Part shown: one piece after another, positions 1 to 64,000 of the stretch
Position numbering within the stretch: the stretch's first letter is position 1
How the letters are laid out: each line of letters opens with the position of its first letter
NCBI GenBank assembly: GCA_044892525.1
Contig: CM097886.1
Span: 31,186,001 to 31,250,000, forward strand
Length of the DNA stretch: 64,000 bases
From: Schmidtea polychroa
Taxonomy: Eukaryota
Reading direction: 5' to 3'
Position numbers and translations under genes: made by a program
The notes under the pieces: model-generated
The model's database searches: none
What the model was told of the DNA's origin: nothing
The model's input: only the letters and a program-made list of their open reading frames with translations

Positions 1-1626
1 GTATCTGTGAGAAACATAGCAAGTCTGTCAATTCCCAGACCCCACCCACCAGTAGGTGGTAAACCCAATTCCATAGCCTCTAAAAAGGTTTCATCAATAA
101 ACATAGCCTCTTCATCTCCAGCCGCTTTGTCTTTGGCCTGTTGTTCGAAACGCTCTCTTTGAACAATGGGATCATTCAATTCAGTATAAGCATTACACAA
201 TTCTTTTTTTAAAACGAACATTTCAAACCTCTCAGTCAAACCTGGCACGCTTCTATGCCATTTCGCCAACGGACTCATGATCTCTGGGTGATTCATAATA
301 AATGTAGGATTTATACACTTTTCTTCAAGATACTCTCCCACTAATTTATCGAGCAAACGAGAAGTAGTTCGTGGATGTGAGCATTCTACATTATTATCCA
401 AACAAACTTTATCCAAAAATGTTCTAGCCTCTTCGGTGTGTAGTTCAGTAGGTAGAGGTAATTTAATACCCAAAGCTTCTTCAAGTCCAGTCATCATATC
501 TATCCTATTGTATGGTGGAGTAAAATCGACTTCGATAACTTTCTCATCCTTAGTATAACTAATTTTATATGATCCGTAAAGTTCCATTACAAGACTTGAT
601 ATAAGATCTTCAGTAATTTTAAGAATATCAAAATAATCAGCATATGCCATGTAGAACTCCATTGTTGTAAATTCTGGATTATGCGTCAGATCTACACTTT
701 CATTTCTAAATTGTTTGCCGATTTCATAAACTCGATCATTCCCACCGATAATAAATTTTTTCAATTCTAACTCAGGAGCAATTCGTAAATACATGTCACA
801 ATTGAAATCATTATGATGAGTCATAAAAGGTTTTGCTGCAGCCCCACCAGGAATCATGCCTAAGATTGGTGTTTCAACTTCAATGAAGCCTAGATTGTCA
901 AAGAAAAATCGTAGATATTTTATTATTTTCGATTTAATCATAAACCTATTATTAACTTGTGGATTCATTAACATATCTAATGCCCTATTTCTGTATCTAG
1001 ACTCTTGATCTTTTAATCCAAAATGAAGATGAGGAATTTGTTTATAACACGGAGAAAGAATTTCAATTGTCTTTGGAATAATACTTATTTCACCTAATTT
1101 CGACTTGCCCGGGTGACCAATAACTCCAATAATATCTCCTCTTTTCACATTCTCAACAATTTCGTGAAATTTTTCGATTGATTCGTAGAAATTGGCGTTA
1201 GCTAATACTTGCAATTTCAAGTTTTGCGACATGATATCGAAAAAAACTAATTTTGATCCACTTTCTCTCTTTGCATAAACTCTACCGGAAACAGAAATTA
1301 ATTCATCCAAGTGACTTCCGACTTCTATATCACTATATCTGTCTAAAAATGTTTTCACACTGATCTTTACATTAAATTTATGAACGTAAGGATTATATCC
1401 TTGCTGTCGCATTTTTTTAATGGAATTAATACGAAATTCCCTATACTGAGTTGCGTCCATGTCACCTTCATCAATTTTTTTCTCAGTGGCTTCAGTTTCG
1501 GCAGCTGCTTTTGATTTATTCTTTTGTTCAGCTTTCAATAATCGCTTTTGTTCACTATACATAACCAATTAAAATTAAAAATTACAAAACAAAAAATTAC
1601 TTTTTGCTTATTTTAACTTCTGTCAT
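1..1626 (-). CDS. KARS1: Cytoplasmic lysyl-tRNA synthetase, 3' end beyond the window; exon 1 1601-1626, 46-nt GT-AG intron 1555-1600, exon 2 1-1554
   Basis: Manual translation: MTEVKISKNEQKRLLKAEQK..., FIEVETP, YLRIAPEL, VYEIGKQFRNESVDLTHNPEFT, ELCNAYTELNDP, GLPPTGGWGLGIDRLAMFLTD (class II LysRS motifs). Absent from the ORF track because it has no stop inside the window. Confidence 0.96.
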
Positions 1627-1922
1627 CTTACGAATAAAAATTAACGTAGGTCGATTAATATATTTAAAAATATATGACATTTAAACAAATGTTTTAAATA
1701 TTCATTATTATGCAAATTTATTGCATTTAATAAAATATTTTTATCAGTTAAATTAAAAAATTAATTGCATATTTACAATTAAAAATTTTGATTAAAATTA
1801 AATATCAAAATTTGAAACTAAATAAAATAAAAATCAAAAATTGCTTTGTTTATAAGTGATTCCATCACGTTTCAATGTATTTATATTAAAATGGTGAATT
1901 CACAAGTGTAAAATCACCATTA

Positions 1923-3326
1923 GGGTGGGTCGAATGTTAATAAATTTTGAGTTCAAGAAAGGAAACATGGTTAAAAAGTTGTATTTTGGTATAGAAAAAT
2001 CGAATCAAACCATTTTACTTAGATTTATGGACATTTACTGCTCCCAACTTTTCTCCGAAAATGCAGTTCAACATAAGTGTGAAAACAATGTAATTTGGCT
2101 AGTGTCGGAATGTGTTTTGCGCCTTTGTCCATATTTAGATGTAGCTTTCTTAAGAGCTTATAAGTATATTATTTACTCTCTTGGGCTGAGATAGTATATT
2201 CTGTGTCCTCATCCCGCATTGAAATATATCCTGACAACGTCAGTGATTAGGAAGGGCCAAATTTGAATTATCCTTTTCAAAGAAAAAAATCAACTTTCGA
2301 AATTATTTTTTATTAAAAACATCCAGCCAAAAGTTTAGAAATGTATTAGCGAGGGCATAAAAAGAAGTCACATGAAATCAGCTTTGCTTTGCACCTTGGG
2401 CAATTCCTTCCTTGATTTTTTACACAGTAGTACCATACCATGTCTGGACTTGTGACCAAACACTTTACAACTGGCAGAAGACACATCTTTGATGGCTCTT
2501 TCAACGGCTTGAGAATGACAGGGAAATTGTTCTAATGTAATTTTCTTATTCATCTTCAATTCATGATCCAATATATGAGATAAAAGAGGGGGAGGCGTCA
2601 AATTACATTTTGTCCAGTCAATCATGTCAACATATGATGTAGCAGACGACTGAAGAAAGACAGTATTCTTGTCCATAGTGCGAATCACTTCGGAAGGGAG
2701 AAAATTTTGTCTTGCAGTTATGATTTTTTCTGTTGCAAACTTTCTGATTTCTTCATCATCATCACCAACAGCAGCTAGGAGTATATTTTCTGGATGTGAG
2801 AAGTAATTGTTGTTCTGAATGACAGGAAAGATGATTTCTTGGTCTGATGGATCCAAATCCTGCAGAAGTTGGAGCATATAAAAAATATTTCTTGCACCAT
2901 CTTGGCATGACGAGTGAGTCTTTATATAAAACCATGACGGTCCATAGAAATTGACAATAAATTTCACTATTCGCATGAGAGGTTCAGATGGAGCAGTTTC
3001 GGACATATATAGTCGCAGAATTCTATTAGCTTTCGTTAGCCAGCGACTGTGATTCAAATTTCCTGGTTGTGCCATTTGTAGAAAAGGAACATCCTTGTTG
3101 TTGTGGTACCCTTTCTGGACTGCCAAGCATACTCTGAGGAAATACAATTGATCAGTGTTCAATTCTTTCTTGACATTTTCACTAATATCTACGACCTTTC
3201 CAGGAAGGGACATAAAGGCTACTACGGGCTTGTCTTTTGGATCAAAATCAAGAACGCTTCCTATTTTACCACATGACGTTTTTGGACCTTTTGTTTCTCC
3301 ACCATCGACGACTGAAAAATACTTCC
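1923..3326 (-). mobile_element. Truncated DNA transposon (Sola2-like DDE transposase, C-terminal part, ORF 2368-3213), interrupted at 3326 by an LTR insertion
   Basis: PGNLNHSRWLTKANRILRLY and FPCHSQAVERAIKDVS motifs; frame extends upstream through VDGGETKGPKTSCGKIG to about 3326; candidate terminus GGGTGGGTCG at 1923. The superfamily assignment is tentative. Confidence 0.6.
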
Positions 3327-3648
3327 TGGTGGGTTACAGGTACTGTAAATCTTTTTACCTCCTCATGCTGTTTCCAGCGTAACCCAGGATACAATTCATA
3401 GCTGACCACTTGATACCCGTTGAGCAATCAACGTTGGTACTGTATCAAGGGTTTGGGCACTAGCAAAAAGTGAGCATGCTTAACATACTATAATTGTCTA
3501 GCACCCACTGGGGTTCACGGACTGCCGTTAGAAGGCCTATGTCCGATTTCTTTTCGTCCCCGTTACAACAATTAACATTATAATAAAAGGAAATCAAAAT
3601 GCCCGCTATGGACGCACTGTGAAGATTTATTTTGACAACATGAATCGC

Positions 3649-4113
3649 TTATCGTGTGCTGGTCGGTTCTCTTGGCGTAGCCTCTGATTCAGTAGCATGG
3701 AGAGCTAATTGGGCCTGGCTGGCCTGCCTTATCCTCGCTCGTGCCGCTTTTCCCGGCCGAATCTTCTTCCTTGGGGTTACTATTGTGGGGGCAGGTTCTT
3801 TTGGTCGATGGAGCAACTCATCTAAAGGCCGGATCTTGGCAATGACCTCTCGCTCCAGCTCCTGTTGATGCTCCTTGGCTTCCAGTTCCCTCACCCTTAA
3901 GCGGAGGGCCCGCAACTCAATCTGGTCTTGAGCATTCTGAAGTTGTAGTTGGGTGATCAACTTCATCCTCTTCTTCATCTCCGCTGGTGGGAACCAGGTG
4001 CACTCGAAGTTCCGACAGTGGGCCTTGACTCGGGTCAACTTGGTCCGGTATTCGTCTACCTGTAGTTGTGCCTGTTCCCTATCAGCTCGCATCTCTTCCA
4101 AGAGTTTCTGCAC
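3649..4113 (-). CDS. LTR-encoded coiled-coil protein (ORF-B family), probably a spliced 3' exon
   Basis: DREQAQ...CRNFECTWFPPAEM...QLQLQNAQDQIELRALRL aligns with the 6743-7237 product; TTTGTTCAG acceptor at the ORF start. Confidence 0.7.
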   Translation of the reverse strand: MQKLLEEMRADREQAQLQVDEYRTKLTRVKAHCRNFECTWFPPAEMKKRMKLITQLQLQNAQDQIELRALRLRVRELEAKEHQQELEREVIAKIRPLDELLHRPKEPAPTIVTPRKKIRPGKAARARIRQASQAQLALHATESEATPREPTSTR

Positions 4114-4523
4114 TGAACAAAGGTAAGATCAATGATTTTACACCGACATCGAGGGTCGAACATTATTATGGGCATTAAGGCTAAAAGGAAGTAATCCCCT
4201 CGTCGTAGTCCTTCGCTACGCGCGCCCCAAGACCGAGACCTATTTATCTTACTCAACCTATAGGGTTGTTGTCGCTATAGAAATGTGTAGTCAACAATGA
4301 CGATATTCCACGTCATGGACATTGCAAAAATTCAAACAATCCACCCAATTAAGTTGTCACCGACCATCAAGACACAAACAAACATTAAATAATTGTGATG
4401 AACTGTTAAGGCCTAACATATTTTATTCAATCCTGGATTAAAGAAGTTTAATCCAGTACATAATATCACCTAATACACCCGACACTAAGGTCAGGACAAA
4501 ATGATTAGTTTTGATCCCGAGTT

Positions 4524-5012
4524 TTCCGCCTACTCTCCGAATCCCGCGCTCTCCTTGGTCGAGCGGGTGGACATTCGCGTGCGTCCGCGTGTCCTTGGTC
4601 GTCCTGGTCCTCGTTGAGGCCGTCTTGGGTATTTTAATCCACGCTGAAGAGCCGCGGTCCGTTTCGGGTGACATTGGGCTCGAGCGTAGCCGTCGCAGTC
4701 TTCTACCTCGCCAGCCAGAGTCGCTTTCTCGAGCCGGTGTAATCAGTCTATCGCATCCGTCACTTCGTCAAAAGCGTCGATCAAGGCTAACGACGCGTGG
4801 TTGAGATAAGGCTCCACCTTCGGAATTACGGGGATCACGTTCTGGTAAGTCCAATCATGGATCTTGTACCAGATCCACCTGGACCGTAGCCGGGCGATTT
4901 CTGCGTCCTCTCTCAATCGGACGGCTTCGTCTGCTTCCTCGCCGGTAATTTCTAGGCTCGAATCGACTGATGAGGGGCCGGCCTGCATATTCCTTGACCT
5001 GGTGTTGGGCAT
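4524..5012 (-). pseudogene. LTR-encoded ORF-A homolog with an internal stop at 4743-4745
   Basis: RLRSRWIWYKIHDW matches RLLSRHIWHHIHRW of 7522-7893; the frame continues after the TGA as LHRLEKA...RGPGRPR. Confidence 0.55.
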
Positions 5013-6742
5013 GACTGTAATGTAACCAAAATATTAGAACAAATCCTTACACTTCTGTTACGTTTGATCACTCCAAAACATCCAAATACCTCGTTACAAT
5101 TTATGTACACGCATAACACACAACCAATTCAACAGACCATGATTTCTAGGCAAAGTAAATTAGTTTATAAATTTATTTCTATATTTGGTCCATATACCCA
5201 ATTCAATAAATTGGTTCCAGATTACTAAATTAAATCAAGTTCCTACATTTCAGATTGGTGACTTAGGTTATCAACTTAAGGAGGGTAGGGCAAAATTAAG
5301 GTAGACAATTTCGCATTAAAGTAAATATTTGAAAGAAATTGCATAAATTAAATTAAAATAAATATTTGATATTCGAATAAAATTGCATAAATTGAATTAA
5401 AATGAATATTTGATATGAATCAATTAACTGAAAAATTTGAATTTCGTAAATTAAATTAGAATTATCTATTCGAATGAGTTTGTTTATCTCAATAATTTCC
5501 TTTTTTTAAAAAAAAAATTTCCTTTTCAATCAAAATTATGCTACTAAGACCCACTATGGGAAACGGCATTGTTAACTGTCCGAATTCATTTCGGCTCTTC
5601 GCAATCCTTGATCATAGTGGTTGTAGGTGGCTAAATCGTCTACTGCTAATTAATGGGTAAATCAAATTTAGATCTTGTTAAGTTCGTTTATTTCAGATCT
5701 GGATTTCCAAAACCTCCGTTTTGGGCATGACGTTTCCCTCGGATAATGTATGCGATATAATATTATTTGGCGGTGGCCCAATATATGCCGACATGCTCAA
5801 TTTATGAGGAGTTCAGATGGAAATTTTTCATTTCAAATTTGGAGCTAGGCCGTGGGAATTTAAGAAAAAAAAAGTGCACTTGAGGGAATTAAGAGTGGCT
5901 CTCCTTCCATTCACCCTTCCACATCATCAGTGAGACTTTATAATGGCTAAAATGATTTATTAAATAAATGTTTGATTTCATTAAATGATATTTCGCTTTT
6001 GTTGTATTTAAGTAAATAATTTATTTTGCGTAAAGGAATAGTTATTAAACAATGTTGTTAGTTTTTTCTGTTTTTCATTTTAAGTAATTAGCAGTTATAA
6101 CTATAATACATGCTCCTCATTATTCCTAGTTTATAGTTGTACCGGGTATACATTCCAGCTTAAGCAGTCGCTCTTGGGGAAAATATCCCTTGTCCTTTCT
6201 GGTATGTATGGGAACTACTTCTGGGGTCCCAGGGTTAAATCTGCTGGGGTGTCATGGGTTTTACATGAAGGTTAGAGTTCCTGCTGCCTTAGCTGATGTT
6301 GATTGGCTCGTCTATGAGTATGTATGTCTCGTCTATTTAGATGGTTAGGGTAGACTCGGCGAGGGCTCCCTTAATTTGTAGGGTTGTTTCCATAAATAGG
6401 ATCAGTTTTATTGGCTGCATTTTATATGGTGGGTTACAGGTGGTCAGACATTTCACCCTCTCGTGCTGTTTCCAGCGCAACCCAGAATACAAGCTTGATT
6501 TTGCCAATTGACACCCGATGAGCGATCACCGTTGGTACTGTGCCAACTGGGGGAGTGCTCGCAAAAAGTGAGTGCACTACTGGCACTATAATTGTCAAGC
6601 ACTCCTTGGGTCCACGGACTATCGTTAGAAGATTTGTGTCCGATTTCATTGGTCCCCTACTTCTATAGTTTTCCCAAAAACACCACGCCCATCTCATCAC
6701 TCATCCTCATCATTCAGCATACAAAAATTCAACTTCAACTAT

Positions 6743-7237
6743 CTACGTTTTATTTACATCCATCGGTCCTGCACATGAACTGTCAAGTAGCGCGGACTTT
6801 CTCGCTTCCTCTTCGAATTTTTGTTCGGCGAGCCGTAACCGTTTGAGTCGCTCACGCCCATCTCGGCCCAACCGTTTTCGCTTGGCCTTGGGTTTAGGTG
6901 GGTGCATTTCGGCCAGTTCTATCGTCATGGGCCGGATCGCCGCCGTGACGTGCTCATCAATGTCCCGTTGGTTCAATTTTGTTTCCATGGCCCGCAACTG
7001 AAGCTTTAGGGCCCGTATCTCGGTTTTGTCCTGAGTACTCTGGAGCTGCAGTTGTTCGATCTGCTTCAGGTACTTATGGGCCAACTCCGGGCGGATCCAA
7101 CTCTGTTCCATCTGCCGACAACGTTCCTTGAATTGGCTGACACTAAGTTGCAGCCGCTCTGCTTGCTGCTGCGCCTGCTCCCTGTCTTTCCGGAGTCCCT
7201 CGAACAGTTTGAACACTGAAGTAAAATATACAATCAA
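6743..7237 (-). CDS. LTR-encoded coiled-coil protein (ORF-B family)
   Basis: Homologous to 3649-4113 and more weakly to 12624-13412 (W-x-x-P motif after the coiled coil; basic C-terminus). Confidence 0.7.
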   Translation of the reverse strand: MIVYFTSVFKLFEGLRKDREQAQQQAERLQLSVSQFKERCRQMEQSWIRPELAHKYLKQIEQLQLQSTQDKTEIRALKLQLRAMETKLNQRDIDEHVTAAIRPMTIELAEMHPPKPKAKRKRLGRDGRERLKRLRLAEQKFEEEARKSALLDSSCAGPMDVNKT

Positions 7238-7521
7238 CCAATTTTACCGTAATCCCTTTTTCATAATTGCCGGTCTCTATAAATCGAAACTCGGGTGCCC
7301 CTATGTATGTGTACAAATTTCCGTCGTGTTGATGGTCAGGGGGATAACGTCTCGATTGTTATATAACGCAATTTATTACAGTAACAACACCTAGAACGAC
7401 ACATCGAAACAAGGAAAAACAATATGTTTATTAAACCAGGATTGTGACGAATCACTAGAGTCAAACTAAAATCACTAAAACCATAATAAAATGTAAGTTC
7501 ATTCCCAAGATCACTGAGGTC

Positions 7522-7893
7522 TCAGTTTCGGGGAGCCTTCTTGCAGGGTCGGCCCCGCCTCCTCGCCGGTGTCGGTTCCACGTCCACTTCTTCTAACGGC
7601 TGACCGGTTTCAACGGCCCGGAGCTGAGCCTCGATCAGGCGGAGTTCGCGTTGGGCCAGAGCGATGGCGTTCATGGTGCGATCTCTGGCCTCGACGAGCC
7701 AATTATTGTCCGGCTCGGTCTTTACCCATACTGGCGCGTTCGCCTCGGGGCCTGCTCGAATCACCCGGTTTGAGCAGTCTAGATCTCGACCCTGACTCCA
7801 CCGATGGATGTGGTGCCAGATGTGCCTGGATAGGAGGCGCTCGTCCGTTGCTTCGCATTGTTCCACTTCCCTCTGATCCTTCAAATTCGACAT
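7522..7893 (-). CDS. LTR-encoded ORF-A protein with a C-terminal AT-hook-like RRRGRPCKK
   Basis: Intact 123-aa ORF, GC-rich against an AT-rich background, TTGTAG acceptor just before the ATG, homolog in LTR X. Confidence 0.7.
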   Translation of the reverse strand: MSNLKDQREVEQCEATDERLLSRHIWHHIHRWSQGRDLDCSNRVIRAGPEANAPVWVKTEPDNNWLVEARDRTMNAIALAQRELRLIEAQLRAVETGQPLEEVDVEPTPARRRGRPCKKAPRN

Positions 7894-8044
7894 TCTACAA
7901 TTTTCATTATAGGTTACTACTAATTTTATTTAAATTATCACGCTGACTAGCAATGTAAAGTATTATCGTTTTATTATTAATTTTCCGTTTCTGTCTAATT
8001 AAAATGGTTCATTTATGATATTAATTTTCCTATCTATTGAAAAT

Positions 8045-8222
8045 TTATTCATTCATGATACAAATTTTCTCACTTATTTAAAATTGTTCGTTTATGATAT
8101 TCATTTTCCTACTCATTTAAAATTATTCATTTATTATACAAATTTTCCCACTTATTTAAAACTGTTCATTTATGATATTCATTTTCCTACTCATTTAAAA
8201 TTATTCATTTATTATATTACTT
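8045..8222. repeat. 39-bp tandem repeat, about 4.5 copies, inside LTR Y
   Basis: Alternating units ttattcattcatgatacaaattttctcacttatttaaaa and ttgttcgtttatgatattcattttcctactcatttaaaa. Confidence 0.85.
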
Positions 8223-9562
8223 TTCTTTTTCATTTTGTTTAAATTTATCTATTTAGGAATCCCTTTTTAAATCGAAGAGCGCTCCGACCAAAAAAAATTA
8301 TGTGTCTGTGGCCAATGAGGACTCGCTATCGTAAAAATTTCAGGTAATTGCACCGATTCTTCATTATTTACTTTCCGTGTTTTGGTTTCAGCCGATGAGC
8401 GCCCCAGAAGATCCATTCGGCCACTCTGTCACAGAAGCCATGCACCTCTCAACTGGGTGAATATGAACTGGACTTTCTGTGTCCCTCCATCGATTATGAC
8501 TGGGCAGATTGAACCTCTGCGAAGAGCTATTGGGGGTCAGTTGCCCCGGTGAATTTATTATGAATAAATGAGGTTTAAATTTGATTTTGTTCTTTAACTC
8601 TTCGTTTTATAATTGTACAAATTTTACCTTTTCGTTTTCGTGTTGCAATCCGGAACTGGGAGATGATCAAGTATAATTATTTTGGAGAAATTTTCCTAAA
8701 TTTGGTACTTAACGAATATATATACCTAATATGTTTATCAAATAGTACTAGCCGAGTTGTGCATTTATAACTGATATATAGGTAATATGGTTATAAGGAA
8801 ATTCTCAACTTTATAAGCAAGGTAACTTGATTAGTCCATTGACTAATAATCCTAGGTAATTTATGAACCTCGCAAGCGGGGTGTGTCTAATTGCTATAGT
8901 TATTGATCGACTTGTAGGCAATGTATATATAATTAATGGATTCATTAATGGGTATTGAGGGTTTATAAATTTTATAAGTGATATATTTATTCGTAGTCAT
9001 GGGGGATGTATGAGTTGTACCAAGTATATATAATGACCATATGGATTCGGGGCTGATCTAGGATTTGGTAAATAATGTATAAGCATAGTTAATTTATTTA
9101 TCATTAGACGTAAATGATTTGTCGATTGTATAAGTGATAAATACATAAATAATAGGCCTAATAACAATTATCGATTTATGAGTAGTATACCTAAGTAATA
9201 TCATATATGAGGTATTCTATGGGTTAGCTTGGGATGTATAAATGATATAAATAGGGTTTCTAAGTACTATCAAGTGGTCGAATATAGGCCCTGAACACCG
9301 GGGGTGATTTATAACATTATAATGTATAAGTAAGATTATCTGTATAATGACGAGTTAGTCTTAATCGTGGATGAACTAGACGATTTAAAAATAATGTGGA
9401 AATGATTGCTATATTTATAAATGAGTAGTAGGGTTTATAACTAATAGATGAAAATGCATTCAAATAGCTCCCGAGAGTTTACGACTTCATAAGTAGTACA
9501 TATACGAGTGGTAGTGATACGAAATATACATCATAGGTATTAAATTCATCAGTAATATATAG

Positions 9563-9990
9563 GAGTAGTATTGACAGAAATTATGATCTGCAAGTTTATG
9601 AGTAGTATATTCTAGTAGTATTAATATGAAGTATAAATTATAATTTGTACTCTTATAAGTAACATATTTGAGTAGTATTGACAAAAAAAAATAAATTATG
9701 ATTTGTAATTTTATAAGTAGTATATATTAGTAATATATCAATATGAAGTATAAATTATAATTTGCACTCTTATAAGTAATATATTCGAGTAGTATTGATC
9801 GAAAAATTAAATTATGACTTGTAATTTTATAAGTAGTAGATATTAGTAATATATCAATATGAAGTATAAATTATAATTTGCACTCTTATAAGTAATATAT
9901 TCGAGCAGTATTGATCAAAAAAAAATTAAATTATGATTGGTAATTCTATAAGTAGTATACATTAGGAATATAACATAATATTTTGTAAGT
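9563..9990. repeat. 107-117 bp tandem repeat, about 4 copies, inside LTR Y
   Basis: gagtagtattga... unit starts at 9563, 9670, 9787 and 9903. Confidence 0.85.
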
Positions 9991-12216
9991 AATATATGCA
10001 GTAACGCATTTATTAATGGTTAATGAGTCTCACGAGCAAGGCATGTAGGATGATTGTACCGATTAGTGAACATCATAATTAAAAAGTATATACCTAATAA
10101 TATACTTAGTAGCAATCGGGGAAGGTCTATAAGTTTTATAAATAGGTTATATAATTTCAATATATCCATTAGTTGAGGTAGATAAGCAGTATATTTAATA
10201 CTAAATTTTGGACATCGATGTAGGATCGTAATTTAAAAAAAAAATTCATATGTTTATTAACTTATAATTTCCTAAAAAGACCGATTAGGGTAAGTTTATA
10301 GTTGATCCATACAATTGTAAGGTTTTTTATTATATAGTGCATAAGTGTATAATTTATATAATGTATATATATAATTGTAGGGTTTATTTGTTATATAATT
10401 CATAAGTATATAACTGGTAATTTATACAAGCCATAATTCATATATAATCTACAATTTAGTATTTACAATTTAAAATTTATATTTAATTTATATCTCATGT
10501 GATTTATAAGTTTACATCCAATTATAGGTTTATACTCTATTATCAGCTTTTAGAAAGTGCAATCTTATGAAAAATTAATCCAGCATAATTTTATAGTTTA
10601 TATCAAATTATAGAGTAAGATTTATACTTTTATACATAGATTGGTAGTCGGGAATACTAGTTAAAAAAAAGTTTTTTAATTTCCTAATCAATACTCTTAT
10701 AATCGGTGGTAATTCATAAATTTAACTTGAAAGAGGTTTAGCCAACTACATATTTGGTGTATTGTAGTTAATTTAAGTCCGGAGCTCTACTCCATTTTTC
10801 ATCCTTAGGGTAGTGTATCACTGTGGAATTTTAATGTATAGATTATATGTACATTATGCGTGTGAAAAGTCAATTTACAGCAAATATTGCCTGCTTTCGG
10901 GGCCTCACTGTGCTCCCTACGACAAGCCCTTATTGTGAATGTAAGCGGTAATATACTACCGTGTATTATAATATCGATAACGAGTTCCGCGAACTCCATC
11001 GCCCGGAGGTGATTCATCGACGAACCCAGCGGCGTATACCACTGAGTCGGTACGACCTCCGACGACCCCACCATTATAATATTGAGGTGCATGCCAGGCA
11101 GTGGCCTGCTTACGTCAAGGCTGCGTGCACAATGACGTTGTAAATATTGATGCCCATTTGGTATGTGAGACGGACCAAAATCGATGATAAATTCGATCGA
11201 TGTTGGCCCCTCTAAAAAAATTTAAAAGGGGGTTCATTAATTAGAATCCTTTGGAGATTAATGCATAATAAATATTTAATATATATACCAAATACATGAT
11301 AAAAATAAACAACTGCATCAAATAAAAGAACAATTCTTACTTAAATATTTCTGATGAAGTTAAAATAATAACAAGAAAAAAATTTTTTTTGGCATAAAGA
11401 TTAACTTGTGACTAAAATGCGTCGGTATATATACCTATTTTGTACACGTGTATGTATTGATGCATTAAAACAAACTCGACTTCCTTTTATTCCAGAATTT
11501 TCTATTTTACGATTTTGCTATTTTTAATGGCAATTTTTGTGCCATAATTTTTGTTTTTATTTTTATCTTTTTATTTTTTACTTATTTTTCATTAATTTTA
11601 CGTCCATGATGGATTTGGAACGGTTCCAGAACATTCTATTTTACTTTTAATTTAATTTTTATTTTAACTGATATTTTTATGAATTTCTTTTTGAGATTTT
11701 TGGTTTTAATACTAATTTATTTATTTTCCTTAACTTTTGTTGTTCTAGATGACTTTTGTGTTGGCCATCGTCATTTTTATAGAATGTTCTGGGTTTTTCT
11801 GGAATGTTTTACTGTTTTTATCGTCTTTTAAGTTATTCGAGTTTGCTTTTTGTAACTTTGTTTTTATTTGGTTATTTTTGAGTTAGATTTTGCATAACTT
11901 CTTGCTCTTGTATAATTTTATTTACTTTCGGTGTTTATATTTTTCTGTTGTTTTCTCTTTTAATCAATATTGTTTATTTGGTGTATTTTTGATATTTAAT
12001 TATACTTTTTGCTTTTTCCATGTTATGTACCTACGCATTCTAGTCACAATTATAGTTGGGATCTAGAAGTCAGTTCTAGCCCAACATATTGTTGGGGTTA
12101 CACCTCGGCTGACCATTCTACCATGTTGGCGGGTCTAAGGGTTGATTGTCCATCTCGAATAAAAGGTGCCACCGATTTGTCAACCTGGAGTGAAACCCCA
12201 CATAACTTTCTTCCAA

Positions 12217-12364
12217 CATAGTGCCCGTGAATCACTTCACGTTGGTACTGCACTATGCAGGCGAGACGCCAGCAAGCAGGTGAGCTTCTGCCTTAAAACT
12301 ACTCCTTGCTGAGGCCTCGACTTCCCATTCACGACTGCCGATAGAAGGGCTTACGTCCATTTCC
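12217..12364 (-). ncRNA. Conserved three-domain structured RNA element near the LTR end (copies at 3409-3550, 6507-6647 and 38179-38326)
   Basis: Stems covary among three divergent LTRs while the loops UUCUAAC/UUCUAUC, RCUCAC and AGUACCAA are conserved; G-U pairs favour the minus strand. Confidence 0.7.
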
Positions 12365-12623
12365 TTACACAACCACCTATCAGGATTCGCTGAATGCAAA
12401 TTGGGAAATTCTCACTAGATCTTGCGGGTTCTCTACTCAACCCACTTAATTAAAGTCTAATTATTCATGAACGAAAACGTGTAAGACAACAAAATTTATT
12501 AATTTCAACGTTATGACACAAGGATTCAGCTGTACACTTTACTAATGTTGGTCGAAAGAAGAGAAAACATCATAATCAACATAGATCGGATCCTTGTTCC
12601 TCATCCTGACCGCCACTGGGGTT

Positions 12624-13412
12624 TTATTGTTTCTCCCATTCAGTGTCGGCGAATAATTCATCGAGGTTGAAAAACTCGGAAGCGTTCTCTTCCCACCTTA
12701 CGCCAGCGGCTGATATGATTCGCGCTGAGGGTCCCGTTGTTAGGTCGATGGACACGTGAGAGTTGCCACCGTTGGTTGAGTCCTCTATTGATGGGATGTT
12801 TGGCTTTGTAGTGGCGCGCTCGCGCTGTCTCTTCTTGCGCTCTGCACGAGAGAGTTGTTTGCGCTTGGGTTTGCTTGAAGAGGCCACTTGCAGAAGGGTG
12901 ACTGAGACGGATGGACTAGCAGTGGGGGGCTTACTGGTACCCGTGATGACAACATCTGGTCGCTTGGGGGACAATTCGGTTTCGACGCAGTCTCGGCACG
13001 GTCTCTTGAACGGTGGAGAGGGATTCGAGGAAAGGTTGTGATGAGGCGGAAAGATGTCATCGGCCTCTCGGATGGGAACCTGCACTATTTTTCGGGTTGT
13101 AGCCGCCTGCACGTAAACCTTATGCAGTGCCTCGGATTGTTCTCTGATTAGACTTCTTTGGGCACGGCTCTCAGATATTAGCGCGTCCCGGCAATGCTCG
13201 CTACGATCGAGCTTCTTTTGGATCTCTTTCATCCGAGCGGGACTAAACCATGTCCCTTCCAGCTCGTCTATCTTCCTCTTGTAACGTCCAATCTGAGTTT
13301 GTAGGTCCTTTATCACCGTATTTTTATCCGCGCACGAGAAGCACGGCCGTAATGCTGATTTAGTGGTTGGTAGCATGCTTGCTATAAATAATACTAATGA
13401 AATGTAGAACAT
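12624..13412 (-). CDS. LTR-encoded 262-aa protein (ORF-B family: coiled coil, S/P-rich, basic NLS-like stretch)
   Basis: IDELEGTWFSPARMKE matches CRNFECTWFPPAEMKK; identical copy at 38586-39374. Confidence 0.7.
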   Translation of the reverse strand: MFYISLVLFIASMLPTTKSALRPCFSCADKNTVIKDLQTQIGRYKRKIDELEGTWFSPARMKEIQKKLDRSEHCRDALISESRAQRSLIREQSEALHKVYVQAATTRKIVQVPIREADDIFPPHHNLSSNPSPPFKRPCRDCVETELSPKRPDVVITGTSKPPTASPSVSVTLLQVASSSKPKRKQLSRAERKKRQRERATTKPNIPSIEDSTNGGNSHVSIDLTTGPSARIISAAGVRWEENASEFFNLDELFADTEWEKQ

Positions 13413-16182
13413 ACGATTTTAGAATAAATTAGATACGACCTACGGCCATTCGTGGATGCTTGACCGACAAAAAAAAAAAGAAAACTTATTCTACAATCCG
13501 GTTTTACCACGGATCTTATTTGTTGAAACAGTTTTATTTAATCAAATGCCATCGGTTTGACGCATGCTATTAACTTTGACTCTCTATTGATCTAACTGTA
13601 TACATGAGGGGCGTAACAATTAATAGGGTGTAAATATAATATTGGTGAAATAATATAATAACGCTTTAGTGGAGGGACATTATAGTATGCGACTAAACCT
13701 TACTATAAATTAGCTATTTTAATTTATTAAAAACAAATTACTATCGCTATTCTCAACATATTTTTGATTCGAAATTTGTTATTGGAAGTGTACTTTTAAT
13801 TCGGTAGTGAATGTGATTATCCATGTTGTCTACCATTTGTCTGAAAATATGTGATGAGTTTACATCAGCCATTACTTGAACACCCTAATGGGATATCTCA
13901 TTGGTCATAGCACATGTCCAAATTTACGGATACTACTGTCGACTAGTTGATTACATTATCGAACTATTGTGAATGTCACGTGTCGCGACTATCATGTATG
14001 CTAGTCTGATATTCTGTGCTCTCACCACATGGATTCGTGTATGGCTACTATCTTATCTCATTTACTTGGTGTATGCCATTTTCACAGTGATTTTATCGAT
14101 CCTGCTGTCATATGATTTTCTCTGCACGGTGATTTATTTGAATTATGATTTATGCTACCGTCAGTTCTCATCGCGGAATTTTACCCTTATCAACTTGTGT
14201 GAATGATCACCATCGTTTGGAAATTTATTGGATCTTTTCAGTGATCGTCGAGGGAATAATTCTACCAAATGCTGAAGCATATTACTACTCGCGTCATTCT
14301 ACTCGGATTTTCCTATTCAGATGTAATGCCGTCTCGATGAAAACTGTCCTTAGCCATTCGAAAATTTCTCTCAGGTTCAATAATTTGGATATATACCGTG
14401 ATGACCTGGCTCTTATTGTAGAAATAAATGTTATTAATTAAATTTGGTGATATTTTACCTGTTTATAATTTTTGAAATAACTAAGTCTATAAGAACTTTC
14501 TGATTATAATATTAGAGAGGTTTTCGTAGAATCTCGCATTTTATAGTTTCGAGTTAGTTAAAGTTTTTAGAATACTTTCGTAACCTGACATGCAATCAGG
14601 ACAGGCTAGACGTCATCGGGTCTATGATAACGGAATTTCATACGAAATCAGTTCTACTGAGGCCGGCAAATAGACGTTGTCGCAATTAATTTGATGAAAC
14701 CATGTTTCCAGATGAAGCGTACTATGAGATGTTGTTATTTTTGACGAAGTTCACTAAATCGTGGTCTGGATCTCTTTTTTCAATAGGGGTAAGATTTACG
14801 AAAACGACTTGACGAAAGAAAAAGGAATGCGACGCCCTCAGTCACTGTGCAAATCCTTGAAAATCCCTTCATTCGTACGACTATCTTTGTGAAATCATTG
14901 TCTACCGGTTATTTTTTATCCATACCCCATTATGATAATTTAGTCGCATCTTCAGCGATAGGACCCGTGAAGAAGCCTTCACATTTCGGCCCAATCTAGC
15001 TGCGTGATTGAAATACTCCATGTCCACCGGCTGAGCTCCCGAAGGCACCTCATACCATGACATGGAGTATCTCAACTCCACGTTACTCGTTAAATGAAAA
15101 TTCATAAAATCTTTAATTCAAATAAAATACGGACATCTGGATAAAAATATTTTATTAATTCTGAAATACTTAAATAATACAAATTCCATCAATACGTTAA
15201 AGTTATTAAAATGGAGAATCAAATGAAGAGAGTTAACCAAAATGTTTAATCGTTAATATTTACCATTACTATTAGCTTTACAAATACTTAAATAAATCTA
15301 TAAACAAATGAAATACCCCTTACTATTGTTTAGGCTGAGTCAAAATTCAATGTTGTTCGTTCCAAATAGTTTGAATGGTGGTCCGTTGGATGTCGATTAT
15401 TGTGATGGATGGTATTTCGGTCTCTGAACTGGTTTTGAATAGTCGTGGAGTTTTCTGAATGACGGTTGCTTGGCTAGTAGTGTCGATCCTATGAAATGCT
15501 CGGGGTTAACAGTCAAAACAGTAAACATTTTTCTTACCTATGAAATGCTCGGGGTTAACAGTAAATTTAATGTTTTTGGTAGTTGTATATATATCAAATT
15601 CTTATTTGTGCGGACCAATCAGAGTTGAGTACCGCTTATTTCTATTAATTTAATATAATTTTCTTGTTTTTAGGTTGTTTTTTCCTTATTTTCTTTATTT
15701 TTAATATGTTTTTCTATTTATTTCCTTAATTTCCTTATTATTTCTTGAATTCCTCTTTATTTATTTGTCAACTTGTTCTATTTTAATCTTTTCTTAATTT
15801 TATTTTTTGTTTTAATTCTTATGTCTTAATTATTATTTTCCTTATATCTTATTCTATTTTATTTCTGATTTTATTTATTTTATTTTTATTTTTCGTAATG
15901 TTCTACTTCCCTACTTTCTTATTTTTCAACGATTAAATTTTCGACTCAGCCCAACAAATCACTCGGGGACCCATCAAAATTGCGTCCCGCAATTGCATAA
16001 TTAACTTAATTCATTCATTCAAAAAAAAATATAACACGAACACGGAAAATTATACAACAATGATAAAAATTTTATTGTAAGATCAAGGTCAAAGCAAGAC
16101 CAAGCAAGTATCACTTAAGGTGATAGTTTGTACATACAATAAAAGTTTCCACATATAATAACACAAATGTTTGAATTAGAGT

Positions 16183-16851
16183 TTATGAACTGTTAACCAT
16201 TGGTGCTTCTGCTGGCGGCTGTTGGTTGGTTTGGGTATTGATGTTGAGATAGGTCTGACTATTAGATTTCGGCTGGATTGGTTGATTACTCGGGGTTCGA
16301 GGTCGGAATGGGGTTGGGTTAAGATTTGTCAGGGGCACTTCTTGAGGATTTTGGTTCGAGGTTGTTCTTATTGATGTCGAGATTCTACATCTATTTCGAA
16401 CTTCGTAAATTTTCATGAATATTGGTAGACATAGGAGGAGGGTCTCTGCGATCACCACATATATGAGATAATGGGTGTCATTGATCTCGGGAGGTGTTTT
16501 TGGCTTTTCTACAAGATTTTCAAAATCCTCTTGTTGCATTTGTTGTTCCAACTGGTCGATCTGTTGGCTTTGTTCGAAGATTTGTTTGTTTATCATTTTA
16601 CAATTGGGGTTCTTTTTACACATTGTTTGGATGTTGTTGATGTGGGATCGGGTTGATTGAATGGTTTGGATGATATGGGTTTTCACGGTCATAGGGTATG
16701 TGCATTTGCCGGATTCTTGTTTAGGTTCTTGATTTTGATTGCGGTAATCTCGTACGATTTTCGGTTGGGCGTTTAATTGTTTGTTCTCCATCAGAATCAT
16801 CAATACCATCATTGTTATCATCATCTCGCCTCGCATGATACTATTATACAT
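16183..16851 (-). CDS. Accessory type I membrane protein (signal peptide, Cys-containing ectodomain, TM, P/Q/N-rich tail)
   Basis: MMITMMVLMILM signal; YLIYVVIAETLLLCLPIFM TM; tail contains TYLNI. Confidence 0.7.
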   Translation of the reverse strand: MYNSIMRGEMMITMMVLMILMENKQLNAQPKIVRDYRNQNQEPKQESGKCTYPMTVKTHIIQTIQSTRSHINNIQTMCKKNPNCKMINKQIFEQSQQIDQLEQQMQQEDFENLVEKPKTPPEINDTHYLIYVVIAETLLLCLPIFMKIYEVRNRCRISTSIRTTSNQNPQEVPLTNLNPTPFRPRTPSNQPIQPKSNSQTYLNINTQTNQQPPAEAPMVNSS

Positions 16852-16891
16852 TCATTATGTTTATTTACAATTGGTTTTAATGACCCTTAAT

Positions 16892-17644
16892 TTAATGGTT
16901 CTGATTTGGATTATTTTCACCGATTCTCATCAAGGTGGACTCTGCTTTAATTACCCTGTGTCTTAACTCGGGCAGCATTTCCAATTGTCGGTCTTTTTCA
17001 CGGGCTTCTCTCTTTAGATGTCTAATTTCTTTTTCCAAGCGTCTAATTTCTTCCCTTTTCTTTTCAAGGTTTCTTTTTAGCTCGATTTGTAGGAGATCTT
17101 GTTCGTTTTCTTGCAGGTAATTTTGTTGTTGATGTTTTCTTTCTATTTCTCTATATTTGCGGACCCACTTCCTCATTTCTTTACTTTCCCGTTGGTTTTC
17201 TTCTAGTTGTCGTTTTAATTTATTTATAGCTGTTTGGCGCTCCTTCGCCTCAGTTTTCCAGTAGTCTTGGATTACCTCCTTTGCTTTGAAGCTTGCCCTC
17301 TCTTTCCATAGCTCTTCCGCTATCTTTTCCCAGTTTTTCCCTCGCTTCCTTTGTTCGTGTAGCCATTCATTTTCCTCTTCCGTTTCTCTTTTTATTTCCC
17401 CCAACGCTTCGCACTCTTTCTTTAACACCTTTATCATTTTCCGGTCCTCCAGGTATTTGTTTATTAATCTCCCGTTTTCGTATTTCTCTTCCCGTAACTC
17501 GGCCTTTAGCGTTTGGGTTTCTGTTGTTTCTGCCTCAATCTCTCCCTCTTCTACGTCGCTCATAATTTCTATCGTTTCCTCGATTTTCATATCTATAATA
17601 TGTACAGTTAATGGTGCGCTATAGTGCGACTTATACGTATACAT
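16892..17644 (-). CDS. Accessory coiled-coil protein (probable start MKIEET)
   Basis: Long E/K/R-rich intact ORF with an AG acceptor just before the internal ATG. Confidence 0.7.
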   Translation of the reverse strand: MYTYKSHYSAPLTVHIIDMKIEETIEIMSDVEEGEIEAETTETQTLKAELREEKYENGRLINKYLEDRKMIKVLKKECEALGEIKRETEEENEWLHEQRKRGKNWEKIAEELWKERASFKAKEVIQDYWKTEAKERQTAINKLKRQLEENQRESKEMRKWVRKYREIERKHQQQNYLQENEQDLLQIELKRNLEKKREEIRRLEKEIRHLKREAREKDRQLEMLPELRHRVIKAESTLMRIGENNPNQNH

Positions 17645-17758
17645 TGATATAAAATTTAATAGTTTGGGTTACAGTCCCTTGAATACTTTTACAATACTTT
17701 AATTTTTTTGTTTGGGATATACGTCCCGGTTTTTAGTTTTTCATCTTTTCATCCACCC

Positions 17759-18814
17759 TCATACGAAGGTTTCCTCCTGGCCTACATAACCTTCATCACT
17801 ATCGACCGCGGAATGTAACTGTATCGCAATAGGGTCGTATGGTAGGTAATATTGGGGAATTTGAGCTCTCAATTCACTAACTTCGTCTCTTAGAGCTCGA
17901 GTGATATTCAATTCCTCGTCGAGCAGATAGGTGAGATACCTTGTCTCTTCATCTTTCGCCTCTATCTGTTTGTCTAGGGCCTTGACTTTCTCGTCGCCCT
18001 TCCATTTTTCAATTTCTATTTCTAAGTTTTTAATATTTTCGGTGTACATTTTCCTTTCGTTTTCTAATTTTCTGTTTTTTCCCGCTAGGACCATGTTTCT
18101 TTGTTCCAGCGATCCTTGTAATCCATTAAGGTCTCTTTTCATCTCTTCTACCTGATTTACTAATTCCACAACCCGTCCCGCTTGTTGGGTTATCATCTCT
18201 TCCATTGCGGCATTCTCGTGCTCTCTTATGTCGCACTTCATTGCCAAATGTCGCTCAAACTCCATAGCCTTTGTTTGCCAGGTTTGGCTTCGGGCGGCGA
18301 CCTTTCTCAACCTTTTCAATTCTTCCTTTATTATTAAATTCTCCTCCCATTTACCTTGTTCGCTTTCATATCCGAGTCTCATGGGCAATTCTTTCATCTC
18401 TTTTTTCATTTCTCTGTTTTGTCTTTTCCATTTTCTCGCTTCTGCCACTAAGTGCATCATTTTCCTGTCTTCTATTTGTTTTTCCGCTTCGCGCTTGGTG
18501 TTCTCATCGGTAAGTCTTTTTCTCGCTTCCTGCACTAGCTGCTTTAAGTAGTGGCTGTGTGCTTCTTGGCGGGTATTTTCTAGTGACGCCCATTTTGATG
18601 CTCTTTTGCATGCTTCTGCTTCCGCTCTTAAGTTGTGTATTAACCATTGGTATTGACTATTCTCATCTTCTCTAGTTTCTTCGATGTGATTTCGGGTGAG
18701 ATTAGTTAGTTGGAACATTACTTTGTTCCATTTTTTATTATGTTCTCGGGGAATTTGTGTCTTGTTGACATTGGTTGGGGCTATCGCAGTTTCGGTTATT
18801 TTCTCTTGTGTCAT
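17759..18814 (-). CDS. Accessory coiled-coil protein, 351 aa
   Basis: Long intact heptad-rich ORF with the same codon bias as the polyprotein. Confidence 0.75.
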   Translation of the reverse strand: MTQEKITETAIAPTNVNKTQIPREHNKKWNKVMFQLTNLTRNHIEETREDENSQYQWLIHNLRAEAEACKRASKWASLENTRQEAHSHYLKQLVQEARKRLTDENTKREAEKQIEDRKMMHLVAEARKWKRQNREMKKEMKELPMRLGYESEQGKWEENLIIKEELKRLRKVAARSQTWQTKAMEFERHLAMKCDIREHENAAMEEMITQQAGRVVELVNQVEEMKRDLNGLQGSLEQRNMVLAGKNRKLENERKMYTENIKNLEIEIEKWKGDEKVKALDKQIEAKDEETRYLTYLLDEELNITRALRDEVSELRAQIPQYYLPYDPIAIQLHSAVDSDEGYVGQEETFV

Positions 18815-19007
18815 CTCTAAATCATAGACATCGATTAATCTTTTTATTATGAAAAAGGAATTTATTCATTATTTACTGTTTCTTGGGAAATTTTCGCATC
18901 ATTTTTGGGTTTTCGTATTTAGGGTTTTCATTCTATTATTATATAATATTTTATTGGTTATATACACCGATATATACAGATTATTATATACAACATTATT
19001 CGATTGG

Positions 19008-20396
19008 TTACTCCGTTCTACCCTTCTCCTCTTTCCTCACGGTCATCTTGATATATATGGTATCATTTCTCGCCATATCTTCTACTCTTTGTTGTGAGAT
19101 GAACGTAGGTGCTCCTGTTGCTGATCCTTCTTCGTTGAGGGGCCTCTGGTAAGCTATTTGATTCCCCGTTGTTTTGAAGCTTTGCTCATGTATACTTTGG
19201 TTGTTCATCAGAGTAATATCGATTTTTGCCTGGAACGGCCATTCTAATATTTCGTCGTATTCTCCTTTACATAACAGAAAGAAAATCGAAAAGTGCGTAT
19301 CCAATCCGGTTCCGTCCCCGTTGGGATATACCTTCATTTTCATTTTGTACCCATTTTTCCAAGAATGGAATGTAGGACTTGTTATTCTTGTCTCTTCTCC
19401 GGTTTTTGCTTTTCGTATTCTTTCTTTTACTCCCGTTATTTTCCATATGTAGGGTGCTGTTGGGGTTATCTCATTTAGATTTATTTCCCGTATTTTCTGA
19501 TGTAGCTCCTTGGCCTGATTATTACTGATTTCTGTTCGGTTTATTTGCATCTTTATGTTTGCTCGGGCTTCTTCGAACGCTTCCCTTTCTTCTAGTAGTT
19601 CTTTGACTAACACTTTCAACGATGTTATCTCTATCTCCATTTGTTTTACTTTCTCTTCGCTTTCTTGTAGCGCAGTCGACCACATTTCTGCGTGAGTTGA
19701 AGCATTTTCTACTAAATGATGTGGTAACTCACCTCGGTGTAGTAGTTTCTGACAACCCCATCTACCTAGTACACATGTCATTCTTTTCTTTGCGCATTCC
19801 CTTAGATGCTGTGCCACCTTCATTATTTCCCCTTGGTTACATCCGTTTGGGCATTCCCCACTGAACTCTGCACATACTCTCTCCTCTTGGACATTGTGAT
19901 GTTTGAGGGTGAGATTTATCCACGTATCTATTTCTCCACAGTGTTCACATCTTTCCAATCTCTCTTCACACTGCCTTTGATGCTCTTTTTCTTCGCTTGC
20001 TCGAATGGTTTTATGGCACCTTTCACACTGGCCAATTCTGTACATACATTCTCCCATATGTTGTACTACCTTCCATATTACTCCTTTCCATTCGCATGGG
20101 GCATTTTTGCATCCCAGGTTGGTGTTTAACATGTCTTTCACTGCGGCTTTATCCTCGTTAGTGTCTTCTAAACTCGATATTAGTGTCTCTTTACACACCG
20201 GGCACCTCTGTGGTCTATTCTTTATTGCTTCACTGATACATTCTTTACATACTCTGCATCCACATTGCGTTTGGTGAGGTTCCTTTAACAGCTTTTCACA
20301 TATTCCGCACGTAACATGTTTGTGTATTCTGATCGTTGTAGATTTTCGGACTTGCTCGACAATCTCTCTGAACTCTTCTCTTTGTCGTTTATCCAT
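19008..20396 (-). CDS. TRAF-family protein (RING, TRAF zinc fingers, coiled coil, MATH/TRAF-C), intronless, inside the retroelement
   Basis: CGICEKLLKEPHQTQCGCRVCKECI..CPVC RING; YIWKITGV..SPTF..GYKMKMKVYPNGDGTGLDTHFSIFFLLCKGEYDEILEWPF MATH. Confidence 0.93.
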   Translation of the reverse strand: MDKRQREEFREIVEQVRKSTTIRIHKHVTCGICEKLLKEPHQTQCGCRVCKECISEAIKNRPQRCPVCKETLISSLEDTNEDKAAVKDMLNTNLGCKNAPCEWKGVIWKVVQHMGECMYRIGQCERCHKTIRASEEKEHQRQCEERLERCEHCGEIDTWINLTLKHHNVQEERVCAEFSGECPNGCNQGEIMKVAQHLRECAKKRMTCVLGRWGCQKLLHRGELPHHLVENASTHAEMWSTALQESEEKVKQMEIEITSLKVLVKELLEEREAFEEARANIKMQINRTEISNNQAKELHQKIREINLNEITPTAPYIWKITGVKERIRKAKTGEETRITSPTFHSWKNGYKMKMKVYPNGDGTGLDTHFSIFFLLCKGEYDEILEWPFQAKIDITLMNNQSIHEQSFKTTGNQIAYQRPLNEEGSATGAPTFISQQRVEDMARNDTIYIKMTVRKEEKGRTE

Positions 20397-20481
20397 TCTA
20401 TAATTATATGTACAAATAGTTCTTATCGATACAGGTTCGATATTTTATTTACAATTATTTACATTTTAAGCTAGGTTTGGT

Positions 20482-20865
20482 TTAGGGTTCGGAAGAGTCG
20501 GCTTCGTGTCCGCTCTCCTCTCTATTCATTAGCCATTCCGACCAGTCTTCTATTTCTGTCTGTTCTGCTTCCTCCATCATTCTGTCTATTTCAATTTCCT
20601 GTCGACGGCTATATTGGGTTATCCTCTCTATCTCTCTTTGCATTTGTTCGATTTTTACCCTCTGGTCTTCAATTATCTTCAAATAACTAAATCCTCTGTT
20701 CATACTCTCGATCAGGTTTCTGTGCATCGTCAGTCCTTGTTCTTGCAAATTGGACACTAATTGTGCTAATACGGCACATTGTTGCTTCCATAATTCTTCA
20801 GTTACTGTATTGTGGTTCATTTCGTTATTTCCTTGATCCATTCCTAATTTATATACACTTTTCAA
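20482..20865 (-). CDS. Accessory small coiled-coil protein (probable start MDQGNN)
   Basis: Intact ORF; AAATTAG|GA ATG acceptor context. Confidence 0.6.
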   Translation of the reverse strand: MKSVYKLGMDQGNNEMNHNTVTEELWKQQCAVLAQLVSNLQEQGLTMHRNLIESMNRGFSYLKIIEDQRVKIEQMQREIERITQYSRRQEIEIDRMMEEAEQTEIEDWSEWLMNREESGHEADSSEP

Positions 20866-21001
20866 CTCTTATGTAAATTTAATTTTATTTTATGATTCCC
20901 GTTATTGTATAATATTGATACCGCGCTTATATAGAGATATAGTACTGTTATATACATAAGATATACTTACTTTTTACAATTATATACAGTCATATTCCTT
21001 T

Positions 21002-24000
21002 CTATATACGTGAGTTTGGAGGGCGCTGAGCGTTCCAGGCCTCCACCCACTGTTCTTGTTTGATATCACTTGGTCGTTTCACTCGATGTTGGAAATTTCT
21101 GATTCGAGTCATCTCTAGTTCTCCGCGGTGTCGTTTATCCTTAATTATTTTTATTGTTCCCCCCGTTATGATTAGGAATGCCCCTGTTATTATTATCCCA
21201 CTGATCCACATCATCTGCTTCACGCTTATACTCTCTGGTTTTTCCTGGTTTGTTAATGTTGATATTGCTTCTGCACTTTTCTCGTTCCCTCTTTTGCCGT
21301 TTCCTTTCATCCTTTCCCGTATTCTTGCTATTTCCTCGTTCATACCCTCCTTTGCCATCTTTTGTATTTTTTCCATCTCTTCTTCCGAAACATAGTTGTC
21401 CTGAGCTTCCTCGCCGGTTTTCTTGTGCTTTCCTCCTTCGTCCTTTTCGTCGCGGTTTTTCCTTTTCTTTCCTCTTTTCCCCGGGTATCGTCGGCATTCT
21501 CTTTTTGATTCGTTTCTCCAGATACAAACCGTATATTCCTTCGGGGGCTGCTGCTGCGTCACATATTGATGGCATCTCTCACCCGGTCCTAATCTTGAAA
21601 TACAGACTTTGTGCTCTTTTCTTGGTTGGAGCTGCGTTATTACTACTTCGCCACCTTTTCCTAGGTGTACCTCTTTTCCTTTAACGTTCGTTATTCTTTT
21701 CCCGTCTCGATTTCGGTATGCTTCTTGTATTCTTACTTCTGTTATTGGTTCTGTGTCCTCATTTATTAGTACTAGTTTCTGATACGCTCTAGACATGCAT
21801 CTTCCTAGTATGCACCGTTCCTTTAAGTCCCATTCTTCCTTTAAATCCCACTGCTGCTCTTGTGCTTGCTTTTTCTTTTCTTGTTTTAGTTCGTCCTCTT
21901 TGCTATCTTGATTCTCCGCTTCTTTGGTTTCTTTTATCGTTCTCGTCCCTCCATGAGCTGTTACTAACTCTATCATGGTAAGCATAATTATCATTAATAT
22001 CATATTTGTCTCTATTTCTTTGTTAGTGAAAGGTAGGCATACCCTCTGTTTTCCATTATTCGATTTTTCCTCCTCTTTGGTCTTAGTTCCCGGGCTGTTT
22101 CCCTCTCTTTTCGTATCCGAATCCTTGTTTTCCGGTTTACCCCCCTCCGGTTCTCTTTTCTCTTTATCCTCCTTTCGGCCTTTTCCGTTATTGTCATCGT
22201 GTTTATCTCCCCCGCTGTCGTTTAAAATGTCGTCCTCGACATTTATATCGTTCAATAATCTGCGATATGTTGTTAGCACTCTGTTTCTTGCTAATTTTGC
22301 TTCGAATTCAAACTCCTTTCTGCCCGTTGCAGCGTGTCTCTTTCTATTCCATTCTTTGACTAATTCTCTTAATTGAATGCGACGATGTTTCCCAATTCTT
22401 TGTTGCTCGTTCTGATTTTGCGTGAATTTTAGGTCTTCTCTATTTAATACTATTAAAATAATTTTAGGCGTCCCCCCCTTAGTTAGGGTATTCTTTACCA
22501 TCGCATTTTCTCCGTTTTCGTAGAATTCGTTTACATTTATCGCATATTTATTATTTTGTGGTACTCTCCAGGTTAATAATAATTTCATTGCTTCTCGATT
22601 TTTCCGTACCGTATTCCATTGAAACTGAGATGTGTTTTTGCACATATTTTCAACTTCTTCTTTTGTCGCATTTTTGCAAATAAATCTGATCATTTCTAAG
22701 TTTGGCTGTATGGTTGCCCAGTCCAAGGTGGAATTTCCTTCATTGGACCTTTCGTCTAGTTTCGATCCTGATTGATGTAGGATGTGGAGTGTTTTTGGGT
22801 GTATTTTCGTTATAGCTGCATACATCATGGCGGTTTCACCTTGTTCATTTTTCGTGTTGGTTTCCTCGCCCATCTCCCCAAGGATTCTCATGATCGTTAT
22901 TGCTCTATTCTCTTTTGCAGCTAGTATTGCTTGTTGTAGAGGTGTTCTGGAATCCTTCGTTACCATCGTAAATGCTCGAGGCAAGAAGGTTTTGATTTTC
23001 CCGATATCTAAATCCGTGGTTTGATCTCTTGCGTATGTGTGTACGGTTTTTATTATTTTGGACAATATTATTTCGTCTGGCAGCTCTAGCATTTCCTCAA
23101 AGAACACTTCTTTTGCTTTGCGTATTATTGCCTCTTGATCTATACTCATTGATTTGGTTTCGATGACGTTGTTTGTGACCGTTTGGTTCGTTGTTGACTT
23201 TGATTCCCTGGATTTCTCATACCTTATTTTCGTTTTCTTTCCGTTTGGATTATTGATTCGTTCCTCTGCTGTAAGTATTTGGATAATATTCAGGTAATTC
23301 TCGCGGATGTTATTCATTGTGTCCATCATATATAACACACTTACCGTTTCCCAATATTTATTTCGTACTTGGTTAGTAAATTGGAATAGGGATTTTTCGA
23401 ATGTGTCGATTCGCTTTTTTGCTAACTGTTCGTCTTTATGATTTGTGAATTTTATCCCTCGTTCTAGTAATTGATTCGGGATTTCGAATAACTGATGTCC
23501 TTTCATAGCTTCTCTCATCAGCGTGTTCTCTCCTCTCGTGAACGCTTCGTTTACGTTGATCATATAATCGTTTCGAATTGGATTTCTCCATGTGATTAAT
23601 ATTCCGGTAATTGTCGTCAGTTTTTCTTTGATCGCTGTTAACAATCCATCATACATGTTTCCGACTTCCCGATTGTCCTCATATGATAGTAGTTCCATCA
23701 ATGACGTGAACGCCTCGGTACTTCTCCCTTCGATAGCATGGTGTAGAGCGTTTTTCCGCTCGTGGTCTTGTGTAGTTATTTTCGATCCGGTATCGAGTAA
23801 CGCGGTTATAATGTCTTTTGTTTTACCTCTGTTTGCGGCTATCATTAATGGTGTGTAACCTTGGTTGTTTGTTTGTTCTGTTGATCGCTTGCAGTCGTGA
23901 AATGCTTCTATTGTTTCTAGTATTTGCTCGTTGTTACCTACTTTCATGAGTTTGTGTAATGGTGTGTCTCCGTAATGATCTGTTATTGTAAATAATATTG

Positions 24001-26521
24001 GCCATTGGCTTTTGACTACTCGCAATAATGGGTGTGTCCTTTCTCTATTTGCATAGTTCTCGATCATCGTCAATAATCCTCCTAATATTTCGAAATCTAA
24101 TCGATCTTTTGCCCATCCAGGTATTTTAATTTTTACCTCCTTTACAATCTTTTCCGCTTCTGATGGTTGGATACCTAATCGTCCAGTGATCGGTTCTGCG
24201 AGTTGCTGCATCATGTTCATTCGGTAGGTTTGCGAACGTGTGGTTAATGTACGGCCTTCTGGTTGACTAGTGGCTGTTTTTGGAATTGATTTGCATCGTG
24301 CCACGTTTACGTATATTGGCCTGGTAAAGGGGTTATTTACCAATTTCACTCTTACATTAGTTTCGCCTACGAATAAGATTTCATAGGGTCCTTTTCCGTT
24401 GCGTTGTAACTTTTTTGTGGTTCCTGGAATTAATTCCGGGGTTTCTATCATTACCCAATCACCTGTTTGGAACGTATGTTGCTTCACGTTTTTCTTTCGA
24501 TCGTGTAAATCTTTATAACTTTCCTGGTAGAACTTGATATTTAATCCCGCAGTTTCCCAAATTTCTTGCATTCTTTCCTTGAATCTCGTAACATAATCGT
24601 CGATCTCCATATACTGCGATATCGGTGGTTGGTATTCCAGGTCCATTGGCATGTTGCACTCTCTTCCGTACATTAATTTAAATGGGCTCATTTTCGTTGA
24701 TTCGTGAATTGACATTCTGTACGCCATAAGACATAGGTTTATATATTCGTCCCAATCTCGTTGGTGACGATCGACGTAATTTGATAACATTTGTATAAGT
24801 GTTCCATTAAATCTTTCCGTCATCCCATTGGTTTGAGGGTGGTATGGAGATGTTCTTAGTTTTGCTATTTTGAAGTAATTTGTTACTTCGCTCATTATCT
24901 CACTCATAAAATTAGTTCCCTGATCGGTTAAGATTTGTTTTGGTGTTCCATATCGGCAACATATCTCTTCTACCAAAATTTTTGCGATTGTTTTAGCTTT
25001 TTGGTCTGGCATCGCGAATGCTTCTGGGAATTTCGTAAGAAAGTCTGTGATCACTAGAATGTAAACGTTTCCTTTATCTGACTCTGGTAGTGGACCAACT
25101 ACGTCCATGGATATCATTGTCATTGGTTCTATTGGTACTGGCATTGGCGTTAAAGGTGCTTTCCATTTCGATCCAGTATTCTTCCTGGTTGCACAAGTTA
25201 GACAATTTTTTACCCATTCGGTTACATCTTCAGTTAACGTAGGCCAAAAATATTTCTGTTTCATTCTTGCTAACGTCTTTTTCGATGACATATGTCCTCC
25301 CAATCTCCCATCGTGATATTGCGTTAGTAACTCTTTTCGTCGGTTTTCCGGTATACACATTAATCGTTTTTCCCCATCCATTATCAGCAACCAATCTTTC
25401 TCTATAATATATCGGTGTCGGTGTTTATCCATATGTTCTTTTAATTTTTGGTCTTTCGCATATACCTCTGTCTTTCCGGTTTTTACATAATCGATAATTT
25501 GTTTTAATTCCGCGTCCTCTTGTTGGTCCTTTCGCAATTGACAGAAATCCAAATCTTCCGCTACTATTAAGCATATGCGTTGCATTTCTGAATCCACCAA
25601 ATCTGGGAAAATAAATCTTGACATACAATCGGCGTTGGCATTTGCTCTTCCCGCTTTGAATTTTATAAATGGGGAGTATTCTTGCAATTGCATGGCCCAT
25701 CTCATCAGTCTACTGGACGCTTCTTTATGTTGCCCTAACCACACTAATGGTTGATGATCTGTGGTTATACATATCTCATGTCCCCATAGTAAGTATCGGA
25801 AGTGTTTGATAGCTTGTATTATAGCCAATGCTTCCCGTTCTGTTACCGAATAGTTCTTTTCGTGCTTTTTGAATGTTCGACTGTAATACCCGATTACTCT
25901 CTCTTTTCCTTCATCATCTAATTGTCCCAGAATCGCGCCTGCCGCGTACCCGCTTGCATCCGTTGCCAATAGAAATGGCTTCTTAAAATCTGGGTGTACG
26001 AGGATAGGTGCTTCGATTAGTTTATCTCTCAGCGTTTCGAACGCCTGTTGTTGTTCTTTTTCCCAAATGAACGAAATATCCTTCTTTACTAATTCCTGGA
26101 TTGGTTTTGCAATTCCTGCATAATTTTTGATAAATTTGCGATAGTATCCGCATAATCCTAGAAATTCCTGAACTTGGGTGACAGTTTTCGGTGCTGGACA
26201 TGTTTTTATTTTCTCAATGTTTCTTGGATCTGGCTCCTTTCCTTTAGCTGACACTATGTGTCCTAAAAACGTGACTTTTTCCTTTGCCCAATCGCATTTT
26301 GATGGTTTGAGTTTGAGTTTCCACTGTCTTAATCTAATAAATACGTTTCGGATATCTTCTAGATGTTGTTCAAATGTCGCTGAATAGATTAGTAAATCAT
26401 CAATATATACCATACATTGTTTGATTCCATGGGTGACAAAGTTCATACACCGTTGAAATGATGCTGGTGCGTTAGTCAGTCCAAATGGCATTTTCCTGAA
26501 TTGATATAGATCTCGTCCCAA
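21002..26521 (-). CDS. Polyprotein part 2: RT C-half, RNase H, integrase (HHCC, DDE, GPY), two ankyrin blocks, signal/TM, FN3-like ectodomain, TM, tail
   Basis: MPFGLTNAPASFQR, VYIDDLLI, LATDASG, TDHQPL, HDGRLGGH..CLTC, SMDVVGP, TDQGTNF, NGMTERFN, GPYEI; GDTPLH, GYTPLMIAA, KNALHHA, RTPLQQA, GETAMMYAA. Confidence 0.93.
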   Translation of the reverse strand: MGRDLYQFRKMPFGLTNAPASFQRCMNFVTHGIKQCMVYIDDLLIYSATFEQHLEDIRNVFIRLRQWKLKLKPSKCDWAKEKVTFLGHIVSAKGKEPDPRNIEKIKTCPAPKTVTQVQEFLGLCGYYRKFIKNYAGIAKPIQELVKKDISFIWEKEQQQAFETLRDKLIEAPILVHPDFKKPFLLATDASGYAAGAILGQLDDEGKERVIGYYSRTFKKHEKNYSVTEREALAIIQAIKHFRYLLWGHEICITTDHQPLVWLGQHKEASSRLMRWAMQLQEYSPFIKFKAGRANANADCMSRFIFPDLVDSEMQRICLIVAEDLDFCQLRKDQQEDAELKQIIDYVKTGKTEVYAKDQKLKEHMDKHRHRYIIEKDWLLIMDGEKRLMCIPENRRKELLTQYHDGRLGGHMSSKKTLARMKQKYFWPTLTEDVTEWVKNCLTCATRKNTGSKWKAPLTPMPVPIEPMTMISMDVVGPLPESDKGNVYILVITDFLTKFPEAFAMPDQKAKTIAKILVEEICCRYGTPKQILTDQGTNFMSEIMSEVTNYFKIAKLRTSPYHPQTNGMTERFNGTLIQMLSNYVDRHQRDWDEYINLCLMAYRMSIHESTKMSPFKLMYGRECNMPMDLEYQPPISQYMEIDDYVTRFKERMQEIWETAGLNIKFYQESYKDLHDRKKNVKQHTFQTGDWVMIETPELIPGTTKKLQRNGKGPYEILFVGETNVRVKLVNNPFTRPIYVNVARCKSIPKTATSQPEGRTLTTRSQTYRMNMMQQLAEPITGRLGIQPSEAEKIVKEVKIKIPGWAKDRLDFEILGGLLTMIENYANRERTHPLLRVVKSQWPILFTITDHYGDTPLHKLMKVGNNEQILETIEAFHDCKRSTEQTNNQGYTPLMIAANRGKTKDIITALLDTGSKITTQDHERKNALHHAIEGRSTEAFTSLMELLSYEDNREVGNMYDGLLTAIKEKLTTITGILITWRNPIRNDYMINVNEAFTRGENTLMREAMKGHQLFEIPNQLLERGIKFTNHKDEQLAKKRIDTFEKSLFQFTNQVRNKYWETVSVLYMMDTMNNIRENYLNIIQILTAEERINNPNGKKTKIRYEKSRESKSTTNQTVTNNVIETKSMSIDQEAIIRKAKEVFFEEMLELPDEIILSKIIKTVHTYARDQTTDLDIGKIKTFLPRAFTMVTKDSRTPLQQAILAAKENRAITIMRILGEMGEETNTKNEQGETAMMYAAITKIHPKTLHILHQSGSKLDERSNEGNSTLDWATIQPNLEMIRFICKNATKEEVENMCKNTSQFQWNTVRKNREAMKLLLTWRVPQNNKYAINVNEFYENGENAMVKNTLTKGGTPKIILIVLNREDLKFTQNQNEQQRIGKHRRIQLRELVKEWNRKRHAATGRKEFEFEAKLARNRVLTTYRRLLNDINVEDDILNDSGGDKHDDNNGKGRKEDKEKREPEGGKPENKDSDTKREGNSPGTKTKEEEKSNNGKQRVCLPFTNKEIETNMILMIIMLTMIELVTAHGGTRTIKETKEAENQDSKEDELKQEKKKQAQEQQWDLKEEWDLKERCILGRCMSRAYQKLVLINEDTEPITEVRIQEAYRNRDGKRITNVKGKEVHLGKGGEVVITQLQPRKEHKVCISRLGPGERCHQYVTQQQPPKEYTVCIWRNESKRECRRYPGKRGKKRKNRDEKDEGGKHKKTGEEAQDNYVSEEEMEKIQKMAKEGMNEEIARIRERMKGNGKRGNEKSAEAISTLTNQEKPESISVKQMMWISGIIITGAFLIITGGTIKIIKDKRHRGELEMTRIRNFQHRVKRPSDIKQEQWVEAWNAQRPPNSRI

Positions 26522-29500
26522 CGTGAAAGCTGTTTTCTCTTTGTCCTCATCTTTGACTTTAATCTGCCAGTATCCACTTTTAGATCTAAAGAAGTAAAAT
26601 ATGCTGCCCCTTGCAACATCAATAACATCTCATTGATGTCCGGCAATGGATAGGTATCTCTCTTGGTCACTGCGTTTAACTTCCGATAATCGATACAGAA
26701 TCGTTGGGTGCCATCTTTCTTTTTTACCATGACCACTGGGAATTGCCAAGGTGAGCAACTTGGTTCGATTACTTTTGCGTCTAGCATCTTTTGTACTTCT
26801 GTTTCGGCTATTTCTTTCTGCATTTCTGCTAGCTTGTATGGTCTCAATGCAATTGGGGTTTCGTCTATGAGTGGTATTGCATGTAAGGTAACATCACATG
26901 TACCCAAGTCTAAATCTGAGATGGCGAATATATCTTTATATTCTACCAACAATCGGTGCAATTTTTTCTTTTCGTCATTCGTCAACAACATACTATCTAT
27001 TGTCCATAATTCATCATCTTTGATCATCTCGTTGGTCACTTTCGGTAATTCTATGTCCATCATTGGGGTCAATCTTCCCAATTTTTCGTTCTCATAAATG
27101 ATTTTGTCTTCCTCTTCGAAATTCGTGATGTTGAGCGGTATCACTCCTTCTTGGTTTATTGTGATTATTTCTCTTGCGAGTGGTAATTCTCGTCGCTTTT
27201 CGAATGACTTGCTTGGTTCAAAGATAACTTCTCCTTCCATACCCGTATCCACTTTTATCTGACAAATCATCTGCGATTTTGCTGGTACTATTATTTTTTC
27301 TGGACATCTGATGACTGCATTCATTTTGCATATTCTACCGGTTTTGTCTTTTAAACACATGGTTGTTAAGTCAATTACGACTTCCTTTAACAATTCTGGC
27401 ATCAAATCCGTTCCGATTATGCATGGTACGCTAAGTTTTGGTATTACTGCCAAATACGTTTCAATTTCGTTGTCCTGGTATCTCAATGTAGTCCACCATC
27501 TTCCGACCACGTCCACTGTTTCTTTACTACATGCTATAATGTGAATTGTTGTTGATTCGATATCCTTCCAGTGTTTACTGGGGATTTGATTAATCGCTAT
27601 CGCTGATACATTAGCTCCGGTGTCTATCATAGCATTGGTTTCTTTACCATTGATTTGAATCATAACTGTTACTGCTGGACCTCCAGGTAAACTCATCGCT
27701 GCTATTGTTCTTACGTCATCTGCTTGATCTACACTTTTGGTACGTCGTGTTGGCATATAATGCATACCGGGTTGACTCGGTAATTGCGGATACATATTTT
27801 GTGTCATGGTCAAAGCTGTTTGTGGTCCCACGATATCCGGTGGTATATAGCTTCCATTGGCGATCCAGGTGTTTGTCTTTTCCTTTTCCCAATATGGTGC
27901 CGTTTCCATTGGTTTTTCGTTTGGGTTTCTGTTTGGATAAAGACATTTATCGTTCCCGTTATCATCGTCGTCACTATCGCTGTTAGATGATTGGCTTCTA
28001 AATCGGTCCAAGAATTTTGGCTTATTCTTTTTCAATTGTCGTCTTGTTGCTTCATCGTACATTACTTTCCGGAATCGTCTGCCTACTTCCTCGTCGGTTC
28101 CTTTAATCTTTGTTAATATTTTAATCAATCGCTTTATCCGATGAATGTCTTTTGAGTGACCATGTAATACCATGGTTTTAGCTAAAAATGGTAAGAAGCC
28201 TACTATCATTTTCCAATTTACTTTCTTTTCTCGCTTGTATATATCAAAACAAGCTAACATTTGTGTTAGTATTACTCTGACTATCTGAATTATGAGTATG
28301 ATCCCTAATATCCCGGCCATCATTTGTCCAAAAACTAAGAATCTTCCCCACATTGCTTTCATCATGTTTGACGTAGCTTGTTGAAAATGGTCTGGCGATA
28401 ATAGCAGCTCGTAATTCGGGCCTGATTGATAGTTTGTGCCCCCAGTTATTGTTACCATATTAGACAAAATGGATTCTCGTCTGGCTGGAAAGAGTACGTT
28501 AAGCCGTGCTGTTTCTAGATCTTCTGGGGAATACATACCACCGTTTGACACGTCTATAGGTTTGAAATCTAGCTCTGTGGCGAGTTCTATTAATCCAAAT
28601 TTCTTGGGTTCCTCGGATATGGTTTTTCCCGGTAACATCATCCATTTCCCATCGGGTCTTTCATACAAAGGTCCGTATGCATTAGAACAGTTAAAGAGAT
28701 TTGGGTAGAAACCCACTGGATTCATAATTCTAGTGACTGGTTGGACGAATCGATTTTGTCCTTTATAACGAATTTCTAATTCATTTGCACATCTCTTTTC
28801 GGGTAGTATGGATTTTTCTGGCATTCGTGCATACGTCTTGGTACACTGGTATGTGTACATCACTTCTCCTACCATTCTACCAAAGTGTCCATCTGGTAAT
28901 GGGAGTGATGGCATCGTGTTATCTGGGTGCGTTATCGCAATAGCTAGCTTTGTTTTCAATATTTCTTTATTCAATGAACAATCGTTTTGTATCAGATCGT
29001 AATATACTTTTTGCAAGGTCGTTTGTCCGCGATGAAATAGAAAATCCATTTTATTATTTGCATATAAGTATAGTTTTACGTCCTCCGTTGCTATCTTTCC
29101 CACTGCTCTATCGATTATTTGTCTCGACATATAGATACCTGCGTAATTGGTTTTATATACTATACTGTCACATTTGGTGGTTTCTTTCTCTTTGATAAAT
29201 CTCATACCTAGATCTGGATCGTCTGTGATTAATGCTGTTGGTGTCTTCTGCGTTGAAAGTCTCTTTTCTCTGGGAGATGGTGGCATTGGTTTTCCATTTC
29301 GCATTCTCACTCTGTCGTTTCCATCCTCGTCGTTCTCGTTCTCATATATTTCTCCTTTTACTTCATTGAACAAAGCACTTTTTAACAGTTGGAGTCGGCA
29401 TTTTTGGGTATTAGCTTCATAGATTATAGTTGATACTCCTGTCCTGCATACGTTTTCTGTAGCTCTACACGTTGGGTTGGTCTTCATTTGGTAATTATTT

Positions 29501-32500
29501 GCGTCAAATTGCGCTTCGTATTCTTTTAATTCGACCGTGTAAGACTCGATCACTACAACTCCCGATATTACCTCGCCTCGGATCGTATACGTACCTCCGT
29601 TACATGACCCATCTGATGATTTTACTTTTCCGGATACGTAAACACTTTCGGTTTTAATCATTCCAGTTTGTCCGTGAATTGTCACTCCGTTATGCATTTT
29701 TAGCGCTCCGGTTCTAAATAGCTCTTTACAATCCTCTCGTTGTATTGATACGATTTCCTTATCCAGACCGGGTAGTATAAGAGTCGAATACGAATATTGT
29801 CCACAGTAATATGCGAGTACCTTTTTTGATACTACGCATTCCCTTGCTTGCGTTCTGATGAAATCTGATTCTTGATATACATGGTAAGTAACTTTTGTTC
29901 TCACGATGTCCAATTTGTTGGGTGAGGCTTGTCTGCATTCTTCTATGTCTCTCAATGAGTATTTATCTCTCATTATCATATTATCACAATCGTAGATGGT
30001 GAAACCTGTTGCTCCACTTGTGCACAACATCCATATCATCATAGTCATCATTAACGAATTTATTGATGCTTTTCTGCTTGCGGGATCTTTCATCGGTAGT
30101 TCCCATTCTAGTTCATTTAACAGTTTTTTCAATCTAACTTGCATCGACCTTTCTTGCTCATTTTTCCGTGGCGCTTGTATCAGTCTTTTCCATCCTCCTG
30201 CACGAATAATATGTGGTTCAATAGTATTCTCTATGATTGAAACGGTCATTTCCACATGATTTGCAAACTGTTTATTTGGTATTTTCCTCGCAGCTAGTCC
30301 CATCAAATTATACATCAAATAAGTGATTACCACTAGGTGATGTTCGTCATCATTTGCATTTGTCGTGAGCTGCTCAATCACTCTCTTTGTTTCGTCCCAA
30401 TCCGTTTTGGTGGTTTTCGTTTTCTCTTTGATTAACTTTGGGATTATCCCCGAAATGGTGTGCCATAATTGTCTAGCTTCCGTACTGGCTACTTTCCGTT
30501 GCCACAAACGTCTAAGTTGTGGGTTTGTTATTATTAACATATCTTTTAACAATTCTCGTATCCATTTTTCTCCTCTTTCGATCGTTGGTTGGGCTTCCTT
30601 TAGATCCCATACTATTTTATCCAATTTTTCTAATCGAACTTGCCCTTGTTCTTGCTTTAATTGTTCTTTGGTTTTGAACTCAGACTTTTCTCCTTGTTTC
30701 TTAGGTCTTCCTTTTGCCCGTTTTTCCATCATCGTTCCGGCTTCTCTGGTATTTTCGTAATTCGGATTTCTTTCGTTATCCGTTCTGGGTAATGAGCTAT
30801 CGTTATTTCTTAGCCACTCATTCCATTCGTCTATTATTTTGTCGGTTTGACCTTCTGGTGTTACTTTCGTTGGTTCTCTTTGCTTCTGGAATTGTTCATC
30901 CGTTTCGGTTTCCGTAGTATTGTCGATGATTTCTTTGATGTTCAGTTTCGTTGGTTGTTGATAACTCGTTGATGGCTGGTTATTAGTCCACATTTCGGCT
31001 CCTGTCGGCCATCTCACTAATAGCGGTGATCTTTCTCCTGGTTCATCGTCACTATCTTCCAGGATTATCTCTTCAACTTCTTCAGTTTCATTAGATTTAC
31101 TTGGTGCTTTGTTCGGACTTGGAGTACTCAAACTGCCTTTTGTTGGTTTAATAATTTTACTTTTCCTTTTTAACGGTTTTCCCAACGTTTCTGCCATTGT
31201 TAATACATTTGTCTCTTCCAATCTCATGGGGGTTATCCCGATGTCTGCATTATCGTCTAGTGATTTTCCGAACAGTTGCAGATGGAATGGAGTTTCATAT
31301 GCTAATTTCTTTTTTAATTCTCTAATTTTTGTTGTTGGATGCACCTCTAGTTCCTCGATGCTCTTGTCTGGATACTTGATTCGGATGTGATACCTCTCCT
31401 GGGTGTCTTGTGCCCATTCCTGATTTCTCCATTTTCGAATAATTTGTTCTAGCTGTTCTGGATACCATTCATTATATTGCCGGTATTCCTCTATTGCCTT
31501 TGCCATTCCTCTCAGATTGTGGATGTCCTCTGATGTCTTTAAGATGATGTTAGCCAACGCTACTACTTGGCGTCTTTGATTTTTCGCTCCCATTGCTAAA
31601 ATATCGCCTAATTGTTTATATCTTTCTTTCTCTTCTCGTTCTCTTGCTTCCGTCGCTTCCTCGCCGTCCATATCAGCATATTCACGTTCCTTTTTCCTCA
31701 TTGCATGAATATGTCTCGCTTCATTTTCGCTTTCTGATGTGACATCCGTCTCGCCTTCGTCATCTGATGTCTGTCCCCTTGCTTCCTCTTCATATTCTGG
31801 GGGTTCCTCTTCTTCTTCCTCCGATTCACTTTCTGTCTCACCAATGTCTGTTTCCACGAAGGTTCCTTTCCGGATTTCCCATTCCTTACTTTCTGCATTC
31901 CACACTCTTTCCCATGGGGTTCGTCTGCAGGATCTGGTGCTTAATTTCGTGATTTTTCCTTGTAGTTCTTTTTCTTTTAACCATTGTTGGTGGATTTTAA
32001 TTATTTCCGTAGATTTTTGATATAACGTTTTCATCCGGTCTCGTATTTCTTTTTGATAGGTTACATCTCTTGTTCGAAATTCATCCATTGGTACTATCCT
32101 GATTATCTGATGATTGTCCCACATACCCATTTCGCTTAACGAGGTGTCGTCCTCCGCTCGTAATATTATCTTATCGTACATCATGACTACATCATCCACC
32201 ATACCATCACTACTTTCGCTACGTACCTTCTCCGTTATCTCTTGGTTTATTTTTGATACCAAGTCATCCACTGTACTCTGATTGCTCATTTTTATTCGTC
32301 GTTTTTCTTCGTTCGGTAACCATATGGTTATTTCCAACCTCTGTGGCTGGGTTTCTTTTAACCTTCCATATTTGTGGATCAAATTTATGGTTCTCCAATC
32401 ACTCATTCGGAGCATTTCTGTATCTCGCAACCGGCTCATTAGTTCGTACATGGCTGGGGCTCGTCTGGTGATGAGTAAATCCCAGTTGTCTTCTACTTGC

Positions 32501-34854
32501 TCTTGAATTTGTTTGATCAGCTTATCCAGGTTTCGTCTCAGAGTACATTGTTTTATTTGTTCTAATTTCAATTTGATATTAAAATCATATTCTGCCTTGG
32601 CATCTTTAGCCCAGTCGTAAAGGTTGGCTGGTTGTTTTTCTTTATGCAACTTCAGTATTTGCGTTTCTCCTGGCCATATTAGTGCATCTACTAAGTGCAT
32701 ATCTGGTTTGATCTGTTCTCCTTGGTATTGATACAGATATTCTTTCTTTCTCGAACTTCCCAAATGCTCTCGTATCCAATCGAAAAGTTCGTCGGTGACT
32801 GTATTTTTTATCCACATTCTTTCAAGTCCTCTACTCGTTCCGATTTTTATTACATACCGCGTGGTATCGGCCTGCTTCATTTTTTCCATATAATTTTTTA
32901 TAATTGATTTTTCCTCGTTTGGTATTAAATCTTTCTCGTTTCTTTCCAATTTCATCACTTTTTGCACGAATCGCCTGAATGGTATTACGTCAATGAACTC
33001 TTGGTTCCTCACTACTACTGGGAGTATTTCCGCTACTTGTTTTATCGCTTCCTCCTTCCCTTTTCTCAACTTTATTTCGATATCCTCGTCTTCACTTTCG
33101 CTGGTTATCTCGCTTTCGCCTTCTTCCTCTTTGATTTCCCCTTTTGGAGGTTCGCTTATTTCATTCAGCTGTAGTATTTCTCCACCCAAACTACTTACAT
33201 AGTCTTCTTCCTCGTCTGACGATGCTACATCTTTTGTCCTTTTCATCATATTGATTTGCAAGTTTCTCATCCTTGGTACTCTCTTTAGTTTCTTTCTTTC
33301 GAATATCGTTGTTTCTTCTGATTCTAATTCCTGTAGCATTTGGTGGTTTAGTTGACTGGTTTGTTCCTTGCTCTTGTTATTTTCATCTTCTGTCTCGGCT
33401 TTCGCTTTATTATGTTCTTTTTCGATTTTATCTTTTATCTTTTTCCAGAATATTTTCTGAATTCTCTGGTTTCCTTTTAAAATCGTGGTTGAATTCTCTG
33501 TTTTCATTTCCGTTGTTATTTCTTTTACCTTTTCTGGTTCAGTCATGGGTACTACCCTTGGGCTTTTCCCGTAATTGTAGCAATACTGGCTCTTCATGTC
33601 TTTTACTAACCTCATCATATTTATTCGCAATGGTTGTTCTTGTCGTTGTTGGTTGCGTTCTTGTTTTATCTTCTCTTCCTCGGCCTGTAGCCTTTGCCAT
33701 TCTTGTACATGTTGATGCACTTCATAATTGTTGAGATTTTCGGTACTCCTCATCATACGTATATTCTGGGTTTGTTGTGGTGCTGATTCTTGTCTTGGTC
33801 TCATCATTTGCTGCATCATCTGTTTCATCTGCGAAATTTCCTGCATAACGTTCATTTGTTTTCCTTCGTTAGGGTTACTTTGTCGTTGCGGATTCGCTAT
33901 ATAATTATTATTTCGCTGTGGTGGTCGTTGTTGTTGGCCCCTTTCTCGGCAATCTCTGGAGATGTGACCTGGCTGACCACAGTTAAAACAGCCTCGCAAT
34001 TGGCATACATTTTCGGTATGTCCACGCCGTCCGCAACGATTACAATTTGAATTTCTATAACAATCTCTGTCCCAGTGTCCTGGTTTACCGCATGTTCGGC
34101 ACTGCTTGTTATCGTTCATATTTCGCCGATTATTGAAATTGTTCTCGTTATTCGGGTTGTTACGATTACCATTATTCCCGTTTGATCGTCCTTGTGGTGG
34201 TTTGAAAATTTGGTGCGCTCCTGGTATAAATTGATTCATTTTCGGTTCTTGATTGTTGTTATCTCCGTTATCCGCTTTCGCTATTGCTGTCGCTATCCTT
34301 CCCTCCTCTTGCATAATATTCATTTGAGCTGGAAGGTGGAGCTCGCATCTTGTAGCCCAGTCTATGGCTTCCTCTAATGTTTTGCACATTTGACAACCTA
34401 CTGAGGCTCTTACTTCTTCTCGGCGTAATCCCTCTATGAAATAACCGATCAGATTTTCTTCGGGTAATTTTCCATTCATTGCTTTCTTCGCTAATCTCCG
34501 CAATTCACTGGCATATAATGTTATCGATTCGTTTGCTCTTTGTTTCCTATTTGCTAGTTCGCCCAACGCCTGGTTGATTGGCTTACCGGCTCCGAAGGTT
34601 TTCTTCAGGAATGTTTTAATATCTTCCCACTTTTCTAATTTCGTGTCTCTCTCTTTAGCTTCTAAATATACCTCTAATGCACTATCGCACAAAAACAACG
34701 GCATCCTTTTACTAATTGCTTCGGGTGTCCATCCACACACAGTGATATAAACTTCAAAATTAGTTATGAACGATGCTAGCTTGTTTGCGTTTCCGTTGAA
34801 CGGTTCTCCTCTGAACTTCTCTTTATACTCGTCGGTTTTTACGACATTCGTCAT
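26476..34854 (-). CDS. Polyprotein part 1: Gag (CA, three CCHC knuckles), accessory modules, Bcl-2-like domain, envelope glycoprotein, aspartic protease, dUTPase-like linker, RT N-half
   Basis: [79 protein letters not shown]; Cys-rich ectodomain between a signal peptide and a TM. Confidence 0.93.
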   Translation of the reverse strand: [2792 protein letters not shown]

Positions 34855-36164
34855 GATTGGTGTTCTAGGTTCGTCTGTTTCTTTTAAATTGTCTAACGAT
34901 GTGACTAAACTTTGGGCTGATAATTCCTCGGTTGACGTTGCTAAACTATTAGTGATATCGGACAGACTTTCTCTACTTCGAGATCGACTAGGGGTATATC
35001 CGAGATTTTCTTGGTCAAATATGGGTACTTGATTGGTTCTTCTGGATCCTTGTGATATTCCTCTTTGATGTTTAATGGATCGTCCTCTTTTGAGTTGTTG
35101 TAATTCGTCTCCTGAAAATAATACGTCTCCTGGCTTACTAGAAGATCTAAGATTGGGTTTATCCGTGATTCCTTTCTTACGCTTCTTGGTAATTAGCGGC
35201 TATTGAATTGGACGCGTTCGGTTCTGATTGTGTTTCCTTCGATAAATATTCTGTATGAATCTGCTACTGAGATCCTGAGGAGATTTACTAATCCTTGGCA
35301 GATGGCTGCTAATACTTCTTCCGTTCTGGAGTCTTCCGGTTGCTGTGTCTCTCGGTGCGGGTTCTGAATGGATTTATCCTTGGTTGATTGTCGATTTCTT
35401 CGAATTCCTTTTGTGCAGGTTCTGGATTGTCTTGGTTGGCTGGATTGGCTTGATATCTAAAATGAAAAAATGATCTCGTGTTGCATTTGCTTACACGACT
35501 TCATCATTCTTTCTACAACATTCAAAAACAGACACCTTTTAGGTTTCTGTTTGTGCTTCCCCTATCTTTTGTGAAATCCTTTCTGCGGGTTATAATATCC
35601 CATCAGCCCGTATTTTCCGTCGATTTTAAATTATCTATATGGGGTAGTAACAATTATCTATAAAGTCGTAATAATTATCTATTCGTTATCAATTATAGTA
35701 AAAATAGGTCGTTGTCGGTCTCTGCTTATTACCCCCCTTTCATTTTCCTAATCCTTTTGCGCTGTTGTCGCTATTTTACTTTTCATATTCACTATTATTA
35801 CGCTCGGTTCTACTCTGGAACCAATAAAATGCATTTTCCCGGTTTAATCAAAAAAAAAATATTCCGTAGAGTTTCTCTACTTCACTGGGATCCCTTTAAT
35901 TAGTTAGTTACTTTCCTCTTTACTCATTATCATCATTTCATCTATTCTTTATTTTCTATTATCTCTTTACTTCGTTTCCTTCTTCCCTTTCCTTTTTCCT
36001 TATAATCTTATTTTCTTTTCCACGAGCTCGTTTATTTCCTCTCTAAACTCGAATTTTCAAAATTACATTCAATTTGTTCTAGCTAGCTTTAATATTCCAT
36101 ATCACTAGTAATTTAAATATTATCTCGTTGTAGCTTAACTGCTATCTCTCGCTTTTCTAGGCCT

Positions 36165-36646
36165 TTACGACTGGCTGGCACTATTCAACAGCTCAATCTT
36201 CTTCCTTCTGATCGGTTAGACTATTCAACAACTCGATCTTACGACTGGCTGGCACTATTCAACAGCTCAATCTTCTTCCTTCTGATCGGTTGGACTATTC
36301 AACAACTCGACCTTACGACTGGCTGGCACTATTCAACAGCTCAATCTTCCTCCTTCCTGATCGGTTGGACTTTTCACAACTCGACCTTACGACTGGCTGG
36401 CACTATTCAACAGCTCAATCTTCTTCCTTCTGATCGGTTGGACTATTCAACAACTCGATCTTACGACTGGCTGGCACTATTCAACAGCTCAATCTTCCTC
36501 CTTCCTGATCGGTTGGACTTTTCACAACTCGACCTTACGACTGGCTGGCACTATTCAACAGCTCAATCTTCTTCCTTCTGATCGGTTGGACTATTCAACA
36601 ACTCGATCTTACGACTGGCTGGCACTATTCAACAGCTCAATCTTCA
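36165..36646. repeat. 74-bp tandem repeat, 6.5 copies, in the leader upstream of gag
   Basis: ttacgactggctggcactattcaacagctc... starts at 36165, 36239, 36313, 36387, 36461, 36535 and 36609. Confidence 0.95.
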
Positions 36647-37223
36647 ATATTCCTCGCTCTGCATGCTTCTATTTCTCTTTTCTTCTTTTACTCTAGTTTA
36701 CCATTTTCTCTGTCTACTTTTAATTTGTCGACTTAATCTTTACCGCTTGGGAGTGTTTCCCCTTTCCCCCCTTGCTCAAAACGCACGACGATCGCGATGA
36801 TCCATTTCTACCTTGGCATGGTGATCAGTCATGTCGCAAAAACTTCTCATCATATGCGATGGTACCCCGCCCTACGCTTCTTACTTGGGTTGATCAGTTA
36901 TCCCCTCCCAACGGGTTCTTGCAATAAGACGTACCGCCCGAAGGTGGCTCGGTTTGTACCCCTGCAGTCTATATTGGGACTAATTCCACGTTATCCAACC
37001 CTCTCTTCATTTGATTCCAAAAAAAAAAAGGAATAAAACAAAACAAACACGCAAATATTCATTCGTCATGCAAATTTTATTAGTCCTAATCATCAAAACT
37101 TTTTAAAGACGAATTTATTTATCATAAACATAAAGATTGAATCATTAACAGTACGTGTTACTTCAACAATTTCATGCATTCTTGTTCAAACATCGTATAC
37201 TTGCCGTTACATCGCCGGCCGTT

Positions 37224-37709
37224 TCATTCGCCATAATAGACCATATGGGTCTCTTTTATTTCATATTTGCACATCGTGCATCTTTTTAGGTCTTTTACAC
37301 ACTCTTCACAGTGACTGAGGTGTCCACACGGCAAGAATAATACGCGAATAGGACGGAGTTTGCAGGCTATACAAGTTCGTAATTGGTTAACTTTTTCCTG
37401 TATTTTTTGTTCGATTGCATCTGGTATTGTATTTAGTGAGTCTTTTAGACGCTGATAATCTAGATTTAATGTTGGGTGGTTCAATCTCTCTTGATACCAC
37501 TGATATACGGTTTCGGGGTTTATTTTTCCATCTGGGCGACTTAGGCCTGTGGCTAATATCATATGATTAGGTACGACTGGTGTTTGTCCGATTGCTTGCA
37601 GTAATATCGCGTTGATTTTTTCTCTTTTATGCGTCAGTGTTGTTAGGGAGTCGTTTTCTATATCGATAAACTTGAGCAGTTGTTGCATTTGGTTCGCGAA
37701 TTCTGTCAT
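37224..37709 (-). CDS. C-terminal IAP/MGRN1-type C3HC4 RING protein (putative E3 ligase, no BIR seen)
   Basis: CIACKLRPIRVLFLPCGHLSHCEECVKDLKRCTMCKYEIKETHMVY at the extreme C-terminus. Confidence 0.85.
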   Translation of the reverse strand: MTEFANQMQQLLKFIDIENDSLTTLTHKREKINAILLQAIGQTPVVPNHMILATGLSRPDGKINPETVYQWYQERLNHPTLNLDYQRLKDSLNTIPDAIEQKIQEKVNQLRTCIACKLRPIRVLFLPCGHLSHCEECVKDLKRCTMCKYEIKETHMVYYGE

Positions 37710-38026
37710 AGCTGTTGGAAAAGTAATGTTTTAATAATATGTAGTAAATTAATAGTTAATTCGTTAATTGGTTTCTTTAACCATTGTTAATTATTTAATT
37801 TGACTACTTTATCTCCTTTATTTATATATATCCTTAATTTTTCTATTATCTACATTTTGATTTTCTCTACCTAGTTCCTAATATAATTTAATAATCAATA
37901 GTCACTTTGCATTCGTCAAGCAATGGTCGATTGAAAATAGAAAATCGATGTGATAAATCCCTTTAATTTTGTATGAAAATCCCGGTGAATTTCGCATTCG
38001 TTAATAGAAATTTCAATCGACTGTAG

Positions 38027-38044
38027 ATCCCGGCTGAGCCCCCA
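38027..38044 (-). promoter_or_regulatory. Primer-binding site, tRNA-Pro type
   Basis: TGGGGGCTCAGCCGGGAT versus the MLV tRNA-Pro PBS TGGGGGCTCGTCCGGGAT (16/18), 7 nt inside the 5' LTR end. Confidence 0.85.
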
Positions 38045-38051
38045 AAAATCA

Positions 38052-41000
38052 TGTTGGGGTTACACCTCGGCTGACCATTCTACCATGTTGGCGGGTCTAA
38101 GGGTTGATTGTCCATCTCGAATAAAAGGTGCCACCGATTTGTCAACCTGGAGTGAAACCCCACATAACTTTCTTCCAACATAGTGCCCGTGAATCACTTC
38201 ACGTTGGTACTGCACTATGCAGGCGAGACGCCAGCAAGCAGGTGAGCTTCTGCCTTAAAACTACTCCTTGCTGAGGCCTCGACTTCCCATTCACGACTGC
38301 CGATAGAAGGGCTTACGTCCATTTCCTTACACAACCACCTATCAGGATTCGCTGAATGCAAATTGGGAAATTCTCACTAGATCTTGCGGGTTCTCTACTC
38401 AACCCACTTAATTAAAGTCTAATTATTCATGAACGAAAACGTGTAAGACAACAAAATTTATTAATTTCAACGTTATGACACAAGGATTCAGCTGTACACT
38501 TTACTAATGTTGGTCGAAAGAAGAGAAAACATCATAATCAACATAGATCGGATCCTTGTTCCTCATCCTGACCGCCACTGGGGTTTTATTGTTTCTCCCA
38601 TTCAGTGTCGGCGAATAATTCATCGAGGTTGAAAAACTCGGAAGCGTTCTCTTCCCACCTTACGCCAGCGGCTGATATGATTCGCGCTGAGGGTCCCGTT
38701 GTTAGGTCGATGGACACGTGAGAGTTGCCACCGTTGGTTGAGTCCTCTATTGATGGGATGTTTGGCTTTGTAGTGGCGCGCTCGCGCTGTCTCTTCTTGC
38801 GCTCTGCACGAGAGAGTTGTTTGCGCTTGGGTTTGCTTGAAGAGGCCACTTGCAGAAGGGTGACTGAGACGGATGGACTAGCAGTGGGGGGCTTACTGGT
38901 ACCCGTGATGACAACATCTGGTCGCTTGGGGGACAATTCGGTTTCGACGCAGTCTCGGCACGGTCTCTTGAACGGTGGAGAGGGATTCGAGGAAAGGTTG
39001 TGATGAGGCGGAAAGATGTCATCGGCCTCTCGGATGGGAACCTGCACTATTTTTCGGGTTGTAGCCGCCTGCACGTAAACCTTATGCAGTGCCTCGGATT
39101 GTTCTCTGATTAGACTTCTTTGGGCACGGCTCTCAGATATTAGCGCGTCCCGGCAATGCTCGCTACGATCGAGCTTCTTTTGGATCTCTTTCATCCGAGC
39201 GGGACTAAACCATGTCCCTTCCAGCTCGTCTATCTTCCTCTTGTAACGTCCAATCTGAGTTTGTAGGTCCTTTATCACCGTATTTTTATCCGCGCACGAG
39301 AAGCACGGCCGTAATGCTGATTTAGTGGTTGGTAGCATGCTTGCTATAAATAATACTAATGAAATGTAGAACATACGATTTTAGAATAAATTAGATACGA
39401 CCTACGGCCATTCGTGGATGCTTGACCGACAAAAAAAAAAAGAAAACTTATTCTACAATCCGGTTTTACCACGGATCTTATTTGTTGAAACAGTTTTATT
39501 TAATCAAATGCCATCGGTTTGACGCATGCTATTAACTTTGACTCTCTATTGATCTAACTGTATACATGAGGGGCGTAACAATTAATAGGGTGTAAATATA
39601 ATATTGGTGAAATAATATAATAACGCTTTAGTGGAGGGACATTATAGTATGCGACTAAACCTTACTATAAATTAGCTATTTTAATTTATTAAAAACAAAT
39701 TACTATCGCTATTCTCAACATATTTTTGATTCGAAATTTGTTATTGGAAGTGTACTTTTAATTCGGTAGTGAATGTGATTATCCATGTTGTCTACCATTT
39801 GTCTGAAAATATGTGATGAGTTTACATCAGCCATTACTTGAACACCCTAATGGGATATCTCATTGGTCATAGCACATGTCCAAATTTACGGATACTACTG
39901 TCGACTAGTTGATTACATTATCGAACTATTGTGAATGTCACGTGTCGCGACTATCATGTATGCTAGTCTGATATTCTGTGCTCTCACCACATGGATTCGT
40001 GTATGGCTACTATCTTATCTCATTTACTTGGTGTATGCCATTTTCACAGTGATTTTATCGATCCTGCTGTCATATGATTTTCTCTGCACGGTGATTTATT
40101 TGAATTATGATTTATGCTACCGTCAGTTCTCATCGCGGAATTTTACCCTTATCAACTTGTGTGAATGATCACCATCGTTTGGAAATTTATTGGATCTTTT
40201 CAGTGATCGTCGAGGGAATAATTCTACCAAATGCTGAAGCATATTACTACTCGCGTCATTCTACTCGGATTTTCCTATTCAGATGTAATGCCGTCTCGAT
40301 GAAAACTGTCCTTAGCCATTCGAAAATTTCTCTCAGGTTCAATAATTTGGATATATACCGTGATGACCTGGCTCTTATTGTAGAAATAAATGTTATTAAT
40401 TAAATTTGGTGATATTTTACCTGTTTATAATTTTTGAAATAACTAAGTCTATAAGAACTTTCTGATTATAATATTAGAGAGGTTTTCGTAGAATCTCGCA
40501 TTTTATAGTTTCGAGTTAGTTAAAGTTTTTAGAATACTTTCGTAACCTGACATGCAATCAGGACAGGCTAGACGTCATCGGGTCTATGATAACGGAATTT
40601 CATACGAAATCAGTTCTACTGAGGCCGGCAAATAGACGTTGTCGCAATTAATTTGATGAAACCATGTTTCCAGATGAAGCGTACTATGAGATGTTGTTAT
40701 TTTTGACGAAGTTCACTAAATCGTGGTCTGGATCTCTTTTTTCAATAGGGGTAAGATTTACGAAAACGACTTGACGAAAGAAAAAGGAATGCGACGCCCT
40801 CAGTCACTGTGCAAATCCTTGAAAATCCCTTCATTCGTACGACTATCTTTGTGAAATCATTGTCTACCGGTTATTTTTTATCCATACCCCATTATGATAA
40901 TTTAGTCGCATCTTCAGCGATAGGACCCGTGAAGAAGCCTTCACATTTCGGCCCAATCTAGCTGCGTGATTGAAATACTCCATGTCCACCGGCTGAGCTC

Positions 41001-41918
41001 CCGAAGGCACCTCATACCATGACATGGAGTATCTCAACTCCACGTTACTCGTTAAATGAAAATTCATAAAATCTTTAATTCAAATAAAATACGGACATCT
41101 GGATAAAAATATTTTATTAATTCTGAAATACTTAAATAATACAAATTCCATCAATACGTTAAAGTTATTAAAATGGAGAATCAAATGAAGAGAGTTAACC
41201 AAAATGTTTAATCGTTAATATTTACCATTACTATTAGCTTTACAAATACTTAAATAAATCTATAAACAAATGAAATACCCCTTACTATTGTTTAGGCTGA
41301 GTCAAAATTCAATGTTGTTCGTTCCAAATAGTTTGAATGGTGGTCCGTTGGATGTCGATTATTGTGATGGATGGTATTTCGGTCTCTGAACTGGTTTTGA
41401 ATAGTCGTGGAGTTTTCTGAATGACGGTTGCTTGGCTAGTAGTGTCGATCCTATGAAATGCTCGGGGTTAACAGTCAAAACAGTAAACATTTTTCTTACC
41501 TATGAAATGCTCGGGGTTAACAGTAAATTTAATGTTTTTGGTAGTTGTATATATATCAAATTCTTATTTGTGCGGACCAATCAGAGTTGAGTACCGCTTA
41601 TTTCTATTAATTTAATATAATTTTCTTGTTTTTAGGTTGTTTTTTCCTTATTTTCTTTATTTTTAATATGTTTTTCTATTTATTTCCTTAATTTCCTTAT
41701 TATTTCTTGAATTCCTCTTTATTTATTTGTCAACTTGTTCTATTTTAATCTTTTCTTAATTTTATTTTTTGTTTTAATTCTTATGTCTTAATTATTATTT
41801 TCCTTATATCTTATTCTATTTTATTTCTGATTTTATTTATTTTATTTTTATTTTTCGTAATGTTCTACTTCCCTACTTTCTTATTTTTCAACGATTAAAT
41901 TTTCGACTCAGCCCAACA
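38052..41918 (-). repeat. 5' LTR of element Z
   Basis: Direct repeat of 12090-15956, followed on the minus strand by the PBS. Confidence 0.95.
38586..39374 (-). CDS. Second copy of the LTR-encoded 262-aa ORF-B protein
   Basis: Identical translation to 12624-13412. Confidence 0.7.
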   Translation of the reverse strand: MFYISLVLFIASMLPTTKSALRPCFSCADKNTVIKDLQTQIGRYKRKIDELEGTWFSPARMKEIQKKLDRSEHCRDALISESRAQRSLIREQSEALHKVYVQAATTRKIVQVPIREADDIFPPHHNLSSNPSPPFKRPCRDCVETELSPKRPDVVITGTSKPPTASPSVSVTLLQVASSSKPKRKQLSRAERKKRQRERATTKPNIPSIEDSTNGGNSHVSIDLTTGPSARIISAAGVRWEENASEFFNLDELFADTEWEKQ

Positions 41919-41922
41919 ATAT

Positions 41923-43855
41923 ATAAGGAACAGGAAATCGATAATATCGGTTCTATTTTTAGTAACATTAGGGAAATCAGTATATTTGTTGAAGTAGGTT
42001 ATATAGTAACAAGGTAGGGTTCTTGCGATTAATTTCAGCCATAGGGGGATCCCAAATCGCTAATTAAAAATTTGTAATAATTAATTAACAACGCAATGAC
42101 AAGGGTAGTGATAATAATAGTGGCAATGATAAGAGTGGAAGTGTTAATGGTAATAGCACTAAAACAGTAATATCAAGAACATTAATAATGATCATCCTAA
42201 TAATAATAATAATGACAACAGTGATAGTAACTACAATAATAATCCTAACAGTAATAATAATGATAATTATTATAAGAATACTAATGATAAGGGTAANNNN
42301 NNNNNNNNNNNNNNNNNNNNNNNNNNNNNNNNNNNNNNNNNNNNNNNNNNNNNNNNNNNNNNNNNNNNNNNNNNNNNNNNNNNNNNNNNNNNNNNNNNNN
42401 NNNNNNNNNNNNNNNNNNNNNNNNNNNNNNNNNAGAATAACCATAATANNNNNNNNNNNNNNNNNNNNNNNNNNNNNNNNNNNNNNNNNNNNNNNNNNNN
42501 NNNNNNNNNNNNNNNNNNNNNNNNNNNNNNNNNNNNNNNNNNNNNNNNNNNNNNNNNNNNNNNNNNNNNNNNNNNNNNNNNNNNNNNNNNNNNNNNNNNN
42601 NNNNNNNNNNNNNNNNNNNNNNNNNNNNNNNNNNNNNNNNNNNNNNNNNNNNNNNNNNNNNNNNNNNNNNNNNNNNNNNNNNNNNNNNNNNNNNNNNNNN
42701 NNNNNNNNNNNNNNNNNNNNNNNNNNNNNNNNNNNNNATATTTTTACAATAATACCCATTGCAATAACAATATTAAATTAATAGTAATAATAATAATACT
42801 CATTGTAATAGCAATATTAAATTAATAGTAATAATACTAACACGAAATATATTAATAATAATGCTCGTTGTAACAATAACATTAGTAAGAATGATGGAGA
42901 TGACAATAATAATAATAATAGGGCACAACGGTTTCGGGGGTCATTTAAGAAAGTTGTGATTTAGCTTTCTCTGAACCTAATATAAGTTAAATATACTTTA
43001 AGGGAACTGTATACTCCTATATACTTCCATAAGATAATACATTTTTGGAAATTAATAATAATAATTAATAATAATAAGGGTCCTAAGGATGGGAATTGCT
43101 AAATTATCATTTGAACATATCACTATCTAAAACTATGCATTAAAATGGGTTCCTTTAGGACATTTGGGTGGTATATATATATGCCGGGGTCATTTGAGAA
43201 AATCTATAATTTATCCTTTTCTAAACATAAGGTAAATATGTATTAAGAAAGTTTAATATACTTATATATGCCATTATATGGCAAGGATATACCCTTAACT
43301 AAGGTAATGTTAGAAAACCAAGCATGATAGTAGTAAGGGCACCCAAATGGATAATATTATTAGGACTCAAAATTTTCTTTGAAGATTTTATATCATTTAC
43401 ATTTCGATATGCATAAAGGCAATAAAAATTGTTGAGGGATTTATAAAATATTTATTGAGCGTGAACCAAAATACATTAAACAAATGAATAACAATACTAA
43501 ATTTAGTTAATATCAGATATGAGTTTAAGCAATTAGCCGACTACCGAAAGTCTCTATATTAATTTGAGTCTGGGATATTTCCCGTTTAGATGATCCTAGT
43601 GGTCTGTTTCCTATATCAGAATTAAGTGTTGATTTTTGGTATGTTGTTTACTGAAAAGTCAAATTAATTAAAATTTTCCTACTTTCCCGACCCAACTGGA
43701 TACGGTACGAAATATTTTTTGCTAATTTTTCCTCCATGATGAATTTGGAACGGTTCCAGAACATTCCATATTACTTTTAATTCAATTTTTATTTTTAACT
43801 GATATTTTACGAATTTCTTTTTAAGAAATTTTATTTTTAATACTAATTTATTTAA
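41923..43855 (-). mobile_element. Giant LTR X, right segment, truncated
   Basis: Resumes after the nested TSDs; 43730-43850 is homologous to LTR Y 11600-11720; no CCCAACA end found. Confidence 0.65.
42090..42920. repeat. (AAT/GAT)n-like low-complexity tract with assembly gaps
   Basis: Trinucleotide-rich sequence around runs of N. Confidence 0.85.
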
Positions 43856-43973
43856 TCTGTTTATTCAGCTTCAAACAAAAATAATAAAAGTTTTTGTAAA
43901 TAGTGCCGCGGACCACTTGCAACCTGTTCGCGGACCCCCTGGGGGTTCATGGACCCCAGGTTAAGAACCACTG
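43856..43973 (-). mobile_element. One end of a hAT (Charlie-like) MITE inserted in the integrase of the degenerate Gypsy element
   Basis: Minus strand CAGTGGTTCTTAACCTGGGGTCC terminus at 43973; the integrase frame breaks at HQSNGLV|QWFLT. Confidence 0.75.
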
Positions 43974-46900
43974 GACTAAACCATTTGATTGGTGCTGGTA
44001 AGGTGAGCTGAATTCCTGTTTGATTCCAAGTTTCTGTAGCTTCTGTCTTAGGAAATTCCCTTCGAAATTTCGGCCTCTATCTGTTAAAATACTCTTCGAT
44101 TTTCCAAATCGATAGATCCAACTATTAAGTATTGTTTTGAAAATTGTCCCTTCGTCTTGCTTTGTGATTGCAGTTAAAGAAATCAGTTTGCTAAAACGGT
44201 TCACCATTATTACCATATATTTGCTAATGGCGTTCATTTCCATGTAAGCTACATCCATAACAATCTGTTCTAGGAATTCAGAGCTATATCTAGGAATAAA
44301 TGTTTCCTTGGTTCTTGTCTGATCGATCTTTCTCTTAGCGCAGATCTCGCAACACTGTAAACAGAGTTGGATTGTTTCTTGCATTTTCGGCCAATAAAAT
44401 ATCTATATATAAAAATATATATATATAATCTTTGATTTTCCTTCCTTAGCTTCTTCATGTCTTGTTTGACACTGGGTGCAAATCATACTTTTTAATCTTG
44501 ATAGTCCATCTGCATTCGAGTGTTCTTCGCCTTTCCGATATTTTAGTTCAAAATCATATTCCGACAGGTTAGCTAACCATGTTTGGAACTGCGGACTGTT
44601 TGACGTTTTTATATTGTTCATGAAAACCAGTGCTTTGTGGTCGGTGCGAATTATGAATTTTTTTCCGTACAGATATTCTCTTAAATGCCAGACATATTCA
44701 TGTACAGCGAGCAGTTCTTTCCTGGTTACACAGTATCCCTTTTCATGTGATGACATATGTGTCGAACCATAAGCTATGACCGATTCCAAAACTGCACCAA
44801 TGGCTCTGAAACTAACGTCTGTGTCTAGGATAAAAGTCCTTTATTCTCTTGGAAAATCAAGGATAGGTGCTTCGCACAACCGTCTCTTCAGAGTTTGGAA
44901 GCTCTCATTGCATTCTTTAGTCCAATTTATATCTTTATCGCATCCAGATGTTGCAGTGTATAATGGTTCGGCGATTTTGGCATAGTCTTTGATGAATCTT
45001 CTATAGTAGTTCGTTAATCCGAGAAACGATCTCAATTGTTTTGAACATTTTGGTACTTCTGCTTTCTCGATCTCTTCCACTTTCTTCCTGTTTGTCTGAA
45101 TACCCTTCTCGTTAACTGTGTGACCAAGGAAACACAATTCTGTTTTATTGAATTTGCATTTTTCTGGATTTATCTTCAGTGCTGCCATTTGAATTCTTCT
45201 GAATATTTCCCTTAATAGCTCATCGTGGTCTTTTTGACTTTTACCATATACCAAGATATCATCTAGATAAACTACTACTCCCTTGAATAGCATTACTTCT
45301 AGCACTGTGTGCATCAGTCTCTGGAATGTCGCAGGGGCTGTTGCTAAGCCAAACGGTAGTCTATTGAAGCAAAATTGCCCTTCTCTTGTACTGAATGCAG
45401 TCATTTCTTGAATTTCTGGAGCCAACTCCACTTGATAATACGCCTGACCTAAATCGATTGACGAAAATATTTTTGCATTCGCGAGACAGTCTAGTAAGAA
45501 TTTGGTGTTAGGCATCGGAAATGACTCTTTTTCTGTTATGGAATTCAATCCACGATAATCTACACACATCCTGATAGATCAATCTTTCTTCCCTACTATC
45601 ACTAGCGGGGCATTCCAAGGACTCTTGCAACACCGAATAACATTTGCTTTCATTAACTCTTTTATCAGTTCTTCAATCCTTTTCTCCATGTGCATTGGTT
45701 GACGTCGAGGATGTTGCATTATTGGGCCTCCTGTTATCCGCATCTCATGTCGAACTAAGTTTGTAAATCCCAGATCGAATTTCGATGCCATAAAAATTCC
45801 GCCATATTCCTTGATGATTCCTTCAATATCTTTACTATTCTCACCTGCCATCGCCACTAGTGCTTTATTTATTCTTTCTTCATCAATGTAAATTTTGTTT
45901 ATCAATGACGTTTCTATATTATTGATTTTCACTAACTTTACTCCAAACTCTTTCATTGTATCAATGTCCCATATGAATTCGGGTTTGATCTCTTTTACCA
46001 CTACTACTGTGATTATTTTGGTCTTCTGATTCCATGTAGCCGGTATAGTCATGTATCCCATTGCTTCTTCACCTCCAGTTGAAAAAACTCCGCATAATAA
46101 AATCATACTACGTTGAAGTTCTGGTTTGCCTATTTTCTCCCACAAATTCTTGCTCATGACTGTTACTGATGCTCCAGAGTCCCATAACATCTCTGTTTCG
46201 GCATTATTCAACATTATTTTACTCCAATTTCTTCCATCTTCCGTCTGGTACATCTCTTTTTCTGCCTCGTCTCTTCGTCGTTCATTTCTTCTTTCACAAT
46301 TTATTGTCTTGACTCCACCACTGGAGTCGCTGATGTTTTTTCCGTCTTCTCTCAATATAGTATATTTTTCAGGGACATTGTATATATCTTCCATGTCGCT
46401 GTGAGCAGTTCTGAAATCCTGGCTGTTCTCGGTGTAATCTCTTCTTTCAGATTTTGAATCTTCTTCTTCTATGCACCTATTCTTTGGTATTGGTGTGGAA
46501 CCTCTTTCTGTAACGAAAAACAATCTCGGAACTCGTGACCTTCCTTGCCACATATCAGGCATTTATTTCCCAGTGGACACTCATACCTTCTGTGTCCCCT
46601 TTCATCACAGCAAAAACAATCACCTACCATTAATTTTGGGACCGATGCTTGTGGTAGTCCTCTACTTTCGTTGTACAGCCTCCTTGCAATATTCTTAATG
46701 GATATTGTTGTCAGCTTCCTTTCTGAGCTATTCGGGATTCTCGCATTTCTCAAGAATTGTTTTCTTGGAGATTGTTCTCGACCACCATGGTTATTTCCTT
46801 CATATTGTATTGGTCCACGTATAGGATGTTCGTCTCTTCTTGATCTGTAGTGACTAAATGACTCTTCTGATAGTCTTCTTTGTGGTGATGTAGGCATGGG

Positions 46901-47605
46901 ATTTTTGGTATTCTTTTGAATTCTCATCTGCCCTCCATCAGTCACGCTAGCGTATGTTCTCTGACCGATTGCTTTAATAAATTCCATTTTATTGTTTCCA
47001 TTTTTGTTACTTTCAAAAATTTTCGCCAATGATCTCGTTTCTTCAATTTTTGTTTCTGGTTTCGTCAATATTATCTCCCGCAGTCTCGCATCGCGTGCTT
47101 TATTTGCGATGATTCTTAAACAATATCTTCTTTTGATCGTCCTGAATTTACAACTTCAGCTAAAGCTTTCCTTAGCCGTATCTCAAAAGCTGCAAACCTT
47201 TCATCATCTTCCTGTTCCATAGCTGCCAATTCTCTGATTTTATCAGTTATTGATTTTGTAATTGTGAACGTATGTAAGAACCACGCTTTGGCTTTCGCAT
47301 CTGTTGTTTCTGTTTCCCCACAATGTCTTTGCTTCTGCCACTAATAACACATCGAAAGTGCTTGTCAATCGCTGTCCATTTGTCAGCAGCCATTCTTCTA
47401 TATCCCTGATCCATTCTTCGGCTTCTTTTAAACCTCGTCCATCATATCGTCTGATGTTCAGTGTGAGCATGTCTTGGCATGATTTCGGTAGGCATTCCAT
47501 TAGCGATTTTGTCGATTTCGAAATGGCGTTGATATTTTGATTTTCGGCGTGGTCGCCAATTAAATCCATCTTTAACTTTCTCAGCAAAAGTCTTGAAACC
47601 AACAA
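43974..47605 (-). pseudogene. Degenerate conventional Gypsy gag-pol (gag 46469-47605, PR 45579-46562, RT 44841-45569, RH 44403-44789, IN 43974-44384)
   Basis: CFCCDERGHRRYEC and CLICGKEGHEFRDC, LWDSGASVT, LPFGLATAPATFQR, VYLDDILV, TDHKAL, MDVAY..TDRGRNFE; multiple frameshifts. Confidence 0.9.
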
Positions 47606-48742
47606 TATATATATTTGATCAAAAGGATTTATAAAATAATAAGTTTTTAATTTTTCACAAAAACCGCCACTCCAATTATTAAAACAACCAGATATCTAAC
47701 TCCACATGTTAAGAAATATTTCATTTCAAAAATGTTTTTAAGAACACTTATAAATTAGAGGAAATAAATTATTATTTTCAAGTCTTTACGAATTATTTTA
47801 TTTCCACATGTTAAGAAATATTTTATTTTTCTTTAAGAACTCTAAGGAAATATTTTGTTTTAAAATGTTTTTATTAAATTAATATTCTCTTAATTAATAA
47901 ACGTTAATAATTAAAATTTTATTAATCCCATCTCCTGATTATATGATTAAAGTTTTATGTGAAAAAAACATGAAAAACAAATAATAAATAGATTATAAAC
48001 AAATAAAAACCCAATTATTTACAACACAATAAAACATAGATAAAATCATAAACCAGTCACCAATAAAAATAAATAAGCCACCAGGATCAAATGTCATTAC
48101 TAAGTCAAATTAAAAATCAACCAAATCACAAAAATTTAAAAGTTATTTTTACAATATAGTCAATACCCGATAAAAATAAATAAGCCACCAAGATCAAATG
48201 TCATTAAATATAGTCAATACTGGACTGAGTTGGACTGCGAAGCTCTCTGGGCTGGATTGAGTTGGATTGAAAGATGTGGATTATGAGGATTCTATATAAA
48301 TATTTACTCTGTATTTGTTTGGTCCCTCTCTATAATATTTAGTGAGCTCGAATTCATTTATTGCTCGGCCCCTGTCATCCAACATTCCTCCCTGGGCCGT
48401 CAAGGTAATGTCCTCATTACCTTTATCACTGAGGACTAACTCTATTTCACATTCGTTTATGTACATTTTTGTCCTTTGGAATCCCTTTCTCAATGCTAGA
48501 TTCATCATATCCCCATCATTGATGCGTCTCCCAAAATGTCTGCATATTTCTTTCTCTGTGATAATTGATTTTCCTTTGTCAATGATGAAGTTCGGCTCTT
48601 CTAATGCAAAATCTGGTTCTGGTCCAAGCTCTTCTCCCATTATGTCTATGCACATTTCTGATCCTTCCTCGTTTTCTGGTCTCTCGATATCTTGCATTTC
48701 TTCATCCATTGAAAAATATTCTTCATCTGAATCCAAATCGCA

Positions 48743-49742
48743 TCATGGTTCTTCTCCGTTGTAGCTGCTGCATGCTCTTGGCTTTTTCTTGATTGATGTT
48801 ATTTTTGGTTTGTCTTCCTTTATAAAGATGAGATCATCGTCGCTGTCGCTTCCCATTAATTCATCCTCGAAAGTTCGTCTACTTCCGTCTTTATTGAATT
48901 TCAATTCTCTTTGTGAGGGTTCGATATATATATCTTCCTCAATTTCTACTGGCTCATCACTGTTTTCTTCCACTGGACTGAGTTGATGGCCGATCTCACT
49001 GTTGTCTTTCTGGAATGCTGTCATATCCCATCTTATGACTTCCTCCCACTGTTTTTCTACAATATTGTATACTACTTTAATAATCAATGTTGTGTCTTCA
49101 GACGAAAATGGCTCGGATTTCTTAAGGATGTTGTTAACTGCTCTATCTTTTTTCCATTTAGGGTGTGCTACAATTACTTTGTACGCAAGATTTGAGAGCT
49201 TGATTTTATGTGGTGCTACATTTTTTACAAATGAGCACATAAATACATCCTCTGCCAATTCACTGACTCCCATAACATTGTATAGGTCCAACGTCAATGT
49301 TTTGAGTTTTTTGGGATATTTCGTATCCTACAATGATCTTTCCCACTAATAACTTCTGCACATCCACCAATTCCTGATATTCGTCCTCGTTTCCTCTAAT
49401 TGAATCTCTGTCTACCTTCGTCCATTCTGGGTAATAGTGTTGAATTTTCGTACGTGGGGTCACTTTTTTATTATATACAATTTCTCCCCTGAAGTTCCTG
49501 ATACAAATCTCCACGGGCCTAAGATTGTTATTGATGTCTCCTACTTCTTTGACATCTACAAACATGATTGCTCTTTGTCTTTCCGGAATCGATAGTTGTT
49601 GGTGTGTAAATGACATTTTCTTAGATATGAAATCCTGGTGCATTGTGATTTCTGATGGAACGATTTCAAGCTCTTTGAAAGGGTTTGGTATAGTTGGGAC
49701 GTACAGGATTTCAATTGCGATTACGCAAGGTAAATTCTTCAT
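48743..49742 (-). pseudogene. Frameshift-split DEDDh 3'-5' exonuclease, REX4/ISG20-like
   Basis: FVDVKEVG..PVEICIRNFRGEIVYNKKVTP..LLVGKIIVGY, then DLYNVMGVSEL..IKLSNLAYKVI..FSSEDTTLIIKVVY. Confidence 0.65.
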
Positions 49743-52700
49743 TTATATTAAGAGATTATTAAACTCATTTGGCATGCTTCTGTTGTTTTTGAGGGTTTTG
49801 ATCACCACTATACAATTGCTTGTTGTAATTATGGGGATTCTTTGCTGACATATTGAAGCTTCCGTTTTTGTAATATGAAACAATATTCTGTGCGGAACTT
49901 TTCTCCCTTCGCTTGCTGCTATGTCCGCATTTTCGAACGTGTCGTAGGCACCAATTAATTTTATTCTTCGAGCCTTGTTGAATTTTATTATGTGCATTTC
50001 TCTTTCTTCGATCTCGCACTTCATTTCATTGGGGATACATACTTGATTGGGGAAGCTTCTGATGGTAATTGGTGTTCCATCTGAGGTGATCTTGTTTTGA
50101 AGATTTTTGTAGAAGCTATGATATAGTTTCTGAATCGAGCAGCTATACTGGTGGACTTGGTGTTGATTGGGATTGAGTTGAATTGGATGTTGTTTGGGAT
50201 TGGATCTGGATTGTATGGTATTCCTTGATTGAATTATATTGTTTTCTCTAAAGAAATAAAATAAATATACATATTGATTTTAGGTTTTACCTTATACTCT
50301 TTGATATAAATAATATTGATATATGTGAGTTTAAATAATATCATTGACCAATTAAAATCTTTTGAATTATTATTAAACCAATGAGGACATTGTGTATTGT
50401 CCTGGTACATATTTATCCAAATGAAAATGCCCTGGTACATTTCTGACCAGTTGGTGCCAATATCGCTGCCTTTTCCATTTGTATTTTTTGTAATCTTGAA
50501 CGCTAGTTTCTAGATAAAAGTCTCTTATTGGTGATTTATTTAGGTTATATACTTTAATCTTATACGGTGCAATGTTGATTAAAATATCTTCAGCCATTTG
50601 CTCTACTGAGCATATGCTTTTATTTTCTATTTCAGTTGATCTACACAACCCTGTAATTGTCAAAAATGTCACTGCCATCATTAGTGCTTTTTGTGATCGT
50701 AACCCATATTTGTGAGGTGGTTTTACTACTAACTCTGTTTCTGCTAATCTACATCTATTAACATGTACTATTATAGGATCCTCATTTTTATGTTTTTGTA
50801 GATGCAGATTTTCGTGTACTAGCTTTACCACTTCGTATGGTCCTTTAAATGGTTTTGCTAATTTAGTTGTTTTGCCTTTACCTACTTGTGGAGACATAAG
50901 TCTAACCTTATCTCCCACTTTAAAATTATGAGGTTTGCTATTTTTATCATAGTCTGCTTTATACTGTTCTTGTCTAAATTTAACTTTTAAATTTGCAACT
51001 TTATATACTTCTTGTAGTCTCTCTTGCATTAATGTTACATAATCTGGCGCGTCTAGATATTGTGATACTCGAGGCTCAAAAATTGTATCAATCGGTGTCG
51101 CAGGCTCCCTTAAGAACATTAAAAAATATGGTGAATATCCCGTTGTCTCATTGGGTGCTATATTATGAATATATGTGCATTGATTAACGTATTCATCCCA
51201 ATCATTTTGGTTTTTTCCCACAAACACGGTTAATATACTTAGCAATGTCCCACTGAATCTTTCTACTAACCCATCAGTTTGAGGGTGGTATGCGGTTGTG
51301 TTGATTTTATGCATGTTGAATATATTAGCTACTCTTTATATAGTTTCACTCATGAAATTTTTCCCTTTATCTGTTAATAGTTTTCTCGGTGTACCGATTT
51401 TAATGATTATTTTTTCTACAAGTAATTAAGCTACTGTTTCCGCTGTTTCATCTTTAGTAGGAAATGCCTCTGCCCATTTAGTAAAATAATCGCTTTATAA
51501 TCGTTAATTGTTGTGGGTAGTTTACACAAAAAATCCATTGCACATAATTCCATTGGTGATGTTGTAGCTGGGATTGGATGTAAAGGTGCTTTAGTTTTTG
51601 TTCCTGTATTTTTCCTAGTTGCGCATATTGTGCATGCATCACACCATCTCTAAACATCTTTTTTTAAGTCGTACCAATAGTATTTTTGCATCAATCTGCT
51701 TGCTGTTTTCCTACTTGACAAATGGCCTCCTAGCGCACCATCGTGATACTGTAATAGAAGAATTTGCCTTAATTTTTGTGGTACCGCTATTAACTGTTCT
51801 CCGCTAAAATCTTCAATAACGATTATCTTTTTACTGATTTTATACTTTTGGTTAGGTCCCTTTTTTATTTCTTCTCTTATCTTGAAGAGCTCTGGGTCTT
51901 TCATTTGTTCTTTGCATATCTCTATTGGTTTTTTAGTTACTAATGCAAAATCTTTTAGTGCTCCTAACTCTGGAATTCGTGATAATGCATCTGCATTTTG
52001 TTTATTCATCCTGGTTTGTATACAATTTTTATGTGTATGTCTTGTATTTTCATTGCTCATTTCAATAATCTACTAGATGTATCTTTATGTTTCCATAACC
52101 CTTCCAGCGGTTTATGGTCTGTNNNNNNNNNNNNNNNNNNNNNNNNNNNNNNNNNNNNNNNNNNNNNNNNNNNNNNNNNNNNNNNNNNNNNNNNNNNNNN
52201 NNNNNNNNNNNNNNNNNNNNNNNNNNNNNNNNNNNNNNNNNNNNNNNNNNNNNNNNNNNNNNNNNNNNNNNNNNNNNNNNNNNNNNNNNNNNNNNNNNNN
52301 NNNNNNNAAACTATAGCATAACATTCTTTCTCAATTGTTGAGTACCTAATCTGTGCTCCTTTTAGTGTCTTACTTGCATAAGCTATTACATAATCTTTAC
52401 CCTTTTCCTCTTCTTGTCCTAAGACTGCCCCTACGGCCTTCCCGCTGGCGTCTGTCATGACAATAAACTATCTTTTAAAATCTGGGTATCTTAGTATCTG
52501 TGCTGTTATCAATTTTTCTTTTAGCTGATCAAAAGCTTTTTTGTTGTTCATCTCTCCATTTCTTTTGTGGTTCGTTAATTTTATCATTAATTTCCTGCAC
52601 TATTAACACTCCTTTAATCTCTCCCTTTGTTTTAACTCCCTTAGTTAATTCAAATTAGTGGTGCTGCTATTTTTGCATAGTCTTGTATAAATTTACGATC

Positions 52701-53669
52701 ATATCCTGTAAAACCTAAGAATCCATTGTCCTTGTTGTAATGTTTTTGGAACTGGAAATTTTTTAACTACTTCAATTTTATCAGGATTGGGTATTATGCC
52801 ATCTATTGTAACTATATGCCCTAAAAATAATGCTGAAGGTTCTTCCAATTTACATTTAGTGGGTTTTATTTTAATTCTCGCTTTTCTCAGTTTATGTAAT
52901 ACATTTGCTATGTCTTTTAAGTGTTCCTCAAATGTTTTTGACGATATTAATATGTCATCCATATATACTGCACAATGTTGTACGTCTACTAATACTGTAT
53001 TCATTAAACGTTGAAATGTTGCTGGCGCATTAGTTAATCCAAAAGGTAATCTCGTATACTCGTATAAACCGTCCTCAATCACAAAAGCAGTTTCTTCCGC
53101 ATCCCCCTCTTCCATTTGAATTTGCATGTAGCCTTTATTTGCATCTAACACTGTGAAATATTTGGAATCCCTAAGTTTATCGTACTGTTCTTGTGCTCTC
53201 GGGAATGGATATGAATCTTTTACTGTTACATCATTTAATTTACAATAATCAATGCACATTCTAATTTCCCCGTCTTTCTTTTTAACTGGTACAATAGGTG
53301 ATGCCCATTGTGAAAAACTTTGTTTTATTACACCTGCCTCTTTTAATTCTCTAATTTGTCGCTTTATTTCCTCCCTCAATTTATACGGTACGCTATAAGG
53401 TCTTTGTTTTATTGGTCTAGCATTTCCTGTATCGATCACATGTTTGATAATGTCAGCATCTCCTAAGTGGAATTCGTGTTTTGCAAAAACATCGCTAAAT
53501 TCATCAAGTAATATTTGTAGTTGTAATTGTTGTGTTTCATTTAGATAATTATTATTTATTTTAATTTTATCATATAATTTAATATTATTAGCTCTACTCT
53601 GTTCGACCATTTGTTTACTAACATCTCTCGTCATCGATATCTCGCATACTTCGAATGTTTGCTCTAGTT

Positions 53670-54290
53670 CAGTGGTGTCCAACCGAAATTGGTTACTGGG
53701 CCAAAATAAAAAATAAAAATATAATGTGGGCCGCACGTATTTATTTATTATAAAAAAATTATACAAACTAAATTATGTTTTACATATACATACATATTAC
53801 TTAATGTGAAACTTGTTTTTCAATTTTTTCAGATAATTTTTTTATGTCCACAGGTATTTTCGAAGTTGCACATCGTAATTGGTTTTTTAAATTTTCATCA
53901 GTTTATCTATTACGACTTTTACATTTAACAATCTTTAATTTTGAAAAAAAAAGATTCGCAAAGATACGTGGTCCCCATTGCAGCTGTAACGCTTATCGCT
54001 AGTTTTCTTAGATTAGGAAATTTATCATTGCATATGTATTTTTTATAAAACTGAACTTTATCATTGGCTTCAAACATATATTTTAATTCAGAAGATGACT
54101 GGAGATCTATTAACTCCATTTGCAAATTTGTTGGAGCTGATTCCACAACAATGTCCACAACAAATAAATAAATACACATTAAAAAAGATTTTGAACGCAC
54201 ATGTGATATTTTACTACAATAAAAATTTATATTTGATATTTCATTACAATAAATATTTATACAAAACGGGCCGCAGGTTGGACATAGCTG
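53670..54290 (-). mobile_element. Non-autonomous hAT (Charlie/SPIN-like) element, 621 bp, retaining a transposase C-terminal fragment
   Basis: TIRs CAGTGGTGTCCAACC and GGTTGGACATAGCTG; perfect 8-bp TSD CTCTAGTT; FPNLRKLAISVTAAMGTTYLCESFF dimerisation motif. Confidence 0.92.
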
Positions 54291-57200
54291 CTCTAGTTCA
54301 CCTTTGAACTACTTTCCCAATTTTGTACCTTTATGATTTTTAATTTTATTCCGTTCATAATTCGCAATTCTTATTGGAATTATCTCATTGTTTGGAAGCA
54401 CACACTCGTCTGTTAACATTACATTATGATTCCTTGTTATTGCCGTTTCAGGCTCGAAAATGAAAGTGTCCTCACTTTTAACATTGACTTTTACTGGGAT
54501 TATGTGATCACTTTGGTATTCTAATTCAAACGCTTCTAACGCAATTACCTCTGTAAATTTTGCGTCCTGATATATTGCTTTCCGCTTGACTATACCATCC
54601 GTTAAATCGATTACACAGTTTTTTAACTTTCGGAGTATGTCCATACCTAGGACACATACACATTTACACTCTGCTACCACTTTGAAAACATGTTCTACTA
54701 CTTGATCTGAGAAGTGGACTGTTAATTCGATGTCGCCTTTTAATGGTATAAAATGTGATGATAAAGAAATTACTCTATCTCTTGTGCCCACAATAATTTT
54801 CTTTTGATTCTCTGTTAATTGGTCTTCGCGAATCATAGAAGCTGCTGCCCCTGTATCACACAGTGCATTTATTATTGTATTATTTATTACAATTTCCAAT
54901 TTTGGCCTTGCTTCATTTAAACCTTCTAGTATATCGTCGAGCTCTAATCCGTAACATCCATATGTTTTCCTTGGGACACAATGACAATTATCATTTTGAC
55001 CTGGGATGCTAATTTCGATATTATTTCTTAATTCTGTTAACTGTTCTCTTTGACTATCGTATAAACCAATCTGTGGTTGTTCGATATTTTCTGATCTATT
55101 TGGATCGTCATCTATCTCATTAGTGATCATTATTTCACCTTCCCCTCTTCGGCTTTTCATCCGTTTGATTTCTTTGTCATGCTTTGCAGTGATTAGATAT
55201 TTTGCAATAAATGGACATACGCATGCCATCATTTTGTATGAGTTACTAAAGACTTGTCTCAACTGTCTTAACGAGACTAATGATGAAAAGATCATTTTTA
55301 ATAATGCGACTGTATAATATATTCCTAATATAGTTGAGAACGTATTTCCGAGAATCGCGAAATACCACCATATACTGTATAACACTCTATACACAACTTT
55401 CTTGAAATGCACTTTTGATAATAATACATCAAAGTTGTAATTCCCTCCGTAACTATTCTCAATAATTTTGTTTACCATTGTTGAAAGGACTTTTTGTTTT
55501 TCATGAAGAAATAGCATATGTTTTCTGGCTCTCTCTATCGCCTCTCGTATACATCCCATTGTTATCCATTTAATTAACTTCCTGAAATTCTAACTTTTTC
55601 TCAAGTTCAGTTAATTCTAGTTTTTGTGGTTTAGTCGCTTCTTTTCTATCCAACATTGTAATCCACATTTCATCATTTATTTTATATAATAGATTGGTAC
55701 ATTTGTCAATTTTTCTCGGAACATAGTCTTTATCTGTCAATATTCTTGTTATGGGTTGGAGATATACGGTTTCTCCTTTATAAACGACTGGTAATTTGTT
55801 TGTACATTTGTTATTTGTTGCTAAAGATACACTGACCGGTTTGCACTGATATGTTAGTATTACTTCCCCAACGACTCTTGCAAATGTCCCTTTCTCTGAG
55901 AATAAAATCGGTGCCATCAAATCTGGGTTTTTGACTGCAACTGCCATCTTTGTTCTTAATATTTCTCTATTAAGTTTACAATCATTTGCAATGGTTGCTT
56001 GATATACTTTGTCTAGTTGTACTAACTGATGATGATAAAAATAATCGATTTTGTTGTTAAAATATGACGCTAGTTTGACATCAAACTTGTCTATTTTTGA
56101 TTTTGTCTCTCTGATTTTGCTTCCTCTGATATAAATACCTTCATAATTTGTTTGTATGACTGCCTTGCCACATTTGATACTTTCACCTTTTCCCACAAAC
56201 CTCATCGCTTCTGTTTCAGGTTCTGACATGTATATCGTTGGTGTATCTCTCTCTTGAATAATTGTTGCTCGTCATTTTTGATCTCTGATGTTCTTGGATT
56301 CCACATCTGTGAATTGTTTACCTCTTATCGTCCTGAATTTCAGTGTCTTTAGCTTAGTTAGATGGCATTCGTATTTGTTTACTTTGTATATGATCATTGA
56401 CTCGTCTGTAACACAGCTTGTCTCATCTAATGTACAGAACTTATATGTCATCATTTTCTTTGATGAACTGTCAAATGATGCCTTGAATTTCCTTAATTCA
56501 ATATAATATTGTCGTCTTACTACAATATCGTCTACCATATGACCCAATATTTTATATGTTCCTCCTTGACAATATCCTCCTGTTGATGACCATTCAACGA
56601 CATTTACTAATTGCCTTACTCGAGCTCCCACCTGAGCATTTAATGCCAATCCATCCGACGTTTTTATCTTTTTTGTTTTAAATGCATTTTCACATTCGCT
56701 TGGCGCTATTATTATTGCTTCTGGTGCCCATGTTGGAGTTAATATTGTTCTTGCCACCTTATTGCACACAAAACTTTCCTCTGAATACTTAACGATACAT
56801 TCTCCTGCTTCATTGTGAATAAAGTCAGATTCCTGATATATATGAAATATTTTGGGATCAGCTACAACTAATTTTGTTGGATTTGCTTCTGGACAATTTT
56901 CCACATCTAGTAAGGAATATTTTTGTCCCCACTTGGGATTCTGACAGTCATACGCTATAATCGTATTATTCCCTTTTATAAAATCTAACAATAACGTTAT
57001 TACTATTATTACTATTGACATTGTCGATTTTCTCTCTCTTTGACTTGGTTTCATAGTCGTATTATTTACTAGATTTTTTACCATCTCCTCGGTATCATCG
57101 ATTTCCTCAGTAGTCTTGTCCTTACTTTCTCTTTCTATTAGACTCTCATCATACAATATTTTCCATCCTCACTTTAATTTTACCCATGGCATAGCATCCC

Positions 57201-58142
57201 TTATCAGTTTATTATATATTATTTTAGCTATATTTTCTATTTGATCCTTTGGATTCATTCGCAAAAGTTTCTTGTATCTCGCTATTAAGTATGCCATCGC
57301 CATAATCACTTTATCTCGATTCACTTCTGTTGTAAACAATATTTTAAATACCGTCTCCTCTTTTGCTTCCTCGGTACTCAATTCTCTAATCTCTTTTTCC
57401 ATTTATTTAATTTTTTTGTAACTATATTTTCTATTAATGCTGATGGTTTTGCTTCTGGGAATCGTCTCATATTCATTGCTTTAATTAGCTCTGTTATCAT
57501 ATTCACGTCCCTATCATCATCCTGATTTTATGGAACGTCATGTCTCATATTATTGGCAATATCTCTTGGCAATATGTGGTGATGGGTTTACCCTTGTCAT
57601 CCAACAATATGAACTTGGTCATTGTAAAGAATAAGAATAATTGATAAATTCCAAAAACTTTATTTAAGAAATTGTGGTACTATTTATAATACCCGGTGTG
57701 TCGACACCAACACAATCAACAATAGTTTATGGGAAATAATAATCAGTGACATAATTTGAGGACCCAGACAATCGAAAATAATAAATTACACATGCAGGCA
57801 TTACATAATATAGGGTACAGGTTAGGGAAATCAAAAATTCCCATTATAATTACATCACAGTCATTATTTAAAATCTTGACATACCTGAACCCATCATTAT
57901 GTTATAAAAATTTTAATAATAATAATCAAATTAATGGTTTATGGATACATGCTGGTACTGATATAGAAGCAGCTCACACAATGAAATCTCCAAAATATAC
58001 TCAAAGAATATTTATTTAATTATTACTTAATATTTTTTAATTCATGCATTGTTTAAATATTTCAAGAAATATATTTTTGTGTTTATAAATCCAAAAATTT
58101 AATCTCAAGTTTTCATATTAATAGCATTTAAATTATTTTCTT

Positions 58143-61100
58143 ATGTATGATTATAAAGATTTATATGAAACAGAAGATTTACCCGAAGCTGAAAAGGATT
58201 ATGAAGAAGTATTTTCTTTAAAATTAAGTAATTTTAAAAAAATATTTAGGAAATAAAAGACTGTGTTGAAAAACTATCGGTTAATCCTTTAACTGCTTTT
58301 AATCGATTTAAAGGAAAAGAACTTTCAATATCTGGTTAAATTGTACATGAGTAATGTTAAATAATTTTTTATGTTAAGGTGTTTCAACTAAATCAAAATC
58401 AATTTTAAATGTTAATCCTTACGAACGAGCAAGAAATATTCTTGCTGAACTTGATAATTTAAGTAAAGATATTCAAGAGAACTATGATATTGATGCCACA
58501 CAAAAAACTGAACTTGTAACGAAAGAACATTTGATGTTGCTTGTCGAAGGCTTAAATATTCAAATTAAAGAATTAGATTTAAATAAATATTTTGGACCTG
58601 AAACAAGTTTTGAGGTTCAAGATCCAAAGAAAATTATTTATAAGTATACTATTTCTTCAATATAATTCATTACAATTTGTTTCACAAAAGAAAATTAATT
58701 CAAAACATTGATGAGATAACATATGAATCGGGCAAAGAATCTACTGAGCTCAAACCCAGTCATTTGTCATATGTTCTGACTAGTAATATCGAAGTTAATG
58801 AGCATTTGAATCAAATAAAGGTTAAATTTATAATTAAAATGTTTCGCTAAATTTTAATTTAATAGTTTTCATGATTTTTATTTTATTAATTATTTTATGG
58901 AATAATATTAAAAATAATTTTTTTATACATTTGAGTTGGCGACTTAAATTAATTCTTTTGGAGTTATAGAGAGGTTAATTACTGCTCCCTTATATATCAA
59001 GTATGTATGACACTTATAACAAGGATTTGATTTTTGCCAAATTCTTGTAACAATTGTATTTTAAGTAACGCCTTTATAAAAATCTGAAATCTATAAAGTT
59101 TCATTTATTGCCATATTATCAATATTGATTACTCTAGCTTGCCAATCTCTTGAAACGTTTGGATGTTTTGGAAAAGGTGTTAGGAGATGACAATGTGAAA
59201 TTATCAAACGTCGTTAGTGACTGTTCGAATAAGGGCTTGATTGAGGCAGTAGAACGATTGTTTGCCAAGACAAGCTTATTGAATAACTCGCAATTGAATG
59301 TTATTGATAGTCGGCTAGCAGCTGTTAGCAATAAATTGCAAAATTTAACCACAGTTGCATCGAATGCTGATAAACTTGATCAGGAATCACAAATGAAAGT
59401 AAGGATTCAACCGCATTTCACGGAATCTTCATAAAGAGCTTTAGATTGCAGAGTTGTATGAAATCGTTAAGAAATGGGACCATATGGTTGATGCAGTTCC
59501 AAACATTATTGACCAGTGCGTCTCTATGCAAGATTTCCATGCTAACAGTAAGTGAAACCTTTTTTGAATTATTTTAGATTTATATCAAAATAATAATAAT
59601 AAAAGTTGATATATTTATATTTCAATCTAAATATTTTTCATTAAGGCACCATTGATTAAGGCACCATTGATTAAGGCACCATTGATTAAGGCACCATTGA
59701 TTAAGGCACCATTGATTAAGGCACCATTGATTAAGGCACCATTGATTAAGGCACTATTCATTAAGGCACTATTCATTAAGGCACCATTGATTAAGGCACC
59801 ATTGATTAAGGCACCATTGATTAAGGCACCATTGATTAAGGCACTATTCATTAAGGCACCATTGATTAAGGCACCATTGATTAAGGCACCATTCATCAAG
59901 GCACTATTCATTAAGGCACCATTCATCAAGGCACTATTCATTAAGGCACCATTGATTAAGGCACCATTCATCAAGGAACCATTGATTAAGGCACTATTCA
60001 TTAAGGCACCATTGATTAAGGCACCATTCATCAAGGAACCATTGATTAAGGCACCATTGATTAAGGCACCATTCATCAAGGAACCATTGATTAAGGCACC
60101 ATTGATTAAGGCACCATTGATTAAGGCACTATTAATTAAGGCACCATTCATCAAGGAACCATTGATTAAGGCACTATTCATTAAGGCACCATTGATTAAG
60201 GCACCATTGATTAAGGCACCATTCATCAAGGCACTATTCATTAAGGCACCATTGATTAAGGCACCATTCATCAAGGCACTATTCATTAAGGCACCATTGA
60301 TTAAGGCACCATTCATCAAGGAACCATTGATTAAGGCACCATTCATCAAGGAACCATTGATTAAGGCACCATTGATTAAGGCACCATTCATCAAGGAACC
60401 ATTGATTAAGGCACCATTGATTAAGGCACCATTCATCAAGGAACCATTGATTAAGGCACCATTGATTAAGGCACCATTGATTAAGGCACTATTAATTAAG
60501 GCACCATTCATCAAGGAACCATTGATTAAGGCACTATTCATTAAGGCACCATTGATTAAGGCACCATTGATTGAGGCACCATTCATCAAGGAACCATTGA
60601 TTAAGGCACCATTGATTAAGGCACCATTGATTAAGGCACCATTGATTAAGGCACCATTGATTAAGGCACTATTAATTAAGGCACCATTCATCAAGGAACC
60701 ATTGATTAAGGCACTATTCATTAAGGCACCATTGATTAAGGCACCATTGATTAAGGCACCATTGATTGAGGCACCATTCATCAAGGAACCATTGATTAAG
60801 GCACCATTGATTAAGGCACCATTGATTAAGGCACCATTCATCAAGGAACCATTGATTAAGGCACCATTCATCAAGGAACCATTGATTAAGGCACCATTGA
60901 TTAAGGCACCATTCATTAAGGCACCATTCATTAAGGCACCATTCATTAAGGCACCATTCATTAAGGCACCATTCATTAAGGCACCATTCATTAAGGAATC
61001 ATTCATTAATAAACCATTGATTAATGAACCATTCATCAAGGACGTCCTCCAGCAAATAAGTATCTTTACTCCATTACCCCTCACATATCCTTCTGTTATT

Positions 61101-62216
61101 TTCCAGGAGCCTCCGATACATATATGTGAGAACAGGCATCTTTTATTTTCAGAAATCTAGGAATCTGAAAAATCAAAAATATTTCAATAGACAGCTGGGG
61201 ACACTGACGAACTGTTGTGACATACATAAGTTATTCCCAACCATTCAGTTTCGGTTTCATTTTTACAATCCAATAATTTTATTAACTTGATGCTACTCGG
61301 GATGTCTTAAGCGCTTGGAGCTCCTCCTTAGTACCACCTTTTTAGAGACCCCCCGTAGGGGAACTTCTTAACCCCTTGTGTGATTTGCCCTAACATAATT
61401 CGGGCAAATTGTATACGAAACTTTTTATAGTGATTTGCTCGAGAGCAGCTCGGGTCATTCCTCCGCCAGTCTAGAGAACGGATCGCGCGAGTTTAGTGGC
61501 ATGTATTGTAATTTGATCTTTCGAGAACAATTAGTCACAGGTTGACCACAGATGTGGAGGTTCCATAATCAAATTTTTGAGTAATTATATTGAAAAAAAA
61601 TTCGTCCCTGAATCATAATAGCTTATATTTTTAATTTCGTAGTTGATCAGTAAATGTAAGACAGATAAATAGGGATTTACAAAATTTTTCTTTTCAAAAT
61701 ATGGGGAGTCCAAAGGAATTCATCAAAAAAGAGCCGAATAGAACAATGAGCAAGACTGTCCTTTTATTGTGGGCATACATTATCAATGCTTCAGTTTTGG
61801 GTGCGGCATATTACAAAAGTTATTAAAAGAAGTTTATTGTCAGTATCCAGTTTTTTATCGATAGCTACAAAACATGTTATCCAAGCAAAATGTTTAGGGC
61901 CTCATTTCTTATTCTTATAATGGAAGCTGTCGATTGAAACGAAATGTTATTTAATAATATCTTTCTTTCAGGCGTGAAATTGGGTCAGTGCGTTGCTCAT
62001 CTTGATATGAAACATCAGCAAATGCGTTTTAAGCAACAAACCAGTCAAATGGCATTAAAAAATGTATGCAATAAATCCGTGTTTTCATTAATTCTATGGA
62101 AATTATTTTCTTTCATATATTTGTTGTTTTAGATGCAGAATAACTTGGAGAACAATTTCAAGATCATGGAGAAAAACATGGGGATCGTGGACGAGAAATT
62201 GAAAAGTTTGAGTTGA
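58143..62216 (+). CDS. DCTN2: Dynactin subunit 2 (dynamitin/p50), multi-exon; start approximate
   Basis: Exon peptides DLYETEDLPE, VEKLSVNPLTAFNRFKGK, KRLDVLEKVLG, LNVIDSRLAAV, ELYEIVKKWD, LGQCVAHLD, MQNNLENNFKIMEKNMGIVDEKLKSLS*; short GT-AG introns. Confidence 0.85.
59638..61040. repeat. 15-bp minisatellite (ttaaggcaccattga and variants), about 93 copies, in DCTN2 intron 59548-61971
   Basis: Direct inspection; explains the IKAPL/NGALI ORFs on both strands. Confidence 0.97.
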
Positions 62217-62496
62217 AATGATTATCTTGGGTGGGTTTTGGGGCAGTTTTGACTGGAAGGTGTGATTTCAATAATTTTAATAAATAATATAATCCGTGAC
62301 ACTATATAGAAAGGCTCACGAAAGGGTTCCTTATATTCAATAAGTACTCGTATCTCATTGCATTATATGTTATTAATAATAACAATTGAGGAATTTATTC
62401 CCAAATTCGTATACAATATTCCTGGTGTTTTTGTATTTTTATTTGTATTTTTATGTTGAATTTATGTGGAGACAAGACGGCATCGATAATCTATAA

Positions 62497-62601
62497 CAGG
62501 GGTTGGCAAGTGCGGCTCTTTGATGAAAATATGTTGGGGCTCTTTGTAATACAGGGAAAACCTGTATTTGGTTCTCGAGGACCTCATCTTGCACACCCCT
62601 G
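62497..62601. mobile_element. 105-bp hAT MITE
   Basis: CAGGGGTTGGCAAG...CTTGCACACCCCTG termini, TSD ATCTATAA/ATCTATAG. Confidence 0.8.
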
Positions 62602-62989
62602 ATCTATAGTGTTACAAGCTACATTGCATAACCAAGAAGTGTGTAGAATGTCGCTTGGGTAAATAAGGGGTAGTTGGCTGTGGAGTTGTAGCAATGTATC
62701 CACACTCACACTAGTATGTCAATGAGAGGATGTGAGAGTGTATAAAATCAAGGAATGAAGAGGGTGAATTGCGAATAAGGAAAGCCTTTAGTTTTTACTA
62801 TGCAACTCTGATGTCAACATGCTCACACACATAATACACCCATGTTGTATTATTGGTGCGGAAGTGCATAATGGCTGAAATGAGTGTGCATAATGTTAGA
62901 TTCATTTTCATATCCATCATGGCTAGTAAGAGCATATCCTTAACAATTGACACAGGTAAAAATCCTTCAAGCTTGATGATAATCAAAAG

Positions 62990-63560
62990 AAAGCTGCAAG
63001 TTTAAAACGAAAGTTGGGTGACATAACTGAGGAGTTTGGAATTAAGCCAGTCATTTTAAAGCATGGATGAACTCTGCAATCTTTGAAGAACACATCAGGA
63101 AAATGAATCGTAAAATGACTGCTGTAAAAAGAAAAATTGTCAAGCTGGTGACAACTGTCCAGCCCATCCTAACATCCAATCTCTCCGATCAGTTCCTTCC
63201 TTCCAACACAACATCTACGACACAGCTTATGGATTGTGGTGTCATCTGGTCACTCAAGACACTATCGTAAGCAGCTAATGAAGGAATGATAATTTTCCAC
63301 GACGCCAAACTTCCATTCCAGCCCAATCTCATGATTGCTTTGTACTTGCTAAGAAATGTGTGGAACATTGTAACAAAAGAGTAATGTGCAACGCGTAGGC
63401 AAAAAACACAATCCCTGTTAACTGGGTGACAAATCGGACAATTCCTGATGAATTTTGTATACAATCGGCTATGAAAAAATCCGACTATAATATATTTTCT
63501 TTCTAGCAGAAGGCACTTTATTATTAACGAAAGATACTGCATTTGAAGAAGGTGTAATTT
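62990..63560 (+). pseudogene. Pogo/Tigger-like transposase relic
   Basis: WMNSAIFEEHIRKMNRKM..KRKIVKLV.NCPAHP..FLPSNTTSTTQLMDCGVIWSLK across frameshifts. Confidence 0.75.
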
Positions 63561-64000
63561 AGGCACACTGCTTAATTATCGTTTAATAGAGATGCTAATG
63601 TTAGTATCCTTATCTTACATTTTAAGCAATACGCGTATAAATACACTATTATCAATGAATCATTATGTTTGTTGCAATAAATGACATCTTATCTCGATTA
63701 TTCTTGTATTACGGTTATACCATATGAGAATGAATAAATGATTGTGTAGAAAAAATTAATTAAAAGAAAAAAAGTATACATGTAGGCTGAGAGGCATGCG
63801 ACTCGATGACGATAGGATTGCTGCAAGTCCCGACAACTGGAGCTATAAGTCTGGCCGGCTCGGGTACCAGCAGGAAACATCATACACAAGCTGAGGTCAA
63901 CGTGGCAGTTATGTCTTCAGTCAGATGATGGGCGGGAAATAGAATCGTTTTTTCGGCCGAGGACAACCCCTTGATCCGAGCTTCAAACTTGTTCTTTGCG

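Follow-up and report, generated by a model that had tools for sequence, protein, structure and literature searches.

What does an RNA structure do that recurs at the ends of giant LTRs while its stem sequences diverge? Four such sites were proposed on the minus strand of a 64,000-nucleotide stretch of the Schmidtea polychroa genome (the window) in a preliminary description, which placed them in three divergent giant LTRs and offered packaging, initiation of reverse transcription and self-cleavage among the possible roles. We found all four sites, and the stems quoted for them, in the minus-strand sequence. We then mapped the elements that carry them, measured the conservation of the fold and compared its position with that of the primer-binding site (PBS).

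Nested giant Gypsy-type elements

Comparison of the window with itself gave an identical repeat pair (12090-15957 and 38052-41919), and the terminal letters together with a 4-base target duplication fixed the LTR length at 3867 bp. The sites at 12217-12364 and 38179-38326 belong to the two identical LTR copies of this one element, family c3. Taken together, the sites mark the 3' ends of LTRs from three nested families, c3, c2 and c1, with lengths of 3.9, 5.7 and ~5.9 kb (Table 1), in keeping with the three divergent LTRs first described. The c1 LTR has its 3' end at 3327 in 30 of 30 retrieved copies and its full length of ~5.9 kb in copy L224. The 5' boundary of the c2 LTR is deduced from terminal letters and a target duplication, and c2 copies in the genome are paired at a spacing of ~30.8 kb. 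Across 239 nt, c1 and c2 are 75% identical.

Table 1 Features of the nested elements and of the RNA structure, in window coordinates.
Feature	Position	Strand	Basis or remarks
c1 LTR, 3' part	3327-6426	minus	continues at 41920-43854, past the nested c2 LTR and c3 element
Linker and domain IV (c1)	3327-3394	minus	reaches LTR 3' end at 3327
Domains I-III (c1)	3409-3544	minus	I 3519-3544, II 3454-3507, III 3409-3449, CCAA 3434-3437
c2 solo LTR, ~5.66 kb	6427-12086	minus	structure 6495-6647, bulge 6532-6539
Full Burro-type giant Gypsy element, family c3 (29.8 kb)	12090-41918	minus	self-comparison, ORFs, Pfam domains
c3 3' LTR	12090-15956	minus	carries structure at 12093-12357, without spacer or PBS
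c3 RING-MATH ORF	19008-20444	minus	
c3 RT, RNase H, integrase, ankyrin	21002-26629	minus	
c3 gag, CCHC knuckles, fusion-glycoprotein-like env, protease	26476-35199	minus	
c3 RING ORF	37224-37730	minus	
c3 5' LTR, 3867 bp	38052-41918	minus	TG...CA, identical to 3' LTR
PBS (c3)	38027-38044	minus	18-nt complement of host tRNA-Pro 3' end including CCA tail
Spacer, 7 nt (c3)	38045-38051	minus	LTR end to PBS
Domain IV (c3)	38055-38161	minus	long-range stem, closed at LTR 3' end; length and sequence of interior vary
Linker (c3)	38162-38171	minus	pairs with LTR end and spacer
Domain III (c3)	38175-38223	minus	lower stem, 8-nt bulge 38204-38211 opposite one G, 6-bp upper stem
CCAA core of bulge (c3)	38204-38207	minus	
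Domain II (c3)	38224-38281	minus	long covarying stem, conserved 1x3 internal loop (U / CAC), capping hairpin
Domain I (c3, 5' LTR)	38295-38319	minus	short stem, near-invariant UUCUA loop plus 1-2 variable bases; predicted T-loop-like
Last AATAAA before structure	12495-12500 (c3), 3626-3631 (c1), 6749-6754 (c2)	minus	

Burro/GYPSM1 elements are giant gypsy-like LTR retrotransposons of planarians, ~30 kb long with multi-kb LTRs and thousands of copies, whose gag and protease flank an env-like fusion domain in the same frame, and which also carry MATH/TRAF, RING and ankyrin domains (PMC6431247, in the part available). At 29.8 kb and with identical 3867-bp LTRs, the c3 element lies within the described size range (25-30+ kb, multi-kb LTRs). 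Its env is, by Pfam, a Monjiviricetes-type fusion glycoprotein in frame between gag and protease, and MATH, RING and ankyrin domains are present; c3 is the only family for which this is shown. The c3 element matches Burro/GYPSM1 by size and domains as described in that part of the account. The available part of PMC6431247 treats the proteins, without LTR RNA structure, spacer or primer, and the accessible parts of PMC8532177 and PMC13465017 cover Burro1 expression and function only.

Several further features of the locus were recorded. The nesting is threefold (3327-43854), with the c3 element at the start of the c2 solo LTR, inside the c1 LTR, and LTR ends inserted into other LTR ends were also seen at L014, L024 and L002. 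The c3 polyprotein uses two overlapping frames with their junction within RT (26476-26629, minus). Immediately before the c3 3' LTR (15957-15990, minus) there is no clear purine-rich tract; plus-strand priming may be unusual. By eye, CCAAT-like and TATA-like motifs and a donor-like site lie ~350-420 nt into the c3 LTR (15540-15620, minus), and if the start is there, R would span ~3 kb. Each LTR contains an ORF with a Lys/Arg-rich stretch recognised by eye and without a Pfam match (3649-4128, 6743-7243 and 12624-13418, minus), which ends near AATAAA, 100-270 nt upstream of the structure; the c1 and c2 ORFs start at acceptor-like sites. The 3' end of the c1 LTR falls within a 321-aa open frame (2368-3333, minus) without a Pfam match, and 3-kb contigs of runs X7 and X8 span 3200-3328 and then diverge, as expected for an empty site in a host gene. 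Other Gypsy pieces occupy 44841-57168 (minus), one of which encodes the fusion-glycoprotein domain of c3 next to protease and RT, and no copy of the structure was found near them. Tandem repeats lie at 59637-61042, 36165-36645 and 42095-42920 (15-nt, 74-nt and short unit, the last inside the c1 LTR).

Conservation of the fold

Domains I-III were present as first described; missed at that stage was a fourth, long-range stem that runs to the LTR end and whose pairing continues into the spacer preceding the PBS. All three LTRs have an AATAAA 85-140 nt upstream of the structure, confirming the downstream location given earlier, and these motifs suggest that a U5-like position fits. The c1 and c2 copies fold with z values of -3.7 and -3.35 on the minus strand, compared to -1.7 and -1.5 on the plus strand; for c3, z is -1.45 for a 150-nt cut and -2.28 for 311 nt. 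The minimum-energy fold of the c3 5' leader includes domains II, III and IV and the helix between linker and spacer. Missing from the minimum-energy folds are domain I in c3 and the inner stem of domain I in c2. Domain I is thus the weakest part of the structure, and domains II and III are strong. Domain IV loops out a variable 60-140 nt and, on its own, is in most copies no more stable than shuffled sequence.

Loop I consists of UUCUA plus one or two variable bases, a layout that we take to be that of a T-loop; T-loops mostly carry a purine where loop I has U. Pseudoknots were also considered. One between loop I and UAG shows no covariation and is broken by a U-to-C change in 6 of 43 copies, and two others (loop I with the linker, CACCU with GGG) likewise lack covariation. 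Many families (e.g. L247, L251, L266, L250) also have a conserved GGACC word 15-45 nt upstream of domain I, within a hairpin in one clade; the tRNA variable loop is complementary to this word, a match that is not significant against shuffled tRNAs.

The decamer CAGTACCAAC occurs 5966 times in the genome, compared to 443 times for a control, and inspection by eye found domains II-III at 51 of 60 sampled decamer sites, with 2 truncated and 7 unrelated. Copies were gathered via the motif, DNA similarity and the primer site, keeping one natural copy per 90% cluster, and 43 of them were aligned without use of structure (mean column identity 62%); degenerate or truncated copies, including L045, L052, L101, L135, L098, L113, L115 and L148, are excluded from this alignment. 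Across the 43 copies, 87.4% of cells were paired, compared to 68.7% in shuffled and 35-41% in slid controls, for 38 pairs selected on the same alignment on which they were counted and in copies that are related. Both sides had changed in 32 of the 38 pairs, and 0 of 500 shuffles reached any of five measures. Column-independent simulations along the tree reached at most 80% paired and a maximum summed G of 422, compared to the observed 1207; depending on rate, 29-30 of 38 pairs had p<0.05 and 9-22 lay above all 500 simulations. A stricter all-against-all G-test on an earlier 37 rows left 1 pair at E<0.05, with stem pairs filling most of the top ranks, and RNAalifold on the first alignment recovered domain III alone.

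These results bear on whether the pattern could come from inverted repeats of a high-copy repeat without selection on pairing. The choice of pairs on the counted alignment, the relatedness of the copies and the use of several bulge-picked samples would all favour such an artefact, but the pairing far exceeds that of the shuffled, slid and tree-simulated controls, and the same fold appears in samples picked by the PBS and by other domains. Chance is largely refuted and, in our judgement, extremely improbable. The fold is real and under selection, and the earlier statement that pairing is kept despite changes in the stems stands.

We also looked for the fold elsewhere. Within the window, model R1 found no further copy beyond the known four (fifth match E 0.65). 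A search of the window against Rfam at E<=1 returned no match at the sites and one unrelated weak match at 50054; the same search with 16 loci at E<=10 returned 5 weak unrelated matches, with no ribozyme and no T-box among them. In collections poor in animal DNA, a pattern scan of metagenomes gave 2 matches without the stems (model R1 E 0.09 and 0.73, loop I only), a scan of viral contigs gave 4 near-identical matches without the fold and no R1 match, and a pol query of the viral contigs found no relative. Titles and the starts of abstracts in the literature held no description of the structure. Contigs of runs that we took as RNA by guess (X5, X6, X7) cover the structure, in a form from which strand, ends and level are not readable. 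The fold is a leader RNA of a known element class with an expected kind of function, apparently uncatalogued.

Pairing between the LTR end and the primer-binding site

In all families seen with internal sequence, the PBS is an 18-nt complement of this genome's tRNA-Pro, separated from the LTR end by a spacer of 7-8 nt, and every PBS seen beside the fold is for tRNA-Pro. A primer-site pattern, blind to the bulge, gave 1077 genome matches compared to 0 in a control, and we examined 90 of the first 100 listed. Among these matches listed, 87 of the 90 tRNA-Pro PBS sites had the structure upstream, 2 were truncated LTR ends and 1 was non-LTR; the base before the PBS was U in 89/89 LTR-derived sites among the matches listed.

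The linker downstream of domain III pairs across the LTR end into the spacer, forming 6-10 bp in each of the 29 distinct 5' LTR ends. There are two main spacer types with matching linkers, which differ at three paired positions, and a third spacer type provides a C-G / U-G / U-A series. In 11 of 12 copies the linker favours the spacer of its own type. The covariation between linker and spacer is based on two or three lineages, and in one type-A subfamily (L080, L260, L303 and kin) the helix is broken mid-way. Measured from the bulge, the linker motif lies at 44-53 nt (85 copies) and the PBS at ~110-175 nt. Since the spacer lies outside the LTR, this helix is possible solely in a transcript that extends from the 5' LTR into the PBS. 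We regard it as the best evidence that the fold would act as RNA at the priming site.

We therefore favour, as probable on our model, a role in the genomic RNA of the element, where the predicted fold at the 3' end of the LTR would place the tRNA-Pro primer and initiate reverse transcription. The linker-spacer helix, forming only in such RNA, would bring the start of the PBS close to the base of domain III, with a spacing that hardly varies. The CCAA of the bulge would first pair with the spacer U and the UGG of the PBS, mimicking the CCA end of the tRNA and keeping the priming site closed or ready, until the CCA of the tRNA displaces it from the PBS start. The freed CCAA could then possibly pair with UUGG in the anticodon loop of tRNA-Pro(UGG), and loop I and the internal loop of domain II may supply tertiary or Gag/RT contacts.

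Structures at this position are familiar from retroviruses. Rous sarcoma virus has U5-IR and U5-leader structures at the U5-PBS. In HIV-1, the PBS stem and the U5-leader stem make up the U5-PBS initiation structure (PMC1865047, available part). As far as that source describes it, the likeness is a conserved predicted fold directly 5' of a tRNA PBS with pairing across the LTR end. The Burro-type fold differs in its size of ~250-300 nt, its four domains, its fixed CCAA bulge and the absence of Rfam similarity, and in a 7-8 nt spacer that serves as a helix strand.

A packaging or dimerisation signal would occupy the same RNA. Here domains I-III would bind Gag or nucleocapsid, the link to the PBS would be mere neighbourhood, and the signal would be confined to transcripts that are initiated in the 5' LTR and continue past its poly(A) signal. 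Retroviral packaging signals are located in the 5' leader, the UUCUA loop, the UAG/CUCAC internal loop and the bulge are unpaired and fixed, as would suit protein binding, and the element encodes CCHC knuckles. Packaging leaves unexplained, however, the helix that ends at the PBS, the constant spacing and the bulge letters that complement UUGG, and a conserved self-complementary loop is lacking, since the bulge has lost its GUAC palindrome in 18 of 52 copies among the matches listed. We consider packaging unlikely as the main role; it is compatible with a role in priming, and both options of the preliminary description, initiation and packaging, agree with a structure that precedes nearly every listed PBS and pairs into its spacer.

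An element of RNA processing, acting in read-through of the 5' LTR poly(A) signal, in export or in translation, seems to us quite improbable. It would account for the AATAAA before the structure in all three LTRs, and the Lys/Arg-rich ORFs that end upstream of it, which have no Pfam match, would suit a variant in which the fold is perhaps the response element of a small basic LTR-encoded protein, as in Rex/RxRE. Priming is favoured over this role by the spacer-dependent helix, by the association with 87/90 PBS sites among the matches listed and by a fold that ends at the PBS.

The remaining possibilities are a new self-cleaving ribozyme and an epsilon-like template for protein-priming or self-priming. 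Many unpaired bases are fixed, domain I presumably resembles the P3-L3 part of HDV-type ribozymes, and domain III has what we take to be the bulged-hairpin shape of epsilon. Hepadnaviral epsilon consists of a lower stem, a bulge, a short upper stem and a loop, a layout that domain III shares. However, Rfam gave no ribozyme match (sites at E<=1; 16 loci, any ribozyme, at E<=10), a hammerhead core was found in 0 of 43 copies, and no covarying pseudoknot appeared among the top pairs. An HDV-like reading was rejected, as no covarying P2-like partner for the nested double pseudoknot was found. Cleavage here would also separate U5 from the template needed for rebuilding the LTR. For epsilon, the shape of domain III is the part of the suggestion that held; it is contradicted by the tRNA PBS, perfect in its match, and by a Gypsy-type RT, with no terminal-protein domain among the Pfam matches. 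Since the 18-nt PBS is identical to the host tRNA complement in all families, ordinary tRNA priming is implied. We judge both possibilities very unlikely, and the ribozyme option of the preliminary description finds no footing in these searches. The fold belongs to none of the T-box, epsilon and known ribozyme families.

The CCAA core and the choice of primer

Because the early samples had been picked by the bulge, two samples were drawn without it. The first used a pattern of domain I, CTCAC and GGG, which has 2313 genome matches compared to 0 in a control; it comprised 52 places among the matches listed, on C1 below 17.52 Mb, 34 of them shared with the decamer list (by eye) and the other 18 retrieved. 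CCAA and the first A were kept in 52/52 of these domain I-II sites listed, and positions 2-4 differed in 18. The second was the PBS-picked sample, in which 86 copies had CCAAC in the bulge and 1 decayed copy had CCAA, giving CCAA in 87/87 among the matches listed. Here positions 2-4 had changed in 19 of 87 among the matches listed, with at least 7 different variants in copies that are related. The bulge, described at first as an invariant AGUACCAA, is thus fixed only at A1 and CCAA.

We also searched for copies in which the first C had changed, and obtained 152 overlapping matches compared to 28 for a control. These are scattered over known families, and some apparently carry the change in both LTRs of one element, a pattern that an error in first-strand DNA or tolerance of the change would each give. 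Among 100 listed of the 152 matches there was no family with another codon; codon positions 2-3 were checked in the domain-picked and PBS-picked samples.

CCAA is complementary both to UUGG at the junction of spacer and PBS and to U33-G36 in the anticodon loop of tRNA-Pro(UGG). This pairing comprises 4 bp only and cannot covary, as both sides are invariant; with 11 near-invariant 4-mers in the structure, the chance that one of them matches the anticodon register is ~4%. The anticodon loop of tRNA-Pro and the start of the PBS both read UUGG, so that priming could proceed as a reciprocal strand swap.

The tRNA-Pro(CGG) and tRNA-Pro(UGG) of this genome have identical 3' 18 nt and different D arms. 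The PBS alone therefore cannot choose between the two isoacceptors. The tRNA-Pro genes themselves lie in long tandem arrays (L151-L165, L218-L223) of 475-bp and 442-bp units, with 2313 and 1431 pattern matches.

T-box riboswitches read the anticodon by a codon and a 3' purine in a side bulge (PMC7583486, available part). The Burro-type bulge offers, by its letters, CCA (Pro) and A in 87/87 and 52/52 copies among the matches listed, next to a tRNA-Pro primer; the UGGN at the PBS start pairs with the NCCA end of the tRNA, and a T-loop-like loop is present. Set against the same part of that account, there is no S-turn, as AGUA varies and faces a single G; one T-loop-like loop (UUCUA) stands in place of the double T-loop consensus (AGAGA / UGxRA); and there is neither an antiterminator nor an Rfam T-box match, in a host that is a eukaryotic retroelement. 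We put forward tentatively, as a possibility that the letters suggest, that the fold may be a T-box-like tRNA selector in a eukaryotic retroelement, whose bulge CCA and A, freed from the PBS start by the reciprocal strand swap, would read the UGG anticodon and pick the isoacceptor.

Other contacts with the primer were considered as well. Overall, the 41 leaders complement tRNA-Pro to no greater extent than they do shuffled tRNAs (p 0.16-0.81 for Watson-Crick pairs, 0.37-0.79 with G-U). The linker after domain I that complements the T arm has a run of at least 7 pairs in 24 of 41 families and is absent from the c3-like clade, at a level not above shuffled tRNAs. Trans pairing with the T arm, D arm or variable loop is not claimed on this ground: it is visible in many families, yet not above shuffled tRNAs.

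Contacts between primer tRNA and leader RNA that extend beyond the PBS are known for HIV-1, Ty1 and Ty3 (parts available of PMC11251516 and PMC5371799). On the favoured reading, the predicted fold would act in the manner of the U5-PBS structures and extended contacts of these three (PMC1865047, PMC11251516, PMC5371799). Compared with the A-rich loop and primer activation signal of HIV-1 and the bipartite PBS of Ty1 and Ty3, as these parts present them, the likeness is a leader CCAA that complements the anticodon loop, with a possible second one, in most Burro-type clades, in a GAACCC-type linker that complements the T arm. The candidate anticodon reader differs in being a 4-nt core in the side bulge of a long covarying stem, and the T-arm match differs from the primer activation signal in being clade-limited and not significant against shuffles.

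HTLV-1 uses one tRNA-Pro(UGG) isodecoder by a route that the accessible part of PMC11251516 leaves unexplained. On that account, even for HTLV-1 it is an open question how a retroelement selects one of several tRNAs whose PBS-matching ends are the same. If only the general reading is true, that is, a fold that places the primer and starts reverse transcription, the structure would be an RNA family of an expected kind that has not been catalogued, and would serve well to mark Burro LTR ends (~6000 sites). In either case, dozens of diverged families provide natural covariation of unusual depth for the leader of a retroelement, with a fixed core of 4 nt.

Follow-up and report, generated by a model that had tools for sequence, protein, structure and literature searches.

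A recent, frameshifted Burro-type Ty3/Gypsy element with constrained cell-death and ubiquitin-related cargo in Schmidtea polychroa

The window analyzed here (64,000 bp of the Schmidtea polychroa genome) contains a minus-strand Ty3/Gypsy element at positions 12,090–41,918 (29,829 bp, with an internal region of 22.1 kb). It is probably best explained as a recent, frameshifted copy of a Burro-type element, the constrained cargo of which likely keeps the producing cell alive and damps ubiquitin-based defense signaling. A tRNA-Pro PBS, 4-bp duplications, a single frame of ~4,600 aa, constrained cargo, and many near-identical young copies were demonstrated. Elements of the Burro type, with nearly all of the cargo seen here, have already been published; selection on the cargo, recent activity, the gain and loss of modules, and a repeated protease-site-like motif are added here.

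Boundaries, gene order, and polyprotein frame

The two LTRs (the 3' LTR at 12,090–15,956 and the 5' LTR at 38,052–41,918; 3,867 bp each, with TG...CA termini) showed no differences from each other, and the 4-bp TSD ATAT was found at both flanks (12,086–12,089 and 41,919–41,922). The PBS (38,027–38,044), separated from the 5' LTR by 7 nt, matched, at 18/18 nt, a tRNA-Pro(TGG) gene of the same genome (its 3' end with CCA added). LTRs, TSD, and PBS had all been proposed in an initial annotation of this DNA, and each was reproduced. A purine-rich tract was looked for immediately preceding the 3' LTR, and none was there. On either side of the element, the window consists of nested old elements.

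The LTRs, the PBS, and all coding features below lie on the minus strand. From its start, the element consists of the LTR (with a 262-aa ORF), a 161-aa RING ORF, a leader tandem repeat (74 bp x 6.5 copies; 36,165–36,645), and the 2,792-aa ORF1, followed by the 1,829-aa ORF2, ORFs of 119, 462 (TRAF), 351, 250, and 222 aa, and the second LTR. ORF1 encodes gag, three CCHC knuckles, helical and ubiquitin-like segments, a Bcl-2-like domain, env, protease, and the start of reverse transcriptase (RT), and ORF2 encodes the remaining RT, RNase H, integrase, ankyrins, and two hydrophobic segments. The Retrotrans_gag capsid and its CCHC knuckles were located at 33,925–34,854, the aspartic protease (DTG) at 27,055–27,699, RT and RNase H at 25,607–27,054, and integrase at 24,257–25,564 (HHCC, DDE, and GPY/F motifs read in the sequence). 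Together with a class III env (see below), these account for the proposed Gag-Env-Pol content, and the Ty3/gypsy pol order PR-RT-RH-IN, one criterion of an errantivirus in the wide sense of PMC13524379, is present, as is the other, a class III env in GAG-ENV-POL order. The protease region also includes a 100-aa segment where Burro has a dUTPase-like domain; Pfam gave no match for this segment. Antisense ORFs in the element were dismissed as chance frames.

The description "one intact-looking element" held for the LTRs, TSD, PBS, and gene order, but not for the coding frame: a frameshift at about position 26,580 divides RT. This break was common to none of 29 other aligned loci, all of which (29/29) differed from the window copy by one gap at this position. 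When the start of RT was searched against the same genome, at least 150 matches were obtained, and all 150 scored ones showed 91% identity or more. An open frame of 4,732 codons surrounded 59 of these 150, and frames of at least 4,700 codons were found in 63 and shorter ones in 87, whereas the window copy has an open frame of 2,907 codons at RT. The long frames in other copies and the gap private to the window suggested that the family makes one polyprotein of ~4,600 aa (Gag-Ubl-Bcl2-Env-PR-RT-IN-ankyrin, 4,732 codons), and that the frameshift is private to the window copy, either real or an assembly error. Unless it is the latter, the window copy has no in-frame RT/IN, and would rely on other copies in trans. 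Separately, a single frame implies a Gag:Env:Pol ratio of 1:1:1 with no evident route to excess Gag, a point that counts against the explanation preferred in this study.

Cell-death, ubiquitin-related, and membrane modules

The identification of TRAF, of ankyrins, of an IAP-type RING, and of a class III env was firm, and the Bcl-2-like and ubiquitin-like domains were moderately supported. The 462-aa TRAF (19,008–20,396) is intronless and full-length, with RING, Zn fingers, a coiled coil, and MATH, as initially read (Pfam, E = 3e-27); the nearest solved structures were TRAF3/TRAF2 (E = 8e-28). In its RING, Cys replaces the usual His, a variant common to five intronless host TRAFs, which fits capture from this host lineage. 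In a MATH tree (22 rows), the element TRAFs fell into three lineages with long branches, placed close to two host TRAFs; at 78/78, support was too weak for the number of captures (one or several) to be counted. Protein homologue searches with TRAF (0 of 3,810 candidates matched) and with ORF1 residues 590–1,600 (no matches) were uninformative.

The 161-aa ORF upstream of gag (37,224–37,709), retained in the diverged subfamily and the sister family described below, ends in an IAP-type C3HC4 RING. Its best solved relatives were the RINGs of cIAP2/cIAP1 (E = 2.4e-10), in agreement with the original assignment, and no BIR domain was found in a Pfam scan of the element's nine ORFs. The ankyrin repeats were also recovered, as two blocks in frame after integrase (22,232–24,214; Pfam Ank_2, E = 1.5e-17).

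The Bcl-2-like domain (30,160–30,657) is diverged: homology was moderately supported by a profile and a structural model, while the BH1 NWGR motif is missing and His occupies the first BH2 Trp position. The domain alone gave a Pfam E-value of 0.026, and a profile of nine element-borne Bcl-2-like domains from the same genome matched Bcl-xL (E = 2e-4); a single-sequence PDB search with this segment returned no matches. Bcl-xL ranked top in Foldseek (E = 0.05) with a low-confidence model (pLDDT 53). With the same model, KSHV Bcl-2 ranked top in VIA-align (rmsd 3.3, 116 aligned) at a Z-score of 7.5, a value below 8 that is not decisive by itself, and Bcl-2 folds, including KsBcl-2, BHRF1, and poxvirus Bcl-2 folds, made up 9 of the top 50 rows. 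Since BH1/BH2 are degenerate and model confidence is low, the domain may act otherwise, for example as a signaling scaffold.

Three ubiquitin-like domains, each preceded by a helical segment, were assigned to 31,180–33,069; one was supported by Pfam (E = 0.003) and by ubiquitin matches in Foldseek, and the other two were weaker, so that this claim of the initial annotation stands with moderate support. The CARD-like module gained no support. The segment taken for it (32,350–32,577) is conserved, with 32% identity in the sister family, but there was no Pfam CARD match, a host-CARD profile missed the ORFs, and the model had a pLDDT under 50. Across the genome, Pfam CARD was found at four loci, none within an element frame, and a structure Atlas search with the segment gave no informative match. 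No death-fold match for the helical segments was present among the matches listed, and the best-modeled one (ORF1 residues 1,060–1,150) gave generic helical-repeat matches only (Z up to 9.5).

The env (28,234–30,069) is of class III (HSV gB/mononegavirus-type), matching the Monjiviricetes fusion glycoprotein PF24664 (Pfam, E = 2.7e-70). It lies in frame between gag and pol, after the Bcl-2-like domain and before the protease, with a TM anchor at ORF1 residues 2170–2206 and an internal signal-like segment that was seen by eye and falls below the hydrophobicity cut-off used. The C-terminal module of the polyprotein (21,002–22,024) has a second internal signal-like segment, a short ectodomain, and a TM anchor (hydrophobic segments at ORF2 residues 1493–1516 and 1757–1784); two matching segments were seen by eye in the corresponding module of the sister family. 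The 222-aa ORF (16,183–16,851) is a predicted type I membrane protein with a signal-like start and a TM segment at residues 126–151. The proposal of membrane proteins was thus borne out by TM segments in three ORFs.

The remaining accessory ORFs are a 250-aa (16,892–17,644, with weak coiled-coil matches) and a 351-aa (17,759–18,814) coiled-coil-like ORF, both kept in the subfamily and the sister family, and a 119-aa ORF (20,482–20,841), kept with 65% identity in the subfamily and 31% in the sister family. Of the LTR-borne genes proposed, the 262-aa ORF with a hydrophobic N-terminus (12,624–13,412; second copy in the 5' LTR at 38,586–39,374) was retained, with ~41% identity in the diverged subfamily and a homologue in the sister-family LTR. 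Those of 67 and 91 aa were rejected as chance frames, not being kept in any of five diverged copies (5/5).

Copies, selection, and module turnover

At least 40 TRAF copies were scored in the genome, at 99–100% identity. When these were compared by hand, 33 of the 39 other than that of the window were located 6,763–6,765 bp from an RT match; of the rest, one was at 6,950 bp, two were closer (deletions), and three had no RT match among the matches listed. Ten other copies were checked at both ends: the LTR pairs were 99.86–100% identical in all of them (10/10), and a 4-bp TSD was found in each of the nine with placeable ends. The window copy was inserted very recently, and the family is probably spreading actively. 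No empty insertion site was found in the assembly, a result that is silent on polymorphism. No RNA source was listed for the family; two runs that may be of RNA have contigs over related sequence, mostly less than 95% alike, and these indicate neither expression nor splicing.

In five diverged copies (one at a dS of about 0.1–1, and four, near-copies of each other in one subfamily, at about 1–3, with saturation for several genes), every ORF of at least 119 aa was retained in the same order, and dN/dS against them was mostly 0.01–0.15: 0.01–0.04 for env, a constraint equal to that on RT, 0.01–0.12 for the Bcl-2-like domain, 0.01–0.16 (mostly 0.01–0.1) for the ubiquitin-like domains, 0.04–0.11 for the ankyrins, and 0.07–0.12 for TRAF. 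Values of about 0.2 were reached in a linker of low complexity and in one of the helical segments. The 222-aa membrane gene was the fastest-evolving cargo, with 23–27% identity to, and dN/dS of about 0.37–0.55 against, the diverged subfamily. The retention of cargo in order under low dN/dS indicated that it is functional for the element, and not passenger DNA. Two objections raised in the initial annotation were also answered: the same order and spacing in many copies and in the subfamily rule out a chimeric assembly, and the accessory genes are present, not absent, in other copies and in the diverged subfamily.

A TRAF-MATH search uncovered another family, in which MATH is part of a frame of 4,791 codons. 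Three of its copies were collinear with the window element from the RING ORF through the LTR ORF, with identities of 88–89% for RT-RNase H, 58–59% for env, 34% for Bcl-2, and 29% for TRAF; the RT-RNase H identity to compact gag-env-pol families was about 50%. In addition to the in-frame MATH, this sister family has a BIR-like RING gene (BIR read by eye) at the matching place. Since BIR is absent from the window element, this element is not Burro1 itself but sister to it; judged by layout and published descriptions, it defines a new family within the Burro kind, the sister of which resembles Burro1. Comparison of the two families indicates that modules (MATH and BIR-RING) were gained and lost between the sister families. 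Much of the genome's TRAF-MATH match list, among the matches listed, falls within element frames, and element cargo inflates the numbers of TRAF, Bcl-2, and IAP genes that are counted in genomes of this type.

Possible role and comparison with known systems

A repeated hydrophobic motif, [IM][NRHCAF][MVAIL][ML][QRKS], occurs seven times in ORF1, at gag subdomain ends, ahead of the Ubl-Bcl2 block, and ahead of the protease; none of 500 shuffles reached seven (mean 0.6), in a test that is partly circular because the motif was devised from the ORF1 sequence itself. It was found at corresponding places in relatives (seven in the subfamily and five in the sister family). No enrichment was detected in ORF2 (one match, a count reached in 155 of 500 shuffles), and there were no matches in the compact family. 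The element protease may cut the polyprotein at this motif, located at domain borders, and signal peptidase may cut at the two internal signal segments. Env would then be directed into the ER together with a small second surface protein, with the Bcl-2-like and ankyrin portions staying on the cytosolic side, tethered to the membrane. The Bcl-2, IAP, and TRAF families have established roles in apoptosis and TNF/innate ubiquitin signaling. The cargo might suppress both to the advantage of the element itself: BH3 proteins that promote death would be bound by the Bcl-2 fold, and TNF/innate pathways would be the target of TRAF and RING, working as decoys or as E3 ligases. Env may permit cell-to-cell spread, for example from soma to stem cells. 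Domain identity together with purifying selection makes it plausible that the element manipulates host cell death and signaling.

It is possible, and less probable than the more restricted reading favored above, that the element goes further, as a currently spreading, enveloped invertebrate "complex retrovirus" that would cross between cells of a regenerating flatworm and block death and innate signaling by a tethered Bcl-2 mimic, TRAF, and IAP-type E3, with module turnover and a second, fast-evolving surface protein tracking host defenses. Replication confined to the cell appears somewhat unlikely. Under this alternative, Env and the cargo would be structural or serve trafficking (particle assembly and ER targeting), with the Bcl-2 and Ubl folds repurposed; the degenerate Bcl-2 groove motifs and the position of the Ubl domains in the Gag-side polyprotein among helical spacers are in its favor, as is the absence of particles or infection from the accounts excerpted from PMC6431247, PMC8532177, and PMC13524379. 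However, a complete TRAF, an IAP-type RING, and the BIR-RING gene of the sister family are hard to see as structural, and Env is constrained as strongly as RT.

A mutualist, or an element under domestication whose cargo the host keeps for a benefit such as stem-cell survival in regeneration, is improbable. In its favor are the strong constraint on all of the cargo and the presence of BURRO1 transcripts in the intestinal cells of S. mediterranea (PMC8532177), but the selection on cargo makes no case for mutualism because element-level fitness alone predicts it. Moreover, the constraint was observed between mobile lineages and not at fixed loci, the polyprotein frame is below 4,700 codons in 87 of the 150 scored copies, and the same excerpts report that BURRO1 is repressed by SMEDWI-2 and state of BURRO1 RNAi only that it did not improve the smedwi-2 phenotype. 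The term "mutualistic" used in the initial annotation is consequently without support, BURRO1 being PIWI-silenced in that species. The chance that this structure arose through chimeric assembly, or through random nesting of insertions that picked up host genes passively, is negligible, in spite of the old elements nested on both sides and the frameshift in this copy: genes, order, and spacing are the same in dozens of copies, the diverged subfamily, and the sister family; identical LTRs and the TSD bracket everything; and DNA contigs of public runs span 30/30 bins of 16,000–35,900. The preferred reading remains a recent Burro-type copy with cargo that probably protects the producing cell.

Viral Bcl-2, IAP, and ankyrin genes are carried by complex retroviruses and large DNA viruses. 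The window element, known here from sequence, resembles these in its captured death and ubiquitin regulators, and differs in its Ty3/gypsy gag and integrase and in its env, which is of class III instead of class I and, unlike that of complex retroviruses, lies inside the polyprotein.

Six GAG-ENV-POL elements of S. mediterranea are catalogued in PMC13524379, the main text of which contains none of the words Burro, TRAF, or accessory; no LTR or PBS is given for the Smed_errantivirus_5 and _6 entries. These two share with the window element the Ty3/gypsy pol, class III HSV/gB-type env, and gag-env-pol order, and the printed env fragment of Smed_errantivirus_5 was the nearest of the six by eye (27/50 of the first residues compared); with about half identity, they represent a different family or species.

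The published relatives are Burro1/GYPSM1 and Burro2-4 from Schmidtea mediterranea and the Burro-like element from Dugesia tigrina (Jurka 2007; Grohme et al. 2018; both via PMC6431247). BURRO1 transcripts of S. mediterranea are described as enriched in the intestine and repressed by SMEDWI-2 (PIWI) in the part of PMC8532177 used here, and Burro is only mentioned in the corresponding parts of PMC11410931 and PMC13238120. According to excerpts of PMC6431247 (2019), Burro elements contain MATH_TRAF_C, BIR, ankyrin, BCL2-like, Ubi2/SUMO-like, and dUTPase-like domains and accessory ORFs, have an in-frame env matching mononegavirus glycoproteins, and may be proviruses that interfere with apoptosis and ubiquitination. 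An almost identical gene content and the apoptosis proposal are thus on record, which removes the novelty that the initial annotation had made dependent on a prior description, whereas its suggestion of a member or relative of Burro was substantiated by size class, env position, cargo classes, and a collinear sister family of Burro1 layout. A literature search yielded no further descriptions of such elements beyond PMC6431247, and no test of the provirus/apoptosis proposal. For such a test, the window family offers many very young copies, domains with defined borders, and measured purifying selection on every cargo module; that its sister family differs by whole modules (MATH and BIR-RING) is a further asset.

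In the same excerpts, Burro elements are, like the window element, ~30 kb in length with LTRs, accessory ORFs, and tandem repeats, and the present 29,829 bp and 22.1 kb fall within the Burro size range, in which the whole element approaches or exceeds 30 kb and its internal region reaches at most 25 kb. They also share Gag with CCHC, Ubl/SUMO-like and BCL2-like domains, env, PR-RT-RH-IN, ankyrin, and MATH/TRAF. The giant Burro ORFs are 4,873 and 5,140 aa, versus about 4,600 in the window family. The second membrane module, 222-aa membrane gene, LTR ORF, and selection on cargo are not part of the excerpted description; the LTR and membrane ORFs and the downstream TRAF may, however, already appear in the figures and supplements of Jurka 2007 and Grohme et al. 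2018. The placement of MATH is variable among Burro elements (PMC6431247): in the window element, TRAF has a full-length gene of its own, located downstream of pol, whereas the D. tigrina element has an upstream accessory MATH ORF. Unlike Burro with its BIR, the window element has a BIR-less IAP RING upstream of gag, and the Burro1 layout, with MATH in the polyprotein and BIR, differs from that of the window family, which has neither, while both occur in the sister family.

LTR lineages and primer tRNA

Between copies of the element elsewhere in the S. polychroa genome, the LTRs (L047-L066) differed by 3-5%, and their middle part was replaced in some copies; the two LTRs of a single copy were 99.86-100% identical. 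The divergence between copies, together with the near identity of each copy's own pair, indicated from sequence comparison that several LTR lineages of this family were active at the same time. The primer of the window element is tRNA-Pro(TGG), the genes for which formed a large tandem array with a 475-bp unit (L044-L046; G000:C1:130.90-130.95 Mb), and the tRNA-Pro(TGG) pattern gave 1,095 matches per strand in the whole-genome count.

Sister family and insertion site

The sister family (L132-L143), which was collinear with the window element in gene order, carried a 4,791-codon frame, in which MATH was located between Ubl2 and Ubl3, and also a separate 487-codon TRAF and, in addition, a BIR-like RING gene. 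An older LTR at 11,388-12,089 was 90% identical to that of the sister family, and its very first bases were the insertion point of the window element. To the left of this older LTR, two ORFs (3,649-4,092 and 6,743-7,111) were homologous to the sister-family LTR ORF, with identities in the range of 38-48%.

Other repeats and Bcl-2-like ORFs

A decayed copy of the compact family (gag-Ubl-Bcl2-env-pol) was located at about 50,900-57,084; the other copies of this family contained frames of up to about 3,050-3,090 codons. A broken Gypsy element (43,947-46,987) retained a zinc knuckle, PR, RT, RNase H, and integrase, with no env detected in it. A 15-bp satellite (about 94 units) at 59,637-61,042 produced a 469-aa ORF that is spurious.

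Short, multi-copy Bcl-2-like ORFs were also found at five loci (L107, L108, L109, L110, and L113). The adjoining ORFs resemble, by eye, the DNA polymerase, packaging ATPase, and integrase of Polinton/Maverick, and a TBP-like gene; on this visual basis, they point to a second mobile class with Bcl-2 cargo in this genome.

Follow-up and report, generated by a model that had tools for sequence, protein, structure and literature searches.

The question raised by this locus is what an intact gene of the TRAF type is doing inside a planarian retroelement: whether it is carried passively or kept for the element's use, where it came from, and what its product might do. The stretch of DNA that was analysed (the window) comprises 64,000 nucleotides of Schmidtea polychroa (assembly GCA_044892525.1, contig CM097886.1, positions 31,186,001 to 31,250,000), and positions given below without a contig or locus label are those of the window.

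The ORF lies on the minus strand at 19008-20396, is free of stops and encodes 462 aa, while the plus strand across the same interval contains many stops. A RING at residues 30-68 (E 1e-4) and a MATH domain at residues 316-453 (E 3e-27) were detected with Pfam. Pfam zf-TRAF gave no match to the 462-aa protein, and five finger-like Cys/His sets following the RING, at residues 96-235, were assigned by eye. Residues 22-155 matched RING-zinc-finger fragments of TRAF6 and TRAF5 in PDB (E 1e-14 and 8e-14, respectively), and the PDB sequence matches of the C-terminal part were the TRAF domains of TRAF2, TRAF3 and TRAF1 (E about 1e-27). A structure model built on a 16-row alignment (pLDDT 84, pTM 0.38) contained one continuous helix at residues 232-304, where the TRAF-N coiled coil is placed before MATH, and the modelled TRAF-C beta-sandwich matched the fold of TRAF3, TRAF1 and TRAF2 (E 1e-16). 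By its MATH domain, its RING with zinc fingers and its predicted coiled coil, the protein is assigned to the TRAF family and is of the TRAF2/3/5 type. An earlier reading made from the letters of the DNA (the sequence-only reading) had described a complete TRAF in a single intact ORF with Cys for His in the RING, and both descriptions held: the minus strand encodes every part, and Cys fills each of the eight RING ligand positions (C30, C33, C45, C47, C50, C53, C65 and C68), with Cys47 at the usual His position. The RING, the five fingers, the coiled coil and the MATH fold are shared with vertebrate TRAF2/3/5, from which the element's protein differs by the Cys-for-His RING and by a replaced serine triad in the binding groove.

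The same reading placed the gene in a retroelement, and 19008-20396 does fall within a Burro-like gypsy LTR element of 29,829 bp on the minus strand (12090-41918), with ATAT as the 4-bp target-site duplication on either side (12086-12089 and 41919-41922). The 5' LTR (38052-41918, 3867 bp) holds a 262-aa ORF (38586-39374) and is 100% identical to the 3' LTR (12090-15956), so that this copy is judged to be very young. A primer-binding-site-like stretch a few bases inside of the 5' LTR end (38027-38044) may resemble a tRNA-Pro site. Read along the minus strand, the element encodes a 161-aa ORF that carries an IAP-type RING at its C-terminus and gave no BIR match (37224-37709); after a tandem repeat of 6.5 x 74 bp (36165-36645), a polyprotein in two parts, the first with Gag, zinc knuckles, a Monjiviricetes-type fusion glycoprotein, protease and the start of RT, with no MATH match (26476-34854), and the second with the remaining RT, RNase H, integrase and ankyrin repeats (21002-26491); a 119-aa accessory ORF (20482-20841); the TRAF; two coiled-coil-like accessory ORFs of 351 aa (17759-18814, under purifying selection) and 250 aa (16892-17644); and a 222-aa accessory ORF in which a hydrophobic N-terminus and a likely membrane segment were noted by eye (16183-16851). 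The TRAF thus occupies a slot for an accessory gene 3' of pol.

The polyprotein frame is broken within RT in the window copy. Both RT motifs stand in one frame in 20/20 other copies, which were chosen via their TRAF, and the split is therefore private damage or an assembly error; a programmed frameshift, also considered, was rejected on the same count. The left flank (12080-12089) ends, right at the target-site duplication, in a few bases equal to the element's own LTR end, and no further LTR likeness was found in this flank. Clear homologues of the 262-aa LTR ORF are present at several other loci. Two short ORFs (3649-4092 and 6743-7111) resemble it by eye (12624-13412 was grouped with them) and may represent old solo LTRs from related families, a likeness for which tblastn and blastn gave no support.

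The element is Burro-like in its length of 29,829 bp, its 3867-bp LTRs, its ATAT target-site duplication and the Gag-env-PR-RT-RH-IN order of its polyprotein. Burro1/GYPSM1 and Burro-like elements, as described in an excerpt of PMC6431247, are likewise of gypsy type and about 30 kb long, with ankyrins, accessory ORFs and MATH/TRAF cargo, and, as in the window element, their env-like gene stands between gag and protease and in frame with them. The layout and the best protein matches also indicate a planarian host. In the excerpt, MATH_TRAF_C is assigned to the polyprotein of Burro1 and, for a Dugesia tigrina element, to an accessory ORF; that Burro elements can carry TRAF-domain cargo has therefore been published before. 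The excerpt names the MATH domain alone, in the polyprotein or in an upstream ORF, whereas the window element carries a whole RING-finger-coil-MATH gene 3' of pol, a fuller form of the cargo known from Burro elements. In the literature searched, PMC6431247 (in excerpt) alone links TRAF to a retroelement, and this ORF may already be described in Grohme 2018 or Lee 2026, or in the supplements to either.

A family of Burro1 layout is present in the same genome. A genome scan for MATH (1551 candidates, 150 scored) returned 4791-aa frames with MATH inside, which is the Burro1 layout, and one such copy carries after pol a homologue of the 119-aa ORF, a 474-aa full TRAF, a BIR-RING IAP and coiled-coil ORFs. 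This second TRAF sits in the same slot and is 29% identical to that of the window; 90/90 scored matches to it were 99-100% identical and unbroken. Other parts correspond as well: the 119-aa ORF has its homologue (32%) before the TRAF there, the 351-aa ORF has one (32%) in the same copy, and homologues of the 161-aa RING ORF stand upstream of gag in Burro1-type copies. The RT regions of the two families are 65% identical. A MATH domain inside the polyprotein, present in the Burro1-type family, was not matched in the window's element, nor was a BIR (Pfam), and the TRAF-IAP pairing was seen only in the sister family; an IAP search gave 2 matches. Lacking polyprotein MATH and BIR matches, the window element is on its sequence a sister family and not Burro1, which is known here by its published description. 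At L114:1042-3785 (G000:C1, about 21.552-21.555 Mb), the full TRAF ORF is followed directly by the BIR-RING IAP ORF, and this Burro1-type copy holds two TRAF-derived units, the full TRAF and a RING-less MATH unit in the polyprotein.

Whether the gene is a passenger can be judged from its copies. All 40 scored DNA matches to the TRAF (of 363 candidates) were full length at 99-100%, and subfamilies at 69-99% protein identity retain the same neighbours. To avoid choosing copies on the TRAF itself, a second set was formed from the 39 non-self best matches to the RT stretch (617 candidates, 40 scored); the TRAF was present in 39/39 of these and intact in 37. Ratios of replacement to silent change (dN/dS) were calculated for 10 representatives (45 pairs) drawn from 30 distinct intact ORFs, intact ORFs only, and were 0.07-0.20 in the 21 pairs with dS < 1 and 0.03-0.10 in 22 near-saturated pairs, with 2 further pairs saturated. 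Where computable, the RING, fingers and MATH gave 0.06-0.15 (the RING 0.07-0.15, in 5 pairs) and the coiled coil 0.10-0.36. The TRAF is under purifying selection in every domain and is not passive cargo; the sequence-only reading had named a single, neutrally evolving copy as the finding that would speak against it, and this is contradicted by the copies. A passive and neutral transduction of a host gene would fit the intactness of young copies, which are unbroken anyway given their identical LTRs. It is refuted by dN/dS values that stay well below 1 even as silent sites approach saturation, the TRAF slot recurs in a family with only 65% identity in the RT region, and we give passive transduction almost no credence.

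Private changes of single copies were neutral (5 silent, 21 replacement, ratio 1.09), from which it follows that selection acts on replicating lineages and not on inserted copies. RT-RNase H-integrase gave dN/dS of 0.01-0.03, some ten times below the TRAF (about 0.1), and the other accessory ORFs gave values like those of the TRAF, so that the TRAF is not singled out among them. Selection points to a benefit for the element's lineage, without naming a pathway. Silent divergence was uneven along the TRAF (coiled coil 0.09-0.19, MATH 0.8-1.0; L001 against L081 and L066), which suggests recombination between subfamilies.

The origin of the gene was approached through trees and through the TRAFs of the host. 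The element and Burro1-type TRAFs formed one clade in two full-length trees (96/94 and 97/91) and more weakly in a MATH-only tree (94/79). Element TRAFs have an odd amino-acid make-up and long branches, which calls for caution with the trees; the shared slot agrees with the clade. This single clade points to one old capture of the TRAF, present in both families. In a tree with nine non-flatworm outgroups, which used 3/7 element rows and 8/12 single-frame host rows, element and planarian-type TRAFs grouped at 95/94. The phylogeny proposed by the sequence-only reading therefore placed the gene among planarian-type TRAFs, and it did not fix donor or direction: an AU test did not reject host rows held together without the elements (p 0.32), and a named donor gene was rejected, with identity of about 30% to all host-like genes. 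Transfer would have run from host to element. The base make-up of the TRAF is that of pol (A 0.41, T 0.18), as expected of long residence in the element, whereas host-like TRAFs have T 0.27-0.34.

The best single-stretch database matches were planarian TRAF2-like proteins (Dendrocoelum lacteum TRAF-2/-4/-5 and Dugesia japonica TRAF-2-like A), at 30-32%, which have the same Cys RING and the same third-finger insertion; the Smed TRAFs of PMC7586133 are counted in this group. Planarian host-like TRAFs differ from the element's in having the base make-up of the host and a groove closer to the canonical one. No relative reached E 1e-10 among the 3810 candidates of a word-index protein search, and the 174 relatives found with HMMER at 1e-30 included no close element homologue. 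Seven host-like TRAFs have a single open frame from RING to MATH (about 440-490 aa); no element cassette adjoined them in the 10-40 kb fetched, where transposon fragments lay nearby. One of the seven is a single-copy gene with 71% identity to Dugesia japonica TRAF-2-like A. The capture of a host mRNA, as first proposed, stands in that a host-type TRAF is carried by a retroelement. Its intronless state is no proof that a spliced mRNA was captured, because these seven host-like paralogues are also intronless over the coding frame. The Cys-for-His RING likewise lost its value as a clue specific to the element, and was rejected as an element innovation: it occurs in 9/9 aligned element and host-like rows, in three Dendrocoelum TRAFs and in 17/103 database RINGs readable by pattern. 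Dense clusters of host TRAF-like genes were observed at G000:C2 (about 110-124 Mb and 3-5 Mb), with RING-finger and MATH parts in separate frames (likely one intron), and a 433-aa double-jelly-roll-like ORF (Pfam PF21738; L051:527-1825), possibly a Polinton-like capsid gene, lies near a host TRAF pair.

The relation could also be the reverse or a mutual one, with selection acting through a benefit to the worm, or with element copies having seeded the expansion of host TRAFs. Planarian TRAFs are described as expanded in an excerpt of PMC6109357, many genomic MATH matches look element-borne, and mutualism has been reported for the Burro1 IAP (as cited in an excerpt of PMC13465017). Of 27 host-like MATH domains, none fell within the element clade, for which reason element copies were rejected as the source of the sampled host TRAFs, and the neutrality of private changes means that inserted copies are not individually conserved; we regard these possibilities as very unlikely, although the host may gain some benefit as a by-product.

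What the protein binds can be approached through the groove of the TRAF domain. Eight peptide-contact residues are common to TRAF1/2/3/5 (PMC1334386, in excerpt). On an alignment to TRAF2, on which groove residue numbers were placed partly from recall, the element protein had 3/8 of these identical and 2 similar: the groove retains Tyr, Asp and Phe, has Lys355 for Arg and Thr427 for Ser467, and reads Gln-Ile-Ala at the serine triad. By this alignment the protein does not have the TRAF1/2/3/5 groove residues, which bears on binding specificity and not on family membership. Dominant-negative TRAFs usually lack a RING, and viruses usually recruit host TRAFs. The decoy suggested by the sequence-only reading, a dominant-negative protein that enters the trimers of host TRAFs or ties up their partners, so that the signal is stopped and not relayed, would draw on a groove that departs both from TRAF2 and from three host-like paralogues (5-7/8 contact residues kept), on a triad that varies by subfamily (Q-I-A, Q-L-C, L-V-C) and on the RING-less MATH unit also held by Burro1-type polyproteins. 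The RING and fingers show the same degree of conservation as MATH and the remainder of the protein, and the decoy fits less well and appears unlikely; a conserved RING together with a changed groove makes an active adaptor with other partners the likelier reading.

An alternative within the element is that the protein ubiquitinates or scaffolds the element's own Gag or Env for particle assembly or traffic, with no role in host signalling. The element does encode a fusion glycoprotein, a second RING protein and ankyrins, and the TRAF was never absent from RT-picked copies. Nothing ties the TRAF to Gag, and the full receptor-adaptor layout with the Tyr/Asp/Phe core of the groove is kept, which leaves this alternative decidedly unlikely.

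Signals for expression were sought in the spacers between the accessory genes. The spacer before the TRAF (20397-20481) contains three TGTA(A/C/T)ATA motifs, an AATAAA and a YAG one base ahead of the ATG, as candidate 3'-end and splice-acceptor signals. Across the six 3'-cassette spacers (within 15957-21001), TGTA(A/C/T)ATA occurred 10 times in 817 nt on the sense strand (mean of dinucleotide shuffles 0.46; 0/500 as high), once on the antisense strand and once in 18 kb of coding sequence; Burro1-type spacers had 7 in 680 nt, and 12 host TRAF 3' flanks had none. We take the motif to fit a Pumilio element or a UGUA 3'-end signal. A YAG within 3 nt (<=3 nt) of the ATG was present in 8/12 accessory ORFs (1.3 expected). 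For AATAAA the spacers showed no clear enrichment, the count being reached in 90 and 890 of 2000 shuffles. The spacer motifs and the YAG before the ATGs suggest that each accessory gene yields a spliced mRNA of its own, with its own 3' signals. Parts of the TRAF ORF are covered, mostly at < 95% likeness, by contigs from two putative RNA runs that belong to one study; a third run gave one short piece of it and a fourth none, no joint from LTR to TRAF start was among the joints listed for these runs, and these contigs were given no weight.

Taken together, we favour with moderate confidence the reading that this is a conserved accessory gene, likely captured once from a planarian TRAF2-like lineage, whose product is likely an active RING adaptor with a retargeted groove that tilts death or immune signalling towards survival of the carrier cell. 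After a single transfer into a giant Burro-like gypsy element, the gene would be expressed from its own mRNA, with a splice acceptor at the ATG and 3'-end signals behind the gene. Its product would form a trimer through the coiled coil and may have putative ubiquitin-ligase or ligase-recruiting activity, and the retargeted groove would engage new partners and so shift signalling in favour of the cell that carries the element. TRAF2 and cIAP are partners in mammals. The pro-survival outcome is suggested by analogy, from the IAP-type genes in both element families, from the Burro1 IAP (B-IAP), for which protection of stem cells against apoptosis has been reported (Lee 2026, cited in an excerpt of PMC13465017), and from the action of planarian TRAFs in cell survival (PMC7586133, in excerpt). 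B-IAP is likewise a captured cell-death regulator in the same kind of element; it differs in being an IAP and not a TRAF, and in having been tested by experiment, whereas the window TRAF is known from sequence.

A wider version, put forward as no more than tentative, would be that planarian giant retroelements carry a viral-style survival module of TRAF and IAP, acquired in a single event. A full TRAF with a rewired groove would work together with an IAP-type ligase, both encoded by the element and each expressed from its own spliced mRNA under Pumilio-like 3' control in stem cells, and part of the reported planarian TRAF transcript expansion would be encoded by retroelements.

To the published cargo the present analysis adds a second full TRAF, which stands beside the IAP in Burro1-type copies, evidence pointing to a single old capture, and the spacer signals. 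A whole TRAF has been retained while silent sites diverged to saturation, which suggests that the element's life cycle includes control of death or immune signalling. The finding offers a direct follow-up to the reported mutualism of the Burro1 IAP, which has a full TRAF as its neighbour. Element copies may also be included when planarian TRAF/MATH transcripts are counted.

Elsewhere in the window, two more broken gypsy elements were found at 50373-57084 and 43947-46987, one of them older, env-bearing and Burro-like (env before protease) and the other a smaller gag-pol element. Intact ORFs without a Pfam match outside the element lie at 2368-3213, which by eye looks like a DNA-transposon remnant, and at 48281-49742. 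A 15-bp tandem array at 59487-61036 reads as a 469-aa repeat ORF and is likely a minisatellite.

Follow-up and report, generated by a model that had tools for sequence, protein, structure and literature searches.

How can a retroelement carry an envelope glycoprotein (Env) in the middle of its Gag-Pol reading frame, and what would this mean for the processing and packaging of its products? The question is raised by a minus-strand open reading frame (ORF) in a 64,000-nt stretch of Schmidtea polychroa DNA (contig CM097886.1), hereafter called the window. The ORF runs from 35199 to 26476 (2,907 aa, stop to stop) and holds, in one frame, Gag, a Bcl-2-like domain, a signal-like segment, an ectodomain, a transmembrane segment (TM), a tail of about 200 aa, protease (PR) and reverse transcriptase (RT), with no stop between Gag and protease (Table 1). 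A preliminary description of the sequence had placed Env in frame between Gag and protease, and profile matches far beyond chance to Retrotrans_gag, PF24664 and RVP bear this out. All motifs that it had named were found in the ORF, i.e., SLMMTMM at aa1715 (30057), FTIYDC at aa1733 (30003), YSLRDIEEC at aa1747, YQESDF at aa1775, CNGG at aa1866, KTNYAGIY at aa2016, GEVMYTYQC at aa2111, FVQPVTRI at aa2151 and DTGA at aa2526.

Table 1. Annotated features of the window, in minus-strand order for the main element.
Feature	Position	Strand	Remarks
5′ LTR	38052..41918	(-)	3,867 bp, TG...CA ends
Gag: capsid-like domain and three CCHC knuckles	33940..34854	(-)	PF03732 (Retrotrans_gag) E 1e-8; PF00098 E 1e-7, 2 stretches; knuckles at aa367, aa386, aa404
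Possible ubiquitin-like domains, up to three	31189..32862	(-)	Weak profile support: PF00240 at 31189-31398, E 0.003; PF18036 at 32086-32343, E 0.16; 32638-32862, no ubiquitin-family match in profile search
Bcl-2-like domain, divergent	30190..30600	(-)	Profile search; BH2-like GGW motif at end
Signal-peptide-like segment, internal	30004..30078	(-)	Basic n-region, uncharged h-region, A-T-G before predicted mature N-terminus FTIYDC
Class III fusion-glycoprotein ectodomain (predicted)	28348..30003	(-)	552 aa, 14 Cys; PF24664 E 3e-70
Env transmembrane anchor	28267..28341	(-)	aa2293-2311, KD19 2.53
Predicted cytoplasmic tail, Env-to-protease linker	27667..28266	(-)	About 200 aa; begins with conserved amphipathic segment
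Aspartyl protease	27391..27666	(-)	DTGA at 27624; PF00077 (RVP) E 2e-9
Remaining pol: RT C-part, RNase H, integrase, ankyrin repeats, second signal-like segment and TM	21002..26629	(-)	Profile search
Accessory TRAF-like ORF, RING and MATH	19008..20444	(-)	PF22486 (MATH_2) E 3e-27; PF00097 E 1e-4
3′ LTR	12090..15956	(-)	0 differences from 5′ LTR
Second element, decayed, other lineage	54309..57402	(-)	Holds Bcl-2-like end, signal, split Env (three pieces), TM and protease

Class of the element and its known relatives

The window element belongs to the planarian Burro / GAG-ENV-POL type and is a young, high-copy giant Ty3/gypsy (Metaviridae) retroelement. As in Ty3/gypsy elements, its paired LTRs with TG...CA ends are flanked by a short target-site duplication (ATAT, 4 bp), and the profile search found Gag followed by PR, RT, RNase H (RH) and integrase (IN) with gypsy-type domains. 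Burro-like elements are characterized by a length of about 30 kb or more with one ORF near 5,000 aa, by an Env that follows a BCL2-like domain and precedes protease in the same frame, and by ankyrin repeats with MATH/TRAF; the window element is just under 30 kb (29,829 bp), has an open frame of 4,732 codons, places Env in this position, and carries ankyrin repeats (Ank_2, E 2e-17) and a MATH domain, the latter in a separate 3′ ORF. An identification as Troyka was dropped on account of the TG...CA ends and the 4-bp duplication, judged from the available part of that element's description. A search of the ESM Atlas with the C-terminal membrane protein found nothing. As a side observation, a loose end at 21579 recurs in three of the contig runs compared.

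The in-frame Env arrangement of giant planarian elements has been in print since 2019 for Burro / GYPSM1 (Arkhipova and Yushenova 2019, PMC6431247), and Chary and Hayashi (eLife, PMC13524379) list GAG-ENV-POL elements with a gB-type Env in Platyhelminthes, Nematoda and Bryozoa. The Gag-Env-protease layout is thus already known from the available portions of both papers, and the novelty implied by the preliminary description does not stand, while the arrangement itself is confirmed. Compared by published description rather than by sequence, Burro differs from the window element in its ORFs (4,873 and 5,140 aa against 4,732 codons) and in having MATH/TRAF inside ORF1 or upstream rather than in a separate ORF 3′ of pol (PMC6431247). 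Burro elements are also described with BIR, dUTPase-like and ubiquitin/SUMO-like domains; in the window element, profile search gave one ubiquitin match at E 0.003, no dUTPase and no BIR match in the ORFs scanned, the published Burro calls having used the more sensitive HHpred.

These GAG-ENV-POL elements, there termed errantiviruses of HSV/gB type and including Smed_errantivirus_1-6, share both gene order and a gB-type class III Env with the window element, whose Env is nearest to that of Smed_errantivirus_5 (roughly half identical, as judged by eye and not computed); lineages B, C, D and E of S. polychroa resemble, again by eye, Smed_errantivirus 2, 1, 3 and 6, respectively (PMC13524379, available sections). 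The same sections note that ENV precedes POL in non-canonical nematode ERVs (Sacco et al. 2022, as cited in PMC13524379). According to the part of its description available, Atlas virus (Belpaoviridae) likewise has Env inside the stop-free single polyprotein of an LTR element but differs in its Gag-Pol-Env order, its class II phlebovirus-like fusogen and its RT lineage (PMC9094657).

Fold of the ectodomain

The preliminary description had seen a Cys-rich ectodomain of roughly 550 aa resembling chuvirus G and herpes gB, and both size and resemblance held up. An AlphaFold2 (AF2) model built on a 124-sequence alignment reached a pLDDT of 90.2 and showed a long central helix (311-358), as in the gB / rhabdovirus-G-like fold. 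In Foldseek, the model matched chuvirus-type G with E 3e-36 and TM-scores up to 0.72, and the top viral structure matches were chu-, qin- and xinmovirus glycoproteins. All 36 PDB matches listed were herpesvirus gB. The best gB match (E 9e-14) had a TM-score of 0.44; scores to solved gB of only about 0.4 count against the overall reading proposed here. Profile match and confident fold agree, and the ectodomain is, as predicted from this model, a class III fusogen of the chuvirus-G / gB type. In addition, 13 of its 14 cysteines are retained in at least 90% of the 124 sequences, and the hydropathy and motif pattern displays the signal peptide, ectodomain and single C-terminal TM of a class III glycoprotein. 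The chu-, qin-, xinmo- and related glycoproteins (PF24664) share the fold, the cysteine pattern and a signal peptide followed by xxYDC, but each is a separate protein about 650 aa long, at 17-21% identity. The presence of only one N-glycosylation sequon in Env counts against the overall reading.

A full HMMER scan retrieved 896 relatives at E<=0.001. Word-indexed homolog searches found none, a PDB sequence search with an 8-sequence Env profile gave 0 matches, and none of 124 pattern matches in viral_contigs was confirmed. An earlier fold from 8 sequences reached a pLDDT of 35.8, and its Foldseek list (TM <=0.15) was not used; leads from the ESM Atlas for Env, capsid-like and all below 0.9, were dropped.

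Maintenance of the Gag-Env-Pol frame

A stop parting env from protease in other copies would have undone the proposed arrangement; the gene-order survey instead found that the Gag-Env-protease frame holds in other copies and in relatives. The 600-aa Env query was stop-free in 73/73 scored genomic copies, 45 of which keep the 4,732-codon frame open. Complete Env and protease lay on the same ORF in 11 of 15 ten-kb loci, a sample partly picked for long open frames and so not random; the other four (L007, L012, L014 and L021) are all multiply broken copies. In three loci (L009-L011), a single ORF encodes Gag-Env-PR-RT-RH-IN. The RT frame break at about 26.5-26.6 kb is peculiar to the window copy, with L001 and L002 reading through RT, and a programmed frameshift in RT was dropped since most copies read straight through.

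The order is also kept in five Env lineages of the S. polychroa genome, and Env is followed by protease within one protein in 10/14 long database relatives. The decayed second element of the window had been described as having the same env-PR fusion. Its ORF 55589..54309 (PF24664 E 2e-21, RVP E 6e-7) does join the Env C-terminus, TM, tail and protease, but Env itself is split among three ORFs (57168-56272, 56271-55570 and 55589-54309), each matching PF24664; relatives 94% identical to this element have open frames of up to about 3,090 codons. Lineage E is known from one multiply broken copy with a frame break within the tail. The route to it was pattern scans, which gave 4 matches against 4 control matches and 2 against 0, three of the six loci being Env. 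Nematode ERVs, from a different host phylum, reportedly have a continuous gag-env-pro-pol ORF.

Purifying selection acts on Env (dN/dS about 0.1). The ratio was 0.11-0.14 in three pairs, and the window Env differs from those of L001 and L002 by zero amino-acid changes against 2.3-2.6% synonymous change; lineage B against lineage C was saturated and gave no usable value. Because of its in-frame position, Env would be purged of stops whatever its role and is hard to lose, so that a glycoprotein fold kept for an intracellular task, as an ER membrane scaffold on which particles assemble or the protease is activated rather than an infectious envelope, has to be weighed. Low dN/dS and conserved cysteines over the entire ectodomain nevertheless exceed mere frame upkeep, and the complete gB-like architecture appears to be retained in the model, which makes a purely intracellular role improbable.

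A single ORF yields Gag, Env and Pol at 1:1:1, an output that other retroelements avoid. Alternatively, a dedicated spliced or subgenomic RNA that begins at a Met close to the signal might give Env or Env-Pol, or splicing might remove Env and leave a normal Gag-Pol; the single frame would then matter only for part of the output. Several Mets do lie in the window signal, and in lineage D a Met opens the h-region. The Met position is, however, not conserved, as none precedes the middle of the h-region in lineage B and this site differs in L005 and L006, and the Gag-Env-Pol frame is kept open across lineages about 36% identical in Env, which a separate RNA does not require. We consider such separate expression to be quite unlikely. 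None of the joints listed for four contig runs out of 12 (three presumed to be RNA) skips Env, but contigs cannot show absence, and splicing may still occur.

Internal signal, topology and packaging of Pol

In front of the ectodomain, all lineages and relatives examined have basic residues, an h-region and small residues at -3/-1 directly before xxYDC, except for an N at -3 in lineage D. This signal occurs at the same position in four other lineages and in 14/14 embedded relatives, and it matches the N-terminal signal of all four stand-alone glycoproteins examined. The window's own segment is weakly hydrophobic (KD19 1.27, KD12 1.82), which counts against the topology proposed below, whereas its relatives have stronger signals (KD12 3.0-3.4).

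The segment is directly preceded by the Bcl-2-like domain, which was absent from the preliminary description. A four-lineage profile of this domain matches Bcl-2/Bcl-xL in the PDB (best E 3e-4); PF00452 scores range from E 0.04 in the window down to 2e-6 in L009, all missing the curated cut-off. The hydrophobic segment lies 25-50 aa after the BH2 motif in lineages A-D, the usual site of a Bcl-2 anchor, and might thus be primarily the tail anchor of a captured Bcl-2 gene, reused as the Env signal. Against this origin, which we regard as unlikely, the segment immediately precedes xxYDC, the very position it has in stand-alone glycoproteins, the PF24664 alignment covers it from profile position 4-7, and no GGW accompanies it, in the 75 aa shown or detected within 110 aa upstream, in 11 of the 14 embedded relatives (P0008 being counted as having GGW). 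In origin, the segment appears to be the signal peptide of the viral glycoprotein itself; any Bcl-2 anchoring would be secondary.

The Env TM is the sole 19-residue stretch above 1.6 in the whole ORF and has the same position in lineages B, C and D. From its end to the DTG there are 214 aa in the window and 139 aa in lineage D. The amphipathic segment after the TM has a KD19 of 1.3-1.4 in lineages A-C and contains a Pro as well as 1-2 charged residues. Were it to span the membrane, Pol would lie in the lumen, a point against the proposed topology.

A signal-peptidase topology agrees with the sequences of all five lineages and of 14/14 embedded relatives. Gag and the cargo domains would be made in the cytosol, after which the retained glycoprotein signal would act internally, so that the ectodomain would be threaded into the ER. 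Once signal peptidase had cleaved before xxYDC, the spent signal would anchor Gag-Bcl-2. The TM would halt transfer, and the tail and PR-RT-RH-IN would remain on the cytosolic side, tied to Env until the protease frees them. Enveloped particles spreading between cells would result. Overall, we consider it very probable that a glycoprotein with the predicted fold of a class III fusogen is encoded in frame between Gag with its Bcl-2-like domain and protease; host signal peptidase likely releases it at its front end and the protease of the element at its back. The tethering of Pol to membranes, put forward in the preliminary description, is a reasonable inference.

Cleavage after the internal signal would sever Gag from Pol, and Pol would thus be packaged as the cytoplasmic tail of Env. 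We tentatively extend this to a scheme that we hold possible but somewhat doubtful: packaging through a Gag-Pol fusion would be impossible, Pol would enter the particle as the Env tail, clustering of Env trimers would activate the protease, each round would need a membrane-budded particle, and the spent signal would anchor Gag and the Bcl-2-like domain. The available sections of PMC13524379 contain no treatment of processing, fused-polyprotein topology or Pol packaging. What the window element contributes is a confident model of the fusogen from a young element present in many copies. Should the processing outlined here hold, RT and integrase would be packaged via Env rather than Gag, a different route, and the giant retroelements of planarians would then look like true enveloped viruses that travel between the cells of a stem-cell-rich animal.

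Env in the polyprotein and organization of the element

The element is 29,829 bp long, is flanked by an ATAT target duplication, and is very young, as its two LTRs show no differences. Pfam matches along its main ORF run from Retrotrans_gag (aa 167-260, E 1e-8) through zinc knuckles and Monjiviricetes_fusion (PF24664, E 3e-70) to a retroviral protease (aa 2512-2603, E 2e-9), with no stop codon between the Gag, Env and protease domains. This order bears out the preliminary description, which had placed an envelope glycoprotein in frame between Gag and protease. All of the motifs it quoted lie in this ORF, and the Cys-rich ectodomain of about 550 residues plus TM that it described corresponds to 552 aa with 14 Cys and a single strong TM, from which 214 aa lead to the catalytic DTG. 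The same fusion had been ascribed to the second element, a decayed copy of another lineage: Env C terminus, TM and protease do share one frame there (ORF 55589..54309), but Env is split into three ORFs.

Features of the window
Feature	Position	Strand	Remarks
LTR pair	12090-15956, 38052-41918		3,867 bp each; TG...CA ends
Open frame in each LTR	38586-39380, 12624-13418	minus	264 codons; no Pfam match
5' untranslated region tandem array	36154-36671		74-bp unit
Gag-Env-protease ORF	35199..26476	minus	2,907 codons
Four accessory ORFs 3' of pol	16183-20444	minus	
TRAF-like ORF	20444-19008	minus	RING+MATH
Two coiled-coil-like ORFs	18865-17759, 17668-16892	minus	
Signal+TM ORF	16851-16183	minus	
Decayed gypsy element	43900-47700	minus	Gag-like, PR, RT, RH, IN pieces; adjoins second enveloped element
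Second element, accessory ORF pieces	48281-50279	minus	
Class II (Asp/Asn/Lys) tRNA-synthetase ORF	3-1568	minus	intron-free; PF00152, E 7e-79
Tandem array	59500-61200		15-bp unit, about 94 offsets

The protease is followed by RT, RNase H, integrase, ankyrin repeats and then accessory ORFs. RT contains a frame break in the window copy; a programmed break was rejected because most scored copies in this genome read through. Among the best 73 of 2,830 first-look candidates, which were scored, a 4,732-codon frame is found in 45 and frames of at least 4,700 codons in 48, and a single frame spans the Bcl-2-like region through integrase at loci L001 and L002. The post-integrase end of the pol ORF (window 21005-22100, minus strand; numbered here on protein P0002) carries a second signal-like segment (aa 1543-1562), about 240 aa with several Cys, and a TM (aa 1805-1830). 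This C terminus, which had no convincing Pfam match and no Atlas match, is predicted from its sequence to be a second surface protein of the same polyprotein. Lineage B likewise has a signal-like segment after integrase. By eye, the 5' LTR is not followed by a tRNA primer site of TGG type (38020-38051), no purine tract precedes the 3' LTR (15957-15990), and priming may be non-canonical. No Env match was obtained in the decayed gypsy element; in the second element, the product of ORF 49742-49260 (minus strand) resembles a DEDD exonuclease by eye.

Fold and conservation of Env

An eight-sequence Env alignment yielded an unusable model (pLDDT 35.8). Scanning in full with HMMER gave 896 relatives at E<=0.001. 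From the best 150, the 119 sequences shorter than 900 aa were combined with the window and four loci into a 124-row alignment, in which 13 of the 14 ectodomain Cys are conserved in at least 90% of rows. The resulting model (pLDDT 90.2, pTM 0.71) has a 48-residue central helix. Foldseek ranked chu-, qin- and xinmovirus glycoproteins first among viral models (E 3e-36, TM up to 0.72), and every one of the 36 PDB rows listed was a gB from herpesviruses, with TM about 0.4 and a best E of 9e-14. Folding as a fusogen had been set beforehand as decisive for the preliminary description; given this model and these matches to chuvirus-type G and gB, that reading stood, and assigning the modeled ectodomain to the class III fusogens is correct by its predicted fold.

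At least five Env lineages occur in this genome: A (window), B (L003, L004, L008), C (L005, L006), D (L009-L011, the second element's family) and E, known from one multiply broken copy (L021). Identity to lineage A Env is 36-38% for B-D and 55% for E. The proposed joining of Env and protease without a stop in other copies was largely upheld: the 600-aa Env query matched at 100% without a stop in all 73 scored copies, and 11 of the 15 ten-kb loci, which were picked partly for long frames and are not a random sample, encode the whole of Env together with protease in a single ORF. Six of the 11 (L003, L004, L008-L011) have a single ORF covering Gag through integrase; the four loci outside the 11 (L007, L012, L014, L021) are multiply broken copies. 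The suggested survey of relatives agreed, with Env then protease in one protein in 10 of the best 14 long database relatives scanned; four stop within or shortly past Env. Env dN/dS was 0.12, 0.14 and 0.11 in three pairs, two further pairs had 2.3-2.6% synonymous and zero amino-acid change, and two were saturated; by these sequence comparisons, purifying selection acts on Env. The Env-in-polyprotein arrangement is thus real and conserved.

It is also already known for this group. Arkhipova and Yushenova (2019, PMC6431247) described it for the giant Burro elements of planarians. Chary and Hayashi (PMC13524379) describe GAG-ENV-POL elements of HSV/gB type in Platyhelminthes, Bryozoa and Nematoda, citing Sacco et al. 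2022 for the last. Their list includes six elements of Schmidtea mediterranea, of which, by eye, 5, 2, 1, 3 and 6 resemble lineages A, B, C, D and E, respectively. Atlas virus (PMC9094657) offers a precedent for Env within a single polyprotein, in the order Gag-Pol-Env. In several database relatives (P0003, P0006, P0018), Env is followed by at least two protease-like domains, and in P0140 immunoglobulin domains precede the PF24664 glycoprotein. P0009, an Env-PR-RT-RH-IN polyprotein labelled as a Flavobacteriaceae MAG protein by its source, is likely eukaryotic DNA in the MAG bin.

Internal signal-like segment and proposed processing

In a profile search, the pre-Env region of four lineages matched structures of both Bcl-2 and Bcl-xL, with a best E of 3e-4; PF00452 gave E values of 0.04 to 2e-6, all below its cut-off. 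In lineages A-D, basic residues, a hydrophobic run, small residues and xxYDC, the motif at the predicted mature Env N terminus, follow 25-50 residues past a BH2-like GGW, and lineage E has the same basic-hydrophobic-small pattern before xxYDC. Such a signal-like segment was present in all 14 embedded relatives examined, in most of which GGW was not seen nearby, and four stand-alone glycoproteins have an N-terminal signal peptide at the equivalent position. The window's segment is the weakest version (hydropathy over 19 residues, 1.27). The simplest reading of these sequences is that a captured viral glycoprotein retained its own signal peptide, which would now be internal.

In the processing we propose, Gag and its cargo would remain cytosolic, the internal signal would start translocation, signal peptidase would cleave before xxYDC, and the TM would halt transfer, leaving the tail and Pol cytosolic. 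Two membrane-anchored halves, Gag-Bcl-2 and Env-Pol, would result, both trimmed by the element's protease. For this topology, the conserved amphipathic segment that follows the TM (19-residue hydropathy, 1.3-1.4) must not span the membrane, and the implied 1:1:1 output of Gag, Env and Pol is unusual. In literature listings and the papers cited above as describing such elements, we saw neither processing by signal peptidase nor packaging of Pol through Env stated for them; Sacco et al. 2022 or figure-only material may hold such a statement. With a signal-peptidase cut between the halves, no Gag-Pol fusion would survive, so that Pol would be packaged through Env, and it is this inferred consequence that is worth following.

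Follow-up and report, generated by a model that had tools for sequence, protein, structure and literature searches.

Closest described systems

Most descriptions of viral Bcl-2 proteins concern large DNA viruses. For the planarian Burro retroelements, a BCL2-like motif located between env and the Gag region is already in the literature (PMC6431247); it is credited to Grohme et al. 2018 for Burro-2, -3 and -4, and env lies between BCL2 and protease (section 7). The initial annotation of the locus studied here had implied that such a domain was new, and this part is not supported. In its account of Burro, PMC6431247 gives the motif as a label, without fold, origin or groove residues, and states that a link with apoptosis awaits experiment. 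Our search of the literature on retroelement Bcl-2 found no test of fold or function of the domain, and the figures and supplements of Grohme et al. 2018 may hold more. The presence of the domain and its layout are known; its fold, single origin, selection and remodelled groove are added here.

The window, meaning the whole stretch of DNA that was analysed, comprises 64,000 nucleotides of Schmidtea polychroa (assembly GCA_044892525.1, contig CM097886.1, positions 31,186,001 to 31,250,000), and it contains a giant element named Z. Burro/GYPSM1 (Jurka 2007; Grohme et al. 2018, via PMC6431247) and Z are alike in length (~30 kb), in having LTRs and in one huge ORF, with 4,732 aa in other copies of Z and 4,873 aa as printed. 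According to the description in PMC6431247, both have three CCHC knuckles in Gag, in-frame segments of ubiquitin-like, BCL2-like and env type ahead of the protease, ankyrins and MATH/TRAF, and the order Gag - BCL2 - env - PR - RT - RH - IN is matched by Z. Unlike in the published Burro, TRAF is a separate downstream ORF in Z. The BIR domain of Burro had no Pfam match among the 26 window ORFs scanned, which were those from 80-150 aa upwards, and its dUTPase-like segment had none between protease and RT in Z. The likeness concerns the layout published in PMC6431247, not the sequences of the named Burro-1 to -4. BURRO1 transcripts were seen in PIWI-depleted planarians according to PMC8532177. The present region is covered by contigs from two sequencing runs, whose RNA nature is a guess only, and these contigs are left out of the evidence.

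Three other groups can be compared. The GAG-ENV-POL errantiviruses of Platyhelminthes of HSV/gB type (Chary and Hayashi, PMC13524379) also have env between gag and pol, many copies and a flatworm host, and a word search for 'bcl' in the text and seven supplementary files of that paper gave nothing. The Bcl-2 proteins of dsDNA viruses listed in PMC11209288 (ASFV A179L, herpesvirus BHRF1, KsBcl-2, poxvirus M11L, F1L and DPV022) share with the domain of Z the fold (Z-score 6.9-13.0), a virus-like carrier and a C-terminal hydrophobic segment. Unlike them, the domain of Z is inside a retroelement polyprotein, has a predicted Env signal-peptide (ER) anchor, lacks NWGR and has a putative activity. 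Bcl-2 genes of Maverick/adintovirus elements (known from PMC8502044) are likewise cargo of mobile elements and occur in the same genome, and they share a helix-5 Tyr with the element domains and one host gene; however, the Maverick genes are stand-alone, retain the BH1 Trp and are outside the retroelement clade.

Structure of element Z

Z is an LTR element of 29.8 kb on the minus strand (12090-41918). The two LTRs show 100% identity, and with a target-site duplication of 4 bp this makes Z a recent insertion. Its features are as follows.

38052..41918, minus strand: 5' LTR (TG...CA), 100% identical to its partner, with ATAT target-site duplication
37224..37730, minus strand: accessory ORF with RING C3HC4_3 at the C-terminus (Pfam PF13920, E 3.7e-11)
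26476..35199, minus strand: ORF part 1, with Gag (three CCHC knuckles), cargo region, Bcl-2-like domain, Env, protease and start of RT
31180..31419, minus strand: ubiquitin-like segment (weak) upstream of the Bcl-2-like domain (Pfam ubiquitin E 0.0039, under cut-off)
30169..30573, minus strand: Bcl-2-fold domain, 135 aa modelled, eight helices (AlphaFold, structure comparison, Pfam Bcl-2 E 0.015)
30004..30075, minus strand: predicted internal signal peptide of Env, with basic residues, Met-rich hydrophobic run and small residue before the conserved Env start
28234..30003, minus strand: Env, Monjiviricetes-type fusion glycoprotein (Pfam PF24664, E 3e-70), with furin-like REKR and transmembrane helix at 28267-28323
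21002..26629, minus strand: ORF part 2, with RT, RNase H, integrase and ankyrin repeats
19008..20444, minus strand: TRAF-like accessory ORF with RING, zinc fingers, coiled coil and MATH (Pfam MATH_2, E 3e-27)
12090..15956, minus strand: 3' LTR, 3,867 bp, like the 5' LTR

One frameshift separates the two ORF parts in the window copy, and many copies of Z elsewhere in the genome have 4,732-aa open frames. All 150 genome matches scored among 740 candidates were 94-100% identical over the domain, and in four of them the matching stretch contained a stop.

Two of three suspected ubiquitin-like segments were dropped, with matches only at E>=0.1 or none. The C3HC4_3 RING of the ORF at 37224..37730 is presumably of the type known from IAPs. 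On the 3' side of pol (16183-20868, minus strand) the accessory ORFs encode a complete TRAF-like protein, two coiled-coil proteins and a small product resembling a type I membrane protein. The polyprotein tail past the ankyrins (21002-22200, minus strand) has two more hydrophobic segments, which suggests a possible second surface protein in this tail. A short basic GRP motif, which we take to resemble an AT-hook, precedes the Bcl-2-like domain in Z (30690-30715), and the same is found in the second family (L176) and in P0005. Besides the two elements, the window contains a further gypsy remnant of smaller size with protease, RT and integrase, as well as a tandem array of 15-bp units and part of a class II tRNA-synthetase gene (43947-46562, 59487-61160 and 3-1568).

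Sequence of the Bcl-2-like domain

The motifs of the Z domain are located as follows.

30535..30564, minus strand: helix 1 (model helix H2-16), WIRELLKDML at the BH4-like position, by motif location
30340..30351, minus strand: position of the BH1 NWGR signature, DDEH in Z, by alignment to Bcl-xL and column counts
30181..30222, minus strand: BH2-like motif IEPHIIRAGGWKRL, with GGW kept and His in place of the first Trp

With the Pfam model that had been proposed as a check, Bcl-2 (PF00452) was the best match of a 137-aa piece of Z (E 0.016), but its 16.2 bits were under the gathering cut-off of 31.4 bits. In the two longer of four Z cuts, Ribosomal_L17 was slightly ahead of Bcl-2. Against the same cut-off, the family of the second element in the window reached 29-30 bits, below it, and the outside protein P0002 reached 31.4, at it. 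Bcl-2 was found at E<=0.1 for 26 of 29 aligned element domains.

These 29 domains, natural open-frame sequences from six families of the genome, formed an alignment with no cellular Bcl-2 included. The profile made from it reached Bcl-xL at E 8e-5, and the Bcl-2 family occupied all of the best 60 rows of 126. In the reverse direction, a profile built on 10 host/cellular Bcl-2 proteins gave every one of 10 element domains a higher score than any of its 1000 shuffled versions; for Z the score was 12.5 bits and the best shuffle had 8.4, but with the whole window in six frames the Z site came only third with 1.7 bits. Both profiles argue that the element domains are homologous in sequence to Bcl-2 proteins. 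The single sequence of Z had no phmmer match in PDB at E<=10 and none among candidates from a set of 5.8 billion proteins (0/15 and 0/351).

Predicted fold

From element sequences only, AlphaFold predicted eight helices for the 135 aa of Z, with pLDDT 82.5 and pTM 0.78 (the five models were in the range of 60-82). Comparison with 48,161 chains (VIA) placed Bcl-2-fold structures in all of the top 34 positions; the best had a Z-score of 14.0 with rmsd 2.7 A over 135/135 residues, and the best non-Bcl-2 match had 6.4. The top matches were pro-survival proteins: Hydra Bcl-2-4 (14.0), Bfl-1 (13.9), Bcl-xL (13.2) and ASFV A179L (13.0). Foldseek against PDB gave Bcl-2 family members in all 41 rows listed (TM up to 0.74, best E 0.011), and in its viral library the named top rows were Bcl-2 proteins of herpesviruses, ASFV, iridoviruses and poxviruses, with E-values of 0.2 or higher. 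An earlier model, for which the alignment had 12 rows and the sequence included one more helix at the N-terminus, reached a pLDDT of only 54.7 (top VIA match A179L, Z-score 10.6) and was replaced.

The annotation had called this a Bcl-2-like domain and named another fold as the finding that would speak against it; a helical bundle matching Bcl-2 over the full length was predicted instead. By the model, the domain of Z has the Bcl-2 fold. Its closeness to pro-survival proteins may reflect ancestry only.

The second element

The other element in the window was described together with Z as giant and as a carrier of the domain.

49509..57567, minus strand: degraded, 5'-truncated copy of a smaller family, with Bcl-2-like domain, env, protease, RT and integrase region (Pfam)
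57133..57567, minus strand: broken Bcl-2-like domain, with frameshift near 57415 and stop in BH2
57286-57336, minus strand: BH1-like motif FTTEVNRDKVIMAMAYL
57151-57192, minus strand: BH2-like stretch with the stop

All four motifs quoted for the two elements are indeed found on the minus strand, each where it had been placed. The domain is real in both elements, but the second one is a truncated, dead copy and is not giant: the ORF of its family has ~3,050 aa vs 4,732 aa for Z. It is 88-91% identical in DNA to loci of its family along most of its length. Homology to the family begins at 57567, at the Bcl-2-like domain itself, and upstream gag is absent. The open 76-aa piece of its domain had a Pfam Bcl-2 E of 0.0068, and open-frame relatives had 1.4e-6 and 8.9e-7.

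Ancestry and selection

The domain lies directly before the Env leader in six families of the genome and in five outside proteins. We also sampled loci by env (14 of 68 scored, selected to cover different frame lengths and irrespective of Bcl-2), and in 14/14 the domain precedes env, 12 of these loci belonging to one family and two to another. Among 1.84 billion representatives searched there were 10 matches, of which five continued into the start of Env, three were short element-like pieces and two were cellular Bcl-2 proteins.

In a tree of 31 rows, 18 element rows stood on one side of a branch (support 99/98) and 10 host/cellular plus three Maverick rows on the other; eight outside rows in this tree had been found via the element profile, and its branches are long. 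Trees of the Bcl-2 domain and of Env (12 rows) had the same three family groups. The single clade, the agreement with the Env tree and purifying selection together support the proposal that the domain is an ancestral module of this lineage, as do the 14 positive loci chosen by env. These trees fit one capture, followed by inheritance along with env.

The dN/dS of the domain was 0.02-0.37 in 12/12 pairs with all upper bounds <1; these pairs have a common history and so lack independence, and in those of Z the dS approaches saturation. Between two Z subfamilies there were about 14 nonsynonymous and 64 synonymous differences in the domain. In Z, the 120 codons upstream are equally constrained (dN/dS 0.02), and a lower value for the domain than for the flank upstream of it was obtained in only 7/9 pairs, with overlapping intervals. 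Because the flanking linker is constrained too, the selection marks a functional protein stretch and not a specific Bcl-2 activity. The domain evolves faster than Env in most pairs and faster than RT. Since viral Bcl-2 proteins are known mainly from large DNA viruses, a Bcl-2 domain under selection in a retroelement lineage suggests infectious, cell-manipulating agents, here in a host whose cells are continually renewed.

The rows nearest to the element clade were the host locus L042 and Maverick genes, with support of only 80/83 and the branch drawn open, so we do not name a donor. L042 (G000:C1:268544203-268544481) is likely a host Bcl-2-like gene with the helix-5 Tyr common to Maverick and retroelement domains, and no Maverick genes were found around it within 9.9 kb. 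It is a candidate for the donor lineage.

Env leader and proposed membrane anchor

In 14 sequences the distance from BH2 to the conserved Env start was 44-72 residues. Basic residues and a hydrophobic segment continuous with Env follow BH2 in 12 of them; the remaining two, Z-type leaders, are Met-rich and under the threshold used. The signal peptide of Env likely doubles as the membrane anchor of the Bcl-2-like domain. In the simplest topology, the polyprotein would cross the membrane twice, by the signal peptide and by the Env transmembrane helix, leaving Gag and the Bcl-2 domain cytosolic, Env lumenal and Pol cytosolic.

Binding groove

The BH1 NWGR signature of the pro-survival group is lost in every element family: across the 29 rows, Trp is found in 0/29, Gly in 0/29 (Asp/Glu in 28/29) and Arg in 1/29. 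In BH2 (W-x4-GGW), the final GW is invariant (29/29), and the first Trp is retained in most families and is His in Z. In human Bcl-2, each of W144A, G145A, G145E, R146A and W188A abolishes Bax binding (PMC6825947, Table 1), and Z differs from human Bcl-2 at all four of these sites. Judged from its BH1 signature, the domain of Z is outside the canonical pro-survival group. The Arg contact is called a hallmark in PMC7719400, yet poxviral proteins using other residues are noted there, and according to PMC11209288 the poxviral M11L, F1L and DPV022, in which neither BH motifs nor sequence similarity can be recognised, still bind Bak/Bax/Bim.

In two families a BH3-like helix directly precedes the domain; it was rejected, as its Asp is missing and Z has not conserved it. 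Among the host genes there is one of Bak/Bax type whose BH3 looks canonical, and our literature search gave nothing usable on Bak in planarians. When the Z domain was modelled in complex with the BH3 of this host protein (35 aa), the score was 0.01, obtained without alignment and with an uncertain fold of the partner, so that the prediction speaks neither for nor against binding.

Possible function

The non-canonical groove, taken with the poxviral binders lacking BH motifs, determines how we weigh the possible functions. The one that we tentatively favour is a pro-survival role through a remodelled groove, exerted by an ER-anchored domain that a Burro-type ancestor captured once. The ancestor of planarian Burro-type retroelements likely took the domain from a host gene. 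At the ER membrane the domain would then likely face the cytosol, with the signal peptide of Env holding it in place; cleavage by signal peptidase would leave it anchored by the leader stub, as the tail anchor holds cellular Bcl-2, and its release by the protease of the element is a putative step. With the remodelled groove it likely binds pro-death members of the host Bcl-2 family and so keeps the producing cell alive. The predicted ER anchor counts against such a role, as most viral Bcl-2s have a mitochondrial anchor. The cargo nearby (TRAF, RING, ankyrin) is of kinds that suggest a part in cell-death or immune signalling.

That cargo, together with the ubiquitin-like segment in the same element, would also suit a groove-independent signalling decoy, which we consider possible but somewhat unlikely. 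Such a protein would not hold BH3 helices and would block NF-kB/TRAF-type immune signalling like vaccinia N1, or act on ER partners (IP3R, Beclin), and the fixed Asp or Glu that 28/29 rows have in place of the groove Gly agrees with it. A52 and B14 block NF-kB/TRAF-type signalling as N1 does. PMC11209288 gives NF-kB inhibition as the main role of N1 and places Bok at the ER with IP3R. However, the Z model is nearer to cellular pro-survival proteins (Z-score 13-14) than to A52 (8.7), N1 (8.4) or A46 (7.0).

An extended version of events seems to us unlikely. The tail anchor of a captured whole Bcl-2 gene may have become the internal signal peptide of Env, which would have permitted Env in frame between Gag and Pol. 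An acidic residue would then have replaced the groove glycine common to all canonical Bcl-2 proteins and become fixed, and the domain would now be an ER-tethered regulator with a new partner, the retroelement counterpart of poxvirus Bcl-2-fold decoys.

We think it still less probable that the domain has a structural job, as a folded spacer and membrane tether that joins the Gag half to the Env membrane in particle assembly without effect on host cell death. Its invariant position directly before the Env leader, its tracking of the Env tree and the loss of the binding signature are what such a tether predicts, but the nematode and bryozoan GAG-ENV-POL elements, which form separate clades, are described in PMC13524379 without mention of Bcl-2, so the layout may not need the domain.

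A decaying passenger, or a helical bundle merely resembling Bcl-2, would explain the Pfam score of Z under cut-off, the empty single-sequence searches of PDB and the 5.8-billion protein set and the faster evolution than Env (in most pairs) and RT, but it is very improbable and already largely refuted by the selection and structure results, that is, by a structural match that spans the whole domain and stands well apart from unrelated folds, the 14 nonsynonymous vs 64 synonymous differences between Z subfamilies and the retention of the domain in all six families.

Returning to the favoured pro-survival role, the domain is small, its fold is confidently predicted and it lacks the textbook binding residues; with planarian RNAi, this makes it a tractable test of how far the Bcl-2 fold can drift without losing control over cell death.

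Other Bcl-2-like genes in the genome

Seven near-identical intronless Bcl-2-like ORFs with intact NWGR (L031-L037) are located in one region (G000:C4, 89.95-90.83 Mb). A Maverick fragment with integrase and TBP (L184:7392-8942) is the immediate upstream neighbour of the exon that encodes the BH3 in the Bak/Bax-like gene of the host. Stand-alone multi-copy bcl-2 genes occur in Maverick/Polinton-like elements with rve integrase, A32-like ATPase and a TBP-like ORF (L099/L119, L100/L120, L053-L060 and L046-L051). It means that, together with the retroelement domain, two unrelated kinds of mobile element carry Bcl-2 in this genome.
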